Part shown: one piece after another, positions 1 through 64,000 of the stretch
How positions within the stretch are numbered: the first letter of the stretch is position 1
Layout: each line of letters begins with the position of its first letter
Assembly: GCA_017464425.1 (NCBI GenBank)
Contig: JAFUDX010000012.1
Span: 139,861-203,860 of the forward strand
Direction of reading: 5' to 3'
Length of the DNA: 64,000 bases
DNA from: Treponema sp.
Lineage (GTDB): Bacteria > Spirochaetota > Spirochaetia > Treponematales > Treponemataceae
Program-made: the position numbers and the translations under genes
Notes under the pieces: model-generated
What the model was told of the DNA's origin: nothing
Databases searched by the model: none
The model's input: only the letters and a program-made list of their open reading frames with translations

Positions 1-2
1 AT

Positions 3-269
<267 letters not shown>

Positions 270-275
270 AAAAAT

Positions 276-298
276 CACCCCAACGCTCTGTTGGGGTG
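276..298. terminator. Stem-loop between convergent genes (CACCCCAAC / GTTGGGGTG, 5-nt loop)
   Basis: A 9-bp perfect inverted repeat was read directly. An A-run at 268-274 would give a U-run for the minus-strand gene. No T-run follows on the plus strand. Confidence 0.5.
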
Positions 299-318
299 TA
301 ATATGATATGTACTGCGT

Positions 319-537
319 TTATGCGTTTGCTACGAGTTTTTCTTCTTCAGCAACTTTAGTGAGGTAGCCTGTTCTTACACAGCTTTCAAAAAGTGCCTTG
401 CTGATGTAGTCGGTGGTGACATCATCATAGCCGTCTTTGTCACGGACGATACGAACGACATAGCCGTCGTCCATTTCGCGTACAACGGTCATGTAATCTG
501 AATTGCTTCCGATACTTTTAAGTGTATAAGTTCCCAT
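319..537 (-). CDS. Small hypothetical protein (about 72 aa)
   Basis: ORF 319..570. The internal ATG at 537 is preceded by GGGAGA at suitable spacing (minus strand 'gggagaaaaactATG'). I recognise no motif. Confidence 0.5.
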   Translation of the reverse strand: MGTYTLKSIGSNSDYMTVVREMDDGYVVRIVRDKDGYDDVTTDYISKALFESCVRTGYLTKVAEEEKLVANA

Positions 538-665
538 AGTTTTTCTCCCATTAAATCCAAAACTGGACAAACTTTTTTAGTTTTCTGAAAAATCCATCGC
601 AAAAGCGATGCCATACATTATTATTTTCGGTATACTGAATAAAATTTTTAGTATTTTTTAAGTTT

Positions 666-1430
666 TTGGAGCGTTTTTTGGCACGAATTTTCTGCGATTC
701 ACATGTTCACCTTTTTCATTCCGCTACTCCAGTCTTTTTACCTGATGAATCCTATGTGTGCGTCTCTTCATGCCATTCTAAAGAAGAATTTGAAGCGGTA
801 GGTCACTATCATGCGTCATTCGGCATTCACCCGCAAGTGGTAAATAGTCAGTATCTAAAAACTGATTTTCAAAGCGACCGTGATTATCTTGAAAGTCTTC
901 TTGCTGCAAAAAAAATCCTTGCGATAGGCGAGTGTGGCTTTGATTTTTTTACCCCTGAATTCAAATCCACCGCACGCGAGCAGGAATTTGTTTTTGAGCA
1001 GCAGCTTTTTTTGGCACAGAAATATCAGATTCCACTGGTACTTCACATCAGAAAAGCTGTCGAAAAAATTTTTTCGTATTCCCGTGAATTAAAAAAAGTT
1101 CCGTCCGTCATTTTCCATTCATTTCCGGGAACCTATCGGGAAGCAACATCAATTCAAAATCATGGAATTCATGCGTTTTTTTCGTTTGGAAAGCCGCTTT
1201 TAAACGGTAAAAAATCAGCGATTGACTGCGCAAAAAATCTTCCGATAGAATCTCTTCTTTTGGAAACTGATGCGCCCTACCAAACGCTCAAAGGCGAGCA
1301 TGAAACGAAGCCTGAAGAAATCAAGCGCGTGTATGAATCGGTCTGTGAACTTCGCAAAATCAAAATAGATGAACTCAGCGAAAGTATTTTTAAGAATTTT
1401 AAAAAAGCGTACCGGTGTGCCGAACTGTGA
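666..1430 (+). CDS. TatD-family metal-dependent hydrolase (DNase-like)
   Basis: TatD motifs are present in order: 'DSHVH', 'FGIHPQ', 'GECGFDFF', 'VLHIRKA', 'HSFPG', 'LETDAPY'. The start is TTG and uncertain. Confidence 0.8.
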   Translation: MERFLARIFCDSHVHLFHSATPVFLPDESYVCVSSCHSKEEFEAVGHYHASFGIHPQVVNSQYLKTDFQSDRDYLESLLAAKKILAIGECGFDFFTPEFKSTAREQEFVFEQQLFLAQKYQIPLVLHIRKAVEKIFSYSRELKKVPSVIFHSFPGTYREATSIQNHGIHAFFSFGKPLLNGKKSAIDCAKNLPIESLLLETDAPYQTLKGEHETKPEEIKRVYESVCELRKIKIDELSESIFKNFKKAYRCAEL

Positions 1431-1434
1431 TTCT

Positions 1435-2490
1435 CTAGCTTTCTGAAAGCTTTTTCCCCCCGCCTTGCGTCTGTGCGAGCGTCTTTCCGAGCTGACCGCA
1501 CGCACCGCCGATTTCCCGCCCGCGCCGAGTCCGCAATGTAACATTGATGCCCGCCTTTTCAAGGTGATACACGAAATTCTTGCATTCTTTTGTGCTAGGC
1601 TCAGAAAATTCCAAGCCGTCAACGGGATTCCACGGAATTAAGTTTATGTGCACATCAAGTCCGCGCGCAAACTGAATCATATTTGTGGCACTTTCAATGC
1701 TGGTATTTGTATCGTGAAGCAGTGCGGCTTCAAGCGTTACGCGTTTTCCTGTCTTTTTTGCAAAATAGTCGATTGCCTTCCGTAGCTCTGGAAGCGGATT
1801 TGTACGGCAGATGGGCATGAGTTTTTCGCGCAAATGCTCGTCAGCAGTGGTAAGCGAAACTGCAAGCCGAATCTGCGGTCCGTTATCTGCCAAGTCATAA
1901 ATGCCTTTGATTACGCCAGATGTTGAGAGCGTGATTCTGCGGCCTGAGAGTGCTCGCCCGTCTTTGTGAGTGAGGATTGCGATTGCTTTTCGCACATTTT
2001 CCAGATTCATCATTGGCTCGCCCATGCCCATAAACACAATATTGTCGAGCTGACCTGCATGTTTTTCGAGAGCCAAGAATTGCTCAACGATTTCGCCTGC
2101 GGTTAAATTTCGTGCCAAGCCCAAATGCCCCGTCTGGCAGAACGCACAGTTCATTGCGCAACCCACCTGACATGAGACACAGGCCGTTTTTCGCTCTTCA
2201 CGGTCGGTGAGCAAAACGGTCTCAACGGCAAGGGCGTCAGAAAGCGTAATCTGCAATTTTATGGTGCCGTCAGAATCTTTGAGGACTTTTGAGACTGTTG
2301 TGGAGCGCAAGAGAGCCGTTTCTTTGAGCGTTTCCCGAAAATCTTTTGAAAGATTTGTCATCTCATCGAAAGATTCTACGCCTTTTCCAATCCACTGAAA
2401 AATCTGCTTGCCGCGAAATCCTTGTGTGATTTCAAGTGATTCGCAGATTTCAGATGGCAAAAGCCCTGATAAACAAATTTTTGAATTCAT
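1435..2490 (-). CDS. rlmN: 23S rRNA/tRNA (adenine-C2)-methyltransferase RlmN (radical SAM)
   Basis: 351 aa. It has 'CVSCQVGCAMNCAFCQTG' (CxxxCxxC), 'FMGMGEP' and the C-terminal 'GGACGQL', all characteristic of the RlmN/Cfr family. Confidence 0.9.
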   Translation of the reverse strand: MNSKICLSGLLPSEICESLEITQGFRGKQIFQWIGKGVESFDEMTNLSKDFRETLKETALLRSTTVSKVLKDSDGTIKLQITLSDALAVETVLLTDREERKTACVSCQVGCAMNCAFCQTGHLGLARNLTAGEIVEQFLALEKHAGQLDNIVFMGMGEPMMNLENVRKAIAILTHKDGRALSGRRITLSTSGVIKGIYDLADNGPQIRLAVSLTTADEHLREKLMPICRTNPLPELRKAIDYFAKKTGKRVTLEAALLHDTNTSIESATNMIQFARGLDVHINLIPWNPVDGLEFSEPSTKECKNFVYHLEKAGINVTLRTRRGREIGGACGQLGKTLAQTQGGGKKLSES

Positions 2491-2495
2491 ACATT

Positions 2496-2527
2496 TAATC
2501 TGTGAAAATCTGTGTTAATCTGTGGAT
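2496..2527. repeat. CACAGAT-type triple repeat (single arm) filling the gap between the TPR gene stop and the rlmN start
   Basis: The plus strand reads TAATCTGTGAAAATCTGTGTTAATCTGTGGAT. It is near-identical to the right arm at 14324-14355 and is the reverse complement of the family member at 14232-14263. Confidence 0.65.
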
Positions 2528-3679
2528 TTACGCGTTCTTCTCAAGCCTGTTAATCATGTCAGCGATAGCAGGGGAGCGCACCCCGTAGCGAGAAACGCCC
2601 TTGAGTGTTTCAATAGCCTTTTGCTTTTGGTTGAGTTTAACATAGCAGTCTGCCAAATCGATATAGAATCGGAAGTTACGCGGATCGCCCTTAATCAAGC
2701 CCTGCAAACGCTCCGCCGCTTCTTCAAAACGACCTTCACCTTTGCAGATTAACGCCAATCCCAACGCCGCATAGACATCAAATTCAATATCCATTGCTTT
2801 GTTGTAATATTCGCTTGCCATTTTATAGTCGCCCGTGTTGCGGTATGCATCTCCAGCGCGGGTAAGAATGACTTTGTTGTTGGGATCCATCTCAAGAATT
2901 TTGTTCCAGTATTCGATGGAACGAAACTGCTGGTTCATGCCGCGATAACAGTCGGCCATGCCGAACAGCGCGTAAAAATTGTTCGGTTCTTTTTGCAATG
3001 CCCGCTCAAAATAGGTGACACCTTTTTCGAATGTTTTAAGTTTTCTGTGGCAGTTTCCGATTGATGTGAGTACGCGGATATCAACGAAATCTGTGTTTTT
3101 TTCGAGCATTTTTGTCCAATAGTACAATGCGTCGCGGTATTCTTTAAAATCGTAGTGAAGATGACCAAGACCGATGAGCGCATATGAATTGTCTTCTTCC
3201 ATGTCGAGCACGGAAAGATAAATCTCTTTTGATTTTTTGAAATCACGGATTTTGCGGTATGCATCTGCCACACGCGTAAGAACGGTGATGTTGCGGTCAT
3301 CGTGGGTAAGATATTGCTCCCAAATGCCAATCGCTTTGTGGAATTGATTCATTGCCTTGTAGCAATCGGCAAGCCCAAAAAGCGCATAATTATTGTTTGG
3401 GTGATACTCCAGACATTTTGAATAGAATTCTTGAGCGGCGCGGAAATTGTTCTTTTTGCGCTCCGCATCTCCCAAGCCCACGAGCGCGTAATTATTGTTT
3501 TCTTCGATGGTGAGAATTTTATTGAACGCTTCTTTTGCTTCTTCAATGCGGTTTTCTTTGATATACTGGTAGCCTTGCTTTGACAATTCTGAAATTTCGG
3601 CAGGAACTTTGCCTTCTTCTGGAACATAGTCCGTCATAGCTTCTGGAATTTCAAATTCCTTGAACATTTCATCGCTCAT
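2528..3679 (-). CDS. Tetratricopeptide (TPR) repeat protein
   Basis: 383 aa with about 9 tandem 34-aa units following the recurring pattern 'NNYALxGLADCYxxMNQ...AIxxW'. Confidence 0.8.
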   Translation of the reverse strand: MSDEMFKEFEIPEAMTDYVPEEGKVPAEISELSKQGYQYIKENRIEEAKEAFNKILTIEENNNYALVGLGDAERKKNNFRAAQEFYSKCLEYHPNNNYALFGLADCYKAMNQFHKAIGIWEQYLTHDDRNITVLTRVADAYRKIRDFKKSKEIYLSVLDMEEDNSYALIGLGHLHYDFKEYRDALYYWTKMLEKNTDFVDIRVLTSIGNCHRKLKTFEKGVTYFERALQKEPNNFYALFGMADCYRGMNQQFRSIEYWNKILEMDPNNKVILTRAGDAYRNTGDYKMASEYYNKAMDIEFDVYAALGLALICKGEGRFEEAAERLQGLIKGDPRNFRFYIDLADCYVKLNQKQKAIETLKGVSRYGVRSPAIADMINRLEKNA

Positions 3680-3713
3680 GATACATCCTCACTTTTTTTA
3701 AATAGGTTTAAAA

Positions 3714-4052
3714 TTATTTTAGCAGTATCGAGATGATACCTGCTATTTTTTCGTAAATGGCTTCTGACTTTGCCTTATTATTAGCCAAAAGATAATATTT
3801 GAGCGCCGTCAAACCACGATTTTGCTTGTAGTAAAGGTCTCCGATACGAACTAAGCCGTCGGAATAGCCAGTTGTAACAAAAATACGGCACGCAGCATCG
3901 TACTTGCCTTCATTAAACAGCACATTTCCTTTGCGATTAAGAACCGCTTTTTGTTCAGAAGAAAGCCCCTGAACGGGTTTATCGGTGACTTTGATAAATC
4001 CGTCTGGAATACTGTGAGTAGATAAAGTACTTTTTAATTTATTTTCGTCCAA
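3714..4052 (-). CDS. Hypothetical protein (single TPR/Sel1-like helix pair possible)
   Basis: 112-aa ORF co-directional with and just upstream of the TPR gene. It contains 'GKYDAACRIF...GDLYYKQNRGLTALKYYLLA'. Confidence 0.45.
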   Translation of the reverse strand: MDENKLKSTLSTHSIPDGFIKVTDKPVQGLSSEQKAVLNRKGNVLFNEGKYDAACRIFVTTGYSDGLVRIGDLYYKQNRGLTALKYYLLANNKAKSEAIYEKIAGIISILLK

Positions 4053-4167
4053 CTTTTTTTACCTAAAAAATCTTTTTACATATTACTATGCTATCACACT
4101 TTTTTCAAAAGTCAAGCACAAATTCTGAGTAATTTTAAGGCAATTTTTATTTTGCATAAAAAGAAAA

Positions 4168-4195
4168 TTGAAAAAACTCTAAAAAGTAGTATACT
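4168..4195 (+). promoter_or_regulatory. Sigma70-like promoter (TTGAAA-16 nt-TATACT) ending 6 nt before the dCMP deaminase ATG, implying a leaderless or near-leaderless mRNA
   Basis: The hexamers were read directly. No Shine-Dalgarno sequence fits between the -10 box (4190-4195) and the ATG at 4202. Confidence 0.4.
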
Positions 4196-4201
4196 GTAGG
4201 C

Positions 4202-4720
4202 ATGCCAAAGATTGATGAAAAGAAAGAACAAAATGAAGAAAAATACATTCGCCCCACTTGGGACGAATATTTTATGGAAGTCGCCCGCACTGTCGCAAAG
4301 CGCGCCACCTGTGACCGCGGAAGAAGCGGCTGCGTGATTGCCCGCGATAATCAAATTTTGGTGACGGGCTATGTCGGAAGCCCCGCGGGATTGCCGCACT
4401 GTGATGAAGTCGGGCATTTGATGAAGAAAATGCTCCACTCAGACGGCTCAATCAGCCAGCATTGTGTGCGCACCGTCCACGCTGAGCAGAACGCCATCTG
4501 CCAGGCGGCAAAGCGCGGAATTACGATTGACGGCGCGACCGTCTACTGCAAGATGACCCCGTGCCGCACCTGCGCCATGCTCATCATCAACTGCGGAATC
4601 AAGCGCGTCGTCTGCGAAAAACACTACCACGACGAAGCCGACAGCCTCGAAATGTTTAAGGAAGTCGGCATAAAGATAGAGCACTTGGAAGACGAAGTGC
4701 AGAAATACACGAATATGTAG
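4202..4720 (+). CDS. comEB: Deoxycytidylate (dCMP) deaminase, ComEB family
   Basis: Zinc-deaminase motifs 'HAEQNAI' and 'PCRTCA', plus the N-terminal 'TWDEYFMEVA' typical of dCMP deaminases. Confidence 0.85.
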   Translation: MPKIDEKKEQNEEKYIRPTWDEYFMEVARTVAKRATCDRGRSGCVIARDNQILVTGYVGSPAGLPHCDEVGHLMKKMLHSDGSISQHCVRTVHAEQNAICQAAKRGITIDGATVYCKMTPCRTCAMLIINCGIKRVVCEKHYHDEADSLEMFKEVGIKIEHLEDEVQKYTNM

Positions 4721-4833
4721 TGTGAAGTTAGCAGTTAGCAGGTAGGAGTGAGAAGTTGAAATTTTTTGTTATTGCGAGTCGCTTGCGACGAAGCAATCTA
4801 ACTGCTCACTGCTCATTGCTAACTCCTAACTTT
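4721..4833. repeat. Inverted arrays of TGAGAAG/TTAGCAG-type heptads flanking a central hairpin (4771-4797), filling the whole gap between convergent comEB and thrC
   Basis: Left arm: TGTGAAG TTAGCAG TTAGCAG GTAGGAG TGAGAAG TTGAAAT (4721-4762). The right arm (about 4799-4831) is the reverse complement of the same heptad family. The core is ATTGC-GA-GTCGC-TT-GCGAC-GAA-GCAAT. Confidence 0.6.
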
Positions 4834-6246
4834 CTACAGATTCTCCAACAGCCAGCTCTTGAACTGCTCGTAGTTGTTTTCCATCGGAATGGATTTGTCT
4901 TCGAGTTTGAGCACTTTTTCGAGTCGGTCGGGGATTGACGGAGACTGCCCCGTGGCTTTCTGCACGGTCGAGCCGAATTTTGCGGGGTGCGCCGTTTCGA
5001 GGATGATTCCCACCGCCTCTTTGTTGATTACTTTGTCTGCCCAAGAAGGCAAATTCGGCGTGAGACCCGGGTTTGTGATGTCATTCTTTGTGCCGTTTTT
5101 AAGAGCCTCCATACCGCCGTGGCGGATGTCGCTCCATGCCTTCCAGCCGACCGCACCGTGCGGGTCAATCGTGTAGCCTGTTTTGTCGAAACAGTTTTTG
5201 ATTGAGGCGATGATTCCCTCGTTATCAAGCCAGTATGAGGCGAAGAGTGAGCGTACTTCTTCGAGCGAGTACATTGCTTGGATTCGCTCGTAATTGCTCG
5301 GAGCTCCTACATCCATTGCGTTTGCGTAAGTTTCGACTGACGGGCGTGCTTTGTAGTCGCCCGTTGCAATCCAGTCTGGAATCGTGCGGTTTGAGTTTGT
5401 TGCGGCAACGAAGCCTGTAATCGGTGCGCCCATTTCACGCGCAATCAAGCCGCTCGTGAGGTTTCCGAAGTTTCCGCTCGGAACGACGCAGATAATCGCC
5501 GGATTTTCGATTTTGTTGTCTCCCCAGCTTCGCGAGCGCACGGCAAGAGAAGAGTACATATAGTAGAAACTCTGTGGCAAAAGGCGAGAAATGTTGATTG
5601 AGTTCGCCGAAGAAAGGCGGAGCTTTGCGCGCAATTCGTTGTCGGTGAACGCCGTTTTGACGAGTTTTTGGCAGTCGTCGAAAGTGCCTTTTACTTTGAG
5701 AGCGCGCACATTTCCGTCGAATGTTGAAAGCTGCTTTTCCTGAAGCTGGCTCACTTTTCCCTCTGGGTACAAAATCGTAACATCAAGCCCCGGAACATTG
5801 TGGAATGCGCTTCCGACCGCGCTTCCCGTGTCGCCAGAAGTCGCGACGAGAATGTGGAGCGGGGTAGACTCGCTTCGGTTAAAGTAAGACATAACGCGAG
5901 CCATAAAGCGCGCGCCGAAGTCTTTGAACGCACAGGTCGGTCCGTGGAAAAGTTCCAGCACATACGAAACTTTATCGACGGGAACGACTGGTGCTGTGAA
6001 CGGATACGCGTCTGCGATGATAGCCTTTAAATCTGAGTCGGGGATTTCGCCTTCAACATAGGGCTTTGCCATTTCAAAAGCGATGTCGCGGAACGACGGC
6101 TCCGGCGTTTTGTTTATGAAAGATGACGGCAATTTTGGAAATTCAACAGGGATATACAATCCGCCCGTTTTTTCGCTCATGCCGCTCATGACGGCATTTT
6201 TGAATGTCGTCTGTACTGATTTGTCTCGTGTGTCTGTGTAAATCAT
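4834..6246 (-). CDS. thrC: Threonine synthase
   Basis: 470 aa with the PLP-lysine region 'FHGPTCAFKDFGARF', plus 'ATSGDTGSA' and 'PSGNFGN'. Confidence 0.9.
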   Translation of the reverse strand: MIYTDTRDKSVQTTFKNAVMSGMSEKTGGLYIPVEFPKLPSSFINKTPEPSFRDIAFEMAKPYVEGEIPDSDLKAIIADAYPFTAPVVPVDKVSYVLELFHGPTCAFKDFGARFMARVMSYFNRSESTPLHILVATSGDTGSAVGSAFHNVPGLDVTILYPEGKVSQLQEKQLSTFDGNVRALKVKGTFDDCQKLVKTAFTDNELRAKLRLSSANSINISRLLPQSFYYMYSSLAVRSRSWGDNKIENPAIICVVPSGNFGNLTSGLIAREMGAPITGFVAATNSNRTIPDWIATGDYKARPSVETYANAMDVGAPSNYERIQAMYSLEEVRSLFASYWLDNEGIIASIKNCFDKTGYTIDPHGAVGWKAWSDIRHGGMEALKNGTKNDITNPGLTPNLPSWADKVINKEAVGIILETAHPAKFGSTVQKATGQSPSIPDRLEKVLKLEDKSIPMENNYEQFKSWLLENL

Positions 6247-6258
6247 TTTTATATCCTC

Positions 6259-7248
6259 TTAAATACCATATTTTATTTCGTTTGCGATTGCGTCCGACAG
6301 GGCTTTTCGTGCGTTGTCGAGGGCTGTCCAATCGTTTTTCTCTGTGACGGAAAGTGTTTTTTCGGTTTTAAATGTAATTTCACCGGTTTTTATGTCCATT
6401 GATTTGACCAGACCAGTGAGCGTGTAGGTGATTCCTGATTCAGATTTTTCGAGGGAATCAATTTTGACGGAGCCGTAAATGATGAATGAAGGGGCGATTG
6501 CCTTTGCCCGTGAAAGAATCCGCTGCTCGTTGTCTTGAATAACGGCATCAGTGACATCTTGCGGAGCATTTCCGATTTTTGTGAAGCCGAGTTTCATTAA
6601 TGTCATGAGAAGTTTTGAGGAAGAAACGGGATTTGAAGTGATTGCCTTGCCGTTTTGGTTGAAGTCGACCACTGCTATGACTCCGCCCGCTGATTTTTGA
6701 TTTGTCTGTACTTTGAATGGCGAGCGAATAGTGTTTTCTTGTGCAATCTGATCGATTTTTGCCTTTTCTTCGGTGCTTAGCTCTTCTGCAAGATATTTGG
6801 GATAGAAAGAAATGTGCGAATTGAAAGCAAATTCTGGCGCAGGAGGTAAAAATTCTGCTTTTCCTTCTGAATCGCTTGTGATTGCTGTTTCTGCAAAGAT
6901 GACTTCACCGTTTTTTCGCGATGCAGGATAGATGACCGTGATTTCGTATGATGCAATTGGCTTTCCGTCTGAATCTTCGACTTTTAAAAGATAGGGGGAA
7001 GTGAAGATTTTGCCTTTTGTGGTTTCTTTGGGTGAAGAAAGAAGCATGAGTTTTGATGATGAGACTTTTTGTGAATAGATTTCTGATGCACTTGGTGGAG
7101 ACGGAGACAGTTCTGCTACAACTGCTGCGGTTTCTCCTGTTTGAACTTGATTGTTTGTGGCTGATTGTGGCTGTGGGGTTGAGGCGCAAGAAAAAACTAG
7201 CAGAGCCACGATTAAAGAGCAAATCTCCGTGCGAATGGTAGATTTCAT
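6259..7248 (-). CDS. Putative lipoprotein of unknown function
   Basis: Signal peptide with lipobox 'LLVFSCAS'. The C-terminal half ('GGVIAVVDFNQNG...') is faintly LpoB/CsgG-like, and that resemblance is not firm. Confidence 0.55.
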   Translation of the reverse strand: MKSTIRTEICSLIVALLVFSCASTPQPQSATNNQVQTGETAAVVAELSPSPPSASEIYSQKVSSSKLMLLSSPKETTKGKIFTSPYLLKVEDSDGKPIASYEITVIYPASRKNGEVIFAETAITSDSEGKAEFLPPAPEFAFNSHISFYPKYLAEELSTEEKAKIDQIAQENTIRSPFKVQTNQKSAGGVIAVVDFNQNGKAITSNPVSSSKLLMTLMKLGFTKIGNAPQDVTDAVIQDNEQRILSRAKAIAPSFIIYGSVKIDSLEKSESGITYTLTGLVKSMDIKTGEITFKTEKTLSVTEKNDWTALDNARKALSDAIANEIKYGI

Positions 7249-7352
7249 AAAATTCCCCTCGTTTTTCTTTTTTTATATGCTCCATTATAGAAGAAATCCA
7301 TGAAATCTACAAGATAATATAAAAAAAAGTGAAAATAATACAGAAATTTTGT

Positions 7353-7381
7353 TTGACAATTTGCGCAATCGGTTGCACAAT
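7353..7381 (+). promoter_or_regulatory. Sigma70-like promoter of the LacI-family gene (TTGACA-17 nt-CACAAT), overlapped by operator copy 1
   Basis: The hexamers were read directly. The 12-bp operator-like motif lies in the spacer and -10 region. Confidence 0.4.
7365..7376. promoter_or_regulatory. LacI-family operator-like site GCAATCGGTTGC (copy 1)
   Basis: It has GCAA..TTGC half-sites around a CG centre, as in LacI/CcpA-type operators. The same 12-mer recurs at 7398-7409 and, reverse-complemented, at 12013-12024. Confidence 0.5.
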
Positions 7382-7397
7382 GAGAGTATGGGTATGA

Positions 7398-7409
7398 GCA
7401 ATCGGTTGC
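7398..7409. promoter_or_regulatory. LacI-family operator-like site GCAATCGGTTGC (copy 2)
   Basis: Exact repeat of copy 1, 33 bp downstream (about three helical turns) and upstream of the likely ATG at 7427. Confidence 0.5.
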
Positions 7410-7426
7410 GTAATGCTAATTACACG

Positions 7427-8383
7427 ATGGACGACATCGCACAGGAGCTGGGGCTTTCTAAAAGCACGGTTTCACGCGCATTGTCGGATTCAGGGCGAAT
7501 TAGTCTTGCCACAAGAAAAAAAGTTCAAGCGTTCGCAAAAGAGCATGGTTTTAAGCCGAATCTCGTGGCGCGTGCGCTTGCAGGGCAAAAGACGCTCAAT
7601 ATTGCGGCGGTCATGCCGCTTGAGGCGACTGCCTTGCAGATGATGTTTTTCCACGAGTGTCTTTCTGGCATCGTGACAAAGGCGAGCGAAGCGGGCTACA
7701 GCGTGCTTTTGTGCATGACGGAGAAAATCTTAGAGAGCGCGATTGAAAACCGCAAAATCGACGCCTGTATCCTCACGCAGCTCAAGCACGATGATGAAAA
7801 TGTCAAGGTTCTTCAAAAATCTGCGCTTCCGTTCGTAGTGATTGGAAGCGGGGCGGGCGAGCGGGCGATTCATGTTGACTCTCGCATGAAAGAAAACTGC
7901 GCTGACTTTACGGTGGAATGCGCTTCGCGCCTTGCAGACGGCTCTCAGGTGCTATTCGTGTGCGGGTCTCTCGATGTTGAGGCAAACAACAATCGTCTTT
8001 CTGGATTTTTGAGCGGCATGGAAAGCGACTCTCTTAAAGGAAAGACATTGCAGTATGCGGTCTGCACGGAAGCGAGCGACATGGCGGATGAAATCTCTCT
8101 CAAAAACTGGAACTTGATTCTCTGCTCGGACGATGTGGTTTGCTTGCAAGTGCTTAAAATCCTGCAAGAAAAAAATATCGCAATCGGAACTGATGTAAAA
8201 ATCGCGTCGTTCCATGACAGCGTTCTGCTTGCGACGCATGTGCCGCAAATCACTGCGCTCAAAGTCGATGCTGTTGCGCTCGGTGAAAAATCGTCGGAAC
8301 TTGCGCTCAAAGCCGTGCAAGGCGAGGCGTGTGAACATATGAATTACGTGGACTGCTCGTTTATGATGCGGGAGTCGGTATAG
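7427..8383 (+). CDS. LacI-family transcriptional regulator (galactan locus repressor candidate)
   Basis: N-terminal HTH 'MDDIAQELGLSKSTVSRALS' followed by a periplasmic-binding-fold body. I chose the start at 7427 because 7349-7426 holds the promoter and operator motifs. Confidence 0.85.
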   Translation: MDDIAQELGLSKSTVSRALSDSGRISLATRKKVQAFAKEHGFKPNLVARALAGQKTLNIAAVMPLEATALQMMFFHECLSGIVTKASEAGYSVLLCMTEKILESAIENRKIDACILTQLKHDDENVKVLQKSALPFVVIGSGAGERAIHVDSRMKENCADFTVECASRLADGSQVLFVCGSLDVEANNNRLSGFLSGMESDSLKGKTLQYAVCTEASDMADEISLKNWNLILCSDDVVCLQVLKILQEKNIAIGTDVKIASFHDSVLLATHVPQITALKVDAVALGEKSSELALKAVQGEACEHMNYVDCSFMMRESV

Positions 8384-8455
8384 TTCCTCACAGAGCAAAG
8401 GAGCACACAGAGAGAAAATTACACTAAGAAAAATCTCTGTGACCTCTGTGAGAAA
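8384..8455. repeat. CACAGAG/CTCTGTG imperfect long hairpin element (copy 1) directly upstream of the RBS of the binding-protein gene
   Basis: TTCCTCACAGAG..CACACAGAGAG...ATCTCTGTGACCTCTGTGAGAAA. It shares both ends with the copy at 16346-16420. Confidence 0.6.
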
Positions 8456-8474
8456 TTTAAAAAGGAGTTTTGTT

Positions 8475-9671
8475 ATGAAAAGAATTTTTAAACTGGGAAT
8501 CGTGCTTGCGTGTGCGGCGTTTGCTTTCATGGGTTGCAATGAAAAGAAAAACGCGAGTGGGCAGATTACGCTCACGGTGTGGGAGTCTACGAAAGGTCCT
8601 GATGAATTTATCAAAAAGGCGGGCGAACTCTACGAGGCGACCCACCCGAACATCAAAATTAAATTCCAGAATGTCGAATTGGGCGACTCAACGGGGCAGA
8701 TTGCGCTTGACGGACCTGCGGGAAAAGGCGCGGACATTTTTGCCGCTCCGCATGACCGCTTAGGCTCGCTCGTGACGGGCGGACATGTGCTTGCAACAAT
8801 GAACGCCGACGATGTGAAAGCCCGTGCGCTCCCTGCATGTGTTCAGGCACTCACTTACGACGGTACGCTCTACGGTTATCCCGTTTCAGCTGAGACTTAC
8901 GCGCTCTTCTACAACAAAAAACTGATTTCAGAAAATGAAGTTCCGAAAACTTGGGACGAGCTTGCTTCTTGGACGAGCGATTTCAATGCAAAGAACCCCA
9001 GAAAATACGGATTCGTGATGAATGTGGGCGAAGGCTACTACACGATTATCTTCACGACTTCTGACGGAAACCGCCTCTTCGGACCGAATGGCACTGACCG
9101 AAAGAATTCAAACATCAATTCCGAACAGTCGGTTGAGGGTATGAAATTCTTCCAGAATCTTCACAAAGTGCTTCCTGTTCCGGCTTCGGACTTGGATACG
9201 GCAACGGTTGACGGCGCGTTCCAGAGTGGAAACGCGGCACTGCACATCACGGGCTTGTGGAATGTGGTCGCCTTTGAAAAAGCGGGAATCGACTTCGGTG
9301 TGGCAGCTCTTCCTGCACTTCCCGGAAACAGCACGCCTGCTTCTTCATTCAGCGGAACTCGCGCAATGTTCGTTTCTGCCTACACAGACCACCCCGTCGA
9401 AGCAAATGATTTCGCCGCCTTCCTTATGAGCGATGAAATGCAGAAATTGCGCTTTGAAATCACGGGCGCGATTCCGAGCATTGACATTCCGCTTGAAAGC
9501 CCCTACGCGAAAGGCTTCTTGCAGCAGCTCGGCTACGCGTTCCCGATGCCCACAATCCCCGAAATGACGATGTTCTGGGAAGCCATGAACAACGCGAGCA
9601 AAAACATTTGGGACGGCGCGGATGTCAAAACCGAACTCGACGCATGTAACGCCGCAATGGTAGGAAAATAA
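8475..9671 (+). CDS. CUT1-family ABC transporter sugar-binding lipoprotein (CycB/GanS/MalE-like)
   Basis: An AAAGGAG RBS lies 7 nt upstream. The lipobox is 'FAFMGCNE'. The body is MalE/CycB-like ('LTVWEST...', 'ADIFAAPHDRLG', 'TGLWN'). Confidence 0.85.
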   Translation: MKRIFKLGIVLACAAFAFMGCNEKKNASGQITLTVWESTKGPDEFIKKAGELYEATHPNIKIKFQNVELGDSTGQIALDGPAGKGADIFAAPHDRLGSLVTGGHVLATMNADDVKARALPACVQALTYDGTLYGYPVSAETYALFYNKKLISENEVPKTWDELASWTSDFNAKNPRKYGFVMNVGEGYYTIIFTTSDGNRLFGPNGTDRKNSNINSEQSVEGMKFFQNLHKVLPVPASDLDTATVDGAFQSGNAALHITGLWNVVAFEKAGIDFGVAALPALPGNSTPASSFSGTRAMFVSAYTDHPVEANDFAAFLMSDEMQKLRFEITGAIPSIDIPLESPYAKGFLQQLGYAFPMPTIPEMTMFWEAMNNASKNIWDGADVKTELDACNAAMVGK

Positions 9672-9672
9672 A

Positions 9673-9707
9673 CGGAAAATTGAAAACGGAAAGCTGAAAA
9701 AGGGGAA
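9673..9707 (+). repeat. 7-nt periodic purine-rich tract (CGGAAAA TTGAAAA CGGAAAG CTGAAAA AGGGGAA) in the intercistronic spacer
   Basis: Five heptads were read directly between the stop at 9671 and the ATG at 9715. Confidence 0.5.
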
Positions 9708-9714
9708 CTTTTTT

Positions 9715-11031
9715 ATGGAGATAAAAACTGATTTGTCAGATATGAAAAAAGTGCGTACGACTGCCTCGTGCTTTATGGGGCTGGCGCATCTTTTGTATCT
9801 GAAAGATTATGTAAAAGGCGCGTTCTTTGCGCTGTGCGAGGTCGTGTTTATCGCGTTTTTGCCCGCAATCATTAAAAAAATGATTGGGCTTGTTACGCTC
9901 GGCTCGCCACACCCAGAATTGCCGATTAAAATGCGCGACAATTCGATTTTCATGCTGATTGACGGTATTTTGGTTCTCTCGGTGGTGGCGATTTTCGTGA
10001 TTGTCTACATTTTGAGCGTGAAGAGCGCACAGGCGGGCTATAGCGAATATTGCCGCACAAAACGCTTTAAGAATCAAAAAGACTTGTTCGACACGGCAAT
10101 GGGAAAATCTTTCCCGATTTTCGGGCTTGCCCCCGCGTTCGTGATGGTGCTCGTCTTCGTCGTGGTTCCGCTCGTGTTCAGCGTGGCGGTGGCGTTCACA
10201 AACTATTCTGACCCCGCGCACATTCCGCCGAACAACACGGTGGATTGGGTCGGCTTTCAGAATTTCGTTGAATTGCTCGGCGGTCAGAACACATGGTCAA
10301 TCGGCTTTTTGCGCGTGGCAATCTGGACGCTCGTGTGGGCGGTGCTCGCAACATTCACCTGCTACTTTGGCGGCTTGATTGTTGCGGTGTGGCTCAAAGA
10401 AATCAACTTTCATATTGCGCCCGTGTTCCGCTTCATCTTCATTCTTCCGTACGCAGTTCCGTCTGTCGTTTCAATGCTCGTGTGGAAGAATTTGTTGAAC
10501 GGCTCGTTCGGCATCGTAAACCGCACGCTCATGCAAATCGGTTTGATTTCTCAGCCGATTCCCTGGCTCGGCACTCCGCTTATGGCGCAGTTTACTTGTG
10601 TGGTGATTAATTTGTGGGCGGGCTTTGGCTACTTCATGCTCCTTTCAATGGGTACGATGACGGCAATCAGCGAGGACATGAACGAGGCGGCAAAAATCGA
10701 CGGCGCGAATCGCAGGCAGATTTTCTCAAAAATCACGCTTCCGCTCGTGTTGTACCAGACTTTGCCGCTCATCATCATGAGTTTTGCGCACAATGTGAAC
10801 AATTTCGGTGCGATTTACTTCCTCACGAACGGCGCACCCACGGTTTCCGATTCAACTACAACGCTTGCTGGCGGCACGGACATTTTGGTCACTTGGATTT
10901 ACAAACTCACCGTCACGCTCATGAAGTACAACTACGCGTCAGTCATTGCGGTCATGATTTTCATTGTCTTGGCTCCGTTCGCAATCTGGCAGTTCAGACA
11001 GACAAAGGCTTACAAGGAAGGTTCGGTATGA
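9715..11031 (+). CDS. Sugar ABC transporter permease (MalF/GanP-like)
   Basis: 438 aa and polytopic, with the EAA loop 'EAAKIDGANRRQIFSKITLPL'. Confidence 0.85.
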   Translation: MEIKTDLSDMKKVRTTASCFMGLAHLLYLKDYVKGAFFALCEVVFIAFLPAIIKKMIGLVTLGSPHPELPIKMRDNSIFMLIDGILVLSVVAIFVIVYILSVKSAQAGYSEYCRTKRFKNQKDLFDTAMGKSFPIFGLAPAFVMVLVFVVVPLVFSVAVAFTNYSDPAHIPPNNTVDWVGFQNFVELLGGQNTWSIGFLRVAIWTLVWAVLATFTCYFGGLIVAVWLKEINFHIAPVFRFIFILPYAVPSVVSMLVWKNLLNGSFGIVNRTLMQIGLISQPIPWLGTPLMAQFTCVVINLWAGFGYFMLLSMGTMTAISEDMNEAAKIDGANRRQIFSKITLPLVLYQTLPLIIMSFAHNVNNFGAIYFLTNGAPTVSDSTTTLAGGTDILVTWIYKLTVTLMKYNYASVIAVMIFIVLAPFAIWQFRQTKAYKEGSV

Positions 11032-11870
11032 TAAAAGAACACGATATGCACCAGTTCAACAAAACGTTGGTGTACCTTATTTTCGTCATTATTTCGATTT
11101 TCGTAATCTATCCGCTCGTGTACGTGGTAAGCGGTGCGTTTGCTCCCGGAAACTCAATCGCTTCGCTCAACATCGTTCCGTTCAAGGGCGGCTTTACCAC
11201 AGAGCATTTCGTGGAGTTGTTCACCAAAACCGACTACGGCAGATGGTTTTTGAACACGCTCATTATCTCGGTGGAGACGAGCGCGGCAACCGTGGTGATT
11301 TCTTCACTTTCGGCGTATGTGTTCAGCCGCTTCCAGTTCCAGTTCAAAAAATCGTTCTTGATGAGCCTTTTGATTCTTCAGATTTTCCCGAGTTTCGTTG
11401 GCATGATTGCAATTTATGTAATTCTCTACCGAATCGGTGGGCTTGATACCCTCTGGGGCTTGGTGCTCGTCTACACGGCGGGAAACATTCCCTACAACAC
11501 ATGGCTCGTCAAAAACTACATGGACACGGTTTCGCGAAGCCTTGACGAGGCGGCTCGAATCGACGGTGCAAGCCACTTCCGCGTGTTCTGGCAGATTATT
11601 TTGCCGATTGCGCGACCGATTATCGTCTTTTTGGCGATTACGAGCTTTACCGCACCGTGGATGGACTTCATTTTCCCGAAGATGGTGCTCCGAAGCGTTG
11701 AGAATCAGACCCTTGCGCTCGGGCTTTTCAGCTTCGTCTCCGACAAAAAGAACGAATTCACGATTTTCTCCGCAGGCTCGCTCCTCGTGTCGATTCCGTT
11801 CGTGATTTTCTTTTTGATAACCCAAAAAACGCTCATTTCAAGTTTCGGCGGGGCGGCAGTTAAGGAGTAG
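11028..11870 (+). CDS. Sugar ABC transporter permease (MalG/GanQ-like)
   Basis: The start ATG at 11028 overlaps the upstream stop (ATGA). The N-terminal 138 codons of tracked ORF 10614..11870 overlap the upstream permease gene (9715..11031) in another frame. The EAA loop is 'EAARIDGASHFRVFWQIILPI'. Confidence 0.85.
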   Translation: MIKEHDMHQFNKTLVYLIFVIISIFVIYPLVYVVSGAFAPGNSIASLNIVPFKGGFTTEHFVELFTKTDYGRWFLNTLIISVETSAATVVISSLSAYVFSRFQFQFKKSFLMSLLILQIFPSFVGMIAIYVILYRIGGLDTLWGLVLVYTAGNIPYNTWLVKNYMDTVSRSLDEAARIDGASHFRVFWQIILPIARPIIVFLAITSFTAPWMDFIFPKMVLRSVENQTLALGLFSFVSDKKNEFTIFSAGSLLVSIPFVIFFLITQKTLISSFGGAAVKE

Positions 11871-11912
11871 TGAGAAGTTAGAAATGAGAAGTGAGCAGTT
11901 AGGAGTTAGGAA
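11871..11912 (+). repeat. 7-nt periodic purine-rich tract (TGAGAAG TTAGAAA TGAGAAG TGAGCAG TTAGGAG TTAGGAA) starting right after the TAG stop
   Basis: Six heptads were read directly, followed by a small GGGGGA/TCCCCC hairpin (11913-11928). Confidence 0.55.
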
Positions 11913-12012
11913 GGGGGAAGTCTCCCCCTCGCTCCAACCGCTTCGCGTTTTCCGCTACCCCCTCTACGGTGGCTAGCCCCCGTAACGCCCCCAAATAGTT
12001 ACATGCAGTTGC

Positions 12013-12024
12013 GCAACCGATTGC
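12013..12024. promoter_or_regulatory. LacI-family operator-like site GCAACCGATTGC (copy 3, reverse complement of copies 1 and 2), 18 nt upstream of the GH35 start
   Basis: It is the exact reverse complement of GCAATCGGTTGC. Confidence 0.5.
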
Positions 12025-12041
12025 ATAAAAAAGGAAAAAGT

Positions 12042-14231
12042 ATGAGTTATAGTTTTGATAATATCAGCATAAAAAAAGACGGAAAGCGCGTGTTCCCGAT
12101 TATGGGCGAGATTCACTATTCGAGAGTTCCGCGCGCGGAATGGGCTGAACGCCTGTTAAAAATGAAGGCGGGCGGCGTTACGATTGTGAGCGCGTATGTG
12201 ATTTGGATTCACCACGAGGAAATCGAAGGTGAATACGACTGGTCGGGCGACCGCGATTTGCACGGCTTTGTCCAGACACTCAAAGATTGCGGCATGAAAA
12301 TGCTCCTCAGAATCGGACCGTGGTGTCATGGCGAGGCGCGGAACGGCGGATTTCCCGACTGGCTTTTGCACAAGGATTACGAGCCGCGCACGAATGACGA
12401 AAAATACTTCGCGGTCGTTCAAAAATGGTATAAAGAAATCTTTTCGCAGGTAAAAGACTTTATCTGTAATCCCGAAGATGCGGCGACGAGCGAAAACCCG
12501 ATTATCGGCGTTCAGATTGAAAACGAATACGGTCACTGCGGCGGCTTGTACGAAAAAGAGGGCGGGGAAGCGCACATGAGACGGCTTCAAAAAATCGCGA
12601 TTGAAACTGGCTTTAAGGTCGCGCTCTACACGGCGACGGGCTGGGGCGGAGCCTGGACGGGCGGCATGCTTCCCGTAATGGGGGGCTACTGTGACGCTCC
12701 GTGGGACCAGCGCACCACCGAAATCGAGCCGAGCGGAAACTACACCTTCACGCACGAGCGCAACGACCACAACATCGGAAGCGACCACGGCTTTGGCTAC
12801 GGCATCACGTTCGACATCGAAAAATTCCCGTATCTTACGGCGGAACTCGGCGGCGGCTTACAGGTTACGGGGCATCGCCGCACGATTGCCACGGCAAAAG
12901 ACATCGCGGCGGTCGCGCTCACAAAACTCGGAAGCGGCTGTAATCTTCTTGGCTTTTATATGTACACGGGCGGCACGAATCCCGAAGGAAAACTTACCAC
13001 CTTGCAGGAGTCAAAGGCGACGGGCTATTTGAACGATTTGCCCGTGAAGTCTTACGATTTCCGCGCTCCCGTTCGGGAATTCGGGCAGGTTTCAGAAATG
13101 CTCCGCGAGTTGAAGTTGCTTACATACTTTGCGGCAGATTTTGGCGAGGATTTGTGCGAACTGAAAGCAGAAATTCCTGTCGAAGTGAAGCCCGATGATT
13201 TGGTTTCGCTCCGCTATTCGTACCGAACTGACGGCGAAAAAGGCTATTTCTTCGTGAACAATTATGTCCGCCATCAAAAACTAGCAGAACACACGAAAGT
13301 CGTCCTTTCTTCTCCCGACGGAAAAACGGCACTTCCCGCATTTGATGTAAAAAACGGCGACTTCTTTTTCGTTCCGTTCAACATGAAATTCGGAAAAACG
13401 CTCGTAAAGACGGCAACTGTCACTCCGTTCACGAAAATCGGCGATGGCGAAAAAGAAGTATTCGTCTTTTACGCACGGGAACATGAAACGGCGGGCGAAC
13501 AATTCTTTGCGTTCGGCGATGAAAACTCACAAAATGCGGCACAATCTTCTTTCCTCGTGCTTTCTCGTGAAGACGCGCTCAACGCGTGGAAAATCGGAGC
13601 CCGCCTTGTCATCACCGACAGCGATTCTTACGCGCTCGAAAATGAAAAAGCCGAAATCGAAATCGTTACGCGCTTAAACGGCTCTGTGTTCGTCTATCCC
13701 GATTTTGAAAAAGCCCCAAAAGGCTGGAAGAAAACAGGCAAAGTGAACAAAAATTGTGCGGGCGACTTGAATCCCGTTCTGTTCGCTGAATATGTGCGCG
13801 AAGTTTCCGAATCAGAAGGCAAAAACGGCGAGCTCGAAGCGAAAAACGAGGGCGGAATCTACAAAATCGACCTTTCCGCTCTTTCAAAAACGCTTCGTGG
13901 CGCAAAAACGCTTTCAGACATCTTTGTGAAAATTGACTACACGGGCGAAAGTGCGCGGCTCTACGCAAAAAAGAATGGAAAACGCACGCTCATCTTAGAC
14001 CACTTCTACTTGGGCGAGGAGTATCCGTGGGAAATCGGTTTGAAGCGATTCGTGCAGCCTGCTTCCGACTGTGCCCTGAGTGACGAGGAGCTTTCCGAAC
14101 TGGAACTTGAGATTACGCCGCTTAAAAAAGACGCGAAAATCTACATAGAAAAATGGCCTGAAATCAGCGGAAGCGAAATCGCCACGCTGAAATCAGTGAA
14201 ATTTGAATCTGAATGGAAATACACAATTTAA
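12042..14231 (+). CDS. Beta-galactosidase, glycoside hydrolase family 35
   Basis: GH35 hallmarks 'GEIHYSRVP', 'RIGPWCHGE' and 'IIGVQIENEYGH'. I chose the ATG at 12042 because the operator lies within the longer ORF extension. Confidence 0.85.
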   Translation: MSYSFDNISIKKDGKRVFPIMGEIHYSRVPRAEWAERLLKMKAGGVTIVSAYVIWIHHEEIEGEYDWSGDRDLHGFVQTLKDCGMKMLLRIGPWCHGEARNGGFPDWLLHKDYEPRTNDEKYFAVVQKWYKEIFSQVKDFICNPEDAATSENPIIGVQIENEYGHCGGLYEKEGGEAHMRRLQKIAIETGFKVALYTATGWGGAWTGGMLPVMGGYCDAPWDQRTTEIEPSGNYTFTHERNDHNIGSDHGFGYGITFDIEKFPYLTAELGGGLQVTGHRRTIATAKDIAAVALTKLGSGCNLLGFYMYTGGTNPEGKLTTLQESKATGYLNDLPVKSYDFRAPVREFGQVSEMLRELKLLTYFAADFGEDLCELKAEIPVEVKPDDLVSLRYSYRTDGEKGYFFVNNYVRHQKLAEHTKVVLSSPDGKTALPAFDVKNGDFFFVPFNMKFGKTLVKTATVTPFTKIGDGEKEVFVFYAREHETAGEQFFAFGDENSQNAAQSSFLVLSREDALNAWKIGARLVITDSDSYALENEKAEIEIVTRLNGSVFVYPDFEKAPKGWKKTGKVNKNCAGDLNPVLFAEYVREVSESEGKNGELEAKNEGGIYKIDLSALSKTLRGAKTLSDIFVKIDYTGESARLYAKKNGKRTLILDHFYLGEEYPWEIGLKRFVQPASDCALSDEELSELELEITPLKKDAKIYIEKWPEISGSEIATLKSVKFESEWKYTI

Positions 14232-14355
14232 ATCCACAGATTAGCACAGATAAACACAGATTATAAATTTCGTATAGGAAAGTCTTTCGTGTATTTACGA
14301 AACTCGTTCAAATATAAAACTTTTAATCTGTGAAAATCTGCGAGAATCTGTGGAT
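14232..14355. repeat. Inverted pair of CACAGAT triple-repeat arms (14232-14263 and 14324-14355) separated by 60 nt
   Basis: The left arm is ATCCACAGATTAGCACAGATAAACACAGATTA. The right arm is TAATCTGTGAAAATCTGCGAGAATCTGTGGAT. The arms are largely complementary. Confidence 0.65.
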
Positions 14356-14373
14356 AAAGAATGGAGGTAAAAA

Positions 14374-16338
14374 ATGTTGAGGAAAGTGCTTTGTGCATTT
14401 GCTTGCTGCGCGGTGCTTTCGCCTGTGTTTGCCCTTTCTGGTACGAAAGCCAGTGACGCGGTAAAACAAAAAATCGTCGTGGAGCCGGTGGAAGGCTTGA
14501 GCGATGATTTTATGAAGGGCGTTGACATCAGTATGGTGGACCAGATTGAAAAGTCTGGCGGAAAATTCTACAACGCTCGTGGAGAAGAAGAGGATATTTT
14601 CCAGATTCTCAAAGATAACGGCGTGAATTATGTCCGAATCCGACTCTGGAACAATCCGACCTACGAAAGCGACCAGTACGACAAAGACGGCAAACTTGTT
14701 GCGAAAAAAGGCGAGAAGATGGGCGGCGGCGACAACACGATTGAAACCGACCTTCGCATTGCAAAACGAATCAAGGCGGCGGGCTTGAAATTCATGCTCG
14801 ACTTCCATTATTCGGACTTCTGGGCAGACCCCGGAAAACAGTACATGCCGCAGGATTGGAAGAATCTTTCTGCAAAAGAACTTGAAAACGAAGTCGAGAA
14901 ATTCACGCGCGAGACAATCAACCGCTTCGTAAAAGAAGGCGCAGCTCCCGACAGCGTGCAAATCGGAAACGAATTGAACTCGGGCTTTATGTGGCCAATC
15001 GGTCAGCTTTGGAGCAACGACCCGAGCGTTCAAATCGGCGGCATGAAGCAGTTTACAAAATTGCTTGACCGTGCTTCAAAGGGCGTGCGCTCTGCACAAG
15101 GCGGAAAAGACATCAAAATCATCGTGCATTTGGCGAACGGCGGCGATCAGGGCTTGTACAAATGGATTTTCGATGACGTCAAAAAGGCAAAAATCGACTA
15201 CGACATCATCGGTCTTTCGTTCTACACCTACTGGCACGGCTCAATGGACGATTTGAAGGCAAATCTTGAGATGATTTCAAAACGCTACGGAAAGCAGATG
15301 GCGGTCGTTGAGACGGCATACGCGTTCACCGAGGACGACGGCGACTCACAGGGAAACGTGTTCCAAGTCTATTCTGACGAAAATCACGGTTATGTTCCGA
15401 GCGTGCAAGGTCAGGCAACGGCAATCCGCGACATCATTGCGACGGTGGCGAGTGTAAAGGGCGGCTGCGGCGTGTTCTACTGGGAAGCGGACTCGATTCT
15501 CGCGAAAGGTGCTGAACTTTCTGCAACCGAAGGCAACACTTGGGAAAACCAGGCAATGTTCGCGTTCGACGGAAAAGCACTTCCTTCTCTCGCCGTGTGG
15601 AACTTGGTGAGCGGAAAGGGCGAAGTTCAGAACGCGTGGGGCGGCGAAGCCAAAAACGGAAGCAATTTCGTTCCTTACGCGACCGCTGACAAAATCGAAG
15701 TCACGATAAAGCCTGGTGAAACTCCTGTGCTTCCCAAAACGGTAAAACTCATTTTCTCGAACGATTCAGAAAAAGTCGTTGATGTGAAATGGGATTCGTA
15801 CGACTGGAAAAACGCAAAAGTCGGAAAGATAAAAGTTACCGGCTCAGTCGCAGGCTATGATTACAAGCCCGAAGCCACGGTCGATGTCTCAAACCGCGTG
15901 AATTTAATCGCCGACCCCTCATTTGAAAGCGGAAAACTCGGCGCATGGAAGTTGAACGGACCGGGAGCTGCGTGCTTCCTTGAAAACAACAAAGGAAACG
16001 CGCACACGGGAAAATGGACATACAAATATTGGCTCGGAAGCGGCTTTAAGTCAGTGCTTTCGCAAACGCTCACGGGAATCGAAAACGGTACTTACGAGCT
16101 TTCTGTGTGGTCAATGGGCGGTGGCGGCGAGAATAACATTCGCTTGTTTGCGGCTGACTACGACGGAACGGCAAAGCAAGTCACGAGCAAAATCGTGAAC
16201 ACGGGCTGGAATCAGTGGAAGCAGTACAAGATAAAAGTGCCCGTCACCAATGGAACGGCGACCATCGGCATTTACCTTGACACCGCTCCCGATTGCTGGG
16301 GCAACTTCGACGACATCGAATTTATAAAGGTGGATTAA
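14374..16338 (+). CDS. ganB: Secreted arabinogalactan endo-beta-1,4-galactanase (GH53) with C-terminal beta-sandwich/CBM-like extension
   Basis: Signal peptide, then the GH53 motifs 'GVNYVRIRLWNNP', 'FMLDFHYSDFWADPGKQ' and 'QIGNELN'. About 250 extra C-terminal residues are rich in aromatic residues and Gly. Confidence 0.88.
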   Translation: MLRKVLCAFACCAVLSPVFALSGTKASDAVKQKIVVEPVEGLSDDFMKGVDISMVDQIEKSGGKFYNARGEEEDIFQILKDNGVNYVRIRLWNNPTYESDQYDKDGKLVAKKGEKMGGGDNTIETDLRIAKRIKAAGLKFMLDFHYSDFWADPGKQYMPQDWKNLSAKELENEVEKFTRETINRFVKEGAAPDSVQIGNELNSGFMWPIGQLWSNDPSVQIGGMKQFTKLLDRASKGVRSAQGGKDIKIIVHLANGGDQGLYKWIFDDVKKAKIDYDIIGLSFYTYWHGSMDDLKANLEMISKRYGKQMAVVETAYAFTEDDGDSQGNVFQVYSDENHGYVPSVQGQATAIRDIIATVASVKGGCGVFYWEADSILAKGAELSATEGNTWENQAMFAFDGKALPSLAVWNLVSGKGEVQNAWGGEAKNGSNFVPYATADKIEVTIKPGETPVLPKTVKLIFSNDSEKVVDVKWDSYDWKNAKVGKIKVTGSVAGYDYKPEATVDVSNRVNLIADPSFESGKLGAWKLNGPGAACFLENNKGNAHTGKWTYKYWLGSGFKSVLSQTLTGIENGTYELSVWSMGGGGENNIRLFAADYDGTAKQVTSKIVNTGWNQWKQYKIKVPVTNGTATIGIYLDTAPDCWGNFDDIEFIKVD

Positions 16339-16345
16339 AAAAAAT

Positions 16346-16420
16346 TCCTCACAGAGCTTAAGAGGACACAGAGGGTAACTTTATAAAAAACTCTGTGTAC
16401 TCTGTGCTCTCTGTGAGAAA
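16346..16420. repeat. CACAGAG/CTCTGTG imperfect long hairpin element (copy 2) directly upstream of the RBS of the 626-aa protein gene
   Basis: TTCCTCACAGAG..GGACACAGAGGG...CTCTGTGTACTCTGTGCTCTCTGTGAGAAA. Its right end plus the leader ('CTCTGTGAGAAATTTAA..') matches copy 1. Confidence 0.6.
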
Positions 16421-16440
16421 TTTAATAAAGAGGATTTCTT

Positions 16441-18321
16441 ATGAAAAGATATGTGAATAAGATAAGGAAAACTTCGGTGGCACTTGCAATTTTGCTCGCT
16501 TCTTCGCTTGCATTTGCGCAGGAAGCGGACGACGGGTTTATCGTGCCGCTGAACGAAGATTTTTCAAAAGCGATAACGGTTTCCGAAAATGCTGGCTTTG
16601 GAGACGGATTTTCAGCACCTGCTGTGAGCGGGGCAGCTTCCGTTATGCAGGGCGCGTGGATTGAAGTCACGTCGAGCAACAAATCGCTTATCCGAGACAT
16701 TGCGACGGGAAAAAAGAAGGGCTACGAATTTGATAACTCGCACTTTTTAACGAACATGAACTGGTGGTTTTGGGGCGATATATCTAAAAAATTCCACTTG
16801 GACGCAGAAATTTCCGTGTGGGATACGGACAAAACGCTTTATCAGGCAAATTCGTATGCAGATAATGTGCCCGATGTCACTTGGGGTGACGGTTTGCAAG
16901 CACTTGCCGCAACTCCGTTCAGCTTCCTCTACAATCTTAGCGACAATGAAATCGGTGCGTTCAACAAAATGGGCTTTTCAATCATCACTCCGTATGTCGA
17001 GGCAAAATTCGGCTACGGCGATTTGAAAGCGAACGGCATGATGGATTTTGACGGAATCTATCATGTGATTGACCGCTGGGATTATGTCGACAAGGGCTTT
17101 ACCGAGCTTTCGCTTGGAAAAGATTTCCGCTCGTTCGGCGACATTACGGTCAACGCAACGGCGGCATTCAGCATGATGCGCGGCACATACGGTCTCTATG
17201 ATTTTCTTGATGTCAAATACGGCGACGAGAAAAATCCGCTTTTTGAGGGCGCGCTTACTTTCGGAAGTTATACGACTGAAGATGAACTCTTCCGCTACAA
17301 CGAGCAGAATATCAATGCTATGAGTGCCTATTTTGCCGTAAATCCGATTTCACCGCTTAAAGTTGAGCTTCACGGAATGGGCACATTCGGAACGGATGTT
17401 GATTTGGACAAAGATGCACTGGCAATCGCGGGCAGAATCGGCTGGACGGCAGATAAATGGAATGTGCGCGTTATGGAAAGCTATGCGGCAAAAAATGTTG
17501 ATTCCGTGTGGGGAAGCGATGGTGCGGACTACGATGACATCAACGCAAACACAGCCACAACACAGCTTGATGCCGCACTCTCGCCTGTGGATTTTCTTTC
17601 TGTCGGGCTTGATCAGGGCGTAACGCTCGTGCTTTCTTCAGAAAGTTTACCGAGCAAGCCGACTGATTACGAAGACTATCTTTCTTTCCGAACTCAGCCG
17701 TATTTTGACTTCGATTTGAATCCGCTCGTGAATACAGATGTGACCATTTGTGCATATTCTGTCATTCAGATTGACAAACTGAGCGAAGAGTCAAAAATCG
17801 ATAACGATTACGAAGTGTTGTTCCGTGAGGCAGGAATTGAAATCACTGTGACGGACACGATTCCTCATCTGAAAAAACTTACCTTTGACTATGCGTTAAG
17901 CGCGAATCCAAAATGGCTCATGGAAAGTTCAAAAATTACCTCAACGGCAAGCTATGATATTGGCGAGATGTTCCACAGCGTTATGCTCAATGCACTTGTG
18001 ACGGACAATCTTACCATGACGGCGGCCGCACTGTATCGCGAATACAAGACTACGACAAAAGATTCGTTCGTGGAGCAGCCGCTGGGCTTTGCGCTCGGAT
18101 TTTCTCTCAGCAAGACCGTTCTTCCTGGTCACCCGAAATTCTGGATGCATTTTACCTATGGCATGGATCCGTATGAAGACAACAATTACAGTTTGTTCCG
18201 TGCAGATGATTCTTCAAATAAAGCATTTCACCGAACATATTTGCTCAACACAGTGGACAAAACTTCTGGCGGAATCAACACGGCAAGTTATATTCGCTGT
18301 GGCCTGATTTGGGAATTGTAA
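16441..18321 (+). CDS. Putative outer-membrane (beta-barrel/porin-like) protein of the galactan locus
   Basis: Signal peptide 'ALAILLASSLAFAQE'. The body is 626 aa, rich in Gly, Tyr and Asp, with alternating-hydrophobic stretches. I recognise no enzymatic motif, so the fold call is an inference. Confidence 0.4.
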   Translation: MKRYVNKIRKTSVALAILLASSLAFAQEADDGFIVPLNEDFSKAITVSENAGFGDGFSAPAVSGAASVMQGAWIEVTSSNKSLIRDIATGKKKGYEFDNSHFLTNMNWWFWGDISKKFHLDAEISVWDTDKTLYQANSYADNVPDVTWGDGLQALAATPFSFLYNLSDNEIGAFNKMGFSIITPYVEAKFGYGDLKANGMMDFDGIYHVIDRWDYVDKGFTELSLGKDFRSFGDITVNATAAFSMMRGTYGLYDFLDVKYGDEKNPLFEGALTFGSYTTEDELFRYNEQNINAMSAYFAVNPISPLKVELHGMGTFGTDVDLDKDALAIAGRIGWTADKWNVRVMESYAAKNVDSVWGSDGADYDDINANTATTQLDAALSPVDFLSVGLDQGVTLVLSSESLPSKPTDYEDYLSFRTQPYFDFDLNPLVNTDVTICAYSVIQIDKLSEESKIDNDYEVLFREAGIEITVTDTIPHLKKLTFDYALSANPKWLMESSKITSTASYDIGEMFHSVMLNALVTDNLTMTAAALYREYKTTTKDSFVEQPLGFALGFSLSKTVLPGHPKFWMHFTYGMDPYEDNNYSLFRADDSSNKAFHRTYLLNTVDKTSGGINTASYIRCGLIWEL

Positions 18322-18323
18322 GG

Positions 18324-18365
18324 GGGAAATGGGAAATGGGAAATGGAAAGTTGAAAATTGAAAAT
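18324..18365 (+). repeat. 7-nt periodic purine-rich tract (GGGAAAT x3, GGAAAGT, TGAAAAT x2) right after the stop codon
   Basis: Six heptads were read directly. Confidence 0.55.
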
Positions 18366-18848
18366 TATTGTTTCGAGCATAGGAAACACAGATCCATCAT
18401 TCTGAGCGTAGCGAAGAATCTTCTTCTGATGATTGCGCTTTTCTTTGCAGTTGGGCTTTCTTCGTGCGCAGATGTGAACGGGCTTCACAATCAGGAATCG
18501 TCATCGGTCACCTTTGTGTTTAAAAATTTCCCTGCTGATAACGGGGCGTATGCGCTTCCGGGCGATCATAATGATTGGGATAACACCACAGAAGAAATTA
18601 CGCTTACCGATGGAGCAGGAACTTCCAAAACATATACCTACACAAGCTCGTCTCTTGAATTCACGCTTGTCAAGAAAGGTACATGGTTCCGCAAGTGGTC
18701 AAAAACCGATGGTGGCACGATTGACGGTGAGGGTAGAACGGGCACGGATAAAGCACGCAATTTCTTGATCGAAAATATTGATCTTGGCTCTGACATTACC
18801 ATTACTGTTGACGGTTCTACGCCAGTCGCAACCGTAACGATGAACTAA
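18336..18848 (+). CDS. Small lipoprotein with CBM-like beta-sandwich (possible carbohydrate-binding module)
   Basis: Lipobox 'AVGLSSCAD'. 'VTFVFKN...YALPGDHNDWDN...LTDG...EFTLVKKGTWFRKW' resembles CBM20/48-type modules. The start is uncertain (18336 has an AGGGGG RBS, and 18429 is possible). Confidence 0.4.
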   Translation: MGNGKLKIENYCFEHRKHRSIILSVAKNLLLMIALFFAVGLSSCADVNGLHNQESSSVTFVFKNFPADNGAYALPGDHNDWDNTTEEITLTDGAGTSKTYTYTSSSLEFTLVKKGTWFRKWSKTDGGTIDGEGRTGTDKARNFLIENIDLGSDITITVDGSTPVATVTMN

Positions 18849-18862
18849 GGAGGTAGTGAAAC

Positions 18863-20614
18863 ATGAAAATTGAAAACAGAAAACTGAAAATAAAAATCCT
18901 CGTTTCATTCTCTGCTCTTGCCCTTGCATTTGGACTTTCTTCTTGCGAGCAGTTGCAGAACACGCTTTCAAGCGAGCAGGAAGAGCAGCAGGCAGAAGAC
19001 ACAGGCATTGCGAGCATCAATGGCGACACATGGTATTTTGACGGAATTGGCACGACGGATTTCAGCAAAACCGAAGGGGCAAGCCTTGCCGTTACCTTCA
19101 ATCGAAAAGTCGTCATCGGGGCGACAAAAGAAGTTTCAAACGAAGGCGATGTCAGCTATACGAGCAATCTGACCGGCTTTCTTACGGCAACATTTACCAC
19201 GCCCGTAAAACAGGAGGTAAGCCTTTCTTATCCAATAAAAGAAGGAAAAATCACGCTTGCTGACGGCATGAGCATTTCAGCGGGCGAATTGAGCGCGGAC
19301 GGAAAAACATTCCGCCTGAACATGAAAACGGTTGCCTCCCTTCTTGACAGCGATACCGCCTATACATTTACCGGCGACTCGGTAAAAACAAAGAACGAGC
19401 TTTCGCTTGCAGTCAATTTGAGCGGATTTGTCTGTCCGAGCGGAACGCAAAAAGGGCGAGCAGTCGGAACGCTTAAAAAGAATCTTTCTGTAAAGCAATT
19501 GTATGAAGACAGCGTGGTAAAAAGCGGCGTGATTTTCTACACATTGGATTCAACGGTTGGTAAATCCATCGTCATTCCGACGCAGGGAAAAGTTTCGCTT
19601 GCTGACGGGGCGACCTGTGTTTTTTCAAGCCCTGACGCAAACGCTCCTTCCGACTTAACAAGTGATGATTTCAGTCTTGCGATTGGAGAAAGTGGCGAAA
19701 ACTTTGTGATTACCTGCAACAAAGAATTAAAAGGAAAGAATTTCATTGGCTCATTTACTATCAGCGGTTTTATTCCTGATTTGAATGCGAGCAGCTACAC
19801 CCGAACATTCACGGTCAGTTTTGCCGAAATGACCAGTTCTTCTGACACGCTTAGTGCAACGACTGATACTGGCGATTCTGCGAACAACACTTCAAAAGAT
19901 ATGTATTCAAGCGACATAGAAAGTCTGAGCGTAAGCAACGATGGCGAAAATCTGTATGTCATGCTCTCATTCTCAAATCCGCCATCTCTCTGGAACAAAG
20001 ACAACATCACGATTCTCTTTGACAACGCTTCTGATGAAGGCAGTGGTGTGTTCTCTGAAACTGTGAATTGGGATAGTACAACGGGCGCACGACGCGGAAT
20101 TGGTACAAAATCATCGCTTGCCGATGGAAGCTCTATCGAAGGTCAGTTGACGACCTTTGCGCAGGTAAATGATACGAAAGGAAGCGAACTTCTCAAAGGT
20201 GTCGTGCAATTTGATTATGCCAACGGCGAGAAAACAAAATGGACTCAGTTTGGCGAAGATGGAAGCCAGGATGCTAGTCAGAAAGAGGTGGCTCTTACCG
20301 ATATGGCGGGCGAGGACATAAAAATCACCTATAATTCGCCTTTGTCATATCTGTTCTCATTCAGTTCCTCAACACTCAAATATACGATTCCGCTTGAAGA
20401 CTTGAATCTTTCTGTGGGCGACAGCGTGTATGTATATGCCGCAGTTACTCACCATAATGACGACAATGATTACGGAAGCATTGCCGACCATGCTCCCGCA
20501 AAGGCAGCGACAAATTCTGACGGCTCAGCAATCAGTGCTGCATGGACGAGTGGCAAAGAAGACTACAAAATCGATATGAGTGCTGCATTGAAGCATGTCA
20601 TAAAATCAGAGTAG
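18863..20614 (+). CDS. Surface lipoprotein of unknown function (possible glycan-binding C-terminal domain)
   Basis: GGAGG RBS and lipobox 'AFGLSSCEQ'. The C-terminal 'LSVSNDGENLYVMLSFSNPPSLWNKDNITILFDN' recalls glucodextranase-type binding modules, but only weakly. Confidence 0.5.
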   Translation: MKIENRKLKIKILVSFSALALAFGLSSCEQLQNTLSSEQEEQQAEDTGIASINGDTWYFDGIGTTDFSKTEGASLAVTFNRKVVIGATKEVSNEGDVSYTSNLTGFLTATFTTPVKQEVSLSYPIKEGKITLADGMSISAGELSADGKTFRLNMKTVASLLDSDTAYTFTGDSVKTKNELSLAVNLSGFVCPSGTQKGRAVGTLKKNLSVKQLYEDSVVKSGVIFYTLDSTVGKSIVIPTQGKVSLADGATCVFSSPDANAPSDLTSDDFSLAIGESGENFVITCNKELKGKNFIGSFTISGFIPDLNASSYTRTFTVSFAEMTSSSDTLSATTDTGDSANNTSKDMYSSDIESLSVSNDGENLYVMLSFSNPPSLWNKDNITILFDNASDEGSGVFSETVNWDSTTGARRGIGTKSSLADGSSIEGQLTTFAQVNDTKGSELLKGVVQFDYANGEKTKWTQFGEDGSQDASQKEVALTDMAGEDIKITYNSPLSYLFSFSSSTLKYTIPLEDLNLSVGDSVYVYAAVTHHNDDNDYGSIADHAPAKAATNSDGSAISAAWTSGKEDYKIDMSAALKHVIKSE

Positions 20615-20623
20615 GGGGAAACT

Positions 20624-22042
20624 ATGAAAAGTGAAAAAAGAAAAGCCTGGAGTTTTTGCAGGGCGATGGTTTTTGCGTTGTTTGCACTGGCTTTCTTCGC
20701 ATTCTTTGGCTGTGACGCGCCTACAAATTCTGATACAAAAGTGACATACGACACGGCTCAGACAGAGAATGCGAGTGATGAAATTCCAAAAGCCGACACG
20801 AGCAAAAACACAGACAGCGATGCCGAGCGTGAAGAAGCCCAAAAAAAGGCAGAAGAAGAAAAGAAGAGTGAAGAAGAATCTGGTGAAAATGAAGATTCTG
20901 AAAAAGATGCACTCGGTGATTTTGATTCGTATGTAATCGGATTTGACGCAAGTGCAGTAGATTATTACGAGAATAATGGTGACGAAAAAGGGGCGGTCAC
21001 TTGGAAAGACACCGATGGCACTACGATTGAATTCTTTGCTCTCCTTGCAAAATATGGCTATAACACGGTTCGCCTGCGCATTTGGAACGACCCGTCAAAA
21101 GCACCTTCTGGGGCAGACACTACTGGGGACAATACGCTTGAGCGCACCATTTCAATGGCAAAGCGAATAAAGTCTGCCGGGCTAAAACTCATGCTCGACT
21201 TCCATTATTCCGACACATGGGCAGACCCCTCAAGGCAGATTGTGCCGAGTGACTGGCAAAGCCTTACTTCGGTTGAAGCTGTTGCAAATGCAATTTCTGA
21301 GTATACGACAGAAGTGCTCACAGCATTGAAAGAACAGGCTGCTGTGACACCGTATTATGTGCAGATTGGAAACGAAATAAACAACGGCCTGCTACTTCAC
21401 ACTGGCTATAATTCTTCAACGACCTACGGAAGTGGTGATTTTGCGTATGCGGGTGAAAAATCTTCTGAAAATGTCGTCACTTATTTAGCGGCAGCAAGTA
21501 AAGCCGTGCGTGATTTTAACCAGAATATTAGAATAGTTGTCCATGTAACTTCAAGCAATTCACCAACAATCCTGCTGGACAAATTGAAAACGGGAAATCT
21601 TGATTATGATGTTATTGGGCTTTCTTATTATCCATGGGAAAATCACGGAACTATTGCTCAAATGAAAAACAATGTTTCTAGTTGGAAAACGACCTATGGC
21701 AAAGATGTGCTGATTGCTGAAACTTCATTTTATTGTGAGGACAACGACAATGGAACAACATACACAAAGGACATTACAAATCTTACGCAAGCTAAATCTA
21801 ACCTTATAGATCCGAGTACTGGTGCTGTTTACGCTGATTTAGACTTGGATTCTGAGTCGAAGTATGTTCGTGGCTCGGTTTCAAATCAGACGAAAGTTCT
21901 CGTTCATGTGAATGACACGGCAAAAGAGGCTGGCTCAATAGGAATATTTACTTGGGGTGGCGAAATTCGTGACTGGTCACACGGTATGTTTACCTGGGGA
22001 GGCGTTGCCTATGAGAGCATAGAAGCCTTTAAAAGCGAGTAA
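20624..22042 (+). CDS. Lipoprotein endo-beta-1,4-galactanase (GH53), second copy
   Basis: Lipobox 'FFGCDA' and an acidic low-complexity linker, followed by 'YNTVRLRIWNDP', 'LMLDFHYSDTWADPSRQ' and 'QIGNEINNG'. Confidence 0.85.
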   Translation: MKSEKRKAWSFCRAMVFALFALAFFAFFGCDAPTNSDTKVTYDTAQTENASDEIPKADTSKNTDSDAEREEAQKKAEEEKKSEEESGENEDSEKDALGDFDSYVIGFDASAVDYYENNGDEKGAVTWKDTDGTTIEFFALLAKYGYNTVRLRIWNDPSKAPSGADTTGDNTLERTISMAKRIKSAGLKLMLDFHYSDTWADPSRQIVPSDWQSLTSVEAVANAISEYTTEVLTALKEQAAVTPYYVQIGNEINNGLLLHTGYNSSTTYGSGDFAYAGEKSSENVVTYLAAASKAVRDFNQNIRIVVHVTSSNSPTILLDKLKTGNLDYDVIGLSYYPWENHGTIAQMKNNVSSWKTTYGKDVLIAETSFYCEDNDNGTTYTKDITNLTQAKSNLIDPSTGAVYADLDLDSESKYVRGSVSNQTKVLVHVNDTAKEAGSIGIFTWGGEIRDWSHGMFTWGGVAYESIEAFKSE

Positions 22043-22071
22043 ATAGGAACCGTTTGCTAGGAAAGAGCGCA

Positions 22072-22096
22072 GGGGGAAAATGCTTCCCCCTTTTTT
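22072..22096. terminator. Rho-independent terminator (GGGGGAA-aatgc-TTCCCCC followed by T6) between the convergent galactan locus and helicase gene
   Basis: A 7-bp GC-rich stem and T-run were read directly. It overlaps the helicase stop codon. Confidence 0.7.
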
Positions 22097-24680
22097 ACTC
22101 GTACAATCCGTTTAACATTCGGTACACGGCGTTGATTTGCTCTTTGCCGTCCACGCTGAAGTCAATCTGCTCGTCAACGAGCGTTTCGAGACTTGAAAGG
22201 CTTTCGTTTAAGGCGGTGGCAAATCCGCGGCTCATTTTGAACCAGTAAGTGCCGCGACCGTCGGTGAAGAGCGCGACGAAGGCGTATTCCTTGTTTTTCC
22301 GAGAAAGCGTGATTCTCAAGATTTTGTTCAGCTCGCCGATGAGTTTTTCTGCCGAGCCGTCCTCGTGGAGATTAAAATTGCGCTTGATGAGCGATTTTTC
22401 GTCAATCGGCGTGAGGTTGAGCTTTTGCACGACCTTGCACACAAGCTCCAGTTTTTCTCCCGCAAGCAGGGCTGTTCCGTGGAGCAGGACTTTTGAGCGA
22501 ATCGGGGCGAACACCGCCATTTTGTTTTCGTCTTTTTCGTTTTGAAGGGCGGACTTGAATTTGTTGAGCGGCAGAATGAGGATTTTCTTTCCTTTCTGCT
22601 TTTCGATTTCAAAGACTTCGCCGCCGATGATGATTTCGTTTTCGTTCTTGTCTTTTTGCTTCTTTCCGCCAAAGTGACCGTCATCGCGCCCCAAGAGTTT
22701 TCCTTTGATTGCGTTGAAAGTCGAGCCTTTGTATTCGAGGTTGCCCGTGAGGCTTCGGCTTCGCTTTCCGCGCATGGCGTTGAGTTTTGCTTCCAAGTCG
22801 GGCGAGATTTTTGCGAGCAGATTCTTGGTGAGCGGGGAAACGCTCATCGCAAAGGTACGGCTCGTGCGCACGATTTCGCCCGCCACGATAAAGAGCGGGT
22901 CAGTGCGGAACATAGAAGAGCCGGGGTGAATCGAAATGTGGTCTGCGGTAAGCGAGCGGTAGTTTTCTTTTCCCTCGCGCACGCACACAAACTGAATCAT
23001 GCCCGAAGCGATACAGCAGAGGTAGTCGTCCATGCTGCCGCCACTTCCAATCGGGATTCCAAGTTCTCCGATTTCTTCTTCGAGCTGCTGCTTTATGTTC
23101 GCGATTTCAGCCATCACGCGCTCGTCGAGGTAATTGTTCTGGCAGAATCGCACGGGATTTTTCATCGACTGGTAGGTGCGGAAAAGTTTTACATAGGAGA
23201 CAAAATCGCCCTGAATGTCGCGGAAGGCATGGTGCGCCTTTCGCGCGTCAGTTTCTTCTCCCGGCGGAAGCACAAAGGGCGAGTGCGTGCTCATAAATGC
23301 GGCTGCAATCACGGCTTCTTCAAGCACTTCGGGGTAGCGCATAATGCTTTCGACTAAGATTCGGCTCACGCGTGGCTCCAACGGGAATTCGACCATGAGC
23401 TTTCCAATAGAAGAAAGCGTGTTGTCTGCATTTAACGCGCCCATTTGGTTGAGCGTTGCCACTGCCCCGCGAATGTCCTCTTTTTGAGGCGGTGAAATAA
23501 AGTCGAATATGTCAAAATCGGTGATGCCAAGCTCGCTCATGCGGAGCACGACTTCACTCAAATCGGTGCGGTAGATTTCTTCGGTGGTGTATTCTGGTCT
23601 GGAGTCAAAATCTTTCCGTGAGTACAGGCGGTAGCAAGTTCCCGGCTGGGTTCTTCCTGCCCGTCCGCGCCGTTGGTTGGAGCTTGCCTTTGAGACAGGC
23701 GTTTCGTTCAGACTTGAAGTGAAGGTTTTCGGACTGTAGAAATTGAGTTTCGCCAATCCTGAGTCAATGACGGTTGTGATTCCGTTAATCGTGACAGAAG
23801 TTTCTGCGATGTTCGTTGAAAGCACGACCTTTTTCTTTCCGAATGGGGCTGAGTCAAACACGCGCTCCTGCTCTTCCTTTGGCAAGCGACCGTAGAGCGG
23901 CACGATGTGAATCTTCGAGCGGAAAGAAGCGAATGAAAGCCGTTTTGCGCAGTCCTTGATGATTTTTTCGCCCGGCAAAAAGACCAGAATGTCGCCGTCC
24001 TCGTGGTTGTCAAGCACGCGGTCAATCGTCTTTTCGATTTTTGAAAGAAGGTATTCGCAGCCCGTTGCGGTCGCCGTGGTGGTGGCTTGCCCTTTGAGCG
24101 GCGGGTCGTAAACAAGAGTGACTGGGAAAGTTTGCGTGTCAATTGAGACAATCGGACAGTTCCCGTAGTAGGCAGAAAAAGCCTCTGCATTCATAGTCGC
24201 GCTGGAGACAATCACTTTGAAATCTGGGCGTGCGGTGAGCACTCGTTTGAGCAATCCCAACACAAAGTCGATGTTCAGGCTTCGCTCGTGCGCCTCGTCC
24301 ACCATGATGACCGAATATTTTGTCATCCACGGGTCAAGTTTCATCTCCTGCAAGAGAATGCCGTCCGTCATGATTTTGATTTTCGTTGTGGTGTCGGTCT
24401 TGTCCTCAAAGCGCATTTTGTAGCCGACCAAGCCGGGGTAAGAAGTTTTGAGCTGTTTCGCGATAAATTCAGACACACTGAGCGCGGCGATACGGCGCGG
24501 CTGTGTCACGGCAATCACGCCGTTTTCTGAATAGCCCGCCTCATGCAAAATCACGGGAATCTGCGTGGTCTTTCCGCTTCCCGTAGGCGACTGCACGACA
24601 ATCACCTGATTTTCGCGCAAGCACGCAAGTATTTTTTCTTTCTGTTCGTAGACTGGTAATGTTTTGTAGTCGATAGACAT
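22095..24680 (-). CDS. DEAH-box ATP-dependent RNA helicase (HrpA/HrpB-like)
   Basis: 861 aa with 'QSPTGSGKTTQIP', 'VDEAHERS', 'SATM', 'TNIAETSVTI' and 'QRRGRAGR'. Confidence 0.85.
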   Translation of the reverse strand: MSIDYKTLPVYEQKEKILACLRENQVIVVQSPTGSGKTTQIPVILHEAGYSENGVIAVTQPRRIAALSVSEFIAKQLKTSYPGLVGYKMRFEDKTDTTTKIKIMTDGILLQEMKLDPWMTKYSVIMVDEAHERSLNIDFVLGLLKRVLTARPDFKVIVSSATMNAEAFSAYYGNCPIVSIDTQTFPVTLVYDPPLKGQATTTATATGCEYLLSKIEKTIDRVLDNHEDGDILVFLPGEKIIKDCAKRLSFASFRSKIHIVPLYGRLPKEEQERVFDSAPFGKKKVVLSTNIAETSVTINGITTVIDSGLAKLNFYSPKTFTSSLNETPVSKASSNQRRGRAGRTQPGTCYRLYSRKDFDSRPEYTTEEIYRTDLSEVVLRMSELGITDFDIFDFISPPQKEDIRGAVATLNQMGALNADNTLSSIGKLMVEFPLEPRVSRILVESIMRYPEVLEEAVIAAAFMSTHSPFVLPPGEETDARKAHHAFRDIQGDFVSYVKLFRTYQSMKNPVRFCQNNYLDERVMAEIANIKQQLEEEIGELGIPIGSGGSMDDYLCCIASGMIQFVCVREGKENYRSLTADHISIHPGSSMFRTDPLFIVAGEIVRTSRTFAMSVSPLTKNLLAKISPDLEAKLNAMRGKRSRSLTGNLEYKGSTFNAIKGKLLGRDDGHFGGKKQKDKNENEIIIGGEVFEIEKQKGKKILILPLNKFKSALQNEKDENKMAVFAPIRSKVLLHGTALLAGEKLELVCKVVQKLNLTPIDEKSLIKRNFNLHEDGSAEKLIGELNKILRITLSRKNKEYAFVALFTDGRGTYWFKMSRGFATALNESLSSLETLVDEQIDFSVDGKEQINAVYRMLNGLYE

Positions 24681-24701
24681 GCTAAAGATTATAGCATAAA
24701 A

Positions 24702-24745
24702 ATGAGAAAAGAGGAATGAGAAAATGAGAAGTGAGAATAGAGGGG
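24702..24745 (+). repeat. Purine-rich TGAGAA-type periodic tract between the helicase start and the XRE gene stop
   Basis: ATGAGAAAAGAGGAATGAGAAAATGAGAAGTGAGAATAGAGGGG, with four TGAGAA cores spaced 7-14 nt apart. Confidence 0.5.
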
Positions 24746-24756
24746 AAAGTTATAAT

Positions 24757-25101
24757 TCACTCATACTTTTCGACCATTCTGGTGATTTGATTTTGCAGGA
24801 AACGCAGATCATGCAGAAATTCTGCGTTTTTCCGTTTTTCTTCTATTATTAAGTTTATTAAATTTAATTTTTCTTCTTCCATTTTTTTTGGCGGGTCTGA
24901 CTTAAAGAGCTGGTATGGTTCAATTCCGAGATTTGAGGCGATTAAGTCTATTGTTTCGGGCTTTGGAAATTTGTGGCGGCTCTCAATTTCTGTGATGTAT
25001 GTTTCTCCGTAGCCAATAAGTTCAGAAAGTTTTTCCTGCGTATAGCCTTTTTGTTTTCTGTAGTATTTTAAATTCTCCCGAAAAATATGCCTGGTGCCCA
25101 T
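24757..25101 (-). CDS. XRE-family helix-turn-helix transcriptional regulator
   Basis: 'LKYYRKQKGYTQEKLSELIGYGETYITEIESRHKFP' is a classic Cro/C1-type HTH. The gene is divergent from the lipoprotein operon. Confidence 0.8.
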   Translation of the reverse strand: MGTRHIFRENLKYYRKQKGYTQEKLSELIGYGETYITEIESRHKFPKPETIDLIASNLGIEPYQLFKSDPPKKMEEEKLNLINLIIEEKRKNAEFLHDLRFLQNQITRMVEKYE

Positions 25102-25202
25102 GAAGTAAAGAATAACCTAAATAAAATTTGCAAAATATAGTCGTTCTGCCTATATAATACTGTTGCAGCCGAGCAAAAATTTTAAAATATCTTAAAAATT
25201 TA

Positions 25203-25230
25203 TTGATTTTTCTGTCTTTTGGACTATAAT
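25203..25230 (+). promoter_or_regulatory. Promoter-like site P1: TTGATTTTTCT-N8-GACTATAAT (-35 TTGATT, 16-nt spacer, -10 TATAAT)
   Basis: Read directly. It shares the 11-mer TTGATTTTTCT and the 9-mer GACTATAAT with the site at 32570-32598. Confidence 0.55.
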
Positions 25231-25284
25231 ATACTCAGAAACTGCTTATTTTTCAGTCTAGAAAATTACAGAGGAGTAATGCAT

Positions 25285-26397
25285 ATGATTTTAAGAAAAC
25301 ACAAATTCTTTTTGGCTGCAATGATTCTTGCGGCAAGTTCTTTCATGTTCATGGGATGTGATCCTGACAAGGATGAGGATCAGACTAGTGGGGTAGACTT
25401 TACTAACTACACGGTCGATTATTCCATTAAAGTTCGAAATAATACTTCGAAAGCTTTGGTTGCTTTTAAGGGAAATCCTAGCAAAGCAAATCTGATAGGT
25501 GGTATTCCTGCAAGTGCAACGAATCATGGATTGAAAAAAAACAGTACACTTTTTTCTGTTTCTTCTGATTTCACCCTTTTCATCGTTACGGAAGAAGATT
25601 ATAAAAAATACAAAGATGGTGGTGATTTTTCTCAGTTAGCTAATTCGCCTTTTGCGCGTCTGTATGCCTATTACAATGCAAATGCTGCAAATGAAATCCT
25701 TTATGATATTTCGAGTGTTATGGGGGGAGCGGGAACAATTACACTTCAAAATAACACAAAATTTAATGTTGAGTTGAGAAAAGATAGCATTTATGGCGAA
25801 ACGATTGGTTACACGGCTGCGGGAACCTTAAATACAGTATTTCATGTTGAAACTGGTGATTACTCTATTTTCCCAGTGTTCCGAAAATTTGATAAATCAC
25901 TTAATGAAATTGTAACTGTATATCCAGAGGATAATGAGGGGTATCCATATATCGAATTCTTTAATTTGACAAATAATTATGAATTAAATGCATTAGATTG
26001 GAGTACTAATGTCTCTTTTGTTTCAAGTTCTGCATTCATTTATATTGATAATCAGTCTTCTGTTGGGGTGAGTTTTTATGAAGGTTCAACACCTGTCACA
26101 ACATCAACTGGTGGAAAAATTATAAATCGAACAGGTCATCTTATATTTGAAATTCCTATGCCGTCTATTGGAACTGGTGCAAAAAAATCTTATGCATCGA
26201 AAGTTAATGTAGCGGCTTATAAGGTTGGTACGGCAGCTTCACAATCTATCTATATTACTGGGGATGCATCTACCACGAAAGAACTTGAGGCTGGAAAAAT
26301 GTATACCTTGACAGTAACTGGTGAAAACTATCATTCACTTTCGTGCTCATTCTCAGATGAAGTTGTTGATATTGATCCTGATGTAGAAATCAACTAG
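25285..26397 (+). CDS. Lipoprotein of unknown function
   Basis: A GAGGAG RBS lies 8 nt upstream of the ATG at 25285. Lipobox 'FMFMGCDP'. The gene is AT-rich and I recognise no motif. Confidence 0.6.
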   Translation: MILRKHKFFLAAMILAASSFMFMGCDPDKDEDQTSGVDFTNYTVDYSIKVRNNTSKALVAFKGNPSKANLIGGIPASATNHGLKKNSTLFSVSSDFTLFIVTEEDYKKYKDGGDFSQLANSPFARLYAYYNANAANEILYDISSVMGGAGTITLQNNTKFNVELRKDSIYGETIGYTAAGTLNTVFHVETGDYSIFPVFRKFDKSLNEIVTVYPEDNEGYPYIEFFNLTNNYELNALDWSTNVSFVSSSAFIYIDNQSSVGVSFYEGSTPVTTSTGGKIINRTGHLIFEIPMPSIGTGAKKSYASKVNVAAYKVGTAASQSIYITGDASTTKELEAGKMYTLTVTGENYHSLSCSFSDEVVDIDPDVEIN

Positions 26398-26406
26398 GAA
26401 CGGCAT

Positions 26407-28350
26407 ATGCAAAAGAAAATTAGTTTTTTATTGTTTTTACTCTTTTCTTTTGCATTTATTTGCTCCTGCGAGGATGACGATTCTTTGCAGGAGATTGTTC
26501 CTGCAGATTTGAACAATGGAAAGGTTTCTGTTGAATTTATAAACAATAGTCCTTATGCGGTAAATGTTTTTCAAAGTGCACATCGAAATCTTGGAGGCGA
26601 GGTTCTGGTTACCGTTCCTCCATCCGATGAATCCGAACTTCTTAAGCCTGAAAACGGTAAAAGATCTAGCAGAACTGTTTCCCTCTTGCCTTCTGTTGAA
26701 AAAACAGGAGATGTTTTTTATTTTGAATATATACTGCCGATTGGAAATCTTGATTTTCCATACTTTAGTTATGATAATTCTCAGATTTATGTAATCTCGA
26801 ATGGAAAAACGAATGAAATAAACATAGGCAATTTGGAATATTGTAAAGATAAGAAAACTTTTTTAGTTGTTGAAAATAACTCAGATTATTCTATATATTT
26901 ACTTAACGGTGGAGATATATTAACACCCCAAGATTCTGAGACTCATCTAATTAATGATTCTGGTGTGGCTGTTTTTCTTATTGGTCAAACAGATTTAGAT
27001 GTATACAACAAAAACTCTAGTCAGTTTACAATCAGCAATGGAACTGACTATAAATCATTGCCAAAATTTGACTTTTCAGCTGGATATACATACACAATTA
27101 CTGTGACTTCATTTGGAATTTCCCTTAAATCAATTTCTCCGTTCAATGTTGACACGCAAAAACAGATATGGTCATCGCAGTTTAAGCAAAGTTTTTTGAA
27201 AAAATATACCGTCGACTGTGCTCGATCGCTGTACGATTTAAAAGACGGTTCATTTTTTTGCGGTTCAAAAAAACTTACGAATACATTCTATATTCAGGAA
27301 TTTGATGTGTATGGTGCGGAAAAACGGGCGGCAGAATTTATGCTTCTTGATGAAGATGTCGTTGATGTTTCTGTAATCGATGCGCTTCAATGCTCTGACA
27401 AAGAATACCTCGTGTTGCTGCGCGGTTATTGTGATACTAATGACGATGATTATTATTCGCTTGCATCGTATTTTTATCTTGGAAAATTCAATATCGAAAC
27501 ATACGAGAAAAAACTTATTAATCTGACATACTTTGTTCAAAATGAGTTGGATTTTGAAAATCTTTATTTCTATGGGAATCTTATAAAAGGCGCGGTATGT
27601 GAACTTTCTGCTTCTGAATTTTCGGTATGCGGTTCTGTCTTTGATTCTGTGGGAAAAATGCATTATTTTTCTGCGATTACCGATTTCTCTTCTAGCACTC
27701 CTGCCGTTTCTTCTTATTGGGTAAGCGAAGATTCCACAAAATACCATGTGTTGCGCACTCTTGCGTCTTCATATTTTGATGGAAGCGATTTGTATGTCTG
27801 TGGCTTTGACAATTTTAATGAAAAATACGGCGTAGATTCGGATGCCATTCATAAAGGTGTCATTTTCAAATTTGATTCTGATTTGTCATCTGCCGAAGAA
27901 ATATATTCAAACGAAAAATCATTGTTCTTTGGAATTACAGGAAAAGATGGTTCATTCTATGTTTGTGGTGAAACAATGGGTGCGGCTGGCGACAATGATT
28001 TGTATGGTTGCTTTTTGAATTCTGATATGGTTAGTGAAAATTCCAGCCCCTTAAAATATTTTTCTACGAAAAAAAACACATGGTTCACTCAGATAAACTT
28101 CACGAATTATGGGCTGACTGTATGTGGTGTCAACTCAGAAGATACTGAGGGGAAAATTACTGGTGATGTGGACGGAATTCTTACCTGTGTGTCTCCGTCT
28201 GGGGAAAAATTGTGGGAAAATGAATATGCTTCATATTACAAAGTCATAAGTATGGCAGAAAACAACATTGGTACGCAGATATTACATTTAAAAACGAAAG
28301 ATGGAGCGAGCAAAATTATCAGCACAGATTTGCTTGGTAAGGAAATATAA
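26407..28350 (+). CDS. Lipoprotein with SBBP-like beta-propeller repeats
   Basis: Lipobox 'FAFICSCED'. The C-terminal half has recurring '[FY]xVCG...D' blades (FSVCGSVFD, LYVCGFDNF, FYVCGETMG, LTVCGVNSED). Confidence 0.5.
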   Translation: MQKKISFLLFLLFSFAFICSCEDDDSLQEIVPADLNNGKVSVEFINNSPYAVNVFQSAHRNLGGEVLVTVPPSDESELLKPENGKRSSRTVSLLPSVEKTGDVFYFEYILPIGNLDFPYFSYDNSQIYVISNGKTNEINIGNLEYCKDKKTFLVVENNSDYSIYLLNGGDILTPQDSETHLINDSGVAVFLIGQTDLDVYNKNSSQFTISNGTDYKSLPKFDFSAGYTYTITVTSFGISLKSISPFNVDTQKQIWSSQFKQSFLKKYTVDCARSLYDLKDGSFFCGSKKLTNTFYIQEFDVYGAEKRAAEFMLLDEDVVDVSVIDALQCSDKEYLVLLRGYCDTNDDDYYSLASYFYLGKFNIETYEKKLINLTYFVQNELDFENLYFYGNLIKGAVCELSASEFSVCGSVFDSVGKMHYFSAITDFSSSTPAVSSYWVSEDSTKYHVLRTLASSYFDGSDLYVCGFDNFNEKYGVDSDAIHKGVIFKFDSDLSSAEEIYSNEKSLFFGITGKDGSFYVCGETMGAAGDNDLYGCFLNSDMVSENSSPLKYFSTKKNTWFTQINFTNYGLTVCGVNSEDTEGKITGDVDGILTCVSPSGEKLWENEYASYYKVISMAENNIGTQILHLKTKDGASKIISTDLLGKEI

Positions 28351-28377
28351 GTGTAGCGATACACGAGGAGGTTTCGT

Positions 28378-30798
28378 ATGAAAAACAATGTTCTTATAAA
28401 AATCAAGGGTGGATTTCTCGTTATTTGTTCTGCATTTTTGATTCTGGCTTGTCGCCCTGAGCATGATCCTGAGCCCGTAGAAAAAAGTGACCCAATAACT
28501 GACCCGTCTGGTACGCCAGCTACACCAACTGTTCCTAAGAATGGTATTTTGGCAGATTCTTACTTTTGGGGAACATGGGTGCGCATGGACAGTGGAACTG
28601 AATATCAGTTTAAAGAGCGCTATGTCGAATACAATGGAAGCTATTATGAAAATTCCAGTGGAAGCGCGTCATATCTCAATGTAAAAACGCTTGGAACATT
28701 TGAAAGACAATCAGAATCTGTCATGCTTATTGGTTCGATTCCATTGTTCCGAAAAGGCGGTGCCGATTTGGAATATTCCGTAAAACTCGTGGGCTTTTTG
28801 GGCAGTTCTTCACGAGCGGCGGGTACTTCTGGCGAAGGAGAAGAATCTCTTGCGAATTATACGGTAACTGGAACAACAGAAGGCTTTCCTTCAAGCGAAA
28901 ACGAAACGATTTCAGATTCTAATGGCGAGGCAAAACTTATTGCCAAGCGACCAGGCGAGCAGACGGTGCGCGTTACAACGGGAGACAAAGAGCAAACGAC
29001 ACATGGACTTACGGTAACACGAAACGGTGCCAATGTCGGAAAAATTGTTGTTGCGAATGAAAATGATTGCAGCCTTAAGGTTACCGTTCCAGAACTTGAA
29101 AACTCGACTTATTTGTATGCGAATAGGTCTTATGAAAATCTTGAAATATCAATTGAAAACACAGGCACGCAGAACTGCGGTGTTGCGCAGGTTGTCTTGT
29201 CAGCAAATAGTGATTTTGTGACGCTTTCAGGTGATACTGATTTTACTACAGGAACATTAAAACCAGGTGTGTCAAAGACTGGTAAGAGATTTAATTTGAC
29301 TTTTAACACTTTTTCAGACCCGTATATTGATGTTGAAATTAGCATTCAGATTAAAATATTTGGTACTCCAGACAGAATTTGGGATGACGGTGTTTCATTG
29401 CGTGTATTCCGCGGTCAAATGCCAGTGACAATCTCCGCCGCTAGTATCGAAAACAATCCAAATGCGCGATTAAAGGGATTTGTGATTTATCCTGACAAAA
29501 ATCACAAACATTTCTCTCTGAAAAATAATACTTCTGCGACACTCTATGTCCCAACTTTTAGTGCAGAAAATGAGTTTATGATGGTCTTTTGCGGGGCGGC
29601 TACTGCAGACTCTCTTGCCGATAATACGGAAATGTTCTATACGGTCGCTTTTGACACAGTGGAACCGCGAACTGTCGTCACTAAAGGCGATAATGTAGGA
29701 ACATATGTGCATTATGGTGAAGATAGCGGGGGCAATCAAACAGAGACTTCCGCGTATGACACAGAGGGCGAGTCATCTTTTGAGGCATGTCTGCCTGATA
29801 AAGACATTGATTATTATCGAATAAAAGTTGAAAGCTCTTCGACTACATATTATGGCGCGGAATCATCGTATAATCTTTCCGTTGATAGCTACTCGTATAA
29901 TGAGGCTGTTCTGAGCTGGGATTTGGCAAGTGGAATCCTTGATAGCAATGTCTGCTTGTATAAAGATGGCAGGCTCGTTGCAAGCGGTGTTTCTTCTCCT
30001 TACACCGTTAAGAATCTGTCTGAAAATACAAACTACAACTTTATTCTTAAAAATGCATATGGTGATGATATTTCTTCTGCAGTTACCGTAAAAACAGCGG
30101 AAAAACCGTCTCTTACCATTTCTTGCACGAGTTATTCTTCTACAACGGCAGACTTAAAAGTCGTGAATAATAACACTTCGAGTGGCACATTCTATCTATA
30201 CACAAATGGATACTACGGTAACATTACAAAAACTTTCTCTGCCAATAGTTCTGTCACATTCACAGTCTCTGGACTTTCGAAAAAAACAACATACACCTTT
30301 GTTTTAAAAACATCATCTTCCTCTGACTCCGACGAGATTTCAAATGAAATCTCTGTAACGACTTTAGCTGCGGAGCCTGTTGAGGGAAGCCCAACATTAA
30401 AAGTGACTGATGCAATGATTCAGCGAGGAAAGCAACTTGGTATTGCTTATAATTCTTATTATGGATATTATCCGTACTATGAATATAGTTGGAGTTATAC
30501 CAAGTTGGTTTGGACTTCGGTAGCTGGAGCTGAAAAATATAAGGTTTATAGATATGCTTCAAATGTTACAGGATTAGCGATTAGTCAAATTATCTCAAAA
30601 GGATCTGTGGTTACAACAACTTCTGACACGGCTTGTACCGATTCCAATATAAACAAAGCCGAAGATTTTTTATACTATGTTGTTGTTCCAATTGATAATT
30701 CAGGAGTTATGCAACAAGCTAATGCAAGCAATGCCGTTTGTGTTTATCTATCGGATTTAGATGACTATTATGGTACTTTTTCTTGGACTACTGAATAA
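28378..30798 (+). CDS. Large lipoprotein with fibronectin type III-like repeats
   Basis: Lipobox 'FLILACRP'. FN3-like units are visible ('AVLSWDL...YTVKNLSENTNYNFIL', 'VTFTVSGLSKKTTYTFVL', 'LVWTSVAGAEKYKVYRY'). Confidence 0.6.
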   Translation: MKNNVLIKIKGGFLVICSAFLILACRPEHDPEPVEKSDPITDPSGTPATPTVPKNGILADSYFWGTWVRMDSGTEYQFKERYVEYNGSYYENSSGSASYLNVKTLGTFERQSESVMLIGSIPLFRKGGADLEYSVKLVGFLGSSSRAAGTSGEGEESLANYTVTGTTEGFPSSENETISDSNGEAKLIAKRPGEQTVRVTTGDKEQTTHGLTVTRNGANVGKIVVANENDCSLKVTVPELENSTYLYANRSYENLEISIENTGTQNCGVAQVVLSANSDFVTLSGDTDFTTGTLKPGVSKTGKRFNLTFNTFSDPYIDVEISIQIKIFGTPDRIWDDGVSLRVFRGQMPVTISAASIENNPNARLKGFVIYPDKNHKHFSLKNNTSATLYVPTFSAENEFMMVFCGAATADSLADNTEMFYTVAFDTVEPRTVVTKGDNVGTYVHYGEDSGGNQTETSAYDTEGESSFEACLPDKDIDYYRIKVESSSTTYYGAESSYNLSVDSYSYNEAVLSWDLASGILDSNVCLYKDGRLVASGVSSPYTVKNLSENTNYNFILKNAYGDDISSAVTVKTAEKPSLTISCTSYSSTTADLKVVNNNTSSGTFYLYTNGYYGNITKTFSANSSVTFTVSGLSKKTTYTFVLKTSSSSDSDEISNEISVTTLAAEPVEGSPTLKVTDAMIQRGKQLGIAYNSYYGYYPYYEYSWSYTKLVWTSVAGAEKYKVYRYASNVTGLAISQIISKGSVVTTTSDTACTDSNINKAEDFLYYVVVPIDNSGVMQQANASNAVCVYLSDLDDYYGTFSWTTE

Positions 30799-30944
30799 AT
30801 AAGAGAAAAATCATCTTCTCTGAATGTATGTAAACTGTTGCCATTATGGTGCAAAAAGACCGTTGTGTATGGCGATGAAGTTGTTATGACTGTTTTCATC
30901 GCTTGAAAGGCACACAAAAATAGCATCTGGATTAGGAGCGGAAT

Positions 30945-31385
30945 ATGTTGGAACGCAAACCTTTATTGCATAAACTCTCTATTGGAATCTGCACGCTGTT
31001 TGGGGTGAGCATTCCATTTACGGGGTGTATTAATGATGTCTATGGACCAGCCGAAGTCTACGGACCTCCAGATCCAACTCTGTACGAGGCTTCCGAGTTA
31101 TATGGCAAGGTCACTGCAAAAAATGACGGTACAAATTTACCGGCAATAAAGGTGACCGTTCTTTTGGACGGAAAGGAGATTGCTTCTACAACGACATATG
31201 CAAACGGCTCTTATTATTTTTCGCTTTCAACAGGAAAATTTACTGCAAATACGACTTATACAATACAATTTGAAGATGTGGATGGGGCGACTAACGGCTC
31301 TTATGAGACATTTTCTGATTCGGTAACTTTGGAATCTCTTTCAGTAAGCACGAGAAAGGATGCGCAGTTGGTCGTGGTACAATGA
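30945..31385 (+). CDS. Radical-SAM-associated small lipoprotein (carboxypeptidase-regulatory-like beta-sandwich), copy 1
   Basis: Lipobox 'IPFTGCIN'. 'LYGKVTAKNDGTNLPAIKVTVLLDGKEIASTTTYANGSYYF' is CarboxypepD_reg-like. Its stop overlaps the radical SAM start by 4 nt. Confidence 0.6.
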   Translation: MLERKPLLHKLSIGICTLFGVSIPFTGCINDVYGPAEVYGPPDPTLYEASELYGKVTAKNDGTNLPAIKVTVLLDGKEIASTTTYANGSYYFSLSTGKFTANTTYTIQFEDVDGATNGSYETFSDSVTLESLSVSTRKDAQLVVVQ

Positions 31386-32488
31386 AAAGCCTTTCTCTTC
31401 TTGAAATTTTAAAACGCGAACTGTTTCGGCGGTATCGTATTTCTGAAACCAGACGCCATGACTTGTACCATCTTTTTTGGGAATGTACGCTTCGGTGTAA
31501 TTTCAATTGTCGTCACTGTGGTTCAGATTGCCTTGCTGAAAGTTCCGTAAAAGATATGCCGCTTGCAGATTTCTTAAATGCATTGGATAAAATCAAGCGT
31601 AAGCGAAAAACAAATCGAAAACTTATGGTGGCAATTATTGGAGGCGAGCCATTGCTTCGTTCTGATTTGGAACAGGCGGGGAGGGCGATTCGTGAGCTTG
31701 GTTATAACTGGGGAATCGTAACGAACGGATTTTTGCTTACTCCAGAGCGGTTTAATTCTCTGGTTGCAGCAGGATTAAGCACGATAAGCATTAGTCTTGA
31801 CGGATTAGAAAAAGAGCATGCTTATCTTCGGCAAAATGAAAAATCTTTTGAAAAGGCATGCCGTGCAATAGATTTATGCGTTTCTTTTCAGCGGGATTTT
31901 CCCCGTATGCTCGTGTATGATGTGATTACTTGTGTGCATCACGGAAATCTTTCCATTCTGCCAGCTTTGCGTGATTTCCTGATTGAAAAGGGGGTGATTG
32001 CATGGCGCATCTTTTCTATCTTTCCGAGCGGTCGGGCTTCTCTTGGTGATTTGGCTTTGACACCCTCAGAATATCGTGAGCTACTTGATTTTATTGTGGA
32101 AACTCGGCAGTACAAAACATCGGACGGAAAATCAATACACCTGCAGTATTCATGCGAAGGCTATCTTGGAACATATGAGCAAAAGGTACGGGATAGTTTT
32201 TTCTTCTGTCGTGGGGGAATCAATGTGGGCTCAATTATGTGCGATGGCTCAATTTCTGCCTGTCTGAGTGTACGGAGCTGTGCGTTCATTCAGGGGAACA
32301 TTTACAAAGACGATTTCATGGATGTGTGGAACAATCGCTTTGAGAATATGCGGAATCGTTCGTGGGCAAAGGTGGGAATATGTGAGCACTGCAAGAACTG
32401 GCGGTGGTGCGAGGGAAACGGACTTCACCTTCATCAAGATGACCACTCGGAATGTGTTCATTGTAATCTCAATCTGATTGAAGCATGA
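31382..32488 (+). CDS. Radical SAM/SPASM-domain enzyme, copy 1
   Basis: 'CTLRCNFNCRHCGSDC' (CxxxCxxC), with 'GGEPLL' and a Cys-rich C-terminus 'CEHCKNWRWCEGNG...SECVHC' (SPASM-like). No signal peptide. Confidence 0.8.
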   Translation: MKSLSLLEILKRELFRRYRISETRRHDLYHLFWECTLRCNFNCRHCGSDCLAESSVKDMPLADFLNALDKIKRKRKTNRKLMVAIIGGEPLLRSDLEQAGRAIRELGYNWGIVTNGFLLTPERFNSLVAAGLSTISISLDGLEKEHAYLRQNEKSFEKACRAIDLCVSFQRDFPRMLVYDVITCVHHGNLSILPALRDFLIEKGVIAWRIFSIFPSGRASLGDLALTPSEYRELLDFIVETRQYKTSDGKSIHLQYSCEGYLGTYEQKVRDSFFFCRGGINVGSIMCDGSISACLSVRSCAFIQGNIYKDDFMDVWNNRFENMRNRSWAKVGICEHCKNWRWCEGNGLHLHQDDHSECVHCNLNLIEA

Positions 32489-32569
32489 GAATGTTATAGT
32501 CGCCAAGCCAGAAATATTATATTTATAGTCAAATAAACTCGTTATGTATGGTCGTAGTTTAAATAAAAT

Positions 32570-32598
32570 TTGATTTTTCTAGGTTATTAGACTATAAT
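32570..32598 (+). promoter_or_regulatory. Promoter-like site P2: TTGATTTTTCT-N9-GACTATAAT (-35 TTGATT, 17-nt spacer, -10 TATAAT)
   Basis: Read directly. It is a near-duplicate of P1 and sits 37 nt upstream of the ATG at 32636, which has an AAGGAG RBS. Confidence 0.55.
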
Positions 32599-32635
32599 TT
32601 TAAAAACTAAGACAACTTTAAGGAGCGTCTAGAGA

Positions 32636-33973
32636 ATGGATAAAAATCTTAACAATGAAACGGAAAAGCGGCTTGGCTTGAACGGCTTGTTTGTGGTTCT
32701 CACCCTGCTTGTTTTGTACGGTATTTCTTGCACGGCTATAAAATCCTGGCAGATATACACGGATGAATTCTTTGGGGTGATAGAACTGGGGCTGTGCTCG
32801 CTGGTTGTGTCTGCCCTTTGGATTTTCATGTACTGGTTTTTGGACAGAATTAAGCATGAAAGCCTTAAAATGACCGTGCTCACCTTCTTTTTGGGTGTCG
32901 TTGCGTATCTTTCTGGCAAAGGTGTTCTTGAGTGGATTATCGGCACCGAAGTTTCGGTGCTCATGGAAAACATTTGGCTACCTGTCGTTTCATTTTTCCT
33001 TGTCTTTACCTTTATCGTCGTTAAGTTGCGCTCTTTTGACGAACTGGTTGATTCCTTTATTTATGGCGGATTTTTGGGAACGGGTATTGCATTTGCTTCG
33101 TGCATGACGGAATTTGTTCACTATACCAGCCTTGACGGTCAGTTTGTGATTATCGAATTGATTACGCGCATTTCTGTGCATGCGGCAGTCTGTTCGCTTG
33201 CAGGATTTTTGATTCATCAGGCACTTCTAAAGAAAAAAATTCTCCGATTGATTCTTTCTGTCGTACTCATGACGCTGCTTTTTACCATTGATTATTGCGT
33301 TGAGCAGATTTTCTTAAAAAACATTGAGCTTGTGGGAATCACGATTCTTCCCGTTCTTGTTTCGGTTGTTTTCGCGGCTCTTCTTGTCGCTGTCGTCGTA
33401 CTGCTTATCCATCGGATTTTAAAAAGGGGTGAGCTTGATGCAGCTTCCTTAACCTTACCAAGCAATCGTGCCACCGCAGTGATTATGGTGACTATGCTTG
33501 TCTTGTTCTTGGGATATGCCTTCTCGCTCCGCTATTCAGAATTCAAGACTGAAAAATTTGTCTCTTCAAACGGGGAGTGGTCGTTCAGTTTGCCAAAAGG
33601 CTTTTCTTGCGTGGAAGAACGCTCGAATACGAGTAGCTTTAACTTTGATATTCCGACTGGAAATGTATTCTACAAAAATAAAAACGGCTCAATAAATCTC
33701 TATCTGTTTTACGATGCCGACACGGATTTGGTTAAAATTATTGACCCTCTCAAACTCGGTTCAGAAAATGGGTGGGATATTTCTGTCGGCTTTAACAGTT
33801 TTGTCGCTGATGACTCGTATGGCAATCCCTTTATGCTGTATCAGAAAACATACAAAATCAAAAAAGGCGAGAATGAATTGCTGATTGATGTGTTCAGTGA
33901 CCAAAAAGAAGACGAAGAGGCAAATCGTGCCGTAAGAGTCTTAATCAGAACTTTGGAGGCAAAAAATGACTAG
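32636..33973 (+). CDS. Polytopic membrane protein, PrsW-like intramembrane protease fold, with C-terminal extracytoplasmic domain
   Basis: About 8 hydrophobic helices. 'FLDRIKHESLKMTVLTFFLG', 'YGGFLGTGIAFASCMTEFVHY' and 'RISVHAAV' line up with PrsW-family motifs but are partly divergent. The last 150 aa are soluble. Confidence 0.4.
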   Translation: MDKNLNNETEKRLGLNGLFVVLTLLVLYGISCTAIKSWQIYTDEFFGVIELGLCSLVVSALWIFMYWFLDRIKHESLKMTVLTFFLGVVAYLSGKGVLEWIIGTEVSVLMENIWLPVVSFFLVFTFIVVKLRSFDELVDSFIYGGFLGTGIAFASCMTEFVHYTSLDGQFVIIELITRISVHAAVCSLAGFLIHQALLKKKILRLILSVVLMTLLFTIDYCVEQIFLKNIELVGITILPVLVSVVFAALLVAVVVLLIHRILKRGELDAASLTLPSNRATAVIMVTMLVLFLGYAFSLRYSEFKTEKFVSSNGEWSFSLPKGFSCVEERSNTSSFNFDIPTGNVFYKNKNGSINLYLFYDADTDLVKIIDPLKLGSENGWDISVGFNSFVADDSYGNPFMLYQKTYKIKKGENELLIDVFSDQKEDEEANRAVRVLIRTLEAKND

Positions 33974-35483
33974 TTTTGGAACAAAAATGAAAAAAACGCT
34001 GTTTTTCGTTATTCTGACCCTCTCATGTATTCATCCCGTGCTTGCGCAAACGGAGCATGAGGGCGACTGGTTTTCTGCAGAAACGCTTTCTTCTGTCGTT
34101 AAATTGAGCAGCTTGCTTGTAACATATGATGTTGAGGGCTTGCCACGAGATTATACATACCATACAAAGGGGGGTGAACCTGATTTTGGAGATGCGCTTG
34201 TTGTGTCTGAGTCAGCAGAATTAACCCATGTGGGCACTGGTGTCATTATAACAAAAGAAGGCCTCATTATTTCTAATGCTCATGTCACACGGGCGTATAT
34301 TGAGCCGACCATACAAGAATTAAAGGGAAGCAAGGTCGGGCCAAACGGCAAGCCGATTACGCGCGTTATTATCAATCCGTTTACGAATATAATGTTTGTG
34401 GGCATGGTAGACGCTAATCGGCTTGAACGGGGGGATGATGCCCAAAAACTCAAGTATATTGCGTATATTCTTGAAGATGATGCCAATTACAATAATTCCC
34501 GTGACCGTGCCGTACTGCAGATTTTGTCTGAGTGCCACTTGGGAGCAAATGGCGTGCCTGTATCGGACGGAAAAGTTGAAAATCTAAACCTCCCGCATGC
34601 GAAATTCGGAAATCCGTTCAGAACATCATTTACAGACCGAAAAGTTCGGGCGATGGGATTTCCTGGCACGGGGGATCCAAACCGTTCTGCGCGGACATCT
34701 GGTGAGCTATTAGGTTACGAAGATGAAAAAACATCAAAAATCCTTCATACAAGCTATATTTCTGGCGGAAACAGCGGCGGCGGTCTTTTTCATAAAGACG
34801 CGCTGATTGGTATAAATACATGGGATAAATTGCAGAACAAAAGCCGTCCTGTTGCAATCGCTCAGCCAGTTACCTACTGGTTTGACTTGCTCTCAAAAGT
34901 AAAATGGATTTATCCGGGCATTGAGCTTCCTGATGGCTTGATGCTGGACTGGATTGATGATGATCCTGGCAAAGAAAACTATAAAGACGAAGTGCAGGTT
35001 TTCCTTAAATTCGTGTCTGATTCAAACAAAAATATTCCTGTCACGAGCGGAAAGATATATGCGCACCGTGTCGATACCGATATTGACGATGTGCTTACCT
35101 ATATTTCCGTTGCAAAAGATTTGAACGAAGGCATGATGATTTCTTATTGGCTGCAGTATTACACCGTTGATGAATTCGTAAAAGAATCTGGATACAACAA
35201 AGCCTATGTTGAGTTGTTCAAGTCTGTTACGGATGAAAAACAACTGCGTGATATGATTCGTCCTGAGCTTCGCCCGTATTTTGATGAATGGTATAACGGT
35301 ACATTCTATTGTAAGACCGTCGATTTAAAAGACGAAGACGGCAAAACAGCTATTTCTGTTCCGAAAGATTCAAAGACGCACATCACTTTTGTGAGTGATG
35401 ACGGAAATGCAAAGACCACATTTACATTTACAAGCGACTCTGACTATTTTCAAGGACGATTCACTATTCCTGTAAAGCAATAG
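33966..35483 (+). CDS. Secreted trypsin-like (S1/S1C) serine protease with unknown C-terminal domain
   Basis: GGAGG RBS and signal peptide '..FFVILTLSCIHPVLAQ'. The catalytic triad contexts are 'ISNAHV', 'DRAVLQI' and 'GGNSGGGLF'. It overlaps the upstream gene by 8 nt. Confidence 0.8.
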   Translation: MTSFGTKMKKTLFFVILTLSCIHPVLAQTEHEGDWFSAETLSSVVKLSSLLVTYDVEGLPRDYTYHTKGGEPDFGDALVVSESAELTHVGTGVIITKEGLIISNAHVTRAYIEPTIQELKGSKVGPNGKPITRVIINPFTNIMFVGMVDANRLERGDDAQKLKYIAYILEDDANYNNSRDRAVLQILSECHLGANGVPVSDGKVENLNLPHAKFGNPFRTSFTDRKVRAMGFPGTGDPNRSARTSGELLGYEDEKTSKILHTSYISGGNSGGGLFHKDALIGINTWDKLQNKSRPVAIAQPVTYWFDLLSKVKWIYPGIELPDGLMLDWIDDDPGKENYKDEVQVFLKFVSDSNKNIPVTSGKIYAHRVDTDIDDVLTYISVAKDLNEGMMISYWLQYYTVDEFVKESGYNKAYVELFKSVTDEKQLRDMIRPELRPYFDEWYNGTFYCKTVDLKDEDGKTAISVPKDSKTHITFVSDDGNAKTTFTFTSDSDYFQGRFTIPVKQ

Positions 35484-35490
35484 GAGCTTT

Positions 35491-37503
35491 ATGGTTCATA
35501 TGGTGCAAAAAATGGCACTCGATACAAGTTTTTGTTTTTGGGTGTCATTTTTCGTATTCTGCATATTTTTGCTTTTCTCGATTGCCACCGCTATACATCG
35601 CCTGGATATTGTAAAGCCATTGCGTGTCTTTGGAATAGGGCTTGCCGTATGTGATTTTATCATACTGATTCCGATTCTGCATGCAATCGGCGAGTGCGGA
35701 GATGGAGGCGTGGCTTCCGTTTCTTCGGCGATTATGAACATGGCGCAGCTGGTTACGCTTAATGTCGGCTATGACGCGCTGATAAAGGCTGCGGACGAAG
35801 CGCATGTGCTGGTGTTTTTTACGATACTCTGTGTGCTCACGCCTGCTGTCTGGGGAGGGGTGGTGCTCACTCTGTTTGAAAACCTTTCCAGCTATCTTGC
35901 CTATCAAATTTTTAGTCCGTTTATCCCGGTTTATTTTTTTTCCGAACTGAATGAAAACGCGCTCATGCTTGCACAGAGCATAAAAAACCAAAAAGGAAGG
36001 AAAACTCTCTGCATTTTTTGCGGCATTTCTGAAAATACCTCTCCCGAATTAAAAGAAGAAGTAAAGAATAACAGTTTCCTTTTACTAAAGCAAAGCGAAG
36101 CTTCGTGTATAAAAAATCCTAAAAATCAGCAGACATACTTTGAAATTTCTGAAAATCAAAATGAAAACCTTACGCATACCTGCACGCTTATTCACGCCTG
36201 TACAAAAGCATACGGGGACTGTGATTATTCAAACATGCGGATTTATCTTTTTTCTGAACAGGAAGAAGCACCCCTGCTTTTAAATTCGATTGACAAAAAA
36301 GGAATCCCCGTCATTCTTGTGGACCGTGACCGATTTGTCGCGCATGATTTGCTGTTTACGCATCCGCTCTATGAAGTGCTCAGTGACGGTTCAAAAACAA
36401 TTTCTGTGCTCATCGTGGGAGACGGGCGGCTTGCGAATGAGATTTTAAAAACAAGCGTCTGGTGCGGTCAGCTTGGAAAAAACTATCATTTAAAAATAAA
36501 TGCTATCACTAAAAATGCATCTCATTCTGAAAAAGTCATGCGTCTTGAATACCCGGAATTTTTTAACGGTGAGTATGATATTTCTTTTTTTGAGGCCGAC
36601 ATCACGACCTGTGATTTTGAGGCATGCCTTGACGAGCACTGTGCTGATGTAAATTATATCTGCGTCTGTTCTGAATCTGACGAAACAAACAGCCATGTCG
36701 CTCTCTATCTTCGTGCTTACTATTTCCGTAAAAATACAGATTCTTTTAAAAAGCCGTTTATTGCCGTTTGTGTGCGCGACAGCTCAAAAAATGCCATTAT
36801 TCCAGAATTTACCGCTGTTCCGCGCGAGAAATTGCTTTCAAAAAAAATACAGAGCGATTCCGATGCGGCTTTGAATTACAATTTGTTTGCGTTTGATTCA
36901 GACCGCTTGTTTTATTCATCGTATCTGATTGATTCCCCATTGGAGCGGATTGCGCTTAATGTGCATTTTGGCTATGAACTTTCATTTTCTGAAGGAACAG
37001 CGAGTTCCTCATTGGCTCGGAAAACCTATTACGCAAATGAAACTGGAATCCGTTCAAATCGTGCGAATGCGCTGCATATTCGGTATAAATTGTTCCTGTT
37101 AGGCTATGATTTAAAAGCACTTTCTTTTGTGAAGGGGGCGCAAGAATCAGAACGAGACGAACTCGCGCAAAAACTGCAAGCGGATATTGAAACGAATGTG
37201 CTCATGCTTTCTCTGATTGAGCATGACCGATGGAATGCGTTTATGCGGAGCGAAGGCTGGCGAAGCGCAAGTCTGGAACAGGCGAAAAAGGCGGGAACTC
37301 ACAAAATTACACGCGCAAAAATGCATGCCTGCTTGTGTACATGGGATGAACTTGATTCTTTTGCTGAATTTGACCCCAAATTTAAAGAATATGATGAAAT
37401 CATGATAAAAAATATTCCGTATTTGCTCGGACTGATTCCCCACAAGCTAAACATAAGCGGTGTGAACGCTGTGCTTGAAAAAAGGAGCAACTATGGAAAC
37501 TAA
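35491..37503 (+). CDS. Polytopic membrane protein with cytoplasmic Rossmann-like (GxGxxA) domain and RyR-like C-terminal domain
   Basis: The N-terminal 150 aa hold about 4-5 TM helices. 'ISVLIVGDGRLANEIL' is a dinucleotide-fold signature. 'LIEHDRWNAFMRSEGW...HACLCTWDELD' resembles bacterial RyR-domain repeats. The start is ambiguous (35491, 35500 or 35515). Confidence 0.5.
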   Translation: MVHMVQKMALDTSFCFWVSFFVFCIFLLFSIATAIHRLDIVKPLRVFGIGLAVCDFIILIPILHAIGECGDGGVASVSSAIMNMAQLVTLNVGYDALIKAADEAHVLVFFTILCVLTPAVWGGVVLTLFENLSSYLAYQIFSPFIPVYFFSELNENALMLAQSIKNQKGRKTLCIFCGISENTSPELKEEVKNNSFLLLKQSEASCIKNPKNQQTYFEISENQNENLTHTCTLIHACTKAYGDCDYSNMRIYLFSEQEEAPLLLNSIDKKGIPVILVDRDRFVAHDLLFTHPLYEVLSDGSKTISVLIVGDGRLANEILKTSVWCGQLGKNYHLKINAITKNASHSEKVMRLEYPEFFNGEYDISFFEADITTCDFEACLDEHCADVNYICVCSESDETNSHVALYLRAYYFRKNTDSFKKPFIAVCVRDSSKNAIIPEFTAVPREKLLSKKIQSDSDAALNYNLFAFDSDRLFYSSYLIDSPLERIALNVHFGYELSFSEGTASSSLARKTYYANETGIRSNRANALHIRYKLFLLGYDLKALSFVKGAQESERDELAQKLQADIETNVLMLSLIEHDRWNAFMRSEGWRSASLEQAKKAGTHKITRAKMHACLCTWDELDSFAEFDPKFKEYDEIMIKNIPYLLGLIPHKLNISGVNAVLEKRSNYGN

Positions 37504-39943
37504 GACAAGTCCTTCTGAGTACCGCTTTTATGCATTCATCAGCTACAGCCGCAAAAATGAAGTCTGGGCGAGTTGGCTTCAGAAAAAACTGGAGTTGTAC
37601 CGCCTTCCCTCTGTGCTTCAAAAGCAGTATCCTCAGATTCCAAAACCACTCAAAATCTTCCGCGACAAAACTGACATCAGCGTGGGCGGAACGGTGGAGC
37701 ATGCGCTTGCGAAAGAACTGCGGGTATCAAAAAAACTCATCGTTATCTGCTCGCCTGATTCGGCAAAATCCGACTATGTTGAGTATGAAATTGCAAGTTT
37801 TTTAAAGCTTGGGCACGATACAACGGATATTTTGCCGCTTGTCGTTGAGGGGGTACTATGTCCTGACGCAGAAAACCATTGCTACACGCCGTTGCTTACT
37901 AATTTAAATCTGAACGCAGCGGACGCGGTGCAGGAAGGCAAAAGCAATGCCTTTATCCGTTTGCTTGCAAGTCTCCTCGAAATAAATTATGACGATTTAA
38001 AGCAACGGGAGAAAAAGCGCAAGATTCGCCGAACTTTTTTTGCAGGAAGTGCCGCTTTTCTTTTTGCCTCGTTTTGTGCCGTTGCCCTGTGGTATTTTAG
38101 CCCACACACGCGCTATTATGCGGATTATGTGACCTATTGGGAAATTCCTGAAGGAATTAAAAATTCTGAACTCTCAAAAAACGAAGCTAAAAAACGCCCG
38201 TTCCACTATGAAATAACAACTCGGTGTGCGCGTCCCATTAAAATCGTGTATGCCAATTCATGTGGGCTTCCTCTTCCTCAGTGCGAAAGTGACCGGGAAA
38301 ATCGGGCGGGGACGACATTCTATTTTTATGAAAACCCGTATTTTCCCACAAAAAATAAACAGAAGTGGAATCTGTCTTCTGCACTTTGTACCTATTATGA
38401 CAATGATGTTGAGGCGGATATTCAAAAATCCTGTTCCATGCGAATCGAATACACGCGGGAAAGCGAAACGGTGCTTTCCGCAGATTTTTATTATGCCGCT
38501 GAGCACAATATCGAAAAAAGCCTTTTTAATGATGTGCTTTGTGAAACATGTCTTTCGTTTTCCGATGTCAGTGAAAGCGAAAATCCAGAATCAATCGACT
38601 TTAAAACACCTGAGCAGGAATTCTTTGAGAATGGGAGCGCGATGTATCGCTATAAGATCGAATGTGACGAAATGGGGCGGGCAAAGCGAGTCACCTTTTA
38701 CAACAAAAACAATCATCGCGTCTCGGATAAAAACGGCATATTCGGCTTTGAAAATGCGTATGATGAGCAAGACCGGCTTTCTGAGCAAACATATCTCTAT
38801 AGTGAATCGGAGCGGCTTTCCGTTTCTAAAAAGCGAATCGAATATGATTCATATTTGGTGAGTGGCGTATCTTTTTTTACGCAGACTGGCGAGCCTGTTC
38901 AAAATGTGGTTCGGGGCTATGCGTCTCTTAAAACAAAATGGAGCGAAGACGAAGACGGCCTGTTTTCCGTGCAAACTGAATTCTTTGATACGGCGGGAAC
39001 GGCGGTCAACGCACGGAAGCCGAATTGTGCTTCGATTCAATGTTTTTTTGATGAATCAGGATTTAAAACGCAGCAAGTGACTCAAAAAACAAAAAAACAG
39101 GCTGCAAATCTTCCCGCTTTTGTAAAACAATTCCACGAAAAGGAAAAAGAGCCAGTGCTAAAAACGGTTTTTACAAACAATGCAAATGGTCAGCCAGTCC
39201 AAATCCAAAAATTCACCGATGATGATTTAAAGAAAACGACACGCATTGTCTATGATAAAACAGGAATCATTAAGACGAAAGAACATTTTGATGCTCGTGA
39301 TGAACTAATGGCCACTGTGGACTATTCGTATCAAGAAAAAAGCCCTGCTACCTATCATCATATTTCAAAAAAACAAAAAAATATGACGGTGTTGTATGAC
39401 TATGATTCATGCGGACGCTTGCTCTCTCAATCCCAAATTTCTAGCGGAGAGATGCATACGGTCACAAAAATTGCATATTACGGCGGAAACAAGATTATCT
39501 GTCACTATAAAAACGGTGCCTACGCAAACAAAGACGGCTTTGCGGTCGCACAGTTCTCATACACAAACGACGGAATGTTGTATTTCGTGCAGTTTTTTGA
39601 TGAAACGGGCAATAAGGCGAGAAGTTCATTACTCCGTTTTTCGGAATATACCGCTTTGTACACGCCCAACAGCCTGCTTGTCTCTGAGTCTTTTAAAAAT
39701 CAAGACGGAATATTGACCGCTCCAAATGATTACGCGCTTTATGAGGCTCAGCAAAATCTTGAGGATACGATTCTTTTGCAGGGCGCGTATTTTATGGCAG
39801 ACAAAAGCCTTGCAAAACGAAAGAGAATCGTGCGCTTTGATTCTGAAAAAAATCAGAATGGGGAACTGAAAATCCGTTACTATGACGGCGCGGATACCAT
39901 TCTGAACGAAAAAATATATGCAAATGGCAGCATGGAGGATTAA
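37493..39943 (+). CDS. TIR-domain protein: N-terminal TIR, single TM helix, large extracytoplasmic beta-hairpin (YD-like) repeat region
   Basis: AGGAG RBS. TIR motifs are 'FYAFISYSRKN' and 'LIVICSPDSAKSDYVEYEI' (Glu retained). The TM helix is 'FFAGSAAFLFASFCAVALWYF'. Later come 'YDEQDRLSEQTY', 'YDKTGIIKTKEHF' and 'YDYDSCGRLLSQS'. The start overlaps the upstream stop by 11 nt. Confidence 0.8.
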   Translation: METKTSPSEYRFYAFISYSRKNEVWASWLQKKLELYRLPSVLQKQYPQIPKPLKIFRDKTDISVGGTVEHALAKELRVSKKLIVICSPDSAKSDYVEYEIASFLKLGHDTTDILPLVVEGVLCPDAENHCYTPLLTNLNLNAADAVQEGKSNAFIRLLASLLEINYDDLKQREKKRKIRRTFFAGSAAFLFASFCAVALWYFSPHTRYYADYVTYWEIPEGIKNSELSKNEAKKRPFHYEITTRCARPIKIVYANSCGLPLPQCESDRENRAGTTFYFYENPYFPTKNKQKWNLSSALCTYYDNDVEADIQKSCSMRIEYTRESETVLSADFYYAAEHNIEKSLFNDVLCETCLSFSDVSESENPESIDFKTPEQEFFENGSAMYRYKIECDEMGRAKRVTFYNKNNHRVSDKNGIFGFENAYDEQDRLSEQTYLYSESERLSVSKKRIEYDSYLVSGVSFFTQTGEPVQNVVRGYASLKTKWSEDEDGLFSVQTEFFDTAGTAVNARKPNCASIQCFFDESGFKTQQVTQKTKKQAANLPAFVKQFHEKEKEPVLKTVFTNNANGQPVQIQKFTDDDLKKTTRIVYDKTGIIKTKEHFDARDELMATVDYSYQEKSPATYHHISKKQKNMTVLYDYDSCGRLLSQSQISSGEMHTVTKIAYYGGNKIICHYKNGAYANKDGFAVAQFSYTNDGMLYFVQFFDETGNKARSSLLRFSEYTALYTPNSLLVSESFKNQDGILTAPNDYALYEAQQNLEDTILLQGAYFMADKSLAKRKRIVRFDSEKNQNGELKIRYYDGADTILNEKIYANGSMED

Positions 39944-39946
39944 TGT

Positions 39947-40597
39947 ATGAAAAAACTAATGTGTATGTGTGTGTTCATTTTGAGCCTGTCGCAGATTTTT
40001 TCAGAGGGACGGAGTTCTTTTGAAGAAAATCCAATCCGAAAAATAAAACTCGCAAAGGAACTTGCTGAATACGGCTATGAAACGGAATCGCCTGCCGCGC
40101 TTTTGGAAGCCGCCGAAATATTGGCAGAAGTGAATGTCCGAAAATCTGCGATAAAAGCTGTTCAAACGGGAACACCGTCAAAGGCAGCGGAAGAAAATCA
40201 GTTTTCTCTTGATGCAAAAACACTTTTTGCGGATGCGAAAGATTTTGCGGGCAATGACAAAACATACGCTGAATGGATAAAAAAGATTGAGCGCACTTTT
40301 TCTGGAAAGCGGGGAGCTGCGCGGGGGCCGTTGGCGGTGGAAGGCTTTGCCTACGGAAATGACGGAAGCGCATCATATACGATTTCATTTACAAACGGCG
40401 AGTCGGCTCAGATTTATGTTGCGGCTATGACAGGCTCAAATCTTGATGTCGATATTTATGATTCTGACGGAAAAAGTGTTGTGACTGGAAAAGGAAATGA
40501 CACGATACAGTTCGTTCCTGAAAACGCAAAGAGCTACACGATACAGGTAAAAAACCGCACGAGTTCTACGGTATCGTACACCCTGTACACCGATTAA
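39947..40597 (+). CDS. Secreted protein with C-terminal PPC (pre-peptidase C-terminal)-like domain
   Basis: Signal peptide 'MCMCVFILSLSQIFSEG'. 'YTISFTNGESAQIYVAAMTGSNLDVDIYDSDGKSV...SYTIQVKNRTSSTVSYTLY' fits the PPC pattern. Confidence 0.55.
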   Translation: MKKLMCMCVFILSLSQIFSEGRSSFEENPIRKIKLAKELAEYGYETESPAALLEAAEILAEVNVRKSAIKAVQTGTPSKAAEENQFSLDAKTLFADAKDFAGNDKTYAEWIKKIERTFSGKRGAARGPLAVEGFAYGNDGSASYTISFTNGESAQIYVAAMTGSNLDVDIYDSDGKSVVTGKGNDTIQFVPENAKSYTIQVKNRTSSTVSYTLYTD

Positions 40598-40609
40598 TGC
40601 GGAGACTTC

Positions 40610-43600
40610 ATGCGAAAAAGAGCCCTGCTTTTCTGCTTTTTCTTTGTATTTTGTTTATTCTCTCATTTTCAAACTGCACTGGCTGATTCTGCTGTTTCTT
40701 CTAATGCTGAATCAATTGAAAGCCTTGAACAAGAACTTGCAGAAATTCCAGAAACGGACTATGGGCGACGGCTAAGCATTTTGGGAAAACTGCTGACGCT
40801 GTACGGAACGAATGAAGCGAACGCATATCAGGCAGGCCCTTTCCTTGAAGAGGCAATATCCATTATGGAGCGATTTTTTGAGCCGACGAGCGATGTCATG
40901 GTTTCCATGTATCGGGGTGGAATTGAGATATTCGCAATGCTTCAAGACAGTAAAAAAACGCTCGTTTACTTTGAAAAATATGTGCACGCAACGGGAAGTG
41001 ATGAAATTGAATTCGGAAAAACTGAGGCTGCCATAAGTTTTTATTCGGTTGTCGGAATGGGGTATTATGAAAATGGAAAATACGATGATGCAATCCGCTA
41101 TTTCCAAAAATCAGCTTCAATTTGCGAGACAACGGGCGCAAAAGCAGACTGTGCAAAAAACTACAATAGTATTTCCGGGTGCTACAACTCAAAAACGGAC
41201 TATGAAAACGCGCTTTTGTATGGGCAGAAATCGTTGGCACTGTATCAAGAGCTATATGGAAAAAACACTCCGCAAACGCTTGAACCGTTGGTAAACATCG
41301 GAAATATCTATCTTGCAAAGGCTGATTTCAAAACGGCTTTGCAGTTGTATGAGCAGGCTCTTGATTTGCAGAAAAAAGGCGCAATCGAAGAAAATGCGAT
41401 TACCGCTTCTCTTTACAATAATATCGGGCTTGCATATGAAGATATGACGGACTATAAAAACGCGCTCCACTATCTTGAGAAATCACTCGAACTTAGAAAA
41501 AAACTCTTTGGCGAGGAGCATACAGAAGTTGCCGCATCATATTCGAATATCGGAATGGTCTACTATCAAAACGGAGATTTTGACCGTGCGCTATCGTATT
41601 TTTTTAAAGCACTTTCTCTGCGGGAAAAACTGTTTGCCGTACATCCTGAAACCGCCGCTTCCTATCAGAATGTTGCGCTTGTGTACAGCGAAAAAAATGA
41701 CTATGAAACGGCACTCACTTACTACGAAAAGGCACGGAATATGCTTGTCTCATTGGTCGGGGAAACGCATGAGAATGTCGCAATGGTCTACTCAAATATC
41801 TCTCGGTTATATCAAGAAAAAGATGATTATCAAAATGCTGTTTTCTATGGCGACAAAGCTCTTTCAATCAGAAAAACGATGTTTGGGGAAACGCATCCGC
41901 AGGTCGCCACATCATACATGAACAAAGGGCTTTTGTACCGAACATTTGGCGATTATGACAACGCGGTTTTTTATATAGAAAAAGCTCTGGCAGTGTATAC
42001 AGCGGTATATGGGGAGTGGAATCCGAATATCGCGACTGCATACAATAATCTTGGAGTCATTTTTGAGGACAAGGGGCAACTTGATACTGCATTGAACTAT
42101 TTCCAAAAAGCTCTTTCAATGCGAATTGATTTGTTTGGCGAGAATAACATAGTTGTTTCAATGTCATATCTTGGTATCGGGAATGTCTACGGCGCAAAAG
42201 GTGATTGTGATAACGCACTTTCATATTATGAGCGCGCACGAATCATTTGTGAACAGACTGTTGGAACAAAACATTCGCATACGGCTCTCGTCTACAACAA
42301 TATAGCGATGGTCTATCAGCAAAAAGAGAGCTATGGTGAGGCAATCCGTTCGTATAAAAAAGCACTCGATGTGTATCTTTCGATTTATGGTGAATCCCAC
42401 ACGATGACGGCTATGGCGTATTCTAATTTGGGTACGACCTACCGTGATAAAAAGGACTATGATATTGCCTTGCGGTATCTGAATAAGGCGAAAAGCATAC
42501 GGGAGCAGTTGCTTGGGGAAAATCACCCCGATACGGCAAGCGTGTATGTAGACATCGCTCTTGTCTGTGCGTCTAAAAACGACTACGAAAATGCGTTTTT
42601 GTATAATGAAAAGGCACTTGCCGTTTACGAAAAAACATTCGGCTCTGAGCATCCGCATACCGCGCTCATTTATTTTAATATGGGACTCTACTATCATATT
42701 AAAAAAAATACCGAACGCGCGTCTGAATATTGGGCAAAATCCGTGCATGCTTCAAAAAACATATCGAATTATGTCGATACCATTGAGCGAATGAAAAAAA
42801 TCATCAGATTTTCAACAGACGATGGACTTGTTAAGAGCGCGTTGGAAACGGGAATTGAGGCAACCGAGCGGGCTCGACTTGATTTGACTTCGATAAAGAC
42901 AGACCTTTTGCAGCAAAGTTTGCCATTGTATTATCAGGGCGTTGCGTTTGAGGCGGCACACAACAATGTTGAAAAGGCATTTGAATATTCAGAATCACTC
43001 AGAAACAGGGGATTTTTGGATCAGCTTGGTTTTGAAACGGCTCTCAAACTTGACGGTATTACAGAAAAAGAGCGAACTGATGTCCGTACCTTTTCACAGG
43101 AAATTGCGCAGGCACGAAAAGAAATTGCAACGCAAAACGAGCTTGGCGAAAAGAGAAGCAATGAAAAACTGGTGAGGGCGGGCGAACGGCTTGCAAAAGC
43201 GGAGCATGAACTGGAAATTCTGGACTCACGCCTTTCTGAACGGATTCCCGCCTATGCCCAGCTTCGGTCTCCTAAAACGGCAACGGCAAAAGATACGCAA
43301 GCATGGTGTGGCATACAGCGTGTTATCCTCGAATACATTGTGTGGCAGAATATGTCATATTGTTTTGTCATACAGTCAAATGGAATTCACATTGTTCCCA
43401 TTGATTCAGAGTATGATTATGCATTGGCTGCTACGGAACTCAGAAACGCCGTGTTCAAAAAACGACAGAGCCTTTTTTCGGGAAAGAAGGCGAGCATACA
43501 AAAATACCGTTCTGAATTGTACGCAAAACTCATTGCGCCTGTCCGTCCGTATTTTACCGATGGCACAAAACGTATTCTGATTGTTCCTGACGGTGCGCTT

Positions 43601-44416
43601 TCTTCAATTCCTTTTGATATTCTGGGAAATGAGCACGAAGGCGTGCTTTGTGAAAAATATGCGCTCAGTTTTTCACCATCTGTTTCGGTCAGTATGCTTC
43701 GTGAGAAAAAAACGGCTTCTTCTTTTAAAATGCTTGGAATCGGAAACGCAGTCTATGAGTCAGCAGAGCCTGCCACGCAAGGAAAAACGAGCGCAGTCAG
43801 TGACTACTACAAAAAAACGGTCAGAAGTTGGGAGAATATTCCTGGTACGGCTCTTGAACTTAAAAACATCAAGAACATGATTCGTAAAAACGAGCATATT
43901 TCCGTTTACGAAGGAAAAAATTCTACGGAAGCACTGGTAAAAAAACTGTCACATTCTGGAGATTTGGCAAACTACTCTCAGATTTTGTTTGCCTGTCATG
44001 GATATTTTAATTCTGACGAGCCGGAATTCTCTTCACTTGTGTTTTCAGAAGTGTCGGGAACGGTCAGTGCTTCTGATGATGACGGGTATCTTACGGTTTC
44101 TGAACTTGCCGTCCTCAATATGAATGCCGATTTTCTCAATCTTTCTGCCTGCCAGACGGGGCTTTCCGAGCAGCGGCAGGGCGATGGTATGGTGGGGCTC
44201 ACCCGTTCCTGTATTGTAGCGGGCGCAAATAATGTGGGGGTTACGCTTTGGGAGGTTGATGATAATGCGACCTGTGAATTCCAGCGAATTTTTTATACTC
44301 ACATAAAAAACGGCTATTCGTATGAATCGGCATACCAATCAGCAAAACAAGAAATGAAAAACAGCGAGCAATGGTCTGACCCGGTGTATTGGGCTGCATT
44401 TGTTCTCTATGAATAA
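40610..44416 (+). CDS. Exported TPR-repeat / CHAT-domain (caspase-like) protease, paralogue 1
   Basis: Signal-peptide-like 'MRKRALLFCFFFVFCLFSHFQTALA'. About 15 TPR_12-type units ('SYxNIGxVYxxxGDYDxALxYxEKAL'). The CHAT His/Cys contexts are 'ILFACHGYF' and 'LNLSACQTG'. Confidence 0.85.
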   Translation: MRKRALLFCFFFVFCLFSHFQTALADSAVSSNAESIESLEQELAEIPETDYGRRLSILGKLLTLYGTNEANAYQAGPFLEEAISIMERFFEPTSDVMVSMYRGGIEIFAMLQDSKKTLVYFEKYVHATGSDEIEFGKTEAAISFYSVVGMGYYENGKYDDAIRYFQKSASICETTGAKADCAKNYNSISGCYNSKTDYENALLYGQKSLALYQELYGKNTPQTLEPLVNIGNIYLAKADFKTALQLYEQALDLQKKGAIEENAITASLYNNIGLAYEDMTDYKNALHYLEKSLELRKKLFGEEHTEVAASYSNIGMVYYQNGDFDRALSYFFKALSLREKLFAVHPETAASYQNVALVYSEKNDYETALTYYEKARNMLVSLVGETHENVAMVYSNISRLYQEKDDYQNAVFYGDKALSIRKTMFGETHPQVATSYMNKGLLYRTFGDYDNAVFYIEKALAVYTAVYGEWNPNIATAYNNLGVIFEDKGQLDTALNYFQKALSMRIDLFGENNIVVSMSYLGIGNVYGAKGDCDNALSYYERARIICEQTVGTKHSHTALVYNNIAMVYQQKESYGEAIRSYKKALDVYLSIYGESHTMTAMAYSNLGTTYRDKKDYDIALRYLNKAKSIREQLLGENHPDTASVYVDIALVCASKNDYENAFLYNEKALAVYEKTFGSEHPHTALIYFNMGLYYHIKKNTERASEYWAKSVHASKNISNYVDTIERMKKIIRFSTDDGLVKSALETGIEATERARLDLTSIKTDLLQQSLPLYYQGVAFEAAHNNVEKAFEYSESLRNRGFLDQLGFETALKLDGITEKERTDVRTFSQEIAQARKEIATQNELGEKRSNEKLVRAGERLAKAEHELEILDSRLSERIPAYAQLRSPKTATAKDTQAWCGIQRVILEYIVWQNMSYCFVIQSNGIHIVPIDSEYDYALAATELRNAVFKKRQSLFSGKKASIQKYRSELYAKLIAPVRPYFTDGTKRILIVPDGALSSIPFDILGNEHEGVLCEKYALSFSPSVSVSMLREKKTASSFKMLGIGNAVYESAEPATQGKTSAVSDYYKKTVRSWENIPGTALELKNIKNMIRKNEHISVYEGKNSTEALVKKLSHSGDLANYSQILFACHGYFNSDEPEFSSLVFSEVSGTVSASDDDGYLTVSELAVLNMNADFLNLSACQTGLSEQRQGDGMVGLTRSCIVAGANNVGVTLWEVDDNATCEFQRIFYTHIKNGYSYESAYQSAKQEMKNSEQWSDPVYWAAFVLYE

Positions 44417-44443
44417 CAAAATAACGAATGATGGAGGTGTGAT

Positions 44444-47400
44444 ATGCGTAAGTTCTTATGGTTTCTGTATTTCTGTTGTATTGTTTTCCCTGTGGCAACA
44501 ACTCAAGAATCCCGCGTCGAAATTCCATCGGAAGTGCTGCAGCGATTGGTGTACGCAAAGGACAATGGGACGGAGTGCAGTCAGGAATTCCTTGAGAATC
44601 TGGAAAAAGACCTTTTAAACTATAAGGAATCTCAAGTGTATGATACGGCGCGTCAGTTCTTGGCCATTGCCTATTACAGAAAGGGAACGGCATATCATCA
44701 AAACAAGGACTACGACCACGCACTTATTTATGAAAAAAAAGCTTTGGATATTTTTTATGAGCTCTTTGGAGACCAGTATGCCGATACAATAACACTGTAT
44801 AATAATGTCGGAATGATTTACTTCGACAAAAAAGACTATACTTCTGCCCTTACATATCTGAAATACTCACTTCAGGTGCGCAATCAATATATCGAAAAAA
44901 AAGACAGCACGACGATTTCTCTCTATACAACGATTGGCGATGCGTACAAAGAAAAGGGCGAGTATAAAAACGCGCTTCCGTATTATAAAGAGGCTCTTGA
45001 ACTCAAAAAGTCCCTGCTCGGAGAAATGAATGCTTCGACCGCAAATGGCTATAGATATGTGGGAAATATGTATGATTGGACTGCGCAGTATGACCTTGCA
45101 TTGGAATATTATGAAAAAGCTTTGGAAATTCGTAAGAAGGTATCGGGGGAACAGCATGCGCAGACTGAATATCTCTATGATGTAATTGGACTGGTGTATT
45201 TTCACAAGGGAATGTACGATTCTGCGGTGACATGGTTTCAGTGTGCGGCGGATACTATTGAATCTAAGGAAAAAATAACGAATTCGGCTCCATATAATAA
45301 TCTGGGGCTTGTGTATTATGCAAAAGGTGACTATGACGCGGCAATCGCTTGGTATGGAAAATCCTTAAAAATCTTATTGGAGACAGCGGGAGAAAAAGAA
45401 ATTGTAGCGACGTTGTATGACAATATCGGTGCTGCCTACCGCGCGAAGGGCGACATTGATTCAGCGTTGGAATACTGTGTTAAAGCGAATGAATTATATG
45501 TGGCTACACTCGGTGAAAACAATACAGACACTGCGATTTCATGCAACAATACGGGAACGCTATACGACAGATTAAAAGATTATGAGAACGCCACAAAGTA
45601 TTATCAGCGTGCACTGAATATCTTTTATGCGTTGAAGCAATATGAGCATCCGCAGCTTGCCGTTACATTCATGAATGTGGGAAGTGCCTATTCCAAACTG
45701 GGAGAATATGATTTGGCATTTGATTTTCTTAGCCGTGCGCTAAAAATCGAAGAAGCAAAACTCGGTCAAAATCATCCGTATACCATAAGCACATACAATG
45801 ATTTCGGCGATCTCTATTACAAAAAAGGCGACTATGAAACGGCAAAAACCTATTATGAGAAAGTGATTTCATGCTCACGAAACGGCCTTTCATACAAGCA
45901 AAATATCCAAGCGGTAAAAGATATGCTGTTTCAGTGCCAAAAAATCAGTGATCCCGCGTTTATTCGTTCTGCCCTTGCGCTTGGAATCGACACTGCGGAG
46001 CGGGCTCGCCTTGACATGACGGGAATCAAAGATGACATCATGGCCCTTTCTCAACCTATTTACTATTACGGTGTGCATTTTGAGGCAGAGCAGGGAAACA
46101 GAGCGCAGGCGTTCGCCTATTCAGAATCGCTTCGGAACAGAGGTTTTCTTGACCAAATCGGCACGGAAACGGCATTGCGGCTTGACGGCGTTACAGACTC
46201 AGAGCGCGAAAAAATTCATACGCTTTCTGCCCGCATTATTTCCGCGCAAAAAGAAATTGAAGCGCAAAATCAAAAAGCAATTTCCAGTCGGGATACGGAG
46301 CGGCTTATACAGGCGGGAAATGCGCTTGTCGCGGCAGAAAAGGAACTTGCGCAATTAGATGAAAGTATCGGAAAGCGCGTGCCTGCCTATGCTCAGCTCA
46401 GAAACCCTCAGCCTGTCAGCATTGATGCCGCGCAAGCCTGGTGCACGGGTGGAAAAACGGTACTTGAATATGTCTTGTATGAGGATGCAAACGAAAAAAA
46501 TGCTGTGGCAAAATCATACTGCATTGTGTTGTCCCAAAAAGACATTCAGATTGTCATGCTTGATTCTGACTATGATTACGCAACTGCCGTCTTGAATCTA
46601 CGGACTGCGGTCGTTGAAAAACAGCAGAGCCTTTCTTCAGGAAGCAGAACTTCGCTCCAAAAATATCGTTCGGCGTTGTTTGACCGGCTGATACAGCCTG
46701 TCCTGCACTATATTCCTGCGGATACCACGCAGCTCGTCATCGTCCCAGACGGAGAGCTTTCGGCCCTTCCATTCGATATATTGGGGAACAGTGAATTTGG
46801 TGTTCTCGGCGAAAAATACTCGCTCACATTTTCCCCCTCACTTTCAATCAGCATTTTAAAAGAAAACATCGACAAAAAGCTGTTCCGTATTCTTGGTTTG
46901 GGAAATGCCATGTATACCGCATTGGACGGCCCCTCTTCCCCATCAACGAAAAAATCTGTGAGTTCGGTGGCGGATTATTATAAAAAGAATCTTATTTCGT
47001 GGGAAAATCTTTCTGGGACTAAGCAGGAGTTGTATAATCTAAAAAATAAGATTTTTAAGGGGGAAAAAATTGCCATCTTTGAGCAAGAAAAGGCAAGTGA
47101 ACGGACGATGAAAGAACTTTCCCAATCTGGGGAACTGGCATTGTACAGTCAGATACTCATCGCCTGTCACGGCTATTTTAATGCCGCAAAACCTGAACTT
47201 TCGGCATTGGTTTTTTCTGAAGTCTCGCATGACGGCGAAAAATCGGGTGAAGACGGCTACCTTACTATTGATGAAATCTCGCTCTTAAAAATGAATGCTG
47301 AATTCTTGAATCTCTCGGCCTGCCAGACGGGGCTTTCGGCTCTCAAAAAGGGTGACGGTATGCTCGGACTTACCCGTTCCTGCATTGTCGCAGGTGCACA

Positions 47401-47587
47401 TACGGTGGGCGTTACGCTTTGGGAAGTGCATGATATGGCAACCTGTGTGTTTCAGGAATATCTGTACGGCTTCATAAAAAACGGCGTGCCATACGCAACG
47501 GCATATCAGAATGCAAAACAAAAAATGAAAGAATCCGAAGAGTGGTCTAATCCTGTGTATTGGGCGGCTTTTGTTCTGTATGAGTAG
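44444..47587 (+). CDS. Exported TPR-repeat / CHAT-domain (caspase-like) protease, paralogue 2
   Basis: Signal-peptide-like 'MRKFLWFLYFCCIVFPVA', then a TPR array. The CHAT contexts are 'ILIACHGYF' and 'LNLSACQTG'. The C-terminal half is closely similar to paralogue 1. Confidence 0.85.
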   Translation: MRKFLWFLYFCCIVFPVATTQESRVEIPSEVLQRLVYAKDNGTECSQEFLENLEKDLLNYKESQVYDTARQFLAIAYYRKGTAYHQNKDYDHALIYEKKALDIFYELFGDQYADTITLYNNVGMIYFDKKDYTSALTYLKYSLQVRNQYIEKKDSTTISLYTTIGDAYKEKGEYKNALPYYKEALELKKSLLGEMNASTANGYRYVGNMYDWTAQYDLALEYYEKALEIRKKVSGEQHAQTEYLYDVIGLVYFHKGMYDSAVTWFQCAADTIESKEKITNSAPYNNLGLVYYAKGDYDAAIAWYGKSLKILLETAGEKEIVATLYDNIGAAYRAKGDIDSALEYCVKANELYVATLGENNTDTAISCNNTGTLYDRLKDYENATKYYQRALNIFYALKQYEHPQLAVTFMNVGSAYSKLGEYDLAFDFLSRALKIEEAKLGQNHPYTISTYNDFGDLYYKKGDYETAKTYYEKVISCSRNGLSYKQNIQAVKDMLFQCQKISDPAFIRSALALGIDTAERARLDMTGIKDDIMALSQPIYYYGVHFEAEQGNRAQAFAYSESLRNRGFLDQIGTETALRLDGVTDSEREKIHTLSARIISAQKEIEAQNQKAISSRDTERLIQAGNALVAAEKELAQLDESIGKRVPAYAQLRNPQPVSIDAAQAWCTGGKTVLEYVLYEDANEKNAVAKSYCIVLSQKDIQIVMLDSDYDYATAVLNLRTAVVEKQQSLSSGSRTSLQKYRSALFDRLIQPVLHYIPADTTQLVIVPDGELSALPFDILGNSEFGVLGEKYSLTFSPSLSISILKENIDKKLFRILGLGNAMYTALDGPSSPSTKKSVSSVADYYKKNLISWENLSGTKQELYNLKNKIFKGEKIAIFEQEKASERTMKELSQSGELALYSQILIACHGYFNAAKPELSALVFSEVSHDGEKSGEDGYLTIDEISLLKMNAEFLNLSACQTGLSALKKGDGMLGLTRSCIVAGAHTVGVTLWEVHDMATCVFQEYLYGFIKNGVPYATAYQNAKQKMKESEEWSNPVYWAAFVLYE

Positions 47588-47602
47588 AATAGGGGGTGCG
47601 AT

Positions 47603-48043
47603 ATGAAATTGTATCACAAACTGTGTGCGCTTGCGCTTTCACTTTTGGGGCTTTCCGCGTATGCTCAGGAATGGGAGCGCCCAAAACGCACAAAAATCGT
47701 TGAGGGCTTTGAACTGGAAGATTCGTTTCTTACCGTGTATGGCGGTCGGAGAAACTACATAACGACAAAATTATATGGTTCTGTCTATGACAAAGATAAA
47801 AAACTTCCGCTAAAAGGCATAAAAATTGCGCTGTATTCGGGAACGCATGAAATGGCTTCTGCTTACTCGCAAGAAAACGGTGATTATTACTTTGATGATT
47901 TTACGGTGTGGGCGGGGCTCAGAGTTGAGTATACGATGATTGTCTCTGACCCAAACGGTGAATTTGCGCCGCTCCGTCGGGAACTCTGTTTTGAGCTCGA
48001 TGAAGTAACGCGTGAAGAAATCGTTGTCTTGGAGCGAAAATGA
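47603..48043 (+). CDS. Radical-SAM-associated small secreted protein (carboxypeptidase-regulatory-like), copy 2
   Basis: Signal peptide 'LALSLLGLSAYAQE'. 'LYGSVYDKDKKLPLKGIKIALYSG...NGDYYF' parallels copy 1. Its stop overlaps the radical SAM start by 4 nt. Confidence 0.6.
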   Translation: MKLYHKLCALALSLLGLSAYAQEWERPKRTKIVEGFELEDSFLTVYGGRRNYITTKLYGSVYDKDKKLPLKGIKIALYSGTHEMASAYSQENGDYYFDDFTVWAGLRVEYTMIVSDPNGEFAPLRRELCFELDEVTREEIVVLERK

Positions 48044-49149
48044 GAGGACTGACCGTAAAAGAACGGCTTCGTCGTTTTGTGTTTAGGCTCTACCGTCATG
48101 CGGTAAGAAGCGAGCATGAGCTGACCTATCTCTTTTGGGAATGTACGCTTCGGTGCAATCTGAATTGCCTGCATTGTGGCTCAGATTGCCTCAAAGAGTC
48201 ATCGGTTCCCGATATGCCGCTTAGTGATTTTGTGCAGGCATTGAATGGCATAAAAACAAAAAATACTGCATCTCATATGACCGTGTGCATTACGGGCGGT
48301 GAGCCGCTTCTTCGCTCTGATTTGGAACAGGCGGGGGTGGCAATTCGTCAGCGTGGTTTTAACTGGTGTATCGTATCAAACGGCCTTGCAATGACGGCAG
48401 AGCGATTTGATTCTCTCATAAAAAGCGGGCTTGGTGGAATGAGCCTGAGCATTGATGGGCTGCAAGAAGAGCATACCTATTTGCGTCGCAATCCAGAGTC
48501 GTTCATGGCGGTCTCCAATGCAATTGATTTGTGCGTTACCCGTCATGCACAGTATCCGAGCTTGTTTTTGTTTGATGTGATTACCTGCGTTCATAAAAAA
48601 AATCTTTCTGTATTACCCGCGCTCCGTGATTTTTTGATTGAAAAAGGTGTGCACTCTTGGCGACTTTTTTCGATTTTTCCGAATGGACGGGCTGCAAGAA
48701 ATGACTTGGCTCTTTCTTCCCAAGAGTATCGGGTACTTTTAGATTTTATCGCCGAAACAAGGAACTACCGCACTTGCGATGGAAAGACAATTCATGCGAG
48801 TTATTCATGTGAGGGCTACTTGGGGGACTATGAACTTACCGTGCGCGATTATTTCTTTTTCTGTCGCGGGGGAATCAATGTCGGTTCAATCATGTGCGAT
48901 GGTTCTATTACCGCCTGTCTGAGCGTGCGAAGCCCTGCATTTATTCAGGGAAACATTTACAAAGATGATTTCATGGATGTGTGGAATCAAAAATTCCAGA
49001 ATGCGAGAAATCGCACGTGGGCAAAAACAGGAGAGTGTGCAAACTGTAAAGAATGGCGGTGGTGTGAAGGAAACGGCTTGCACCTTCATAAAGACGACCG
49101 TTCTGAATGTACCTATTGCAATCTGAAACTGATTGAACACAAAACATAA
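48040..49149 (+). CDS. Radical SAM/SPASM-domain enzyme, copy 2
   Basis: 'CTLRCNLNCLHCGSDC', with the C-terminal 'CANCKEWRWCEGNG...SECTYC'. It is collinear with copy 1 along its full length, and long stretches are identical at the protein level. Confidence 0.8.
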   Translation: MRGLTVKERLRRFVFRLYRHAVRSEHELTYLFWECTLRCNLNCLHCGSDCLKESSVPDMPLSDFVQALNGIKTKNTASHMTVCITGGEPLLRSDLEQAGVAIRQRGFNWCIVSNGLAMTAERFDSLIKSGLGGMSLSIDGLQEEHTYLRRNPESFMAVSNAIDLCVTRHAQYPSLFLFDVITCVHKKNLSVLPALRDFLIEKGVHSWRLFSIFPNGRAARNDLALSSQEYRVLLDFIAETRNYRTCDGKTIHASYSCEGYLGDYELTVRDYFFFCRGGINVGSIMCDGSITACLSVRSPAFIQGNIYKDDFMDVWNQKFQNARNRTWAKTGECANCKEWRWCEGNGLHLHKDDRSECTYCNLKLIEHKT

Positions 49150-49177
49150 GAATGTATATCATGAAGGAGGAAAACAA

Positions 49178-50152
49178 ATGATTTACACTATCCCTATTTT
49201 ATTTATCTTTATTTCGAGTATCATCACGGTGATTGTGACTGGCGGTACGATTGGCGGAACAATCGATATTCCCAGTTTTTTTGTCATGTTTACGACTCTT
49301 TTTACCATGCTGATTGCGTCTAACTCTGTAAAAGATTTCTTTCGTGCGCTAAAAATCGTCGTGTCTAAAAAAGACTATTCCGCTCTCCAAATTGCGCAGT
49401 CATTGAATGCTGTTTCGCTTGTAATCACTTCTGTGGTCGTGGTGTGCGGTATGATTGCCTGTCTCTCCATTGCCATGCTTCTCGCTTTTCTTGACGATAC
49501 GCCTCGATTCGGCCCTGTAGTGGCACTTGGGCTTCTTACGCTTTTTTATATGGGTGAGATGCTGCTTATTCTGATTCCCGTAAAGTCGATTCTGTATAAA
49601 AAACTATCGGCTTTTAAAAGAAGTCCGACAAACGATGCGTTTGTTTTTTCAAAAATTCCGGCAAAGCCATACATTTCGTTTGTTGCGGGGCTTATCGTGC
49701 TTTTTCTGCTTTTGAGCATCCAGAGTACTTTTTTATTGTCTGATTATCCTCCGCGACTTTTGTCCTTTGTTCCCGCAATGCTGCTTTTCCTTGTCGCCGC
49801 ATCTATTCTGTTGCTTGTGCCAGCAAAACTGTTCCGTGCGTATCTCACCGCACTAAAACTCAGCATTCTGCCATCTGCGTCGGAACAGATTGCCCAATTA
49901 GCTGAGGCACGGAGGGCGGTCAATTTCGTAATACTCATTCGGTTTGCGCTCGCTGCCTGTGGGGGTGTGCTGTTGATGATTGGTACGCTGAATCGGCTTG
50001 ACGATGTGTCGCAAATTCCGTTTGAATTTTCTATTCCGCTCTTGCTTGCCGCCGTTTCTTTTTTGAGCGCGCTGTTTTTGCTCATCGTTCGCGCACGAAT
50101 CGAAAAAGCCGTTAATTTCAGACTCTATGGAGACTCAAATGATGAAGAATAA
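49178..50152 (+). CDS. Polytopic membrane protein, MotA/TolQ/ExbB-like with internal duplication
   Basis: GGAGG RBS before the ATG at 49178. 'MLLAFLDDTPRFGPVVALGLLTLFYMGEMLLILIPVKSIL' resembles the conserved MotA/ExbB channel segment. A second, more degenerate copy is 'LLMIGTLNRLDDVSQIPFEFSIPLLLAAVSFLSALFLL'. Confidence 0.4.
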   Translation: MIYTIPILFIFISSIITVIVTGGTIGGTIDIPSFFVMFTTLFTMLIASNSVKDFFRALKIVVSKKDYSALQIAQSLNAVSLVITSVVVVCGMIACLSIAMLLAFLDDTPRFGPVVALGLLTLFYMGEMLLILIPVKSILYKKLSAFKRSPTNDAFVFSKIPAKPYISFVAGLIVLFLLLSIQSTFLLSDYPPRLLSFVPAMLLFLVAASILLLVPAKLFRAYLTALKLSILPSASEQIAQLAEARRAVNFVILIRFALAACGGVLLMIGTLNRLDDVSQIPFEFSIPLLLAAVSFLSALFLLIVRARIEKAVNFRLYGDSNDEE

Positions 50153-51653
50153 AAAAAGCCTCTGCGTTGCGTTCGCTCTTTTTGTTTCAGTTCAGCTGTT
50201 TTCTGCCACTATGCAGAGCCGTGTCCGTCAGATTCCCAAGAATTTGCAGGAGCAGGTTTTTATTGAGCCAAAAGATACGCTCATGGATGTAACGAAAGCT
50301 CTTGTGAGTGGAATCAGTGACGCTTCCACAAAAGTCAAGATTATCCATGACTGGATTTGCGATAATATTGCCTATGATTGCAATGTGTTTACTGATGCAG
50401 GAGCCGGACCGCAGGGATTCGAGGCTGTCCTTAAAAAAAAGAAGGCGGTCTGCGCGGGATATGCAAATCTTATGGCAGTTATGTGCGGCATCGTCAACAT
50501 CGAGTGCGAGATTGTGTATGGCTGGTCGAAAGGCTTTAATTATCCCGGCTATCTTTGGCCTGAAAGCGATCATGCATGGAATGCCGTAAAACTTGGGGGA
50601 CGATGGAAGCTGATTGATGTCACATGGGACGCAGGATTTGTCGAAGGAACAACATTTATCAAGCGATACACGAATCAATGGTACAATCTTACCCCCGATC
50701 AGTTTGGCTATTCCCACCTTCCCGAAGAAGACAAATGGCAGCTGCTTCCAGAAAAACAAATCCGTTCTCATGAGCAGTTTGAAAGAGAACCGTATGTTCC
50801 TGGCGTATTCTTTGAGTATGGTCTTTCGTTCGGAAAAAATGCGCCATGCTATAAAAATGAAATTTCAGAAGCGATGAGTTTTGATTTTTCTGCCTCTAAA
50901 AACACGGTTATGCTGTATGCCGATATGTACGGGAAATCACAGAGCGATATGACCAATTGCGTTTGGATGGAAAACGCTGGGCGGAATAAAAAATGTATCT
51001 TTGATGTTCCCGATAAAGCATCCTATACGGCACGGGTCGGGGCGCGTACGGAAGGGGTGGTGAATAATCCGACTTATTTTTTGCAGGGCGATTTTGAGCA
51101 GAATGTGCTTCCTGCTGCCCGAAATCTCTTTGCTCAGAAAAAAATCACCAAAAACGAGATTGATTTTTTTGAACGCTCGTATACGCTTGTCGCTGAAAAC
51201 CGCCGCTATTACTATATTGAAGATTTGTTCGACACGCAGCGGAATGCGGCGAATACAAAAATCCTAAAACTTTTGAATAAAAATACCAGCCGCTACGAAA
51301 ATGTGATTACCTTTGAAGTTCATGCAGCTGCCGACTATGAGGGCAAAGGAACAACGGATATTTTCCCGATTATGTACCGAAACTATCTGAGTGCGGCAAA
51401 TATCCGTTTGGAATCACCGCTTGTGCATACGCTTAAAAAGGGAACTGAATATCATTTTGCTGTCACAACGAATGCGTATAATCATATGGCGTTCGTGCTT
51501 CCTGAAAACACCTTTGTCTTTTTGACGAAGAATCCCAAAACAGGCAGCTTTGAGCTTGATTTTACGATTCCCGAAGATATTCAGACGCTCGGCGTGTATG
51601 CGTCAAAGGACAAAAAAGAATTTGTCACGCTGTTTGAGTACGCACTTAAGTAA
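50139..51653 (+). CDS. Exported transglutaminase-like cysteine protease-fold protein
   Basis: Signal peptide 'LCVAFALFVSVQLFSA'. The Cys/His/Asp contexts are 'AVCAGYANL', 'DHAWNAVKL' and 'LIDVTWD'. The start could be 50127, 50139 or 50142. Confidence 0.75.
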   Translation: MMKNKKSLCVAFALFVSVQLFSATMQSRVRQIPKNLQEQVFIEPKDTLMDVTKALVSGISDASTKVKIIHDWICDNIAYDCNVFTDAGAGPQGFEAVLKKKKAVCAGYANLMAVMCGIVNIECEIVYGWSKGFNYPGYLWPESDHAWNAVKLGGRWKLIDVTWDAGFVEGTTFIKRYTNQWYNLTPDQFGYSHLPEEDKWQLLPEKQIRSHEQFEREPYVPGVFFEYGLSFGKNAPCYKNEISEAMSFDFSASKNTVMLYADMYGKSQSDMTNCVWMENAGRNKKCIFDVPDKASYTARVGARTEGVVNNPTYFLQGDFEQNVLPAARNLFAQKKITKNEIDFFERSYTLVAENRRYYYIEDLFDTQRNAANTKILKLLNKNTSRYENVITFEVHAAADYEGKGTTDIFPIMYRNYLSAANIRLESPLVHTLKKGTEYHFAVTTNAYNHMAFVLPENTFVFLTKNPKTGSFELDFTIPEDIQTLGVYASKDKKEFVTLFEYALK

Positions 51654-51730
51654 AATACAACTGCTATGCAAAAGTGGCTATGAAAAATCTTTAAAAATAT
51701 GGTAGAATCTGAAGTGGTGGTGAACGCTTC

Positions 51731-52678
51731 ATGATGTTATCTTTGGCCTTGTTTTTGCAGGTTGCGCTACAAACGGGAACGCATATTCTCTACGGTATTC
51801 TGGGCGGAATTCTCTTTGAACGAGCCGGCCAGACCAATCTCGGCACGGAAGGAATGATGCTTTTGGGAGCGGCATTCGGCTATCTCGCTGGGGGAGCGGT
51901 GGGCAATCCGTTTCTTGCCGTTGTGTGTGCAGGGCTTGCGGGCAGTGCAGGGGCATTGATTTACGCGCTCATTACGATTACGCTGCGCGGAAATCAGGTT
52001 GTTTCAGGCTTGGTTCTTACCACTTTTGGAATCGGCGTTGCGAGTTTTATGGGAAAGTATCTTGCGGCATCCCCATTGTCTGCTGATTTTAAAGCCGCTT
52101 TTTCCGTCATCTCTCTTCCGCTGCTTTCAAAACTTCCCCTTTTTGGAAAAATGCTTTTTGAGCAGTCGTTGTATGTGTATCTTTCCATCGTTTTTGCGTT
52201 CGTTCTGTGGGCATACTATCGCTACACGCGTTGGGGCTTGAACATTCGTGCGATTGGAGAAAATCCCGCTGCGGCAGATGCTTCTGGAATCAATGTTACG
52301 CTTTACAAATATATTCATGTTCTTGCAGGTGGCTTTTTGTGCGGAATGGGCGGTGCCTACCTTTCACTGTGCTTTGTCGGTCAGTGGCAGGAAAATATTA
52401 CCGCAGGTGCCGGATGGATTTCGGTTGCCTTCGTGATTTTCTGTACCTGGAGCCCATTAAAGGCGATTTTATGTGCATGGGCGTTCGGTGCGCTCAGCTC
52501 GCTCGCCTTAAAATGTCAGAGCGTTCCGTTCTTTGGGCACATTATTCCGGGACAGCTTTTGGATATGATTCCCTATCTTGCGACTATCATCGTCCTTGTG
52601 GCGATGGGCTTGCACTTTAAAAAAGAAAATCAGGGACCGAGTGCGCTTGGTTTGAGTTTCTTCCGTGAAGAGCGGTAG
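51731..52678 (+). CDS. ABC transporter permease, BMP/nucleoside (YufQ/NupQ/PnrE-like) family, without partner genes
   Basis: 315 aa and polytopic. 'ILGGILFERAGQTNLGTEGMMLLGA' is typical of this permease family. No ATPase, second permease or BMP lipoprotein gene is nearby. Confidence 0.7.
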   Translation: MMLSLALFLQVALQTGTHILYGILGGILFERAGQTNLGTEGMMLLGAAFGYLAGGAVGNPFLAVVCAGLAGSAGALIYALITITLRGNQVVSGLVLTTFGIGVASFMGKYLAASPLSADFKAAFSVISLPLLSKLPLFGKMLFEQSLYVYLSIVFAFVLWAYYRYTRWGLNIRAIGENPAAADASGINVTLYKYIHVLAGGFLCGMGGAYLSLCFVGQWQENITAGAGWISVAFVIFCTWSPLKAILCAWAFGALSSLALKCQSVPFFGHIIPGQLLDMIPYLATIIVLVAMGLHFKKENQGPSALGLSFFREER

Positions 52679-52730
52679 AATAGAACTTTAGTGTTATTGC
52701 GCGTCTTTTAGTAAATGAGGAAAATACGGT

Positions 52731-54206
52731 ATGACTGACAAAGAGATTTTTGAATCAGAAGAAGACAAACTTCGTGACGAATGCGGCATCGTCGGCATTT
52801 TCCAGACCGCAAAGACTTCCACCGATGAGAGCGGAAAGCCTGTCGCAGAGCCGTATTCTGCCAAGCACTTTAACGCGGCACAGCAAGTCTATTACGCGCT
52901 CTATGCGCTTCAGCATCGCGGGCAGGACAGCGCGGGAATCGCCGTGAGCGACGGAAGTGATGAAAACAAAATGCGCGTTCACAAAAATCTTGGCGCGGTC
53001 GCAGAAGTTTTTGAAAGCGAGCATCTTGAAAATTTGACGGGTCGGCTTGCCGTGGGGCATGTGCGCTACGCGACGGCAGGCAGTTGCACGATTGAAAACG
53101 CACAACCTATGGTTCAAGCGTCAAAACTCGGCACAATCGCCGTCTGTCATAACGGTCAACTCATAAATTACGAGCAGCTGCGTGAAATGCTTGAAGACGC
53201 GGGCTGCACCTTCCAGTCCACGAGCGACACCGAAGTCATCGTAAAACTCATTGCCCGCTCATACAAAAAAGGCCTTGAACGCGCCCTCACCGACACAATC
53301 CAAATGATAAAAGGCTCATTCGCGCTCGCTGTTATGACCGATAAATGCTTAATCGGGGCAAGAGACCCCAACGGAATTCGCCCGCTCTGCCTCGGTCAGA
53401 CCGAAAAAGGCTGGATTCTTGCAAGTGAATCGTGCGCAATCGACGCGGTAAACGGAACATTCGTGCGCGACATCAATCCCGGCGAAATCGTGATTATAAA
53501 CGATGACGGCGTTCTTTCCTTTGAATTCGGCGAGCGAACGAGCAAACGCACTTGCATTTTTGAATATGTCTATTTTGCCCGCCCCGACAGCATTATCGAC
53601 GGAATCCCTGTTCAGCAGGCGCGGTACGCTCTTGGCGCACAGCTTGCCCGTGAAAGCGGCGTTCCTGCCGATGTGGTAGTGGGCGTGCCTGATTCGGGCT
53701 TGGGTGCGGCAGTGGGCTACGCAAAGGAAAGCGGCATTCCCTACGCAACGGGAATCATCAAAAACAAATACATCGGGCGCACTTTTATCGCACCCACACA
53801 GCGCGAGCGTGAAAACATGGTCTTCGTCAAACTCAATGCCGTTCCGTGCGATGTAAAAGGAAAGCGTGTTGTTATTATCGATGACTCAATCGTGCGCGGA
53901 ACGACTTCAAAACGCCTCGTACAGATTTTGCGCCGTGCGGGAGCTACCGAAGTGCATTTCCGCATTTCTTCTCCGCCCGTCAAATTTCCCTGCTATTTCG
54001 GCATCAACACGCCCACGAGAGCAGAACTGATTTCCGCCCAGCATGAAACAGAAGAAATCCGCAAGATGATTGGCGCGGATTCGCTCGCATTCTTAAGCCC
54101 CGACGGACTCATGGAAGCCGTGAAAAGCGTGAATCCCGAAAGTTACGGCTTTTGCAAAGGCTGCTTTACGGGCGAATATCCGATGGCGTGCGTGGAAAAC
54201 GAATAG
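52731..54206 (+). CDS. purF: Amidophosphoribosyltransferase
   Basis: 'DECGIVGIF' (Ntn Cys after a propeptide), 'LQHRGQDSAGI', the PRPP loop 'VIIDDSIVRGTT' and C-terminal Cys residues 'CYFGI..' and 'CKGCFTGEYP'. Confidence 0.9.
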   Translation: MTDKEIFESEEDKLRDECGIVGIFQTAKTSTDESGKPVAEPYSAKHFNAAQQVYYALYALQHRGQDSAGIAVSDGSDENKMRVHKNLGAVAEVFESEHLENLTGRLAVGHVRYATAGSCTIENAQPMVQASKLGTIAVCHNGQLINYEQLREMLEDAGCTFQSTSDTEVIVKLIARSYKKGLERALTDTIQMIKGSFALAVMTDKCLIGARDPNGIRPLCLGQTEKGWILASESCAIDAVNGTFVRDINPGEIVIINDDGVLSFEFGERTSKRTCIFEYVYFARPDSIIDGIPVQQARYALGAQLARESGVPADVVVGVPDSGLGAAVGYAKESGIPYATGIIKNKYIGRTFIAPTQRERENMVFVKLNAVPCDVKGKRVVIIDDSIVRGTTSKRLVQILRRAGATEVHFRISSPPVKFPCYFGINTPTRAELISAQHETEEIRKMIGADSLAFLSPDGLMEAVKSVNPESYGFCKGCFTGEYPMACVENE

Positions 54207-55028
54207 CTAGTTCCATGCGCTGGGGCGTTTGTTGTACTTGAATGTGTAGCGTGCCCCTGCATATCTGCCAATAAAGCGGCTCAGAAAGGCAGTGCATTTC
54301 CATTTTAAAGACCAGAGAATAATTCTTTTGCCTTTTTTTGCTTTTTTGAGACAGTGCGCAACTACTTCTGCGGGATTTTTTCCGTTTAAAACTTCTTTTC
54401 GTGCCCCGTTTGAGGCAATATTCGCAAAATCGGTTGAAACACTTCCCGGACACAGGGCGCATACCGTGATTTTTTTATCTTTGAGTTCCGCCGCCAGTGC
54501 GACAGAAAAACTGAGCACATATGATTTTGTTGCCGCGTATACCGCAAAATTTCCGAGCGGCAAAAATGCTGCCAGCGATGCGACATTTATAATCGTGGAG
54601 CCTTCCGTAAGGTAGGGAAGCACTGCGCCGCACAGCCCGGTAAGAGCCGTGCAGTTCAAGTCTATCATTTCAAGCTCTTTATCAAGCGGAGTGTGAGAAA
54701 ATTCGCCGTATGTGCCGAATCCCGCGTTGTTTATGAGCATGTTGATTTTGAATTCACCAGAAATTTTTTCAGTGGCAAGAAAGGTTTTGAACAGATTTAC
54801 GCCTTCTTTTCCAGCAAGATTCATCGGAATCGTCTTGATTGTGAAAGCTGATGGTTCTGCTTCAAGTTCTTCCTTTAGCGCGGCAAGTTTTTCTTTGGTA
54901 CGGGCAATCAGCCACAGTTCCGTTGCCCGTGATTCTTCGGGTTCTGACATAGTGCTTTTGTAGAGCTGACGGGCAAATTCTGCGCCTAATCCTGAGCTTG
55001 CGCCTGTGATAATCGTAATCGTTCTCAT
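54207..55028 (-). CDS. Short-chain dehydrogenase/reductase (SDR) family oxidoreductase
   Basis: 'ITGASSGLG' (TGxxxGxG), 'NNAG' and 'YAATK' (YxxxK). The start was taken at the internal Met ('MRTITIITGASSGLG'). Confidence 0.8.
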   Translation of the reverse strand: MRTITIITGASSGLGAEFARQLYKSTMSEPEESRATELWLIARTKEKLAALKEELEAEPSAFTIKTIPMNLAGKEGVNLFKTFLATEKISGEFKINMLINNAGFGTYGEFSHTPLDKELEMIDLNCTALTGLCGAVLPYLTEGSTIINVASLAAFLPLGNFAVYAATKSYVLSFSVALAAELKDKKITVCALCPGSVSTDFANIASNGARKEVLNGKNPAEVVAHCLKKAKKGKRIILWSLKWKCTAFLSRFIGRYAGARYTFKYNKRPSAWN

Positions 55029-55081
55029 GGAAACGATTATACCATGATTTGCTGCTCTGCACAATTTTCATTTTTCTTTAG

Positions 55082-56075
<994 letters not shown>

Positions 56076-56083
<8 letters not shown>

Positions 56084-57914
56084 AGAAAAAAATGGCGAAG
56101 AATCGGCATTGTCTGTGTTCTTCGGTTCAATAGTAAAATTCATCTCAAAAAACTGGCAGTATATCCTTGCTTTCTTCCTTACATTCATCGTCGCTACGGC
56201 AATCGTGTGGTATGATGCCAACACTGCAGAAACAATGGCTTCGTTTGCCATCGATGAATACGAAGTCGGTCAGATTGCAGACAAAACGATTTATGCCACC
56301 AAGTCGCTTCCCGAAGATGTGCAGTACCCGGTCGCAATCGAAAAGGGCGAAAAGGTAATCCGAAAGGGCTTTCCTATCACCGAAGAAGAATACTTTAAAT
56401 TGCAGAAAATGGCAGATTCGCCTGTCTATGTTGATTACCGTGCGTTCTGCGACAAAATCCTTTACCTCATTCTCGTCGCAGTTCTTTGGATTGTGCTGTT
56501 TAATCCTGTCTTGCTCAAACGAAAGGCTGAGGTCAAAGAAGTCATCTTGGAGTGTGTGCTTTTTGTAATCGTGTTTTTCTCCACATCTTTTGGCATGAAG
56601 AATGCGATTTTCCAAAATCCATTTGCGCTTCCTGTTATGATTCCGTCCGTTTTTTCGGCTTTTTTGGTGGCAATTCTTTTCGGTCAGACTTCGGCTTTGT
56701 TTTTTTCAATCCTGCTTTCACTCGGAGTGCTCGGCGCGTCTTATCTTGGGGGAACTTCTTCTCTTTCTGAACTTTCTGCGCGTGTCGTTCCGTCCTTGTA
56801 TACGCTTGCCGTTTGCGTTTCGTCTTCCCGCATCGTTATGAAAATCGAGCGGCGAATTGACATGGTTTTTGCTTCTTTAATGCAGGCTGTGCTGAATGTG
56901 GTTTTCCTTGTGTTCCTTAAAGTCATGTTCAACGCAGATTTCAATGACGGCGTTTTTGTTTTGCCGGGCGTTGCGTTTAACGGCTTCCTTTCGGGAATCT
57001 TGGTTTTGGGCTTCCTCACCCCGCTTGAATCAATCATGAACACGGCTTCCGTTTTCCGTCTTATGGATTTGAGCGACCAGAATGCGCCAGTCTTACGAAA
57101 ACTGCTCCTTACGGCGAGTGGAACGCATCAGCACTGTATGATGGTCGCCCAGCTTGCCGAAAATGCCTGCAAAGAAATCGGGGCAAACGCGCTTCTTGCC
57201 CGTGTCGGCGCGTATTACCACGACATTGGCAAAATGGAGCACCCCGAATACTTTACCGAGAACAACATCGACACGGCGAACAAGCACACTGACTTGAACC
57301 CCTCGCTTTCCGTTTCTGTAATCAAAAGCCATGTAAAACTGGGCGTTGAAAAGGCATATCAACTCCGCCTTCCCAAGCAGATTATCGACATTATTGCCGA
57401 GCATCACGGAAATTCGCTCATCACGTATTTTTACAAGAAGGCAAAAGAGCGCGATGAAAACGTTAATCCAGAAGATTACTCATATTTGGGTAATCCGCCC
57501 GCCTCAAAAGAAAGCGCAGTCGTTATGCTTGCAGATGTGTGCGAGGCGGCGTGCAAGTCGCTTGAAAAACCGACTGCCCAGCGGCTCGAAAAATTCATCC
57601 AAGAGCTTATCAATGCTAAAATCGAAAGCGGTCAGCTTGACAATTCTGCGCTTACATTCGGCGAACTTACCAAAATCCGAGACACATTCGTGCGAATCTT
57701 GGCGGCATACTACCACGGCAGAATCAAATATCAGAATCAGCGCGACCCCGATGCCACGGGCGATACTGAGTCCGAAAAGGACAAGTCGTTTACGAGCGAA
57801 AACGGCGGCAAGGATAAATCTTTTTCTTCTGAAGCAAAGGCAGAGAAAGACAAGTCAAAGTCTTCTGAAATAAAAGCAGAATCAGCGGATTCAGAAAAAT
57901 CGGAGAAAAAGTAA
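56076..57914 (+). CDS. 7TM-HD membrane phosphohydrolase (PgpH/YqfF family, c-di-AMP phosphodiesterase-like)
   Basis: Extracellular N-terminal domain, seven TM helices, and an HD domain with 'HQHCMMVAQLA', 'AYYHDIGK' and 'IAEHHG'. The C-terminal tail is Lys/Ser/Glu-rich. Confidence 0.8.
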
Positions 57915-58405
57915 TGGCGAACCGCATTTTGATTTCCGTGCAAGAAGATTTTTCTGCTCCCGATTGGTTTAATGAATCCAAAATCGAAGCCTATGTGCAG
58001 TCCGTCCTTCAAAAATTGGGCTACGATGGCGAAGAAATTTCAATTCTGTTTTGCAACGACGAGTACATTCAAGAATTGAACAAAAATTACCGCCAGATTG
58101 ACAGCGCGACGGACATCCTTTCGTTTGAAAACGGAGAAGTCTACACCGACGAAGAAAGTGAGTGGCTGAGCGCGGGCGACATTGCCATTTCGCTTGACAC
58201 GCTCCCCAAAAACGCCGACTATTTTAAGGTGAGCGAAAACGAGGAGTTGAAGCGGCTTCTGATTCACGGCGTGCTTCATTTGAACGGCTACGACCACGGT
58301 GAAGCCCACATCGAGTCAGGCGTTGCACCGAGCGATGAAATGCTTGTCTTGCAGGAAAAAACGCTTAAGGATTTCAAGGATATTATTCTGATAAATGAAA
58401 AATAA
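57914..58405 (+). CDS. ybeY: rRNA maturation endoribonuclease YbeY
   Basis: Zinc motif 'HGVLHLNGYDH'. There is a 1-nt overlap (TAATG) with the upstream gene. Confidence 0.9.
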   Translation: MANRILISVQEDFSAPDWFNESKIEAYVQSVLQKLGYDGEEISILFCNDEYIQELNKNYRQIDSATDILSFENGEVYTDEESEWLSAGDIAISLDTLPKNADYFKVSENEELKRLLIHGVLHLNGYDHGEAHIESGVAPSDEMLVLQEKTLKDFKDIILINEK

Positions 58406-58417
58406 AAAATGTCACAC

Positions 58418-58512
58418 GGATTCGGAATTGCTACGCAATTCCAGTTAAAAAATAATTTAAAGAGATTCTGTAGGAATCTCGAATCCAAAAAGGCACGATA
58501 ACGAAAGTGCCT
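58418..58512 (+). other. Structured intergenic segment: outer helix GGATTC/GAATCC enclosing two hairpins, followed by a third hairpin
   Basis: Hairpins are GGAATTGC-tac-GCAATTCC (58424-58442), GAGATTC-tgtag-GAATCTC (58462-58480) and AGGCAC-N10-GTGCCT (58491-58512). The outer pairing is 58418-58423 with 58481-58486. Confidence 0.4.
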
Positions 58513-58541
58513 TGTGTGGCAAAAAAATAAAAGGAAACAGT

Positions 58542-59363
58542 ATGGGACTATTTAAGTTTGGTAAAAAGAAAGACGAGGACTATCACTCCAGTAACGCCGC
58601 CAAGTCGGAAAAGGCTTCTGATTTGGATCGGGCACAAGAAGAAATTCTCATTGAAGAGAAAAAGGACATGATTAAGGGCATCGAGGACTTGTCCGAAACG
58701 ACCGTCAAGGAAGTTATGATTCCTCGAATTGATGTCGATTTTATTTCAATCGACACGAGCGAAGAAGAATTGCTCGAAAAAATTGCCGCAAGCGGGCATT
58801 CGCGCTTCCCAGTCTACAGTGAGTCAATCGACAATGTAACGGGAATCCTCTATGTAAAGGACATTCTCAAAGCATTCAGCAAAAAAGAAAAAGTCGATTT
58901 GCAGAAAATCACAAAAAAAGCATATTTTGTTCCAGAGTCCAAAAAAATCGATGGGCTTTTGCGTGAATTCAAACGCCGCCACCAGCACATTGCGATTGCG
59001 ATTGACGAATACGGCGGAATCTCAGGCATTGTCTGTATGGAAGACATCATCGAGGAAATCGTCGGCGACATTCAGGACGAGTTCGACAACGAAAAGGAAG
59101 ACATCGTGTCTCTTGGCGAGAATGTGTGGCTCTGCGACGCGCGAGTTGATTTGGACGATTTGAACGAAACGCTCTCGTCATCGTTCCCCACCGAAGATTT
59201 TGACACGCTCGGCGGCTTTGTGCTCGATTTGTTCGGGCGCATTCCTGTCAAATACGAAAAAATTGACTACGAGAATTTTGACTTTATCGTGCAGGACATG
59301 GAAGGACACCGCGTGAATCTTATAAAAGTGATTAAAAAGCCAGTGGAAATCACCGATAATTGA
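58542..59363 (+). CDS. corC: CBS-pair + CorC/HlyC C-terminal domain protein (CorC-like Mg/Co efflux-associated)
   Basis: 'TVKEVMIPRIDV', 'DEYGGISGIVCMEDIIEEIVGDIQDEFD' and the C-terminal transporter-associated domain. The start was taken at 'MGLFKF'. Confidence 0.8.
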   Translation: MGLFKFGKKKDEDYHSSNAAKSEKASDLDRAQEEILIEEKKDMIKGIEDLSETTVKEVMIPRIDVDFISIDTSEEELLEKIAASGHSRFPVYSESIDNVTGILYVKDILKAFSKKEKVDLQKITKKAYFVPESKKIDGLLREFKRRHQHIAIAIDEYGGISGIVCMEDIIEEIVGDIQDEFDNEKEDIVSLGENVWLCDARVDLDDLNETLSSSFPTEDFDTLGGFVLDLFGRIPVKYEKIDYENFDFIVQDMEGHRVNLIKVIKKPVEITDN

Positions 59364-59369
59364 AAAGAT

Positions 59370-61517
59370 ATGAAGTCGATTCGAAAATGGTCAGTAATTC
59401 TTATTTTTTCTCTTTCTGTTTCTGCGTTTTCTCAGAATAGCAGTGCGCTTTCGCTTTTTGAGCGCGGGGTGCAAAAGCAAAATATTGAAGATTATTACGG
59501 GGCGAGCGAGGATTTTCAGCAAGCCTTGCAGGTAAACAAATCTTACGGCGAGGCGTGGTTTCATCTCGCGCAGGTGACTTACGCGCTCGGAGATTATTCG
59601 CTCGCGCTCACTTACCTTGAAGAAGCCGATTCCTACGCGAAAAACCGCACTGACATTCAGAATTTAAAAGGGCTTATTTTGATTGCGCTCGGTCGCCTTG
59701 ACGAGGCGCGCACGGTGTTCACCGACATCCTCAAAAAATATCCGAATGACATTGATTCTCGCTTCGGCTTGGCTGAACTTGATTTGTTCACAGGAAGTTT
59801 TATCGGCGCAAAAAATCAATATGAAGACGCTTTAAAGCGGCAGGGAAACAACCGCAAGGCTCTGCTTTCGCTTGCATTAATCAGCGAGGAGTTGGGCAAT
59901 CACGACACGGCGCGAAAATACATAGAGCAGGCGTTGCGCTACCATTCAGGTGAGGCGGAAGTTCATTATCTGGCAGCCTATTTGGAAGCGAAGCAGCAGA
60001 AATTTGCGAATGCAGAAAAGCGCGTTCGTGCGGCATTGCAGATAAATCCTGAATATACAAAGGCTTATATTCTCCTTTCTTCTATACTTTATGTTCAAAA
60101 AAAATATGATGATGTGATTGATTTGTGTGACTTTTTGATTGAGCGAAACCGCGAGACGACTGAGGCGTGGTATTTAAAAGGCTTGGCCCAAAACAGGAAA
60201 GGCGAGTGGAAAAACGCAATCGACATATGGACGACTGCCCTTGCCATCAATCCGTATGATGAGGTTATGCGGGCGGGGGTTGAAATCCTTGTCACAAAAA
60301 ATCTTCCCGTTGAAGACGAGACACGGGCGTTGTACGCGAATTACCATGTGCAAAAGGCGCGTGAATTCTCAAAATCATTCTTTGGCGAAGAAGCACGCTA
60401 CGAATATCAGCGGGCATTAAAAATCAATCCGTATGATGATAAGGCTCGTTCTGAATTTGCAGAAAATCTTGGGCGCACGGGCTTGAATGAAAATTACTTG
60501 AATCAGCTCAAATTCATCAAGCAGAATGAAGCAATTGCGGAAGAAGCAAAAAAGGCAGCGGGCGAGTCGTCTGAAGCCAAAAAAACGCTGACCCGTGAGC
60601 AAAAAATCGTAAATGACACCATTGAAGCGTATGAATCGCTGATGAAATATTCTCTTGCGGCAAAATGGAATGTTGACCCGTTTTATCTCGACAAAACGCG
60701 CTGGCATGTCGGCTTGTATTACACAAAATCGCCTGCACAACTGCTTCATTGCGATGCGGAAGAAATTGCGGCTTCAATGTGCGCAGAGTCGTTCAGCGGA
60801 ATTGCCTCCACCGCCGTTGATTTGCAGAATCAGCCTGTTTCGGGCTATGGCGAGGCATATCGCTTGGCTCGCAAAAACAACCTTGATTACTTCGTGCTTC
60901 TTTCCCTCGACGAAAGCGAGCGTGAAATCACATTGAGCGCGGTCGTGTATTCGGCACGCACGGGCACTGAAACCAAAAAATTCTCTTCGTTCCGCACAGG
61001 AAATGACAAATTTTCTTCGGCTCTCCGCGCATTCCGCCGTGAACTTTTGGATATTCTTCCTGTTCGTGGCAAAATTATTCAGCGAAGCGTAAATGAAATC
61101 CTTGTCGATTTGGGTACGGTCGAAGGCATGAAGAAAGATGTCGTGCTCGATGTCATCAAAGAAGGCAAAATCGTCACGAAAGACAAGGGCTTGGGCGTTA
61201 CCTACGAGGATAAAAATCTCTTGGGAACGATAAAAATCACGCGCTCAGGCGAGGAAATTTCTCAGGGAACGCTTGAACAGAGCGGATTCTATGACCGCGT
61301 GAATGTGGGCGATGAAGTGCTTGTAAAATTCCGCCCCGATGAAAAATCTGCCGAAGATGCCCAGATTGCCGATAATTCTCCTGCCGCGGGCGAAAATGGC
61401 GAGCGAATCCTGCCCGAAGACGAAAATGCCAAAAAACAGAAAAAACTTGACGCGCGTGAGATGGGCTTAATCAAAACGCCAGTGATTATTCAGTTGATTC
61501 GCGGTCTTAAAAATTAA
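59370..61517 (+). CDS. Secreted TPR-repeat protein
   Basis: Signal peptide 'ILIFSLSVSAFSQ' with multiple TPR units in the N-terminal half. The C-terminal half is of unknown function. Confidence 0.7.
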   Translation: MKSIRKWSVILIFSLSVSAFSQNSSALSLFERGVQKQNIEDYYGASEDFQQALQVNKSYGEAWFHLAQVTYALGDYSLALTYLEEADSYAKNRTDIQNLKGLILIALGRLDEARTVFTDILKKYPNDIDSRFGLAELDLFTGSFIGAKNQYEDALKRQGNNRKALLSLALISEELGNHDTARKYIEQALRYHSGEAEVHYLAAYLEAKQQKFANAEKRVRAALQINPEYTKAYILLSSILYVQKKYDDVIDLCDFLIERNRETTEAWYLKGLAQNRKGEWKNAIDIWTTALAINPYDEVMRAGVEILVTKNLPVEDETRALYANYHVQKAREFSKSFFGEEARYEYQRALKINPYDDKARSEFAENLGRTGLNENYLNQLKFIKQNEAIAEEAKKAAGESSEAKKTLTREQKIVNDTIEAYESLMKYSLAAKWNVDPFYLDKTRWHVGLYYTKSPAQLLHCDAEEIAASMCAESFSGIASTAVDLQNQPVSGYGEAYRLARKNNLDYFVLLSLDESEREITLSAVVYSARTGTETKKFSSFRTGNDKFSSALRAFRRELLDILPVRGKIIQRSVNEILVDLGTVEGMKKDVVLDVIKEGKIVTKDKGLGVTYEDKNLLGTIKITRSGEEISQGTLEQSGFYDRVNVGDEVLVKFRPDEKSAEDAQIADNSPAAGENGERILPEDENAKKQKKLDAREMGLIKTPVIIQLIRGLKN

Positions 61518-61609
61518 GAAGAGGGCGAATCGAAAATAACGCGCATAAAATATTAAAATAGCATTGAATAAGTATTGAAGTAATCTTTAGTTCGTGATAT
61601 GCTAGAAAA

Positions 61610-63448
61610 ATGAAACGAATATTTTTGCTGCTTTCTTGTGTGTTTCTTTTCCTTTCATTTGGTTGTAAACATCCAGATGAGTCAGATCCTAATGATTGGG
61701 TAACAAAAAGCGATTGGCTCTTTTTGTTTTATTTTGATGCGGATAACAACCTGAACGACGAAATCTATGCCAATATGCGTCAGGCAGAATATGCGCTCTC
61801 TCTTTTGCGAAATCCAGACGGCACTGCAAAAGAAGGCTGCCCCACCGTTACGATGGTTGCCTTGTGGGATGGCGAAAGCAAAACTGATGCGCAGGAGTAT
61901 GGAAACCGCTATCTTCATCCAGCGGGAGCGGTCTATGAGCTGGGTGCCGATTACGATTTGGATTATTATGTTGATGAAGACAACAAATTCCAAGCGGGCA
62001 TCGTCTATGATAAAAAATTATTCAATCCCGACAGTCTTGATTCATTTTCAGAGTCTGATTTCTTTTCAAACTTTGATTTGTTTGCGACTCCTGCCTTGTT
62101 TGGGGATAAATTCAAAGTCGGTGCGAATACGATAGACCGAACTGAGCTTGCTTCATGGCTTATATCTGAGCCAAAAATGGGAGATGTTTCAACGCTTACG
62201 AATTTTCTTACATGGGCGAAATCTCATTATTCGGCAACGCATGTCGTTCTTTGCCTGGGCGATCACGGCGCGGGAACGGGAAAGGAGCAGTACACGAACA
62301 CGAGTGCTTCCGCGCGAACGCTCTGTGCTGATGATTCTTCACTAGATTCAGAGCGGATGCTTTCTACAAAGAATATTCGTGATGCGCTGACCAAAAGCGG
62401 CTACACGGGAGCTTGCGCACTTGATCTTTTGTGGATGGATGTGTGCTTGCAGTCAACCGTAGAAATTGCGTATGATTTACGAGGAACGGCTTCGTACTTG
62501 CTTGCTTCACCCAATTTGAGCGTGAGCCAAGAATATTCTCATGCGTTCAAAAATCTTACCACTGAAACAACGCCTTTAGACTTCGGAAAAATCATGGTGA
62601 GTAACTATTATCATGCGAATTATGCAGAGACGATGCCCTTTGACGATGATTTACCAAAAACATCGGGAGGTTCGCTTTTTACGCAGACGCTCATCGATTT
62701 GGATTCTGCAAAACTTGAAGCTGTCAAGTCGGCAGTGGATGACCTTGCAGACGCGCTTCTTTCACTCAAAGAAACGGACGCAGACAGATTCAACAGTGTG
62801 TACGAGATTTTGCTTTCTCAGAATACGCTGGATTTTTCTGAGTGTACGGGACTTTCTTATGCGGGAACATATGCGATTCTAAGTGACATCGGCTATTTTA
62901 CAGACGGCATTCTTTCACAGTTCTCTGACCAGACGGGCGTATGTGAAGCGGCGCGGTCTTTGCAAACGGCATTGGATACGAGTCAGAACGGAGCGATTGT
63001 GTATGCGTACGGAAGTCGCCGCGCTCTTTCTGTGGATGGCAGCGATGTTACTGAAAACCAAATGTATATGACGGGAAAAACAGACTTCCTTACAAACGAG
63101 ACGGTGGAAACGGAACTTTCTGCCTCATATTACGGACTCACGATTGAAACACAAAATGCGGAAAGCGAAGAATCCGTTATGGCAATGATTGCCATGTATA
63201 TAAAAGAACTGACGGATGAGGAGCCGACTTCGACAACTTTTGACGGACTGTGCGAGGAATTTAAGAATGCGTTGGTTGTTTCGGGATATTGTTCAGACAA
63301 GGAGGCTGTTCTTCTTATCGCAGAGTTGAAAAATCAACTGGGTGCCATCGATTATGTCTCTCACTACGAAGATTACACGGGATTCTCTGACAAGTGGGCG
63401 AGCGTTATTGCCGCATGGTATGTCGCGTCTCAATCTGAATCGGAGTAA
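61610..63448 (+). CDS. Lipoprotein, clostripain-family (C11) cysteine peptidase-like
   Basis: Lipobox 'FLSFGCKH'. C11 landmarks are 'LFYFDADNNLNDE', 'VVLCLGDHGAGT' (His) and 'LLWMDVCLQSTVE' (Cys). Confidence 0.7.
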   Translation: MKRIFLLLSCVFLFLSFGCKHPDESDPNDWVTKSDWLFLFYFDADNNLNDEIYANMRQAEYALSLLRNPDGTAKEGCPTVTMVALWDGESKTDAQEYGNRYLHPAGAVYELGADYDLDYYVDEDNKFQAGIVYDKKLFNPDSLDSFSESDFFSNFDLFATPALFGDKFKVGANTIDRTELASWLISEPKMGDVSTLTNFLTWAKSHYSATHVVLCLGDHGAGTGKEQYTNTSASARTLCADDSSLDSERMLSTKNIRDALTKSGYTGACALDLLWMDVCLQSTVEIAYDLRGTASYLLASPNLSVSQEYSHAFKNLTTETTPLDFGKIMVSNYYHANYAETMPFDDDLPKTSGGSLFTQTLIDLDSAKLEAVKSAVDDLADALLSLKETDADRFNSVYEILLSQNTLDFSECTGLSYAGTYAILSDIGYFTDGILSQFSDQTGVCEAARSLQTALDTSQNGAIVYAYGSRRALSVDGSDVTENQMYMTGKTDFLTNETVETELSASYYGLTIETQNAESEESVMAMIAMYIKELTDEEPTSTTFDGLCEEFKNALVVSGYCSDKEAVLLIAELKNQLGAIDYVSHYEDYTGFSDKWASVIAAWYVASQSESE

Positions 63449-63455
63449 TGAATTC

Positions 63456-63818
63456 ATGAAAAAAGGACTTTTGATTGGTGTGACGAGCGTGGTTCTCTCG
63501 TTTTTATGCCTGTGCATGTCCTGTGCATCTGCAAAATCACAAAATACGGGAAGCTCGGTCGTACAGAATAGTATTCCGCTTGTTGCTTCAGGAGTGCTAA
63601 GACAAACCGAAGACGGTGGCTTTGTTCTGGTGGCAGGGGAGCGCACAAAAAATCGTGTGACATATGCGCTTCGCCCGTCTGCAGAAAAACAAGAGGTTTA
63701 TGACTCGCTTTCAGATTTTGTTGGCGCGCATGTTACGGTTACAGGCGTTGTTCATGAACGAAAAAGCCGGTGGGCGTTTGTGGTGGAAGTGGTGTCCGTG
63801 ACTTCGTTGGCAGAATAA
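63456..63818 (+). CDS. Small secreted/lipoprotein of unknown function
   Basis: 'MKKGLLIGVTSVVLSFLCLCMSCASA' is a signal/lipobox-like N-terminus. The longer ORF extension overlaps the upstream gene. Confidence 0.55.
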   Translation: MKKGLLIGVTSVVLSFLCLCMSCASAKSQNTGSSVVQNSIPLVASGVLRQTEDGGFVLVAGERTKNRVTYALRPSAEKQEVYDSLSDFVGAHVTVTGVVHERKSRWAFVVEVVSVTSLAE

Positions 63819-64000
63819 AATCAAGGAAATAGTGAATAGTCTTAATTATCCATTGAAAAATTTCAAAAAACGCATTATTCTATAAGGAAAGACTGAAACG
63901 GTGTCTTTACGGAAATGACTAATTGTGGCTAATGAGTCGGGGCGTTTCGCCTGTTTTCCTTCAGATGTCCGTTCCTTTCAAATTATTTCTCTTTAAAGGA

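What the first reader, a model, noticed from the sequence alone, without database searches (positions are those of the whole stretch)
32570..51653. Twelve-gene operon joining a membrane TIR protein to five different protease types: candidate undescribed envelope-linked conflict or signalling system
Seen in the sequence:
- All 12 ORFs from the promoter-like site at 32570-32598 to 51653 are co-directional, with junctions of -14 to +28 nt. Overlaps occur at 33966/33973, 37493/37503, 48040/48043 and 50139/50152. This looks like a single expression unit.
- The products are: a PrsW-like polytopic protein; an S1 protease with intact H/D/S; a polytopic Rossmann + RyR-like protein; a TIR-TM-repeat protein; a PPC-domain protein; two TPR-CHAT proteins with intact His/Cys; a small secreted protein plus a radical SAM/SPASM enzyme; a MotA/ExbB-like protein; and a transglutaminase-like protease with intact C/H/D.
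- The S1, PPC, both CHAT and transglutaminase proteins all start with signal-peptide-like N-termini. The proteolytic parts are therefore predicted outside the inner membrane, while the TIR and Rossmann/RyR domains face the cytoplasm.

Established knowledge:
- TIR domains act as NAD+-cleaving effectors or signal generators in Thoeris, some CBASS systems and SARM1.
- CHAT caspase-like proteases act in type III-E CRISPR (TPR-CHAT/Csx29) and in bacterial gasdermin activation.
- Those systems are cytoplasmic and carry an NTPase, cyclase or Cas sensor. I see none of these here (no P-loop STAND, cyclase, cas gene or nuclease).

Inference: an extracytoplasmic protease cascade reports envelope damage or invasion through the TM-TIR protein. 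The alternative is a surface-protein processing or competition locus.
Basis: partly seen in the sequence, partly recalled or inferred. Interest (0 to 1): 0.85.

Follow-up and report, generated by a model that had tools for sequence, protein, structure and literature searches.

The report
Membrane TIR receptor with RyR-domain partner
A gut/rumen Treponema carries an 11-gene block whose conserved heart is a membrane-spanning TIR protein paired with a previously uncharacterised membrane protein that joins channel-type regulatory domains to a ryanodine-receptor (RyR) domain, which looks like an undescribed relative of the Thoeris anti-phage signalling systems.

Summary
The block is real, but it has 11 co-directional, tightly packed ORFs (32636-51653), not 12. 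They sit behind the best promoter-like site in the only sizeable gap.

**Domain calls**
- Confirmed: TIR, S1 protease, two TPR-CHAT proteins, radical SAM/SPASM and transglutaminase.
- 'Rossmann + RyR' is refined to 3 TM helices + tandem RCK domains + a RyR domain.
- PrsW-like is only remotely supported and lacks PrsW's catalytic motifs.
- PPC is marginal. MotA/ExbB is unsupported.

**Comparative genomics**
- The RCK-RyR protein belongs to a large family: at least 2,462 clusters at E<=1e-30.
- In 42 of 87 sampled loci it lies next to a TIR gene, usually 0-30 nt downstream. This holds in both Spirochaetota and Clostridia.
- The TIR catalytic Glu is invariant (62/62).
- The four RyR residues that a 2026 preprint shows binding cADPR isomers are near-invariant.

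**Best reading**
This is a Thoeris-like system. A receptor-like TIR makes an ADPR-type signal that the RyR/RCK membrane protein senses. The proteases are lineage-specific accessories.

**Open points**
- Pore formation is not confirmed.
- The full block recurs in one other diverged Treponema lineage.
- Its distal half (lipoprotein/rSAM, polytopic protein, transglutaminase) also occurs on its own next to caspase-like proteases.

The parts
32570..32598 (+). Promoter-like site TTGATT-17 nt-TATAAT. An RBS (AAGGAG) lies at 32620-32625.
   Evidence: This is the best + strand match (10/12) in 32300-52000 and lies in the only 148-nt gap. It is a consensus match only.
32636..33973 (+). g1: polytopic membrane protein with about 8 TM helices and a C-terminal soluble domain of about 150 aa. 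It is a remote, probably catalytically inactive, PrsW-like protein, translationally coupled to g2.
   Evidence: - TM helices were predicted from hydropathy.
- PF13367 is hit in only 2 of 8 orthologues.
- hhalign against genuine PrsW gives 66% probability, E 5.6e-5, over the DRxxxEP and FDxxxDxxIYG motifs. PrsW's EE, EN and His motifs have no counterpart.
- The g1-g2 pair is conserved in L003, L005, L013 (two copies), L014, L017 and L026.
33966..35483 (+). g2: secreted or lipoprotein-like S1 (trypsin/HtrA-type) serine protease with an uncharacterised C-terminal half of about 200 aa.
   Evidence: - Trypsin_2 E 4.7e-10 and Trypsin E 1.5e-9.
- The His/Asp/Ser triad is visible in the translation.
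- N-terminal hydrophobic segment.
- Orthologues share 41-72% identity and always follow g1.
35491..37503 (+). g3: membrane protein with several distinct regions.
- Three TM helices plus two short helices (residues 1-141).
- Tandem RCK/KTN Rossmann domains (about 147-290 and 303-470).
- A C-terminal RyR (R12-type) domain (about 540-650).

It is the predicted receiver/effector of the TIR signal.
   Evidence: - The AF2 model has pLDDT 88.8.
- Foldseek top hits are Slo1/BK, Slo2.2 and the CASTOR gating ring (E 4e-4).
- The family profile hits bacterial RyR-domain structures 4N05/3NRT (E 4e-5) and a RyR1 chimera (1.6e-10).
- Conservation:
  - H578 85/86
  - W581 84/86
  - H612 84/86
  - D635 48 of 49 aligned
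  - G310 86/86
- The family has at least 2,462 clusters at E<=1e-30.
37493..39943 (+). g4: single-pass membrane protein.
- The N-terminal cytoplasmic TIR domain (residues 1-170) has its catalytic Glu at residue 99.
- The TM helix lies at residues 181-199.
- The extracytoplasmic domain is about 600 aa and has YD/RHS-like repeats.
   Evidence: - TIR_2 E 7.4e-13 and ThsB_TIR E 1.3e-6.
- The TM helix and the preceding KKRKIRR stretch.
- The catalytic Glu is invariant in 62/62 TIRs next to g3 homologues.
- Homologues carry RHS_repeat, MORN_2 or WD40 C-termini.
- The window protein's own RHS_repeat hit is only E 0.089.
39947..40597 (+). g5: small secreted protein with a beta-rich C-terminal domain. 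It always follows the g4-type TIR gene.
   Evidence: - There is no significant Pfam hit. PPC scores only E 0.066 in the L013 orthologue.
- Orthologues (48-68% identity) lie directly after the TIR gene in L005, L013 and L026.
40610..44416 (+). g6: TPR-CHAT caspase-like protease with a signal-peptide-like N-terminus.
   Evidence: - TPR_12 E 1.9e-125 and CHAT E 1.8e-53.
- His and Cys motifs are intact.
- Orthologues share 62-68% identity in L005/L006/L096 and L013.
- There is a weak CHAT-only match to PADLOC BovA.
44444..47587 (+). g7: second TPR-CHAT protease, a paralogue of g6, with a signal-peptide-like N-terminus.
   Evidence: - TPR_12 E 2.4e-70 and CHAT E 7.3e-50.
- No orthologue is seen elsewhere. 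In the related lineage a TIR-WD40 gene occupies this position.
47603..48043 (+). g8: small exported protein partnered with the radical SAM enzyme.
   Evidence: - It overlaps g9 by 4 nt.
- It is 28% identical to the upstream TIGR04134-like lipoprotein.
- Orthologues share 63-70% identity in L096 and L097, always before the rSAM gene.
- It has no NCBIfam hit of its own.
48040..49149 (+). g9: radical SAM/SPASM enzyme of family TIGR04133.
   Evidence: - TIGR04133 scores 459.4 bits against a cutoff of 425.
- The Cx3Cx2C motif is present in the translation.
- It is 67% identical to the upstream paralogue.
49178..50152 (+). g10: polytopic membrane protein with 7-8 TM helices and unknown family. It is translationally coupled to g11.
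   Evidence: - No Pfam, NCBIfam or PADLOC hit.
- Homologues are found only in Treponema-like contigs.
- It precedes the transglutaminase gene in L096 and L097, and lies close to caspase-like proteases in L096, L097 and L098.
50139..51653 (+). g11: secreted transglutaminase-like cysteine protease with an Ig-like domain.
   Evidence: - Transglut_core E 2.2e-15 and Ig-like_KY E 2.4e-7.
- Cys/His/Asp are intact.
- Its orthologue after g10 in L097 is 62% identical.
- Transglutaminase-domain proteins lie within 5 kb of g3 homologues in 11 of 87 loci. Transglutaminase-FGE-Sel1 giants occur in L003, L007 and L093.
30945..32488 (+). Upstream paralogous cassette: lipoprotein (30945-31385) plus TIGR04133 radical SAM/SPASM enzyme (31382-32488). 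It is a duplicate of g8/g9 and flanks the block on the other side.
   Evidence: - TIGR04134 scores 38.7 bits (cutoff 39.8) and TIGR04133 scores 456.9 bits (cutoff 425).
- It is 67% and 28% identical to g9 and g8 respectively.

Best explanation
The block joins two recurrent modules.

**Module A (g1-g5)** is an undescribed Thoeris-like TIR signalling system.
1. g4 is a receptor-like single-pass protein. Its repeat ectodomain receives an extracytoplasmic cue. (Inferred.)
2. The cue is possibly gated by proteolysis through the exported S1 protease g2, which is held at the membrane by the PrsW-derived g1. Relatives use genuine PrsW instead. (Inferred.)
3. Activation lets the cytoplasmic TIR domains assemble and convert NAD+ into an ADP-ribose-derived messenger. 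(Inferred from the invariant catalytic Glu and the ThsB-type TIR.)
4. The messenger is bound by the RyR domain of g3, and perhaps by its GxGxxG RCK domain. (Inferred from the conserved H/W/H/D tetrad.)
5. g3 has 3 TM helices and a Slo/CASTOR-like tandem-RCK 'gating ring'. On binding it changes membrane permeability, most simply by opening a cation pore, and this arrests the cell or the invader. (Inferred; the pore is not shown.)

**Module B (g6-g11)** consists of secreted caspase-like proteases, the lipoprotein/rSAM pair, a polytopic protein and a transglutaminase. It is an envelope-located accessory module that also exists without a visible module A. Its role is unknown. It may process the receptor ectodomain or its ligand.
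For: **Linkage of g3 and TIR**
- Loci were chosen by g3 similarity alone.
- 42 of 87 non-redundant loci have a TIR gene within 5 kb. Most are 0-30 nt downstream on the same strand.
- This holds in Treponema/Spirochaetaceae and in Oscillospiraceae, Lachnospiraceae and Erysipelotrichaceae.
- Starting from the TIR instead leads back to g3-like/RyR proteins in L093 and L094.

**The TIR looks enzymatic**
- The catalytic Glu is present in 62/62.
- ThsB_TIR Pfam hits are found.

**g3 looks like a receiver**
- Its RyR domain is confirmed.
- PMC13232231 shows that RyR (PF02026) proteins bind or cleave 2'/3'cADPR through H75, W78, H100 and D117.
- The matching g3 residues are near-invariant:
  - H578 85/86
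  - W581 84/86
  - H612 84/86
  - D635 48 of 49 aligned
- The RCK2 GxGxxG motif is conserved: G310 86/86.
- The full-length model resembles Slo1, Slo2.2 and CASTOR.

**Precedents**
- Thoeris effectors are often TM proteins, and type X uses an ion channel.

**Other support**
- Small standalone RyR proteins sit beside g3 in 16 loci (Pfam E 6.9e-37). They could buffer the signal.
- The TIR sensor parts vary (RHS/YD, WD40, LRR_4, LRR_5, TPR), and there are several TIR paralogues per locus.
- Conflict-type neighbours occur in some loci:
  - Wadjet JetC/JetD
  - RtcB
  - TerB
  - a Gp49/HTH pair
- A genuine PrsW lies between g3 and TIR-TM-LRR in Clostridia.
Against: - There are no experimental data on any member.
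- The pore is unproven.
  - The TM-domain-only model (pLDDT 88.8) found no significant fold match (best E 2).
  - The TM profile found nothing in PDB sequences.
  - The conserved loop (T/S-L-D-x-D/E-Y/F) is not a known selectivity filter.
- The window's own g3 has Thr where 60/86 relatives have the Asp that usually binds the nucleotide ribose in RCK2.
- About half of the g3 loci show no TIR with my HMM.
- The window itself has housekeeping neighbours and no defence island.
- The family was not found on viral contigs.
- PADLOC gives no Thoeris hit.
- The g4 TIR is unrelated at sequence level to a type X Thoeris TIR (E 0.31).
- g1 seems to lack protease residues.
- Nothing ties the secreted CHAT or transglutaminase proteins mechanistically to the TIR.
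- In Clostridia the cluster also holds a CitMHS-type permease and giant polytopic proteins. This could point to a physiological rather than an immune role.
Confidence: 0.45

Rival explanations
1. The direction is reversed. The TIR proteins are NAD+-depleting killing effectors, and g3 is the sensor or regulator. g3 would read membrane potential, ions or NAD(H)/ADPR levels through its RCK and RyR domains. Alternatively its RyR domain would hydrolyse or buffer TIR products, as the phage RyDEP glycosidase does, to keep the TIR in check.
For: - Many bacterial TIRs act as NADase effectors.
- RyDEP-type RyR domains can degrade or sponge cADPR isomers.
- The H/D catalytic dyad of RyDEP is conserved in g3.
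- RCK domains classically sense NAD(H), ATP or ions (established knowledge; titles).
- Standalone RyR proteins are co-encoded in 16 loci.
Against: - It is the TIR proteins, not g3, that carry the variable repeat domains typical of sensors.
- g3 is the constant partner and has the TM module expected of an effector.
- Several TIR paralogues share a single g3 in L003, L017, L026 and L093. This fits many sensors feeding one effector.
Confidence: 0.2
2. This is not an immune system. It would be an envelope homeostasis, surface-protein maturation or host/neighbour-sensing locus of gut and rumen anaerobes. Secreted proteases, a transglutaminase and an rSAM-modified lipoprotein would remodel the surface. 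The TIR/RCK-RyR pair would couple envelope state to ion or NAD metabolism.
For: - The window neighbours are lipoproteins, an ABC permease and purF.
- Module B occurs next to a histidine kinase and a sigma-54 regulator in L097.
- Clostridial clusters contain a CitMHS-type permease, lipoproteins and giant transglutaminase-bearing membrane proteins.
- The family is very large and is restricted to host-associated anaerobes in the sample.
- There are no hits on viral contigs and no PADLOC match.
Against: - The invariant TIR catalytic Glu and the cADPR-binding tetrad argue for nucleotide signalling of the kind so far known from immunity.
- TIR paralogues multiply and their sensor domains diversify.
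- Close relatives carry the module in different genomic contexts.
- Wadjet, RtcB, TerB and toxin-antitoxin neighbours occur in some loci.
Confidence: 0.2
3. The 11-gene block is a mosaic with no joint function. Module A, the CHAT genes, the TIGR04134/TIGR04133 cassette and the g10-g11 pair would be independent units that merely share a strand and perhaps a transcript.
For: - Most g3/TIR loci lack CHAT, rSAM, g10 and S1.
- g8-g11 occur without a visible module A in L097, and g10 does so in L098.
- TIGR04133/TIGR04134 is a separately defined cassette, and a second copy sits just upstream.
- L026 has g1-g5 but no CHAT within 3 kb.
Against: - The complete order is kept in a lineage whose g3 is only 49% identical: g1, g2, g3, TIR, g5, CHAT, then g8, g9, g10, g11.
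- Junctions range from a 14-nt overlap to a 28-nt gap, and there is no intergenic terminator.
- Transglutaminase proteins recur beside g3 in both phyla.
- Caspase-like proteases recur beside g10.
Confidence: 0.3

Closest known systems
Thoeris anti-phage systems (types I-XI; ThsB TIR plus a signal-activated effector)
   Same: - A TIR gene with the catalytic Glu and ThsB_TIR similarity sits directly next to a constant partner.
- That partner combines a nucleotide-binding module with a membrane module.
- Variable sensor parts are attached to the TIR.
   Different: - The partner (3 TM helices + tandem RCK + RyR) is not among the effectors named in the 2025 survey. 'RyR' is absent from its text and supplements.
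- The window's TIR is a single-pass membrane protein with a 600-aa ectodomain.
- Exported proteases are co-encoded.
- There is no PADLOC match and no functional data.
Type X Thoeris (TIR + ion-channel effector ThsK; Bacillus sp. BH32, Vibrio)
   Same: The concept is a TIR paired with a predicted ion channel. The signal molecule of type X is still unknown.
   Different: - The g4 TIR shows no significant similarity to a type X TIR sequence (E 0.31).
- The type X TIRs listed are short proteins, with no ectodomain described.
Phage RyDEP RyR-domain proteins (PMC13232231)
   Same: - Both have the same PF02026 domain.
- The ligand residues H, W, H and D are conserved.
- Small standalone RyR proteins are also encoded beside g3 in 16 loci.
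   Different: - RyDEPs are small soluble viral counter-defence proteins that act as a glycosidase or a sponge.
- In g3 the domain is the C-terminus of a 670-aa host membrane protein that is genetically linked to the signal-producing TIR.
RCK-gated cation channels (MthK, Slo1/BK, Slo2.2, CASTOR/POLLUX)
   Same: - Two RCK/KTN Rossmann domains lie in tandem after a TM module.
- The full-length model's best PDB matches are Slo1, Slo2.2 and CASTOR.
   Different: - There is no TVGYG-type filter.
- There are only three TM helices.
- The TM module alone has no significant structural match.
- There is an extra RyR domain.
PrsW/RsiW and DegS/RseA regulated proteolysis of single-pass membrane proteins
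   Same: - A PrsW-family membrane protein (genuine in the Clostridia loci) and an HtrA/DegS-like S1 protease are encoded next to a single-pass protein.
- That single-pass protein has an extracytoplasmic domain.
   Different: - The presumed substrate is a TIR protein, not an anti-sigma factor, and no sigma factor is present.
- g1 lacks the PrsW catalytic motifs.
- Cleavage is entirely hypothetical.
Type IV Thoeris (TIR + caspase-like ThsE), Borvo (BovA CHAT) and type III-E CRISPR TPR-CHAT/Csx29
   Same: A TIR and caspase-fold (CHAT) proteases with intact His/Cys lie in one operon. There is a weak CHAT-domain match to BovA.
   Different: - g6 and g7 carry signal-peptide-like N-termini, so they are predicted outside the cytoplasm. 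A cytoplasmic nucleotide could not reach them there.
- There are no cas genes among the annotated neighbours.
- CHAT is present in only a few lineages.
NTPase-centred conflict systems of multicellular bacteria (Kaur, Burroughs, Iyer, Aravind 2020, 2021)
   Same: They use the same effector vocabulary: TIR, caspase/CHAT, trypsin, transglutaminase, FGE-sulfatase (FGS), and TPR/WD40/Sel1 repeats.
   Different: - Those systems are organised around STAND or MoxR-vWA NTPases and effector-associated adaptor domains. None is present here.
- Neither PrsW nor RyR is mentioned in those papers.
TIGR04133/TIGR04134 cassette (radical SAM/SPASM protein with associated putative lipoprotein)
   Same: g9 and the upstream paralogue pass the TIGR04133 cutoff. 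Each is preceded by a small exported protein.
   Different: g8 itself does not hit TIGR04134. Here the cassette is embedded between caspase-like proteases and g10-g11, an association kept in L096 and L097.

Membership tests
Thoeris (TIR signalling defence) | ThsB-type TIR domain with the catalytic glutamate | tested here: met
   TIR_2 E 7.4e-13 and ThsB_TIR E 1.3e-6. The Glu is conserved in 62/62 TIRs next to g3 homologues.
Thoeris (TIR signalling defence) | Adjacent effector gene with a domain that binds the TIR-made nucleotide | tested here: inconclusive
   - g3 is adjacent in 42/87 loci.
- It has a RyR domain with the H/W/H/D residues shown to bind cADPR isomers in RyDEP.
- Binding itself was not tested.
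Thoeris (TIR signalling defence) | Match to existing detection models for known Thoeris types | tested here: not met
   PADLOC 2.0 gave no ThsA or ThsB hit, only weak SAVED_TIR matches. Models for types V-XI were not available.
Thoeris (TIR signalling defence) | Protection against phage and production of an ADPR-derived signal on infection | not testable with these tools
   This needs expression, phage challenge and LC-MS.
Type X Thoeris | TIR of cluster 2598792572 paired with the ThsK ion channel | tested here: not met
   The g4 TIR compared with a type X TIR from the paper's supplement gives E 0.31.
RyR (PF02026, R12) domain | Sequence membership and the conserved ligand-binding His-x-x-Trp, His and Asp | tested here: met
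   - The profile hits 4N05/3NRT at E 4e-5 and 6UHI at 1.6e-10.
- Conservation of the ligand residues is shown.
- Pfam RyR is recorded on the distant relative in L094.
RCK-gated P-loop cation channels | Tandem RCK/KTN domains forming a gating-ring unit | tested here: met
   - Foldseek hits Slo1, Slo2.2, the BK gating ring and CASTOR.
- TrkA_N is recorded on homologues.
- GxGxxG is conserved.
RCK-gated P-loop cation channels | Pore module: outer helix, pore helix, selectivity filter, inner helix | tested here: inconclusive
   - The helix pattern 41-66 / 73-88 / loop / 107-141 is compatible.
- The TM-only model has no significant match (best E 2; CNGA3/B3 at rank 11).
- There is no TVGYG motif.
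PrsW intramembrane protease (PF13367, MEROPS M82) | Pfam score above the gathering threshold | tested here: not met
   The window g1 has no hit. Two of eight orthologues hit, with best E 1.2e-4. Clostridial neighbours of g3 homologues do pass (E 2e-33).
PrsW intramembrane protease (PF13367, MEROPS M82) | Conserved EE, EN and His motifs, as seen in the genuine PrsW alignment A4 | tested here: not met
   hhalign aligns only the DRxxxEP and FDxxxDxxIYG regions. There is no EE, EN or invariant His in g1 orthologues.
CHAT caspase-like proteases | CHAT domain with catalytic His and Cys | tested here: met
   CHAT E 1.8e-53 and 7.3e-50. The ACHGY and LSACQTG motifs are present in both proteins.
Type III-E CRISPR TPR-CHAT (Csx29) | Adjacent gRAMP/Cas7-11 and a CRISPR array | tested here: not met
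   None of the genes annotated between 24.7 and 56 kb is cas-like. No repeat-array search was run.
TIGR04133/TIGR04134 cassette | rSAM/SPASM protein above the TIGR04133 cutoff, preceded by a TIGR04134 lipoprotein | tested here: met
   - g9 scores 459.4 bits and the upstream paralogue 456.9 bits, against a cutoff of 425.
- The upstream lipoprotein scores 38.7 bits against a cutoff of 39.8.
- g8 has no hit but is 28% identical to that lipoprotein.
MotA/ExbB proton-channel family | PF01618 match | tested here: not met
   g10 has no Pfam hit even at E<=1, and no NCBIfam or PADLOC hit.
PPC (bacterial pre-peptidase C-terminal) domain | PF04151 match | tested here: inconclusive
   The window g5 has no hit. 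Orthologues score E 0.066 and 0.92.

The most novel reading that the evidence does not exclude
This would be a bacterial 'outside-in' innate-immune pathway.
- Receptor-like proteins with the domain logic of Toll-like receptors (repeat ectodomain, one TM helix, cytoplasmic TIR) are controlled by extracytoplasmic or intramembrane proteolysis.
- In Clostridial relatives the ectodomain is literally LRR.
- The TIR makes a cADPR-type messenger that opens an RCK/RyR-domain cation channel.

That would be a prokaryotic counterpart, and possibly an antecedent, of the animal cADPR-to-ryanodine-receptor link.
Probability: 0.2. Interest if true: 0.92.

Novelty: new variant of a known kind. Interest (0 to 1): 0.72.

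Why it matters
- **A new testable effector.** If the reading holds, it adds a large, unrecognised effector family to TIR-based signalling. The family has thousands of clusters in gut and rumen anaerobes and no dedicated Pfam model. It also gives the bacterial RyR domain a host-side role as a receiver of ADPR-type messengers. So far the domain has only been shown to act in phage counter-defence.
- **A link to an old question.** It would place TIR, a cADPR-binding RyR domain and a channel-type gating ring in one operon. That makes the long-debated link between cADPR and ryanodine receptors testable in a simple two-gene system.
- **Sensing from outside the cell.** The membrane-receptor TIR variants (TIR-TM-RHS here, TIR-TM-LRR in Clostridia), together with PrsW or S1 proteases, suggest that bacteria may sense threats outside the cytoplasm. 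This is not known for Thoeris.
- **Value even if the immune reading is wrong.** The g3-TIR linkage still defines a conserved, uncharacterised signalling pair.

Tried and rejected
1. **PADLOC on ten of the block's proteins (g9 not included).** No named system matched. There were only weak domain-level hits: SAVED_TIR, BovA and RT-protease.
2. **Testing the channel idea directly.**
   - An AF2 model of the TM module alone, searched with Foldseek against the PDB, gave nothing significant.
   - An HMM of the TM module against PDB sequences returned only spurious GPCR hits.
   - I therefore do not claim a pore. The resemblance of the conserved loop to bacterial Nav/Cav filters (TLESW/TLDDW) is from memory only and is not used as evidence.
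3. **Viral contig scan with the g3 profile.** No relatives were found.
4. **Metagenome scan with g10.** It found only itself. The word-indexed protein search was needed to find homologues.
5. **Remote g3 homologues in Firmicutes.** L008 and L011 showed no TIR context. This first suggested the link was spirochaete-specific, but the HMM census overturned that.
6. **Rejected labels.** MotA/ExbB for g10 and an active PrsW for g1 are rejected. PPC for g5 is left open.
7. **Type IV Thoeris or type III-E-like roles for the CHAT proteins.** I judged these unlikely, because the signal-peptide-like N-termini are conserved in the L013 orthologue.
8. **Same clade as type X Thoeris.** The TIRs are not similar.
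9. **Literature.** I found no paper in the held library that joins PrsW with a TIR domain. None joins RyR with a host TIR effector either.

Full report
**Source and layout**

The window matches a 345-kb scaffold of a metagenome-assembled Treponema (close homologues are named Treponema sp.).

Between 32636 and 51653 there are 11 ORFs on the + strand, not 12:
- g1: 32636-33973
- g2: 33966-35483
- g3: 35491-37503
- g4: 37493-39943
- g5: 39947-40597
- g6: 40610-44416
- g7: 44444-47587
- g8: 47603-48043
- g9: 48040-49149
- g10: 49178-50152
- g11: 50139-51653

The 148-nt gap upstream holds TTGATT-17-TATAAT (32570-32598) and an AAGGAG ribosome-binding site. No intergenic terminator-like hairpin lies inside the block. 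A single transcription unit is plausible but not shown.

**Domain checks**

Firm calls:
- Trypsin_2
- TIR_2 and ThsB_TIR
- two TPR_12 + CHAT proteins
- Radical_SAM + SPASM (TIGR04133, above cutoff)
- Transglut_core + Ig-like_KY

Not supported or weak:
- g10 as MotA/ExbB has no hit in any library.
- g5 as PPC scores E 0.066 in one orthologue only.
- g1 as PrsW is only remotely supported. It has no hit itself. Two of eight orthologues hit, at best E 1.2e-4. hhalign against genuine PrsW proteins gives 66% probability over two motifs, with no counterpart of the EE, EN or His motifs.

A hydropathy scan agrees with the proposed topology:
- g2, g5, g6, g7, g8 and g11 have signal-peptide-like N-termini.
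- g4 has one TM helix after a KKRKIRR stretch, so the TIR faces the cytoplasm.
- g3 has its TM helices at the N-terminus.

No dedicated predictor was available.

**What g3 is**

The family alignment gave a confident AF2 model (pLDDT 88.8) with these parts:
- helices 12-37, 41-66, 73-88, 94-103 and 107-141
- two Rossmann domains (about 147-290 and 303-470)
- a helical C-terminal domain

Foldseek's best PDB matches are full-length Slo1/BK and Slo2.2 channels, the BK gating ring and the CASTOR gating ring. The two Rossmann domains are therefore a tandem RCK unit.

The family profile hits bacterial RyR-domain crystal structures and a RyR1 chimera. Over 86 family members:
- E577, H578, R580, W581, G589 and H612 are conserved in 84-86 sequences.
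- D635 is conserved in 48 of 49 aligned sequences.
- The RCK2 glycine G310 is invariant.

I tried to confirm a pore and could not:
- A model of residues 1-146 alone is confident but has no significant structural match.
- Its profile finds nothing in PDB sequences.

So 'channel' remains an inference from the RCK architecture.

The family is large. There are 2,462 representative clusters at E<=1e-30 and 6,015 at E<=1e-10, mostly full-length matches of about 600-700 aa.

**Gene neighbourhoods**

I started from g3 alone and built local HMMs. Results over 87 non-redundant loci:

| Neighbour within 5 kb of the g3 homologue | Loci (of 87) |
|---|---|
| TIR gene (typically 0-30 nt downstream, same strand) | 42 |
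| Small standalone RyR protein | 16 |
| Transglutaminase-domain protein | 11 |
| S1 protease | 7 |
| g1-type protein | 6 |
| Genuine PrsW | 4 |

The loci come from Treponema/Spirochaetaceae and from many Clostridia and Erysipelotrichaceae MAGs.

I then started from the TIR protein instead. This leads to two further loci:
- L093 has an S1 protease, a small RyR protein, a g3 homologue, four or five TIR genes (one with TPR repeats), RtcB and a transglutaminase-FGE-Sel1 protein.
- L094 has a distant g3 homologue directly upstream of a TIR-RHS protein.

The TIR catalytic Glu is invariant (62/62).

The TIR partners differ in their non-TIR part:
- TM + YD/RHS-like in the window
- TM + LRR_4 in L086 and L091
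- soluble LRR_5 in many Oscillospiraceae
- WD40 or TPR elsewhere

Several loci hold two to five TIR paralogues with one g3.

**The rest of the block**

- g5 follows the g4-type TIR in L005, L013 and L026. A g6-type CHAT follows in L005/L006/L096 and L013.
- g8/g9 are a second copy of the lipoprotein + TIGR04133 cassette found just upstream at 30945-32488.
- g10 homologues exist only in Treponema-like contigs.
- L096 overlaps L005/L006 at 95% nucleotide identity. There the order is CHAT, TIR-WD40, a 68-aa ORF, g8, g9, an LRR_5 protein, g10, then the start of g11. The complete A+B arrangement is therefore kept in a lineage whose g3 is only 49% identical.
- In L097 the order is g8, g9, a 256-aa ORF, an LRR_5 protein, g10, g11. 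These follow WD40-Peptidase_C14 caspase-like proteases, with no TIR visible.
- In L098, g10 is again near a WD40-C14 protein.

I therefore treat the block as two recurrent modules:
- **Module A:** g1-g5.
- **Module B:** caspase-like proteases plus g8-g11.

**Literature**

- A 2026 preprint (PMC13232231) shows that phage RyR-domain proteins bind or cleave 2'cADPR and 3'cADPR. It names H75, W78, H100 and D117 as the ligand residues, conserved across PF02026. It does not discuss host membrane proteins.
- A 2025 preprint (doi 10.64898/2025.12.03.692087) lists 29 putative Thoeris types. These include type X (TIR + ion channel, signal unknown) and type IV (TIR + caspase-like). RyR does not appear in its text or supplements.
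- The g4 TIR is not similar to a type X TIR.
- The Aravind-lab conflict-system papers share the effector vocabulary. However, they are NTPase-centred and mention neither PrsW nor RyR.
- No paper in the library joins PrsW with a TIR domain.

**Interpretation**

*Shown*
- The genetic linkage of g3 and TIR across two phyla.
- An enzymatically competent-looking TIR.
- A RyR domain with the cADPR-binding tetrad.
- A tandem-RCK architecture.
- Membrane anchoring.
- The recurrence of PrsW-family, S1 and transglutaminase neighbours.

*Inferred*
- The TIR makes an ADPR-derived messenger.
- g3 receives that messenger.
- g3 then alters membrane permeability.
- The ectodomain senses something outside the cytoplasm.
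- Proteolysis gates that step.

*Against an immune role*
- The window's neighbours are housekeeping genes.
- There is no PADLOC match.
- The family is absent from viral contigs.
- Clostridial clusters contain a permease and giant membrane proteins.

*For an immune role*
- TIR paralogues multiply, and their sensor domains diversify.
- Close relatives carry the module in different genomic contexts.
- Wadjet, RtcB, TerB and toxin-antitoxin neighbours occur in some loci.

**Verdict**

The finding is real and interesting, but its centre of gravity moves. The novelty is not 'a TIR joined to five proteases'. It is a widespread, undescribed TIR + RCK/RyR pair, of which this Treponema locus is an elaborate, envelope-linked, protease-rich version.

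I rate it a new variant of a known kind (Thoeris-like TIR signalling). My confidence in the proposed mechanism is 0.45.

Noticed in passing
window 30945-32488: This is a second copy of the lipoprotein + TIGR04133 radical SAM/SPASM cassette. It lies immediately upstream of the block, so paralogous cassettes (67% identity between the enzymes) bracket g1-g7. This could mark an insertion of module A plus CHAT into a tandem array, or a duplication.
   Followed up: partly
window 24757-30798: - Three large predicted lipoproteins or surface proteins (392, 647 and 806 aa) have essentially no Pfam matches.
- They sit in a lower-GC stretch (0.35-0.41, against 0.42-0.50 around it).
- A divergently oriented HTH_3 regulator lies at 24757-25101.
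   Followed up: partly
L086:11838-13826 and L091:12581-14536 (Clostridia MAGs): - These proteins have an N-terminal TIR, one TM helix and C-terminal leucine-rich repeats. That matches the domain logic of Toll-like receptors, in reversed order.
- Each lies directly downstream of a g3 homologue.
- In L091 a genuine PrsW protease lies between the two.
   Followed up: partly
L024, L027, L030, L032, L041, L044, L079, L089, L091 (about 4-10 kb in each locus): Oscillospiraceae loci share a conserved gene order:
- a giant polytopic protein of 1,440-1,940 aa (Transglut_core detected in L091)
- a small lipoprotein
- the g3 homologue
- a TIR-LRR protein
- a CitMHS-type permease

The function of the giant protein and the permease in this context is unexplained.
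   Followed up: partly
L003:1-2841, L007:2011-5178, L093:19225-21993: Proteins of 920-1,170 aa combining Transglut_core, FGE-sulfatase and Sel1 repeats recur near the TIR/g3 genes. FGE-sulfatase (C-type lectin fold) domains are known targets of diversity-generating retroelements (from memory, and from the title of PMC10907252). No retroelement search was made.
   Followed up: no
L017:19648-21534, L093:17205-18329, L014:7996-8817, L003:20742-22034: Conflict- or stress-associated neighbours lie at the edges of module A in relatives:
- an Hsp70-like-RtcB fusion, and RtcB alone
- TerB directly after g3
- Wadjet JetD/JetC
   Followed up: no
window 36508-36510 (g3 residue 340): The window's g3 has Thr at the end of strand beta-2 of RCK2. 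In 60 of 86 relatives this position is the Asp that usually contacts the nucleotide ribose in Rossmann folds. Nucleotide binding at RCK2 may be altered in this particular protein.
   Followed up: no
L013:110-3030: The closest sequenced relative carries a second, diverged copy of the g1-g2 pair (37% identity) about 4 kb upstream of the main module. A Sel1-repeat protein follows it.
   Followed up: no
L005:11969-15809: In the second lineage, seven small genes are inserted between g3 and the TIR gene. They include two zinc-ribbon proteins and a homologue of the rSAM-associated lipoprotein. The g3-TIR adjacency is therefore not absolute even among spirochaetes.
   Followed up: no

Follow-up and report, generated by a model that had tools for sequence, protein, structure and literature searches.

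What might a membrane protein with nucleotide-binding features be doing when the end of its gene is shared with the start of a gene for a TIR protein? Such a pair lies in a 64,000-nucleotide stretch of a Treponema sp. genome (contig JAFUDX010000012.1), the whole of which is here called the window. The initial annotation suggested that the upstream product, a Rossmann/RyR membrane protein (here A), could be a ligand-gated effector for a nucleotide made by its TIR neighbour. The present analysis supports this suggestion, in that the Rossmann part is not of a housekeeping type and the TIR adjacency is conserved, and it moves the emphasis to the RyR domain. Conserved in two bacterial phyla, the A-TIR pairing has the look of a Thoeris-type immune signalling system that has not been described before.

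Two overlapping genes

Gene A (35491..37503; all features given here are on the + strand) encodes a 670-aa membrane protein, a putative signal-sensing effector, and its reading frame closes as ...SNYGN-TAA with the stop codon at 37501-37503. The ATG of the TIR gene (37493..39943) is at 37493-37495, and the two reading frames overlap by exactly 11 nt (37493..37503), an arrangement that points to translational coupling. A Shine-Dalgarno-like AGGAG (37483..37487) is present inside the 3′ end of gene A with a 5-nt spacer to the ATG; this overlap and AGGAG, already noticed by the initial annotation, were confirmed on the sequence. The mechanical list of open reading frames begins the TIR gene at an upstream TTG (37475). 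The ATG is favoured because the orthologue at another locus (L001) has the identical 11-nt overlap and the N-terminus MESDYRFYAF. In clostridial loci the counterpart genes overlap by 1–4 nt, or are separated by small gaps.

Conservation of the pairing

The A family comprises 2392 clusters at E<=1e-30, and its neighbourhoods could be compared at 50 informative loci, which belong to Treponema and to many Clostridia. Had homologues of A never adjoined TIR genes, the initial proposal would have been in difficulty; the gene directly after A encodes a TIR domain at 30 of the 50, and a same-strand TIR gene is within 7 kb at 38. At 29 loci the TIR domain starts no more than 160 nt past the A stop codon. 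No TIR gene is found within 10 kb in the remaining 12 of 50, which are mostly those of more distant family members. The linkage extends over Treponema and at least six clostridial families, that is, Spirochaetota and Bacillota. As TIR signalling systems are present in just ~8% of genomes (10.64898/2025.12.03.692087), chance adjacency at 60% is excluded, and the pairing is not due to chance.

The order at these loci is effector (A), then TIR, and one constant A gene can be accompanied by one to three divergent TIR genes (L001, L006, L009, L012, L016, L035-37). The partner TIR proteins have at least three architectures whose non-TIR parts are unrelated: TIR-TM-ectodomain, TIR with LRR_5, and TIR with NACHT and TPR. 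From hydropathy, the clostridial TIR-LRR partners, which have no TM helix, and the TIR-NACHT-TPR partners are cytoplasmic. Stand-alone RyR genes of 85-110 codons are present at 7 loci. A search of viral contigs for A found no copy.

Domains of the membrane protein

A begins with a membrane region, which is followed by two RCK/TrkA-like Rossmann domains in tandem and, at the C-terminal end, by a RyR (PF02026) domain. A Pfam search with the single sequence missed both cytoplasmic domains (no RyR or TrkA_N match at E<0.1), and these were recovered with family profiles and an AlphaFold2 model (pLDDT 89.8, pTM 0.82). No PADLOC model matches A. Residue conservation was counted over 37 family members.

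The membrane region (aa 12-141; 35524..35913), identified by hydropathy and modelling, is indeed multi-helical as first annotated, but the 4-5 TM helices then proposed are corrected by the model to three long hydrophobic ones (12-37, 41-66 and 107-141), of which the second and third are separated by a short helix-loop-helix (73-88, 94-103). The topology is probably N-out, C-in. All members share P118 (37/37); G122 is less conserved (24/37). Taken alone, the domain matches nothing in structure comparison, and neither its fold nor its sequence matches any solved channel, pore or toxin. Between the two short helices is a conserved loop motif, Q86-x2-[TS]-L-[DN]-x-[DG]-[YF]94 (35746..35772), with Q in 23/37, L in 27/37, D in 25/37 and Y or F in 37/37. 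By eye only, this loop has some likeness to a P-loop filter. A has no K+ selectivity sequence (TVGYG-type filter) and no Pfam ion-channel match (Ion_trans, Ion_trans_2).

In the predicted structure, the centre of A consists of two RCK/TrkA-like domains in tandem, an arrangement shared with TrkA and BK channels. The first domain (aa 147-290; 35929..36360) is recognised from the strand/helix pattern of the model and from Foldseek matches to TrkA and Slo1; FSELNE replaces the glycine loop, and S151 (37/37), E152 (36/37) and E155 (35/37) are strongly conserved. For the second (aa 303-475; 36397..36915), Pfam TrkA_N is found in 17 of the 37 relatives (best 2.8e-8). Foldseek matches the central part to TrkA (4g65, chain 4g65_B for the second domain, 3.5e-5) and to Slo1/BK gating rings. 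The GxGxxA signature noted earlier was correctly read, as G310-D-G312-R-L-A315, and G310 is invariant (37/37). At the end of beta2, 33/37 members have a conserved Asp where A of the window has T340. A housekeeping dehydrogenase fold with a conserved neighbourhood of its own had been envisaged as a possible objection; the Foldseek matches are to the RCK/TrkA-like pair, and no recurrent K+ transporter, dehydrogenase pathway, metabolic or other housekeeping gene was found beside A. To our knowledge, a tandem RCK module links ligand binding to a membrane transport domain in all characterised cases.

The tail of A was described at the outset as RyR-like. The description stands at the level of profiles, while in the single-sequence Pfam search the domain goes unmatched. 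Searched against the PDB, the family profile retrieves RyR domains (6uhi 1.6e-10, 4n05 3.1e-5, 3nrt 5e-5), and an iterated HMM that started from a genuine stand-alone RyR protein matches A of the window at 7e-18. The domain (aa 566-645; 37186..37425) is further delimited by conservation and by alignment with a B. thetaiotaomicron RyR domain and stand-alone RyR proteins. Its candidate pocket residues are H578 (37/37), W581 (36/37), K605 (31/37) and H612 (36/37), together with an Asp whose position is ambiguous: D628 has the canonical spacing and is present in just 12/37, D635 is near-invariant (34/37). Where a member has no insertion, the spacing is exactly the canonical one, H-x2-W-x21-H-x16-D. 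These residues align with the ligand residues H75/W78/H100/D117 of RyDEP (PMC13232231) and H129/W132, K147/H154 and D171 of RyR Tad (10.64898/2026.06.04.730250), phage RyR-domain proteins which, according to these two 2026 preprints, bind or cleave the TIR products 2′/3′cADPR through an H-x2-W…H…D pocket, with both RyDEP and RyR Tad binding them. Because of this precedent, the near-invariance of the ligand residues and the lack in the window of the conserved Asp of the second Rossmann domain, the RyR domain is a stronger candidate signal sensor than the Rossmann domain.

A possible degenerate first RyR repeat (aa 483-545, 'LERIALNVHFGY...SNRANALHIRYKL'; 36937..37125) precedes it. H492 (32/37), Y495 (33/37) and H529 (35/37) mirror the H-x2-W...H of the second repeat, and hhalign aligns the two weakly, yet in register (E=0.046); this is suggestive only.

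The TIR protein and the surrounding operon

The TIR protein of the window is an 816-aa single-pass membrane protein, a putative sensor and signal synthase. Its TIR domain (aa 10-180; 37520..38032) matches Pfam TIR_2 (7.3e-13, aa 15-125) and ThsB_TIR (1.3e-6) and aligns with reference ThsB TIR domains. Its SDYVEYEI segment, which lines up with RRWVRYEI in Bacillus cereus ThsB, contains E99 (37787-37789), the candidate catalytic Glu; alignment with the ThsB references finds the Glu retained in 28 of 29 partner TIR domains (the exception is L036_3). The TM helix (38033..38101; hydropathy and sequence reading) is preceded by KQREKKRKIRR, from which the positive-inside rule predicts a cytoplasmic TIR domain. 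The remaining ~610 aa (38102..39940) form an extracytoplasmic region, presumed to be the sensor part, that has no Pfam match and no PDB sequence match. That large partner TIR proteins bear sensor-like domains of their own counts against a separate effector A. TIR proteins with such domains are also found where a single gene makes up the whole system, as in Avs, and there it is the TIR domain that acts as effector by depleting NAD+.

In the window the pair is embedded in a longer operon. Upstream are genes for an 8-TM protein (32636..33973) and an exported trypsin-like protease (33966..35483), assigned by Pfam and hydropathy, which overlap by 8 nt, the latter ending 7 nt before gene A; this upstream pair is found only in Treponema loci and is kept in L001, L002, L009 and L016. 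Downstream are an exported 216-aa protein (39947..40597), a partner in Treponema loci, and two TPR-CHAT (caspase-like) proteins (40610..44416 and 44444..47587), each with a signal-peptide-like N-terminus; these are kept in L001, L004, L005 and L016. No neighbour of A besides TIR and CHAT matches a PADLOC defence family, hence there is no defence-island signal.

Function of the pair

The reading we prefer, with a probability of about 0.55, is that A and its TIR partners form a Thoeris-like TIR-based signalling module in which A, the receiver, is an effector of a novel type. The TIR protein would be sensor and signal synthase; in the window it is a single-pass receptor whose extracytoplasmic region is large, and elsewhere it is TIR-LRR or TIR-NACHT-TPR. 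Once triggered, the cytoplasmic TIR domain would turn NAD+ into an ADP-ribose-derived signal, for example a cADPR isomer, which would activate A by binding its RyR domain, possibly with help from the dinucleotide site in the RCK tandem. Through the RCK ring, the change may then reach the N-terminal membrane domain, probably the toxic or output part, and a shift in ion flux or membrane integrity would lead to cell arrest or death. The system would presumably serve defence.

A could instead degrade the signal, since in its RyR pocket it has the His/Asp dyad used for catalysis by the glycosidase RyDEP; other RyR proteins are sponges (PMC13232231). In a rival reading each TIR protein is sensor and effector in one, killing through depletion of NAD+ as TIR-STAND/Avs proteins do, with A a modulator that sets the threshold or resets the response, its membrane-tethered RyR domain sequestering or hydrolysing stray (c)ADPR or its RCK pair reading NAD(H)/ADPR levels. 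The fusion of partner TIRs to LRR, NACHT-TPR or large ectodomains resembles single-protein systems, and the stand-alone RyR genes would suit buffering. This is improbable: a sponge or hydrolase needs neither the conserved membrane domain, with its invariant proline, nor a tandem RCK pair; a constant A beside varying and multiplying TIRs is the effector pattern of Thoeris; and among eight phage RyR proteins that retain the conserved residues, six bind without cleaving (PMC13232231).

Two further explanations concern purpose and partnership. Except for A and the TIR domain, the Treponema operon is extracytoplasmic (the protease, both TPR-CHAT proteins and the 216-aa protein, all with signal-peptide-like N-termini, and the ectodomain), which would fit a transmembrane signalling device serving physiology or interbacterial or host interaction instead of phage defence. 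An envelope or extracellular cue, perhaps proteolytic, would be passed by the TIR ectodomain through a nucleotide messenger to ion flux via A. The absence of known defence genes nearby and of viral copies favours it, but we consider it unlikely: an external cue cannot be general, because the clostridial partners are cytoplasmic, and every characterised bacterial TIR signalling system is anti-phage (10.64898/2025.12.03.692087). It is very improbable that A is a cation transporter or channel with a housekeeping role, regulated through RCK, and that its TIR neighbour is functionally unrelated. The gating-ring matches and the loci where TIR is missing are in its favour; adjacency kept across phyla, with overlapping or abutting frames while TIR architectures change, the exclusion of chance, and the lack of a selectivity sequence and of Pfam channel matches disfavour it.

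Relation to known systems

Thoeris, now divided into types I-XI, combines a ThsB TIR with the effectors ThsA and ThsC-ThsL (Yirmiya et al., bioRxiv 10.64898/2025.12.03.692087). As there, a TIR gene with the catalytic Glu adjoins a constant partner with a nucleotide-binding domain, often with several TIR genes per locus and in the order effector then TIR; like its counterparts in types II, V, VI, VII and X, the partner has membrane helices. The initial view that the domain combination is not a canonical one is borne out, since the sensor of A is RyR plus a tandem RCK pair in contrast to SLOG, Macro, DUF2270, DUF6650, SLATT or others; neither 'RyR' nor 'TrkA' occurs in the text of that study or in the portion of its Table S1 that was available. 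The partner TIRs (550-1500 aa, with LRR, NACHT-TPR or TM-ectodomain) also differ from the short ThsB, and the loci lack defence-island context and belong to gut and rumen Treponema and Clostridia. Type X shares the concept, in that a TIR gene is likewise beside a membrane protein predicted to conduct ions (the 'ion channel' effector ThsK). Kinship was rejected: hhalign of the B. cereus effector adjoining a type X TIR, a 246-aa multi-TM protein (L059:3247-3987), against the A family gave a probability of just 0.45%, so the two are unrelated, and ThsK has neither RCK nor RyR domain.

The best structural matches are RCK-gated channels and transporters (TrkA/TrkH, KtrAB, MthK, BK/Slo1, CASTOR), which share the order of membrane domain then tandem Rossmann-type RCK pair; A differs in its missing filter and channel-family signatures, its unmatched membrane domain and its extra RyR module. 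Like animal ryanodine receptors (Repeat12 domain), it is a membrane protein bearing an RyR repeat module and, as in cADPR signalling, it is tied to an enzyme family (TIR/SARM1) making cADPR-type molecules. The homology is confined to the repeat and does not extend to the RyR channel body; in size and architecture A is wholly unlike these receptors, and ion conduction by A is putative. The PF02026 fold and the H-x2-W...H...D pocket, which in phage proteins binds 2′cADPR, 3′cADPR and cADPR, are shared with RyDEP and RyR Tad (PMC13232231; 10.64898/2026.06.04.730250). Phages encode the latter as small soluble proteins for counter-defence, one a glycosidase and others sponges, whereas A is a host protein anchored in the membrane, with RCK domains in the same chain, and is linked with the producer of the signal instead of opposing it.

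Overlapping frames of gene A and its TIR partner

Gene A specifies a 670-aa membrane protein from an ORF on the forward strand of the window (35491–37503), with its stop codon, TAA, at 37501–37503. The ATG of the TIR gene that follows (37493–39943, same strand) is located before that stop, at 37493, and is preceded by AGGAG at 37483–37487. The resulting 11-nt overlap, reported in the initial annotation, is read directly from the ORFs, and the observation of coupled A and TIR frames is confirmed. In Treponema sp. RGIG4505 (locus L001) the orthologous genes, at 68% identity, also overlap by exactly 11 nt.

That the downstream gene encodes a TIR protein was also correct, as its 816-aa product has N-terminal matches to Pfam TIR_2 (7.3e-13) and ThsB_TIR (1.3e-6). 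On alignment with B. cereus ThsB, its E99 falls at the catalytic Glu motif, and the same alignment shows the catalytic Glu to be retained in 28 of 29 partner TIRs. The exception is a secondary copy (L036:6185–7009, in a locus from another genome) with Arg at the catalytic position and an intact TIR adjoining; judged by its sequence it is probably a non-catalytic paralogue. The ectodomain of the window TIR protein has no sequence match in the PDB, and a search for tandem DNA repeats also found none.

Linkage of A to TIR genes in other genomes

With the 21 closer sequences, 38 loci were obtained from genomes sampled once per species and 19 more from metagenomes; in the viral contigs scanned no relative of A was found. 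The hosts are rumen and gut Treponema, Oscillospiraceae, Acutalibacteraceae, Christensenellaceae, Lachnospiraceae and others, and the host groups (gut/rumen Treponema and Clostridia) are under-sampled in screens for defence systems. TIR genes were called by an HMM iterated from the window TIR protein, on ORFs and six-frame translations, with representatives being confirmed by Pfam. The pairing of A with TIR genes, first seen in a single genome, recurs: among 50 informative loci (7 further ones end too soon after A), which are not independent events since some are near-duplicates, the TIR gene is the one directly after A in 30, is separated from it by one small gene in 2 and is on the same strand within 7 kb in 6 more, giving 38 of 50 within that distance. 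A TIR gene is absent within 10 kb in the remaining 12.

In most loci the A and TIR frames overlap by 1–11 nt or abut, and several loci have two or three TIR genes beside a single A gene. The linkage spans two phyla and the non-TIR parts of the partners are unrelated. In the window, in Treponema and in some Clostridia the partner has a TIR domain, a single TM helix and a large ectodomain; in many Clostridia it is a protein of about 550 aa with TIR and BspA-type LRRs and without a TM helix. The TIR domain is joined to NACHT/NPHP3_N and TPR in locus L010, and is C-terminal in L012. For orientation, a recent survey puts TIR signalling systems in about 8% of genomes (10.64898/2025.12.03.692087).

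A distant branch (L033–L037, e.g. L035:8975–12537) has two RyR-bearing proteins whose adjoining genes overlap by 4 nt; one protein is A-like and has about 630–690 aa, the other about 515 aa. Downstream of this pair, at 2.7–4 kb, there are one or two TIR-TM genes, with a gene for a collagen-repeat protein in between.

Family, fold and membrane part of A

As a single sequence A has no useful match in Pfam, NCBIfam or PADLOC. A word-indexed protein search gave 39 relatives and an exhaustive profile search 2392 clusters at E<=1e-30, a number that rises to 5919 at E<=1e-10. At 50% identity the family has over 2000 clusters, with its main concentration in Treponema and Clostridia from gut and rumen. 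Among 37 family members (window A and 36 relatives) a Pfam scan finds TrkA_N in 17 and RyR, passing at 2e-5, in 2. Ten unusually long members were examined for fusion of A to its partner and a TIR domain is absent from them.

The AlphaFold2 model made with an alignment (pLDDT 89.8, pTM 0.82) has membrane helices at aa 12–37, 41–66 and 107–141, with a helix-loop-helix (aa 73–88 and 94–103) between the last two. It continues with a first Rossmann-like domain (aa 147–290), a second Rossmann domain (aa 303–475) and a C-terminal helical region (aa 483–645). The GxGxxA dinucleotide signature pointed out in the initial annotation is present in the second of these domains (G310-x-G-x2-A); the first is without a glycine loop and has an invariant FSELNE in its position. 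Against the PDB, the top Foldseek match of the model is TrkA (4g65_B, 3.5e-5), with many Slo1/BK structures from 1.8e-4 and the CASTOR gating ring at 2.2e-2. Because TrkA, Slo1 and CASTOR are on top, the two Rossmann domains are assigned, on the predicted structure, as a tandem RCK pair. At the end of beta2 in the second Rossmann domain window A has T340 (nt 36508–36510), as against Asp in 33 of 37 family members. An Asp at this position is the classical ribose-binding acid of Rossmann domains.

The membrane part recalls a pore module in its helix order, inferred topology and conserved loop, a likeness that is unproven. Its helix order and inferred N-out/C-in topology are consistent with a P-loop pore module, fold and sequence matches being absent. 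The loop, Q-x2-[TS]-L-[DN]-x-[DG]-[YF] at aa 86–94 (nt 35746–35772), is conserved and is between the two short helices. A profile of the membrane domain matched nothing among PDB sequences, and the best Foldseek match in the PDB of a TM-only AlphaFold model (pLDDT 90.3) has E=2.4, with CNG/SthK at only E 4.5–9.5. With neither a PDB profile match nor a TM-only model match below E=2.4, the membrane part is at most a possible P-loop channel. By eye the loop recalls the bacterial Nav/Cav filter (TLESW/TLDDW); no sequence or fold search backs homology.

The RyR domain and its candidate ligand pocket

What makes the finding interesting is that a host membrane protein linked to TIR enzymes has a RyR nucleotide pocket. 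To our knowledge, only two roles have so far been known for the RyR domain in a TIR context: phages use it for counter-defence, and animal ryanodine receptors have it as an orphan nucleotide site. The resemblance of the tail of A to RyR repeats, first noticed in the sequence, is upheld by the family profile, which matches the solved RyR domains 6uhi (1.6e-10) and 4n05/3nrt (3–5e-5), the latter being a Bacteroides thetaiotaomicron ‘putative ryanodine receptor’. The single sequence of A matches RyR (PF02026) below the Pfam threshold; an HMM started from a RyR protein of the stand-alone kind, itself a Pfam match at 2.7e-23, finds window A at 7e-18.

The phage protein RyDEP (PF02026) cleaves 2′/3′cADPR, its relatives sequester 2′/3′cADPR, and its ligand residues are H75, W78, H100 and D117 (2026 preprint, PMC13232231). 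The phage protein RyR Tad binds 3′cADPR, 2′cADPR and cADPR via H129/W132, K147/H154 and K170/D171 (2026 preprint, 10.64898/2026.06.04.730250). In the A family H578 is present in 37/37 members, W581 and H612 each in 36/37, and K605, 7 residues before H612, in 31/37. For the pocket Asp there are two candidates: D628, canonically spaced, is present in only 12/37, and D635, in 34/37, belongs to a KEYD string that the B. thetaiotaomicron domain shares. The spacing H-x2-W-x21-H-x16-D is common to RyDEP, RyR Tad, the B. thetaiotaomicron domain and insertion-free members of the A family (e.g. the relative P0035). Further 5′ in the coding sequence, aa 483–545 have a parallel pattern, H492-x2-Y495...H529, kept in 32–35 of the 37 members, and hhalign aligns the candidate internal repeat of the C-terminal region in register though weakly (E=0.046); this stretch may be a degenerate first RyR repeat.

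Genes surrounding A

In the window the A–TIR pair is within a tightly spaced same-strand run. The run starts with a gene for an 8-TM protein (32636–33973, +), and an exported trypsin-like protease (33966–35483, +) is encoded directly before A. After the TIR receptor come an exported 216-aa protein (39947–40597, +) and two TPR-CHAT (caspase-like) proteins whose N-termini resemble signal peptides (40610–44416 and 44444–47587, both +). This extended gene set recurs only in Treponema. A scan for promoters and terminators gave chance level.

Apart from the A–TIR pair, the products of the Treponema operon all look extracytoplasmic. The juxtaposition of extracellular proteases and a TIR receptor recalls the logic of a protease cascade leading to Toll, though this is pure speculation. 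Radical-SAM/SPASM paralogues (31382–32488, 368 aa, and 48040–49149, 369 aa) flank the 15-kb cluster (32636–47587), which may reflect an insertion that separated two duplicated genes, or a locus for peptide maturation.

Stand-alone RyR genes of 85–110 aa are found in A loci elsewhere (L006:6929–7240, L007:6056–6388, L008:11690–11974, L009:6476–6742, L016:6496–6750, L040:680–937 and L052:772–1059) and there is none in the window. The L009 protein matches Pfam RyR at 2.7e-23; most of these proteins have Thr instead of the second ligand His (KKTTPC or KQTPHL). They could be host-encoded signal buffers.

Nine clostridial loci (L010, L017, L018, L019, L020, L021, L024, L027 and L028; e.g. L021:2502–9548 and L027:234–3314) have a conserved trio beside A: Tubulin_2 (PF13809; 1000–1250 aa), a membrane protein of ~680 aa, and a protein of ~1500 aa with no Pfam or PADLOC match. 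The trio is present in L019 and L020, both of which are without a TIR gene. In five loci a CitMHS-like transporter gene is 3′ of the TIR-LRR gene.

Proposed mechanism and alternatives

Comparative genomics and the biochemistry of RyR domains support the initial suggestion that A is an effector for a TIR-made nucleotide, and a Thoeris-like mechanism for the module is given a probability of about 0.55. The variable TIR proteins would sense a trigger and produce an NAD-derived nucleotide; the constant protein, A, would receive it via its RyR pocket, and perhaps also at the RCK dinucleotide site, and would pass the change via the RCK pair to the membrane domain. With T340 in place of Asp the RCK site of window A looks weakened, so that the RyR domain is favoured as sensor. 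The steps from binding to opening or disruption of the membrane, and from there to defence, are ones that we infer.

In a first, less likely rival reading A would sequester or hydrolyse the signal while tethered to the membrane; sequestration and cleavage are what the phage relatives of the domain do, and A differs from them in its RCK pair and membrane helices. A second rival concerns the trigger: the module may report envelope events, not phage, a reading favoured by the ectodomain of the window TIR protein and the extracytoplasmic look of the Treponema operon, and spoken against by the clostridial partners that have no TM helix. That the adjacency of A and TIR genes is functionally unrelated is disfavoured; the 12 loci without a nearby TIR gene speak for it, the recurrence of the pair in two phyla against it.

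Beyond the effector reading, a bolder one is doubtful, though worth stating: that A is a bacterial ion channel which a TIR-made nucleotide of the cADPR type gates through the RyR module. A would then be the prokaryotic counterpart of the animal cADPR-ryanodine-receptor axis, and perhaps its origin in evolution, and would be driven by TIR proteins with the shape of Toll-like receptors, each having an ectodomain, a single TM helix and a TIR domain in the cytoplasm and signalling events outside it. On this bolder reading the RyR sponges and glycosidases of phages would be captured from the host effector, as versions of its sensor domain. Those TIR partners that have a receptor-like topology suggest that bacterial TIR signalling may be triggerable from outside the cytoplasm.

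If the effector reading is true, a membrane domain, RCK pair and RyR domain together would form a new class of effector in TIR immunity, and host-encoded bacterial RyR domains would acquire a physiological role. A is also a small and tractable protein in which to ask whether RyR repeats relay signals of the cADPR type to a membrane output, a long-standing question for animal ryanodine receptors.

Relationship to Thoeris and other known systems

With the 2023 release of PADLOC, applied to the window and a small sample of locus neighbours, the only known defence genes near A are TIR and caspase/CHAT matches, so that a role of the A–TIR module as a defence system is argued by analogy only. A literature search for host-encoded proteins in which RyR, TrkA or RCK is tied to TIR or Thoeris gave nothing beyond the two phage RyR papers.

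The survey names Thoeris types I–XI, with SIR2-SLOG, TM-Macro, SLOG, caspase, DUF2270, DUF6650, SLATT, CMP hydrolase, TIR-SLOG, ion channel and HIT effectors, and predicts 18 further effectors (10.64898/2025.12.03.692087). The initial annotation had held the domain combination of A to be unlike canonical Thoeris, and this stands: there is no PADLOC model for it, and neither ‘RyR’ nor ‘TrkA’ occurs in the text of that survey or in the accessible part of its tables, though A could conceivably be among the 18 unnamed effectors. The type X effector, ThsK, is identified as the product of a 246-aa gene that directly precedes the type X TIR gene of B. cereus (L059:3247–3987); A was considered as a relative of this ion-channel effector and rejected, the hhalign probability being 0.45%.

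The A–TIR loci resemble Thoeris in having a TIR protein with the catalytic Glu, and a conserved adjacent gene, A, with a candidate domain for binding the TIR product (the RyR pocket residues, binding being shown for phage RyR only). They differ from types I, II and III in that SLOG, SIR2 and Macro are absent from A and its 36 relatives by Pfam and PADLOC. As A is without a PADLOC model and unrelated to the type X effector, the A–TIR module is filed as a variant of the Thoeris kind that is a member of none of the named types.
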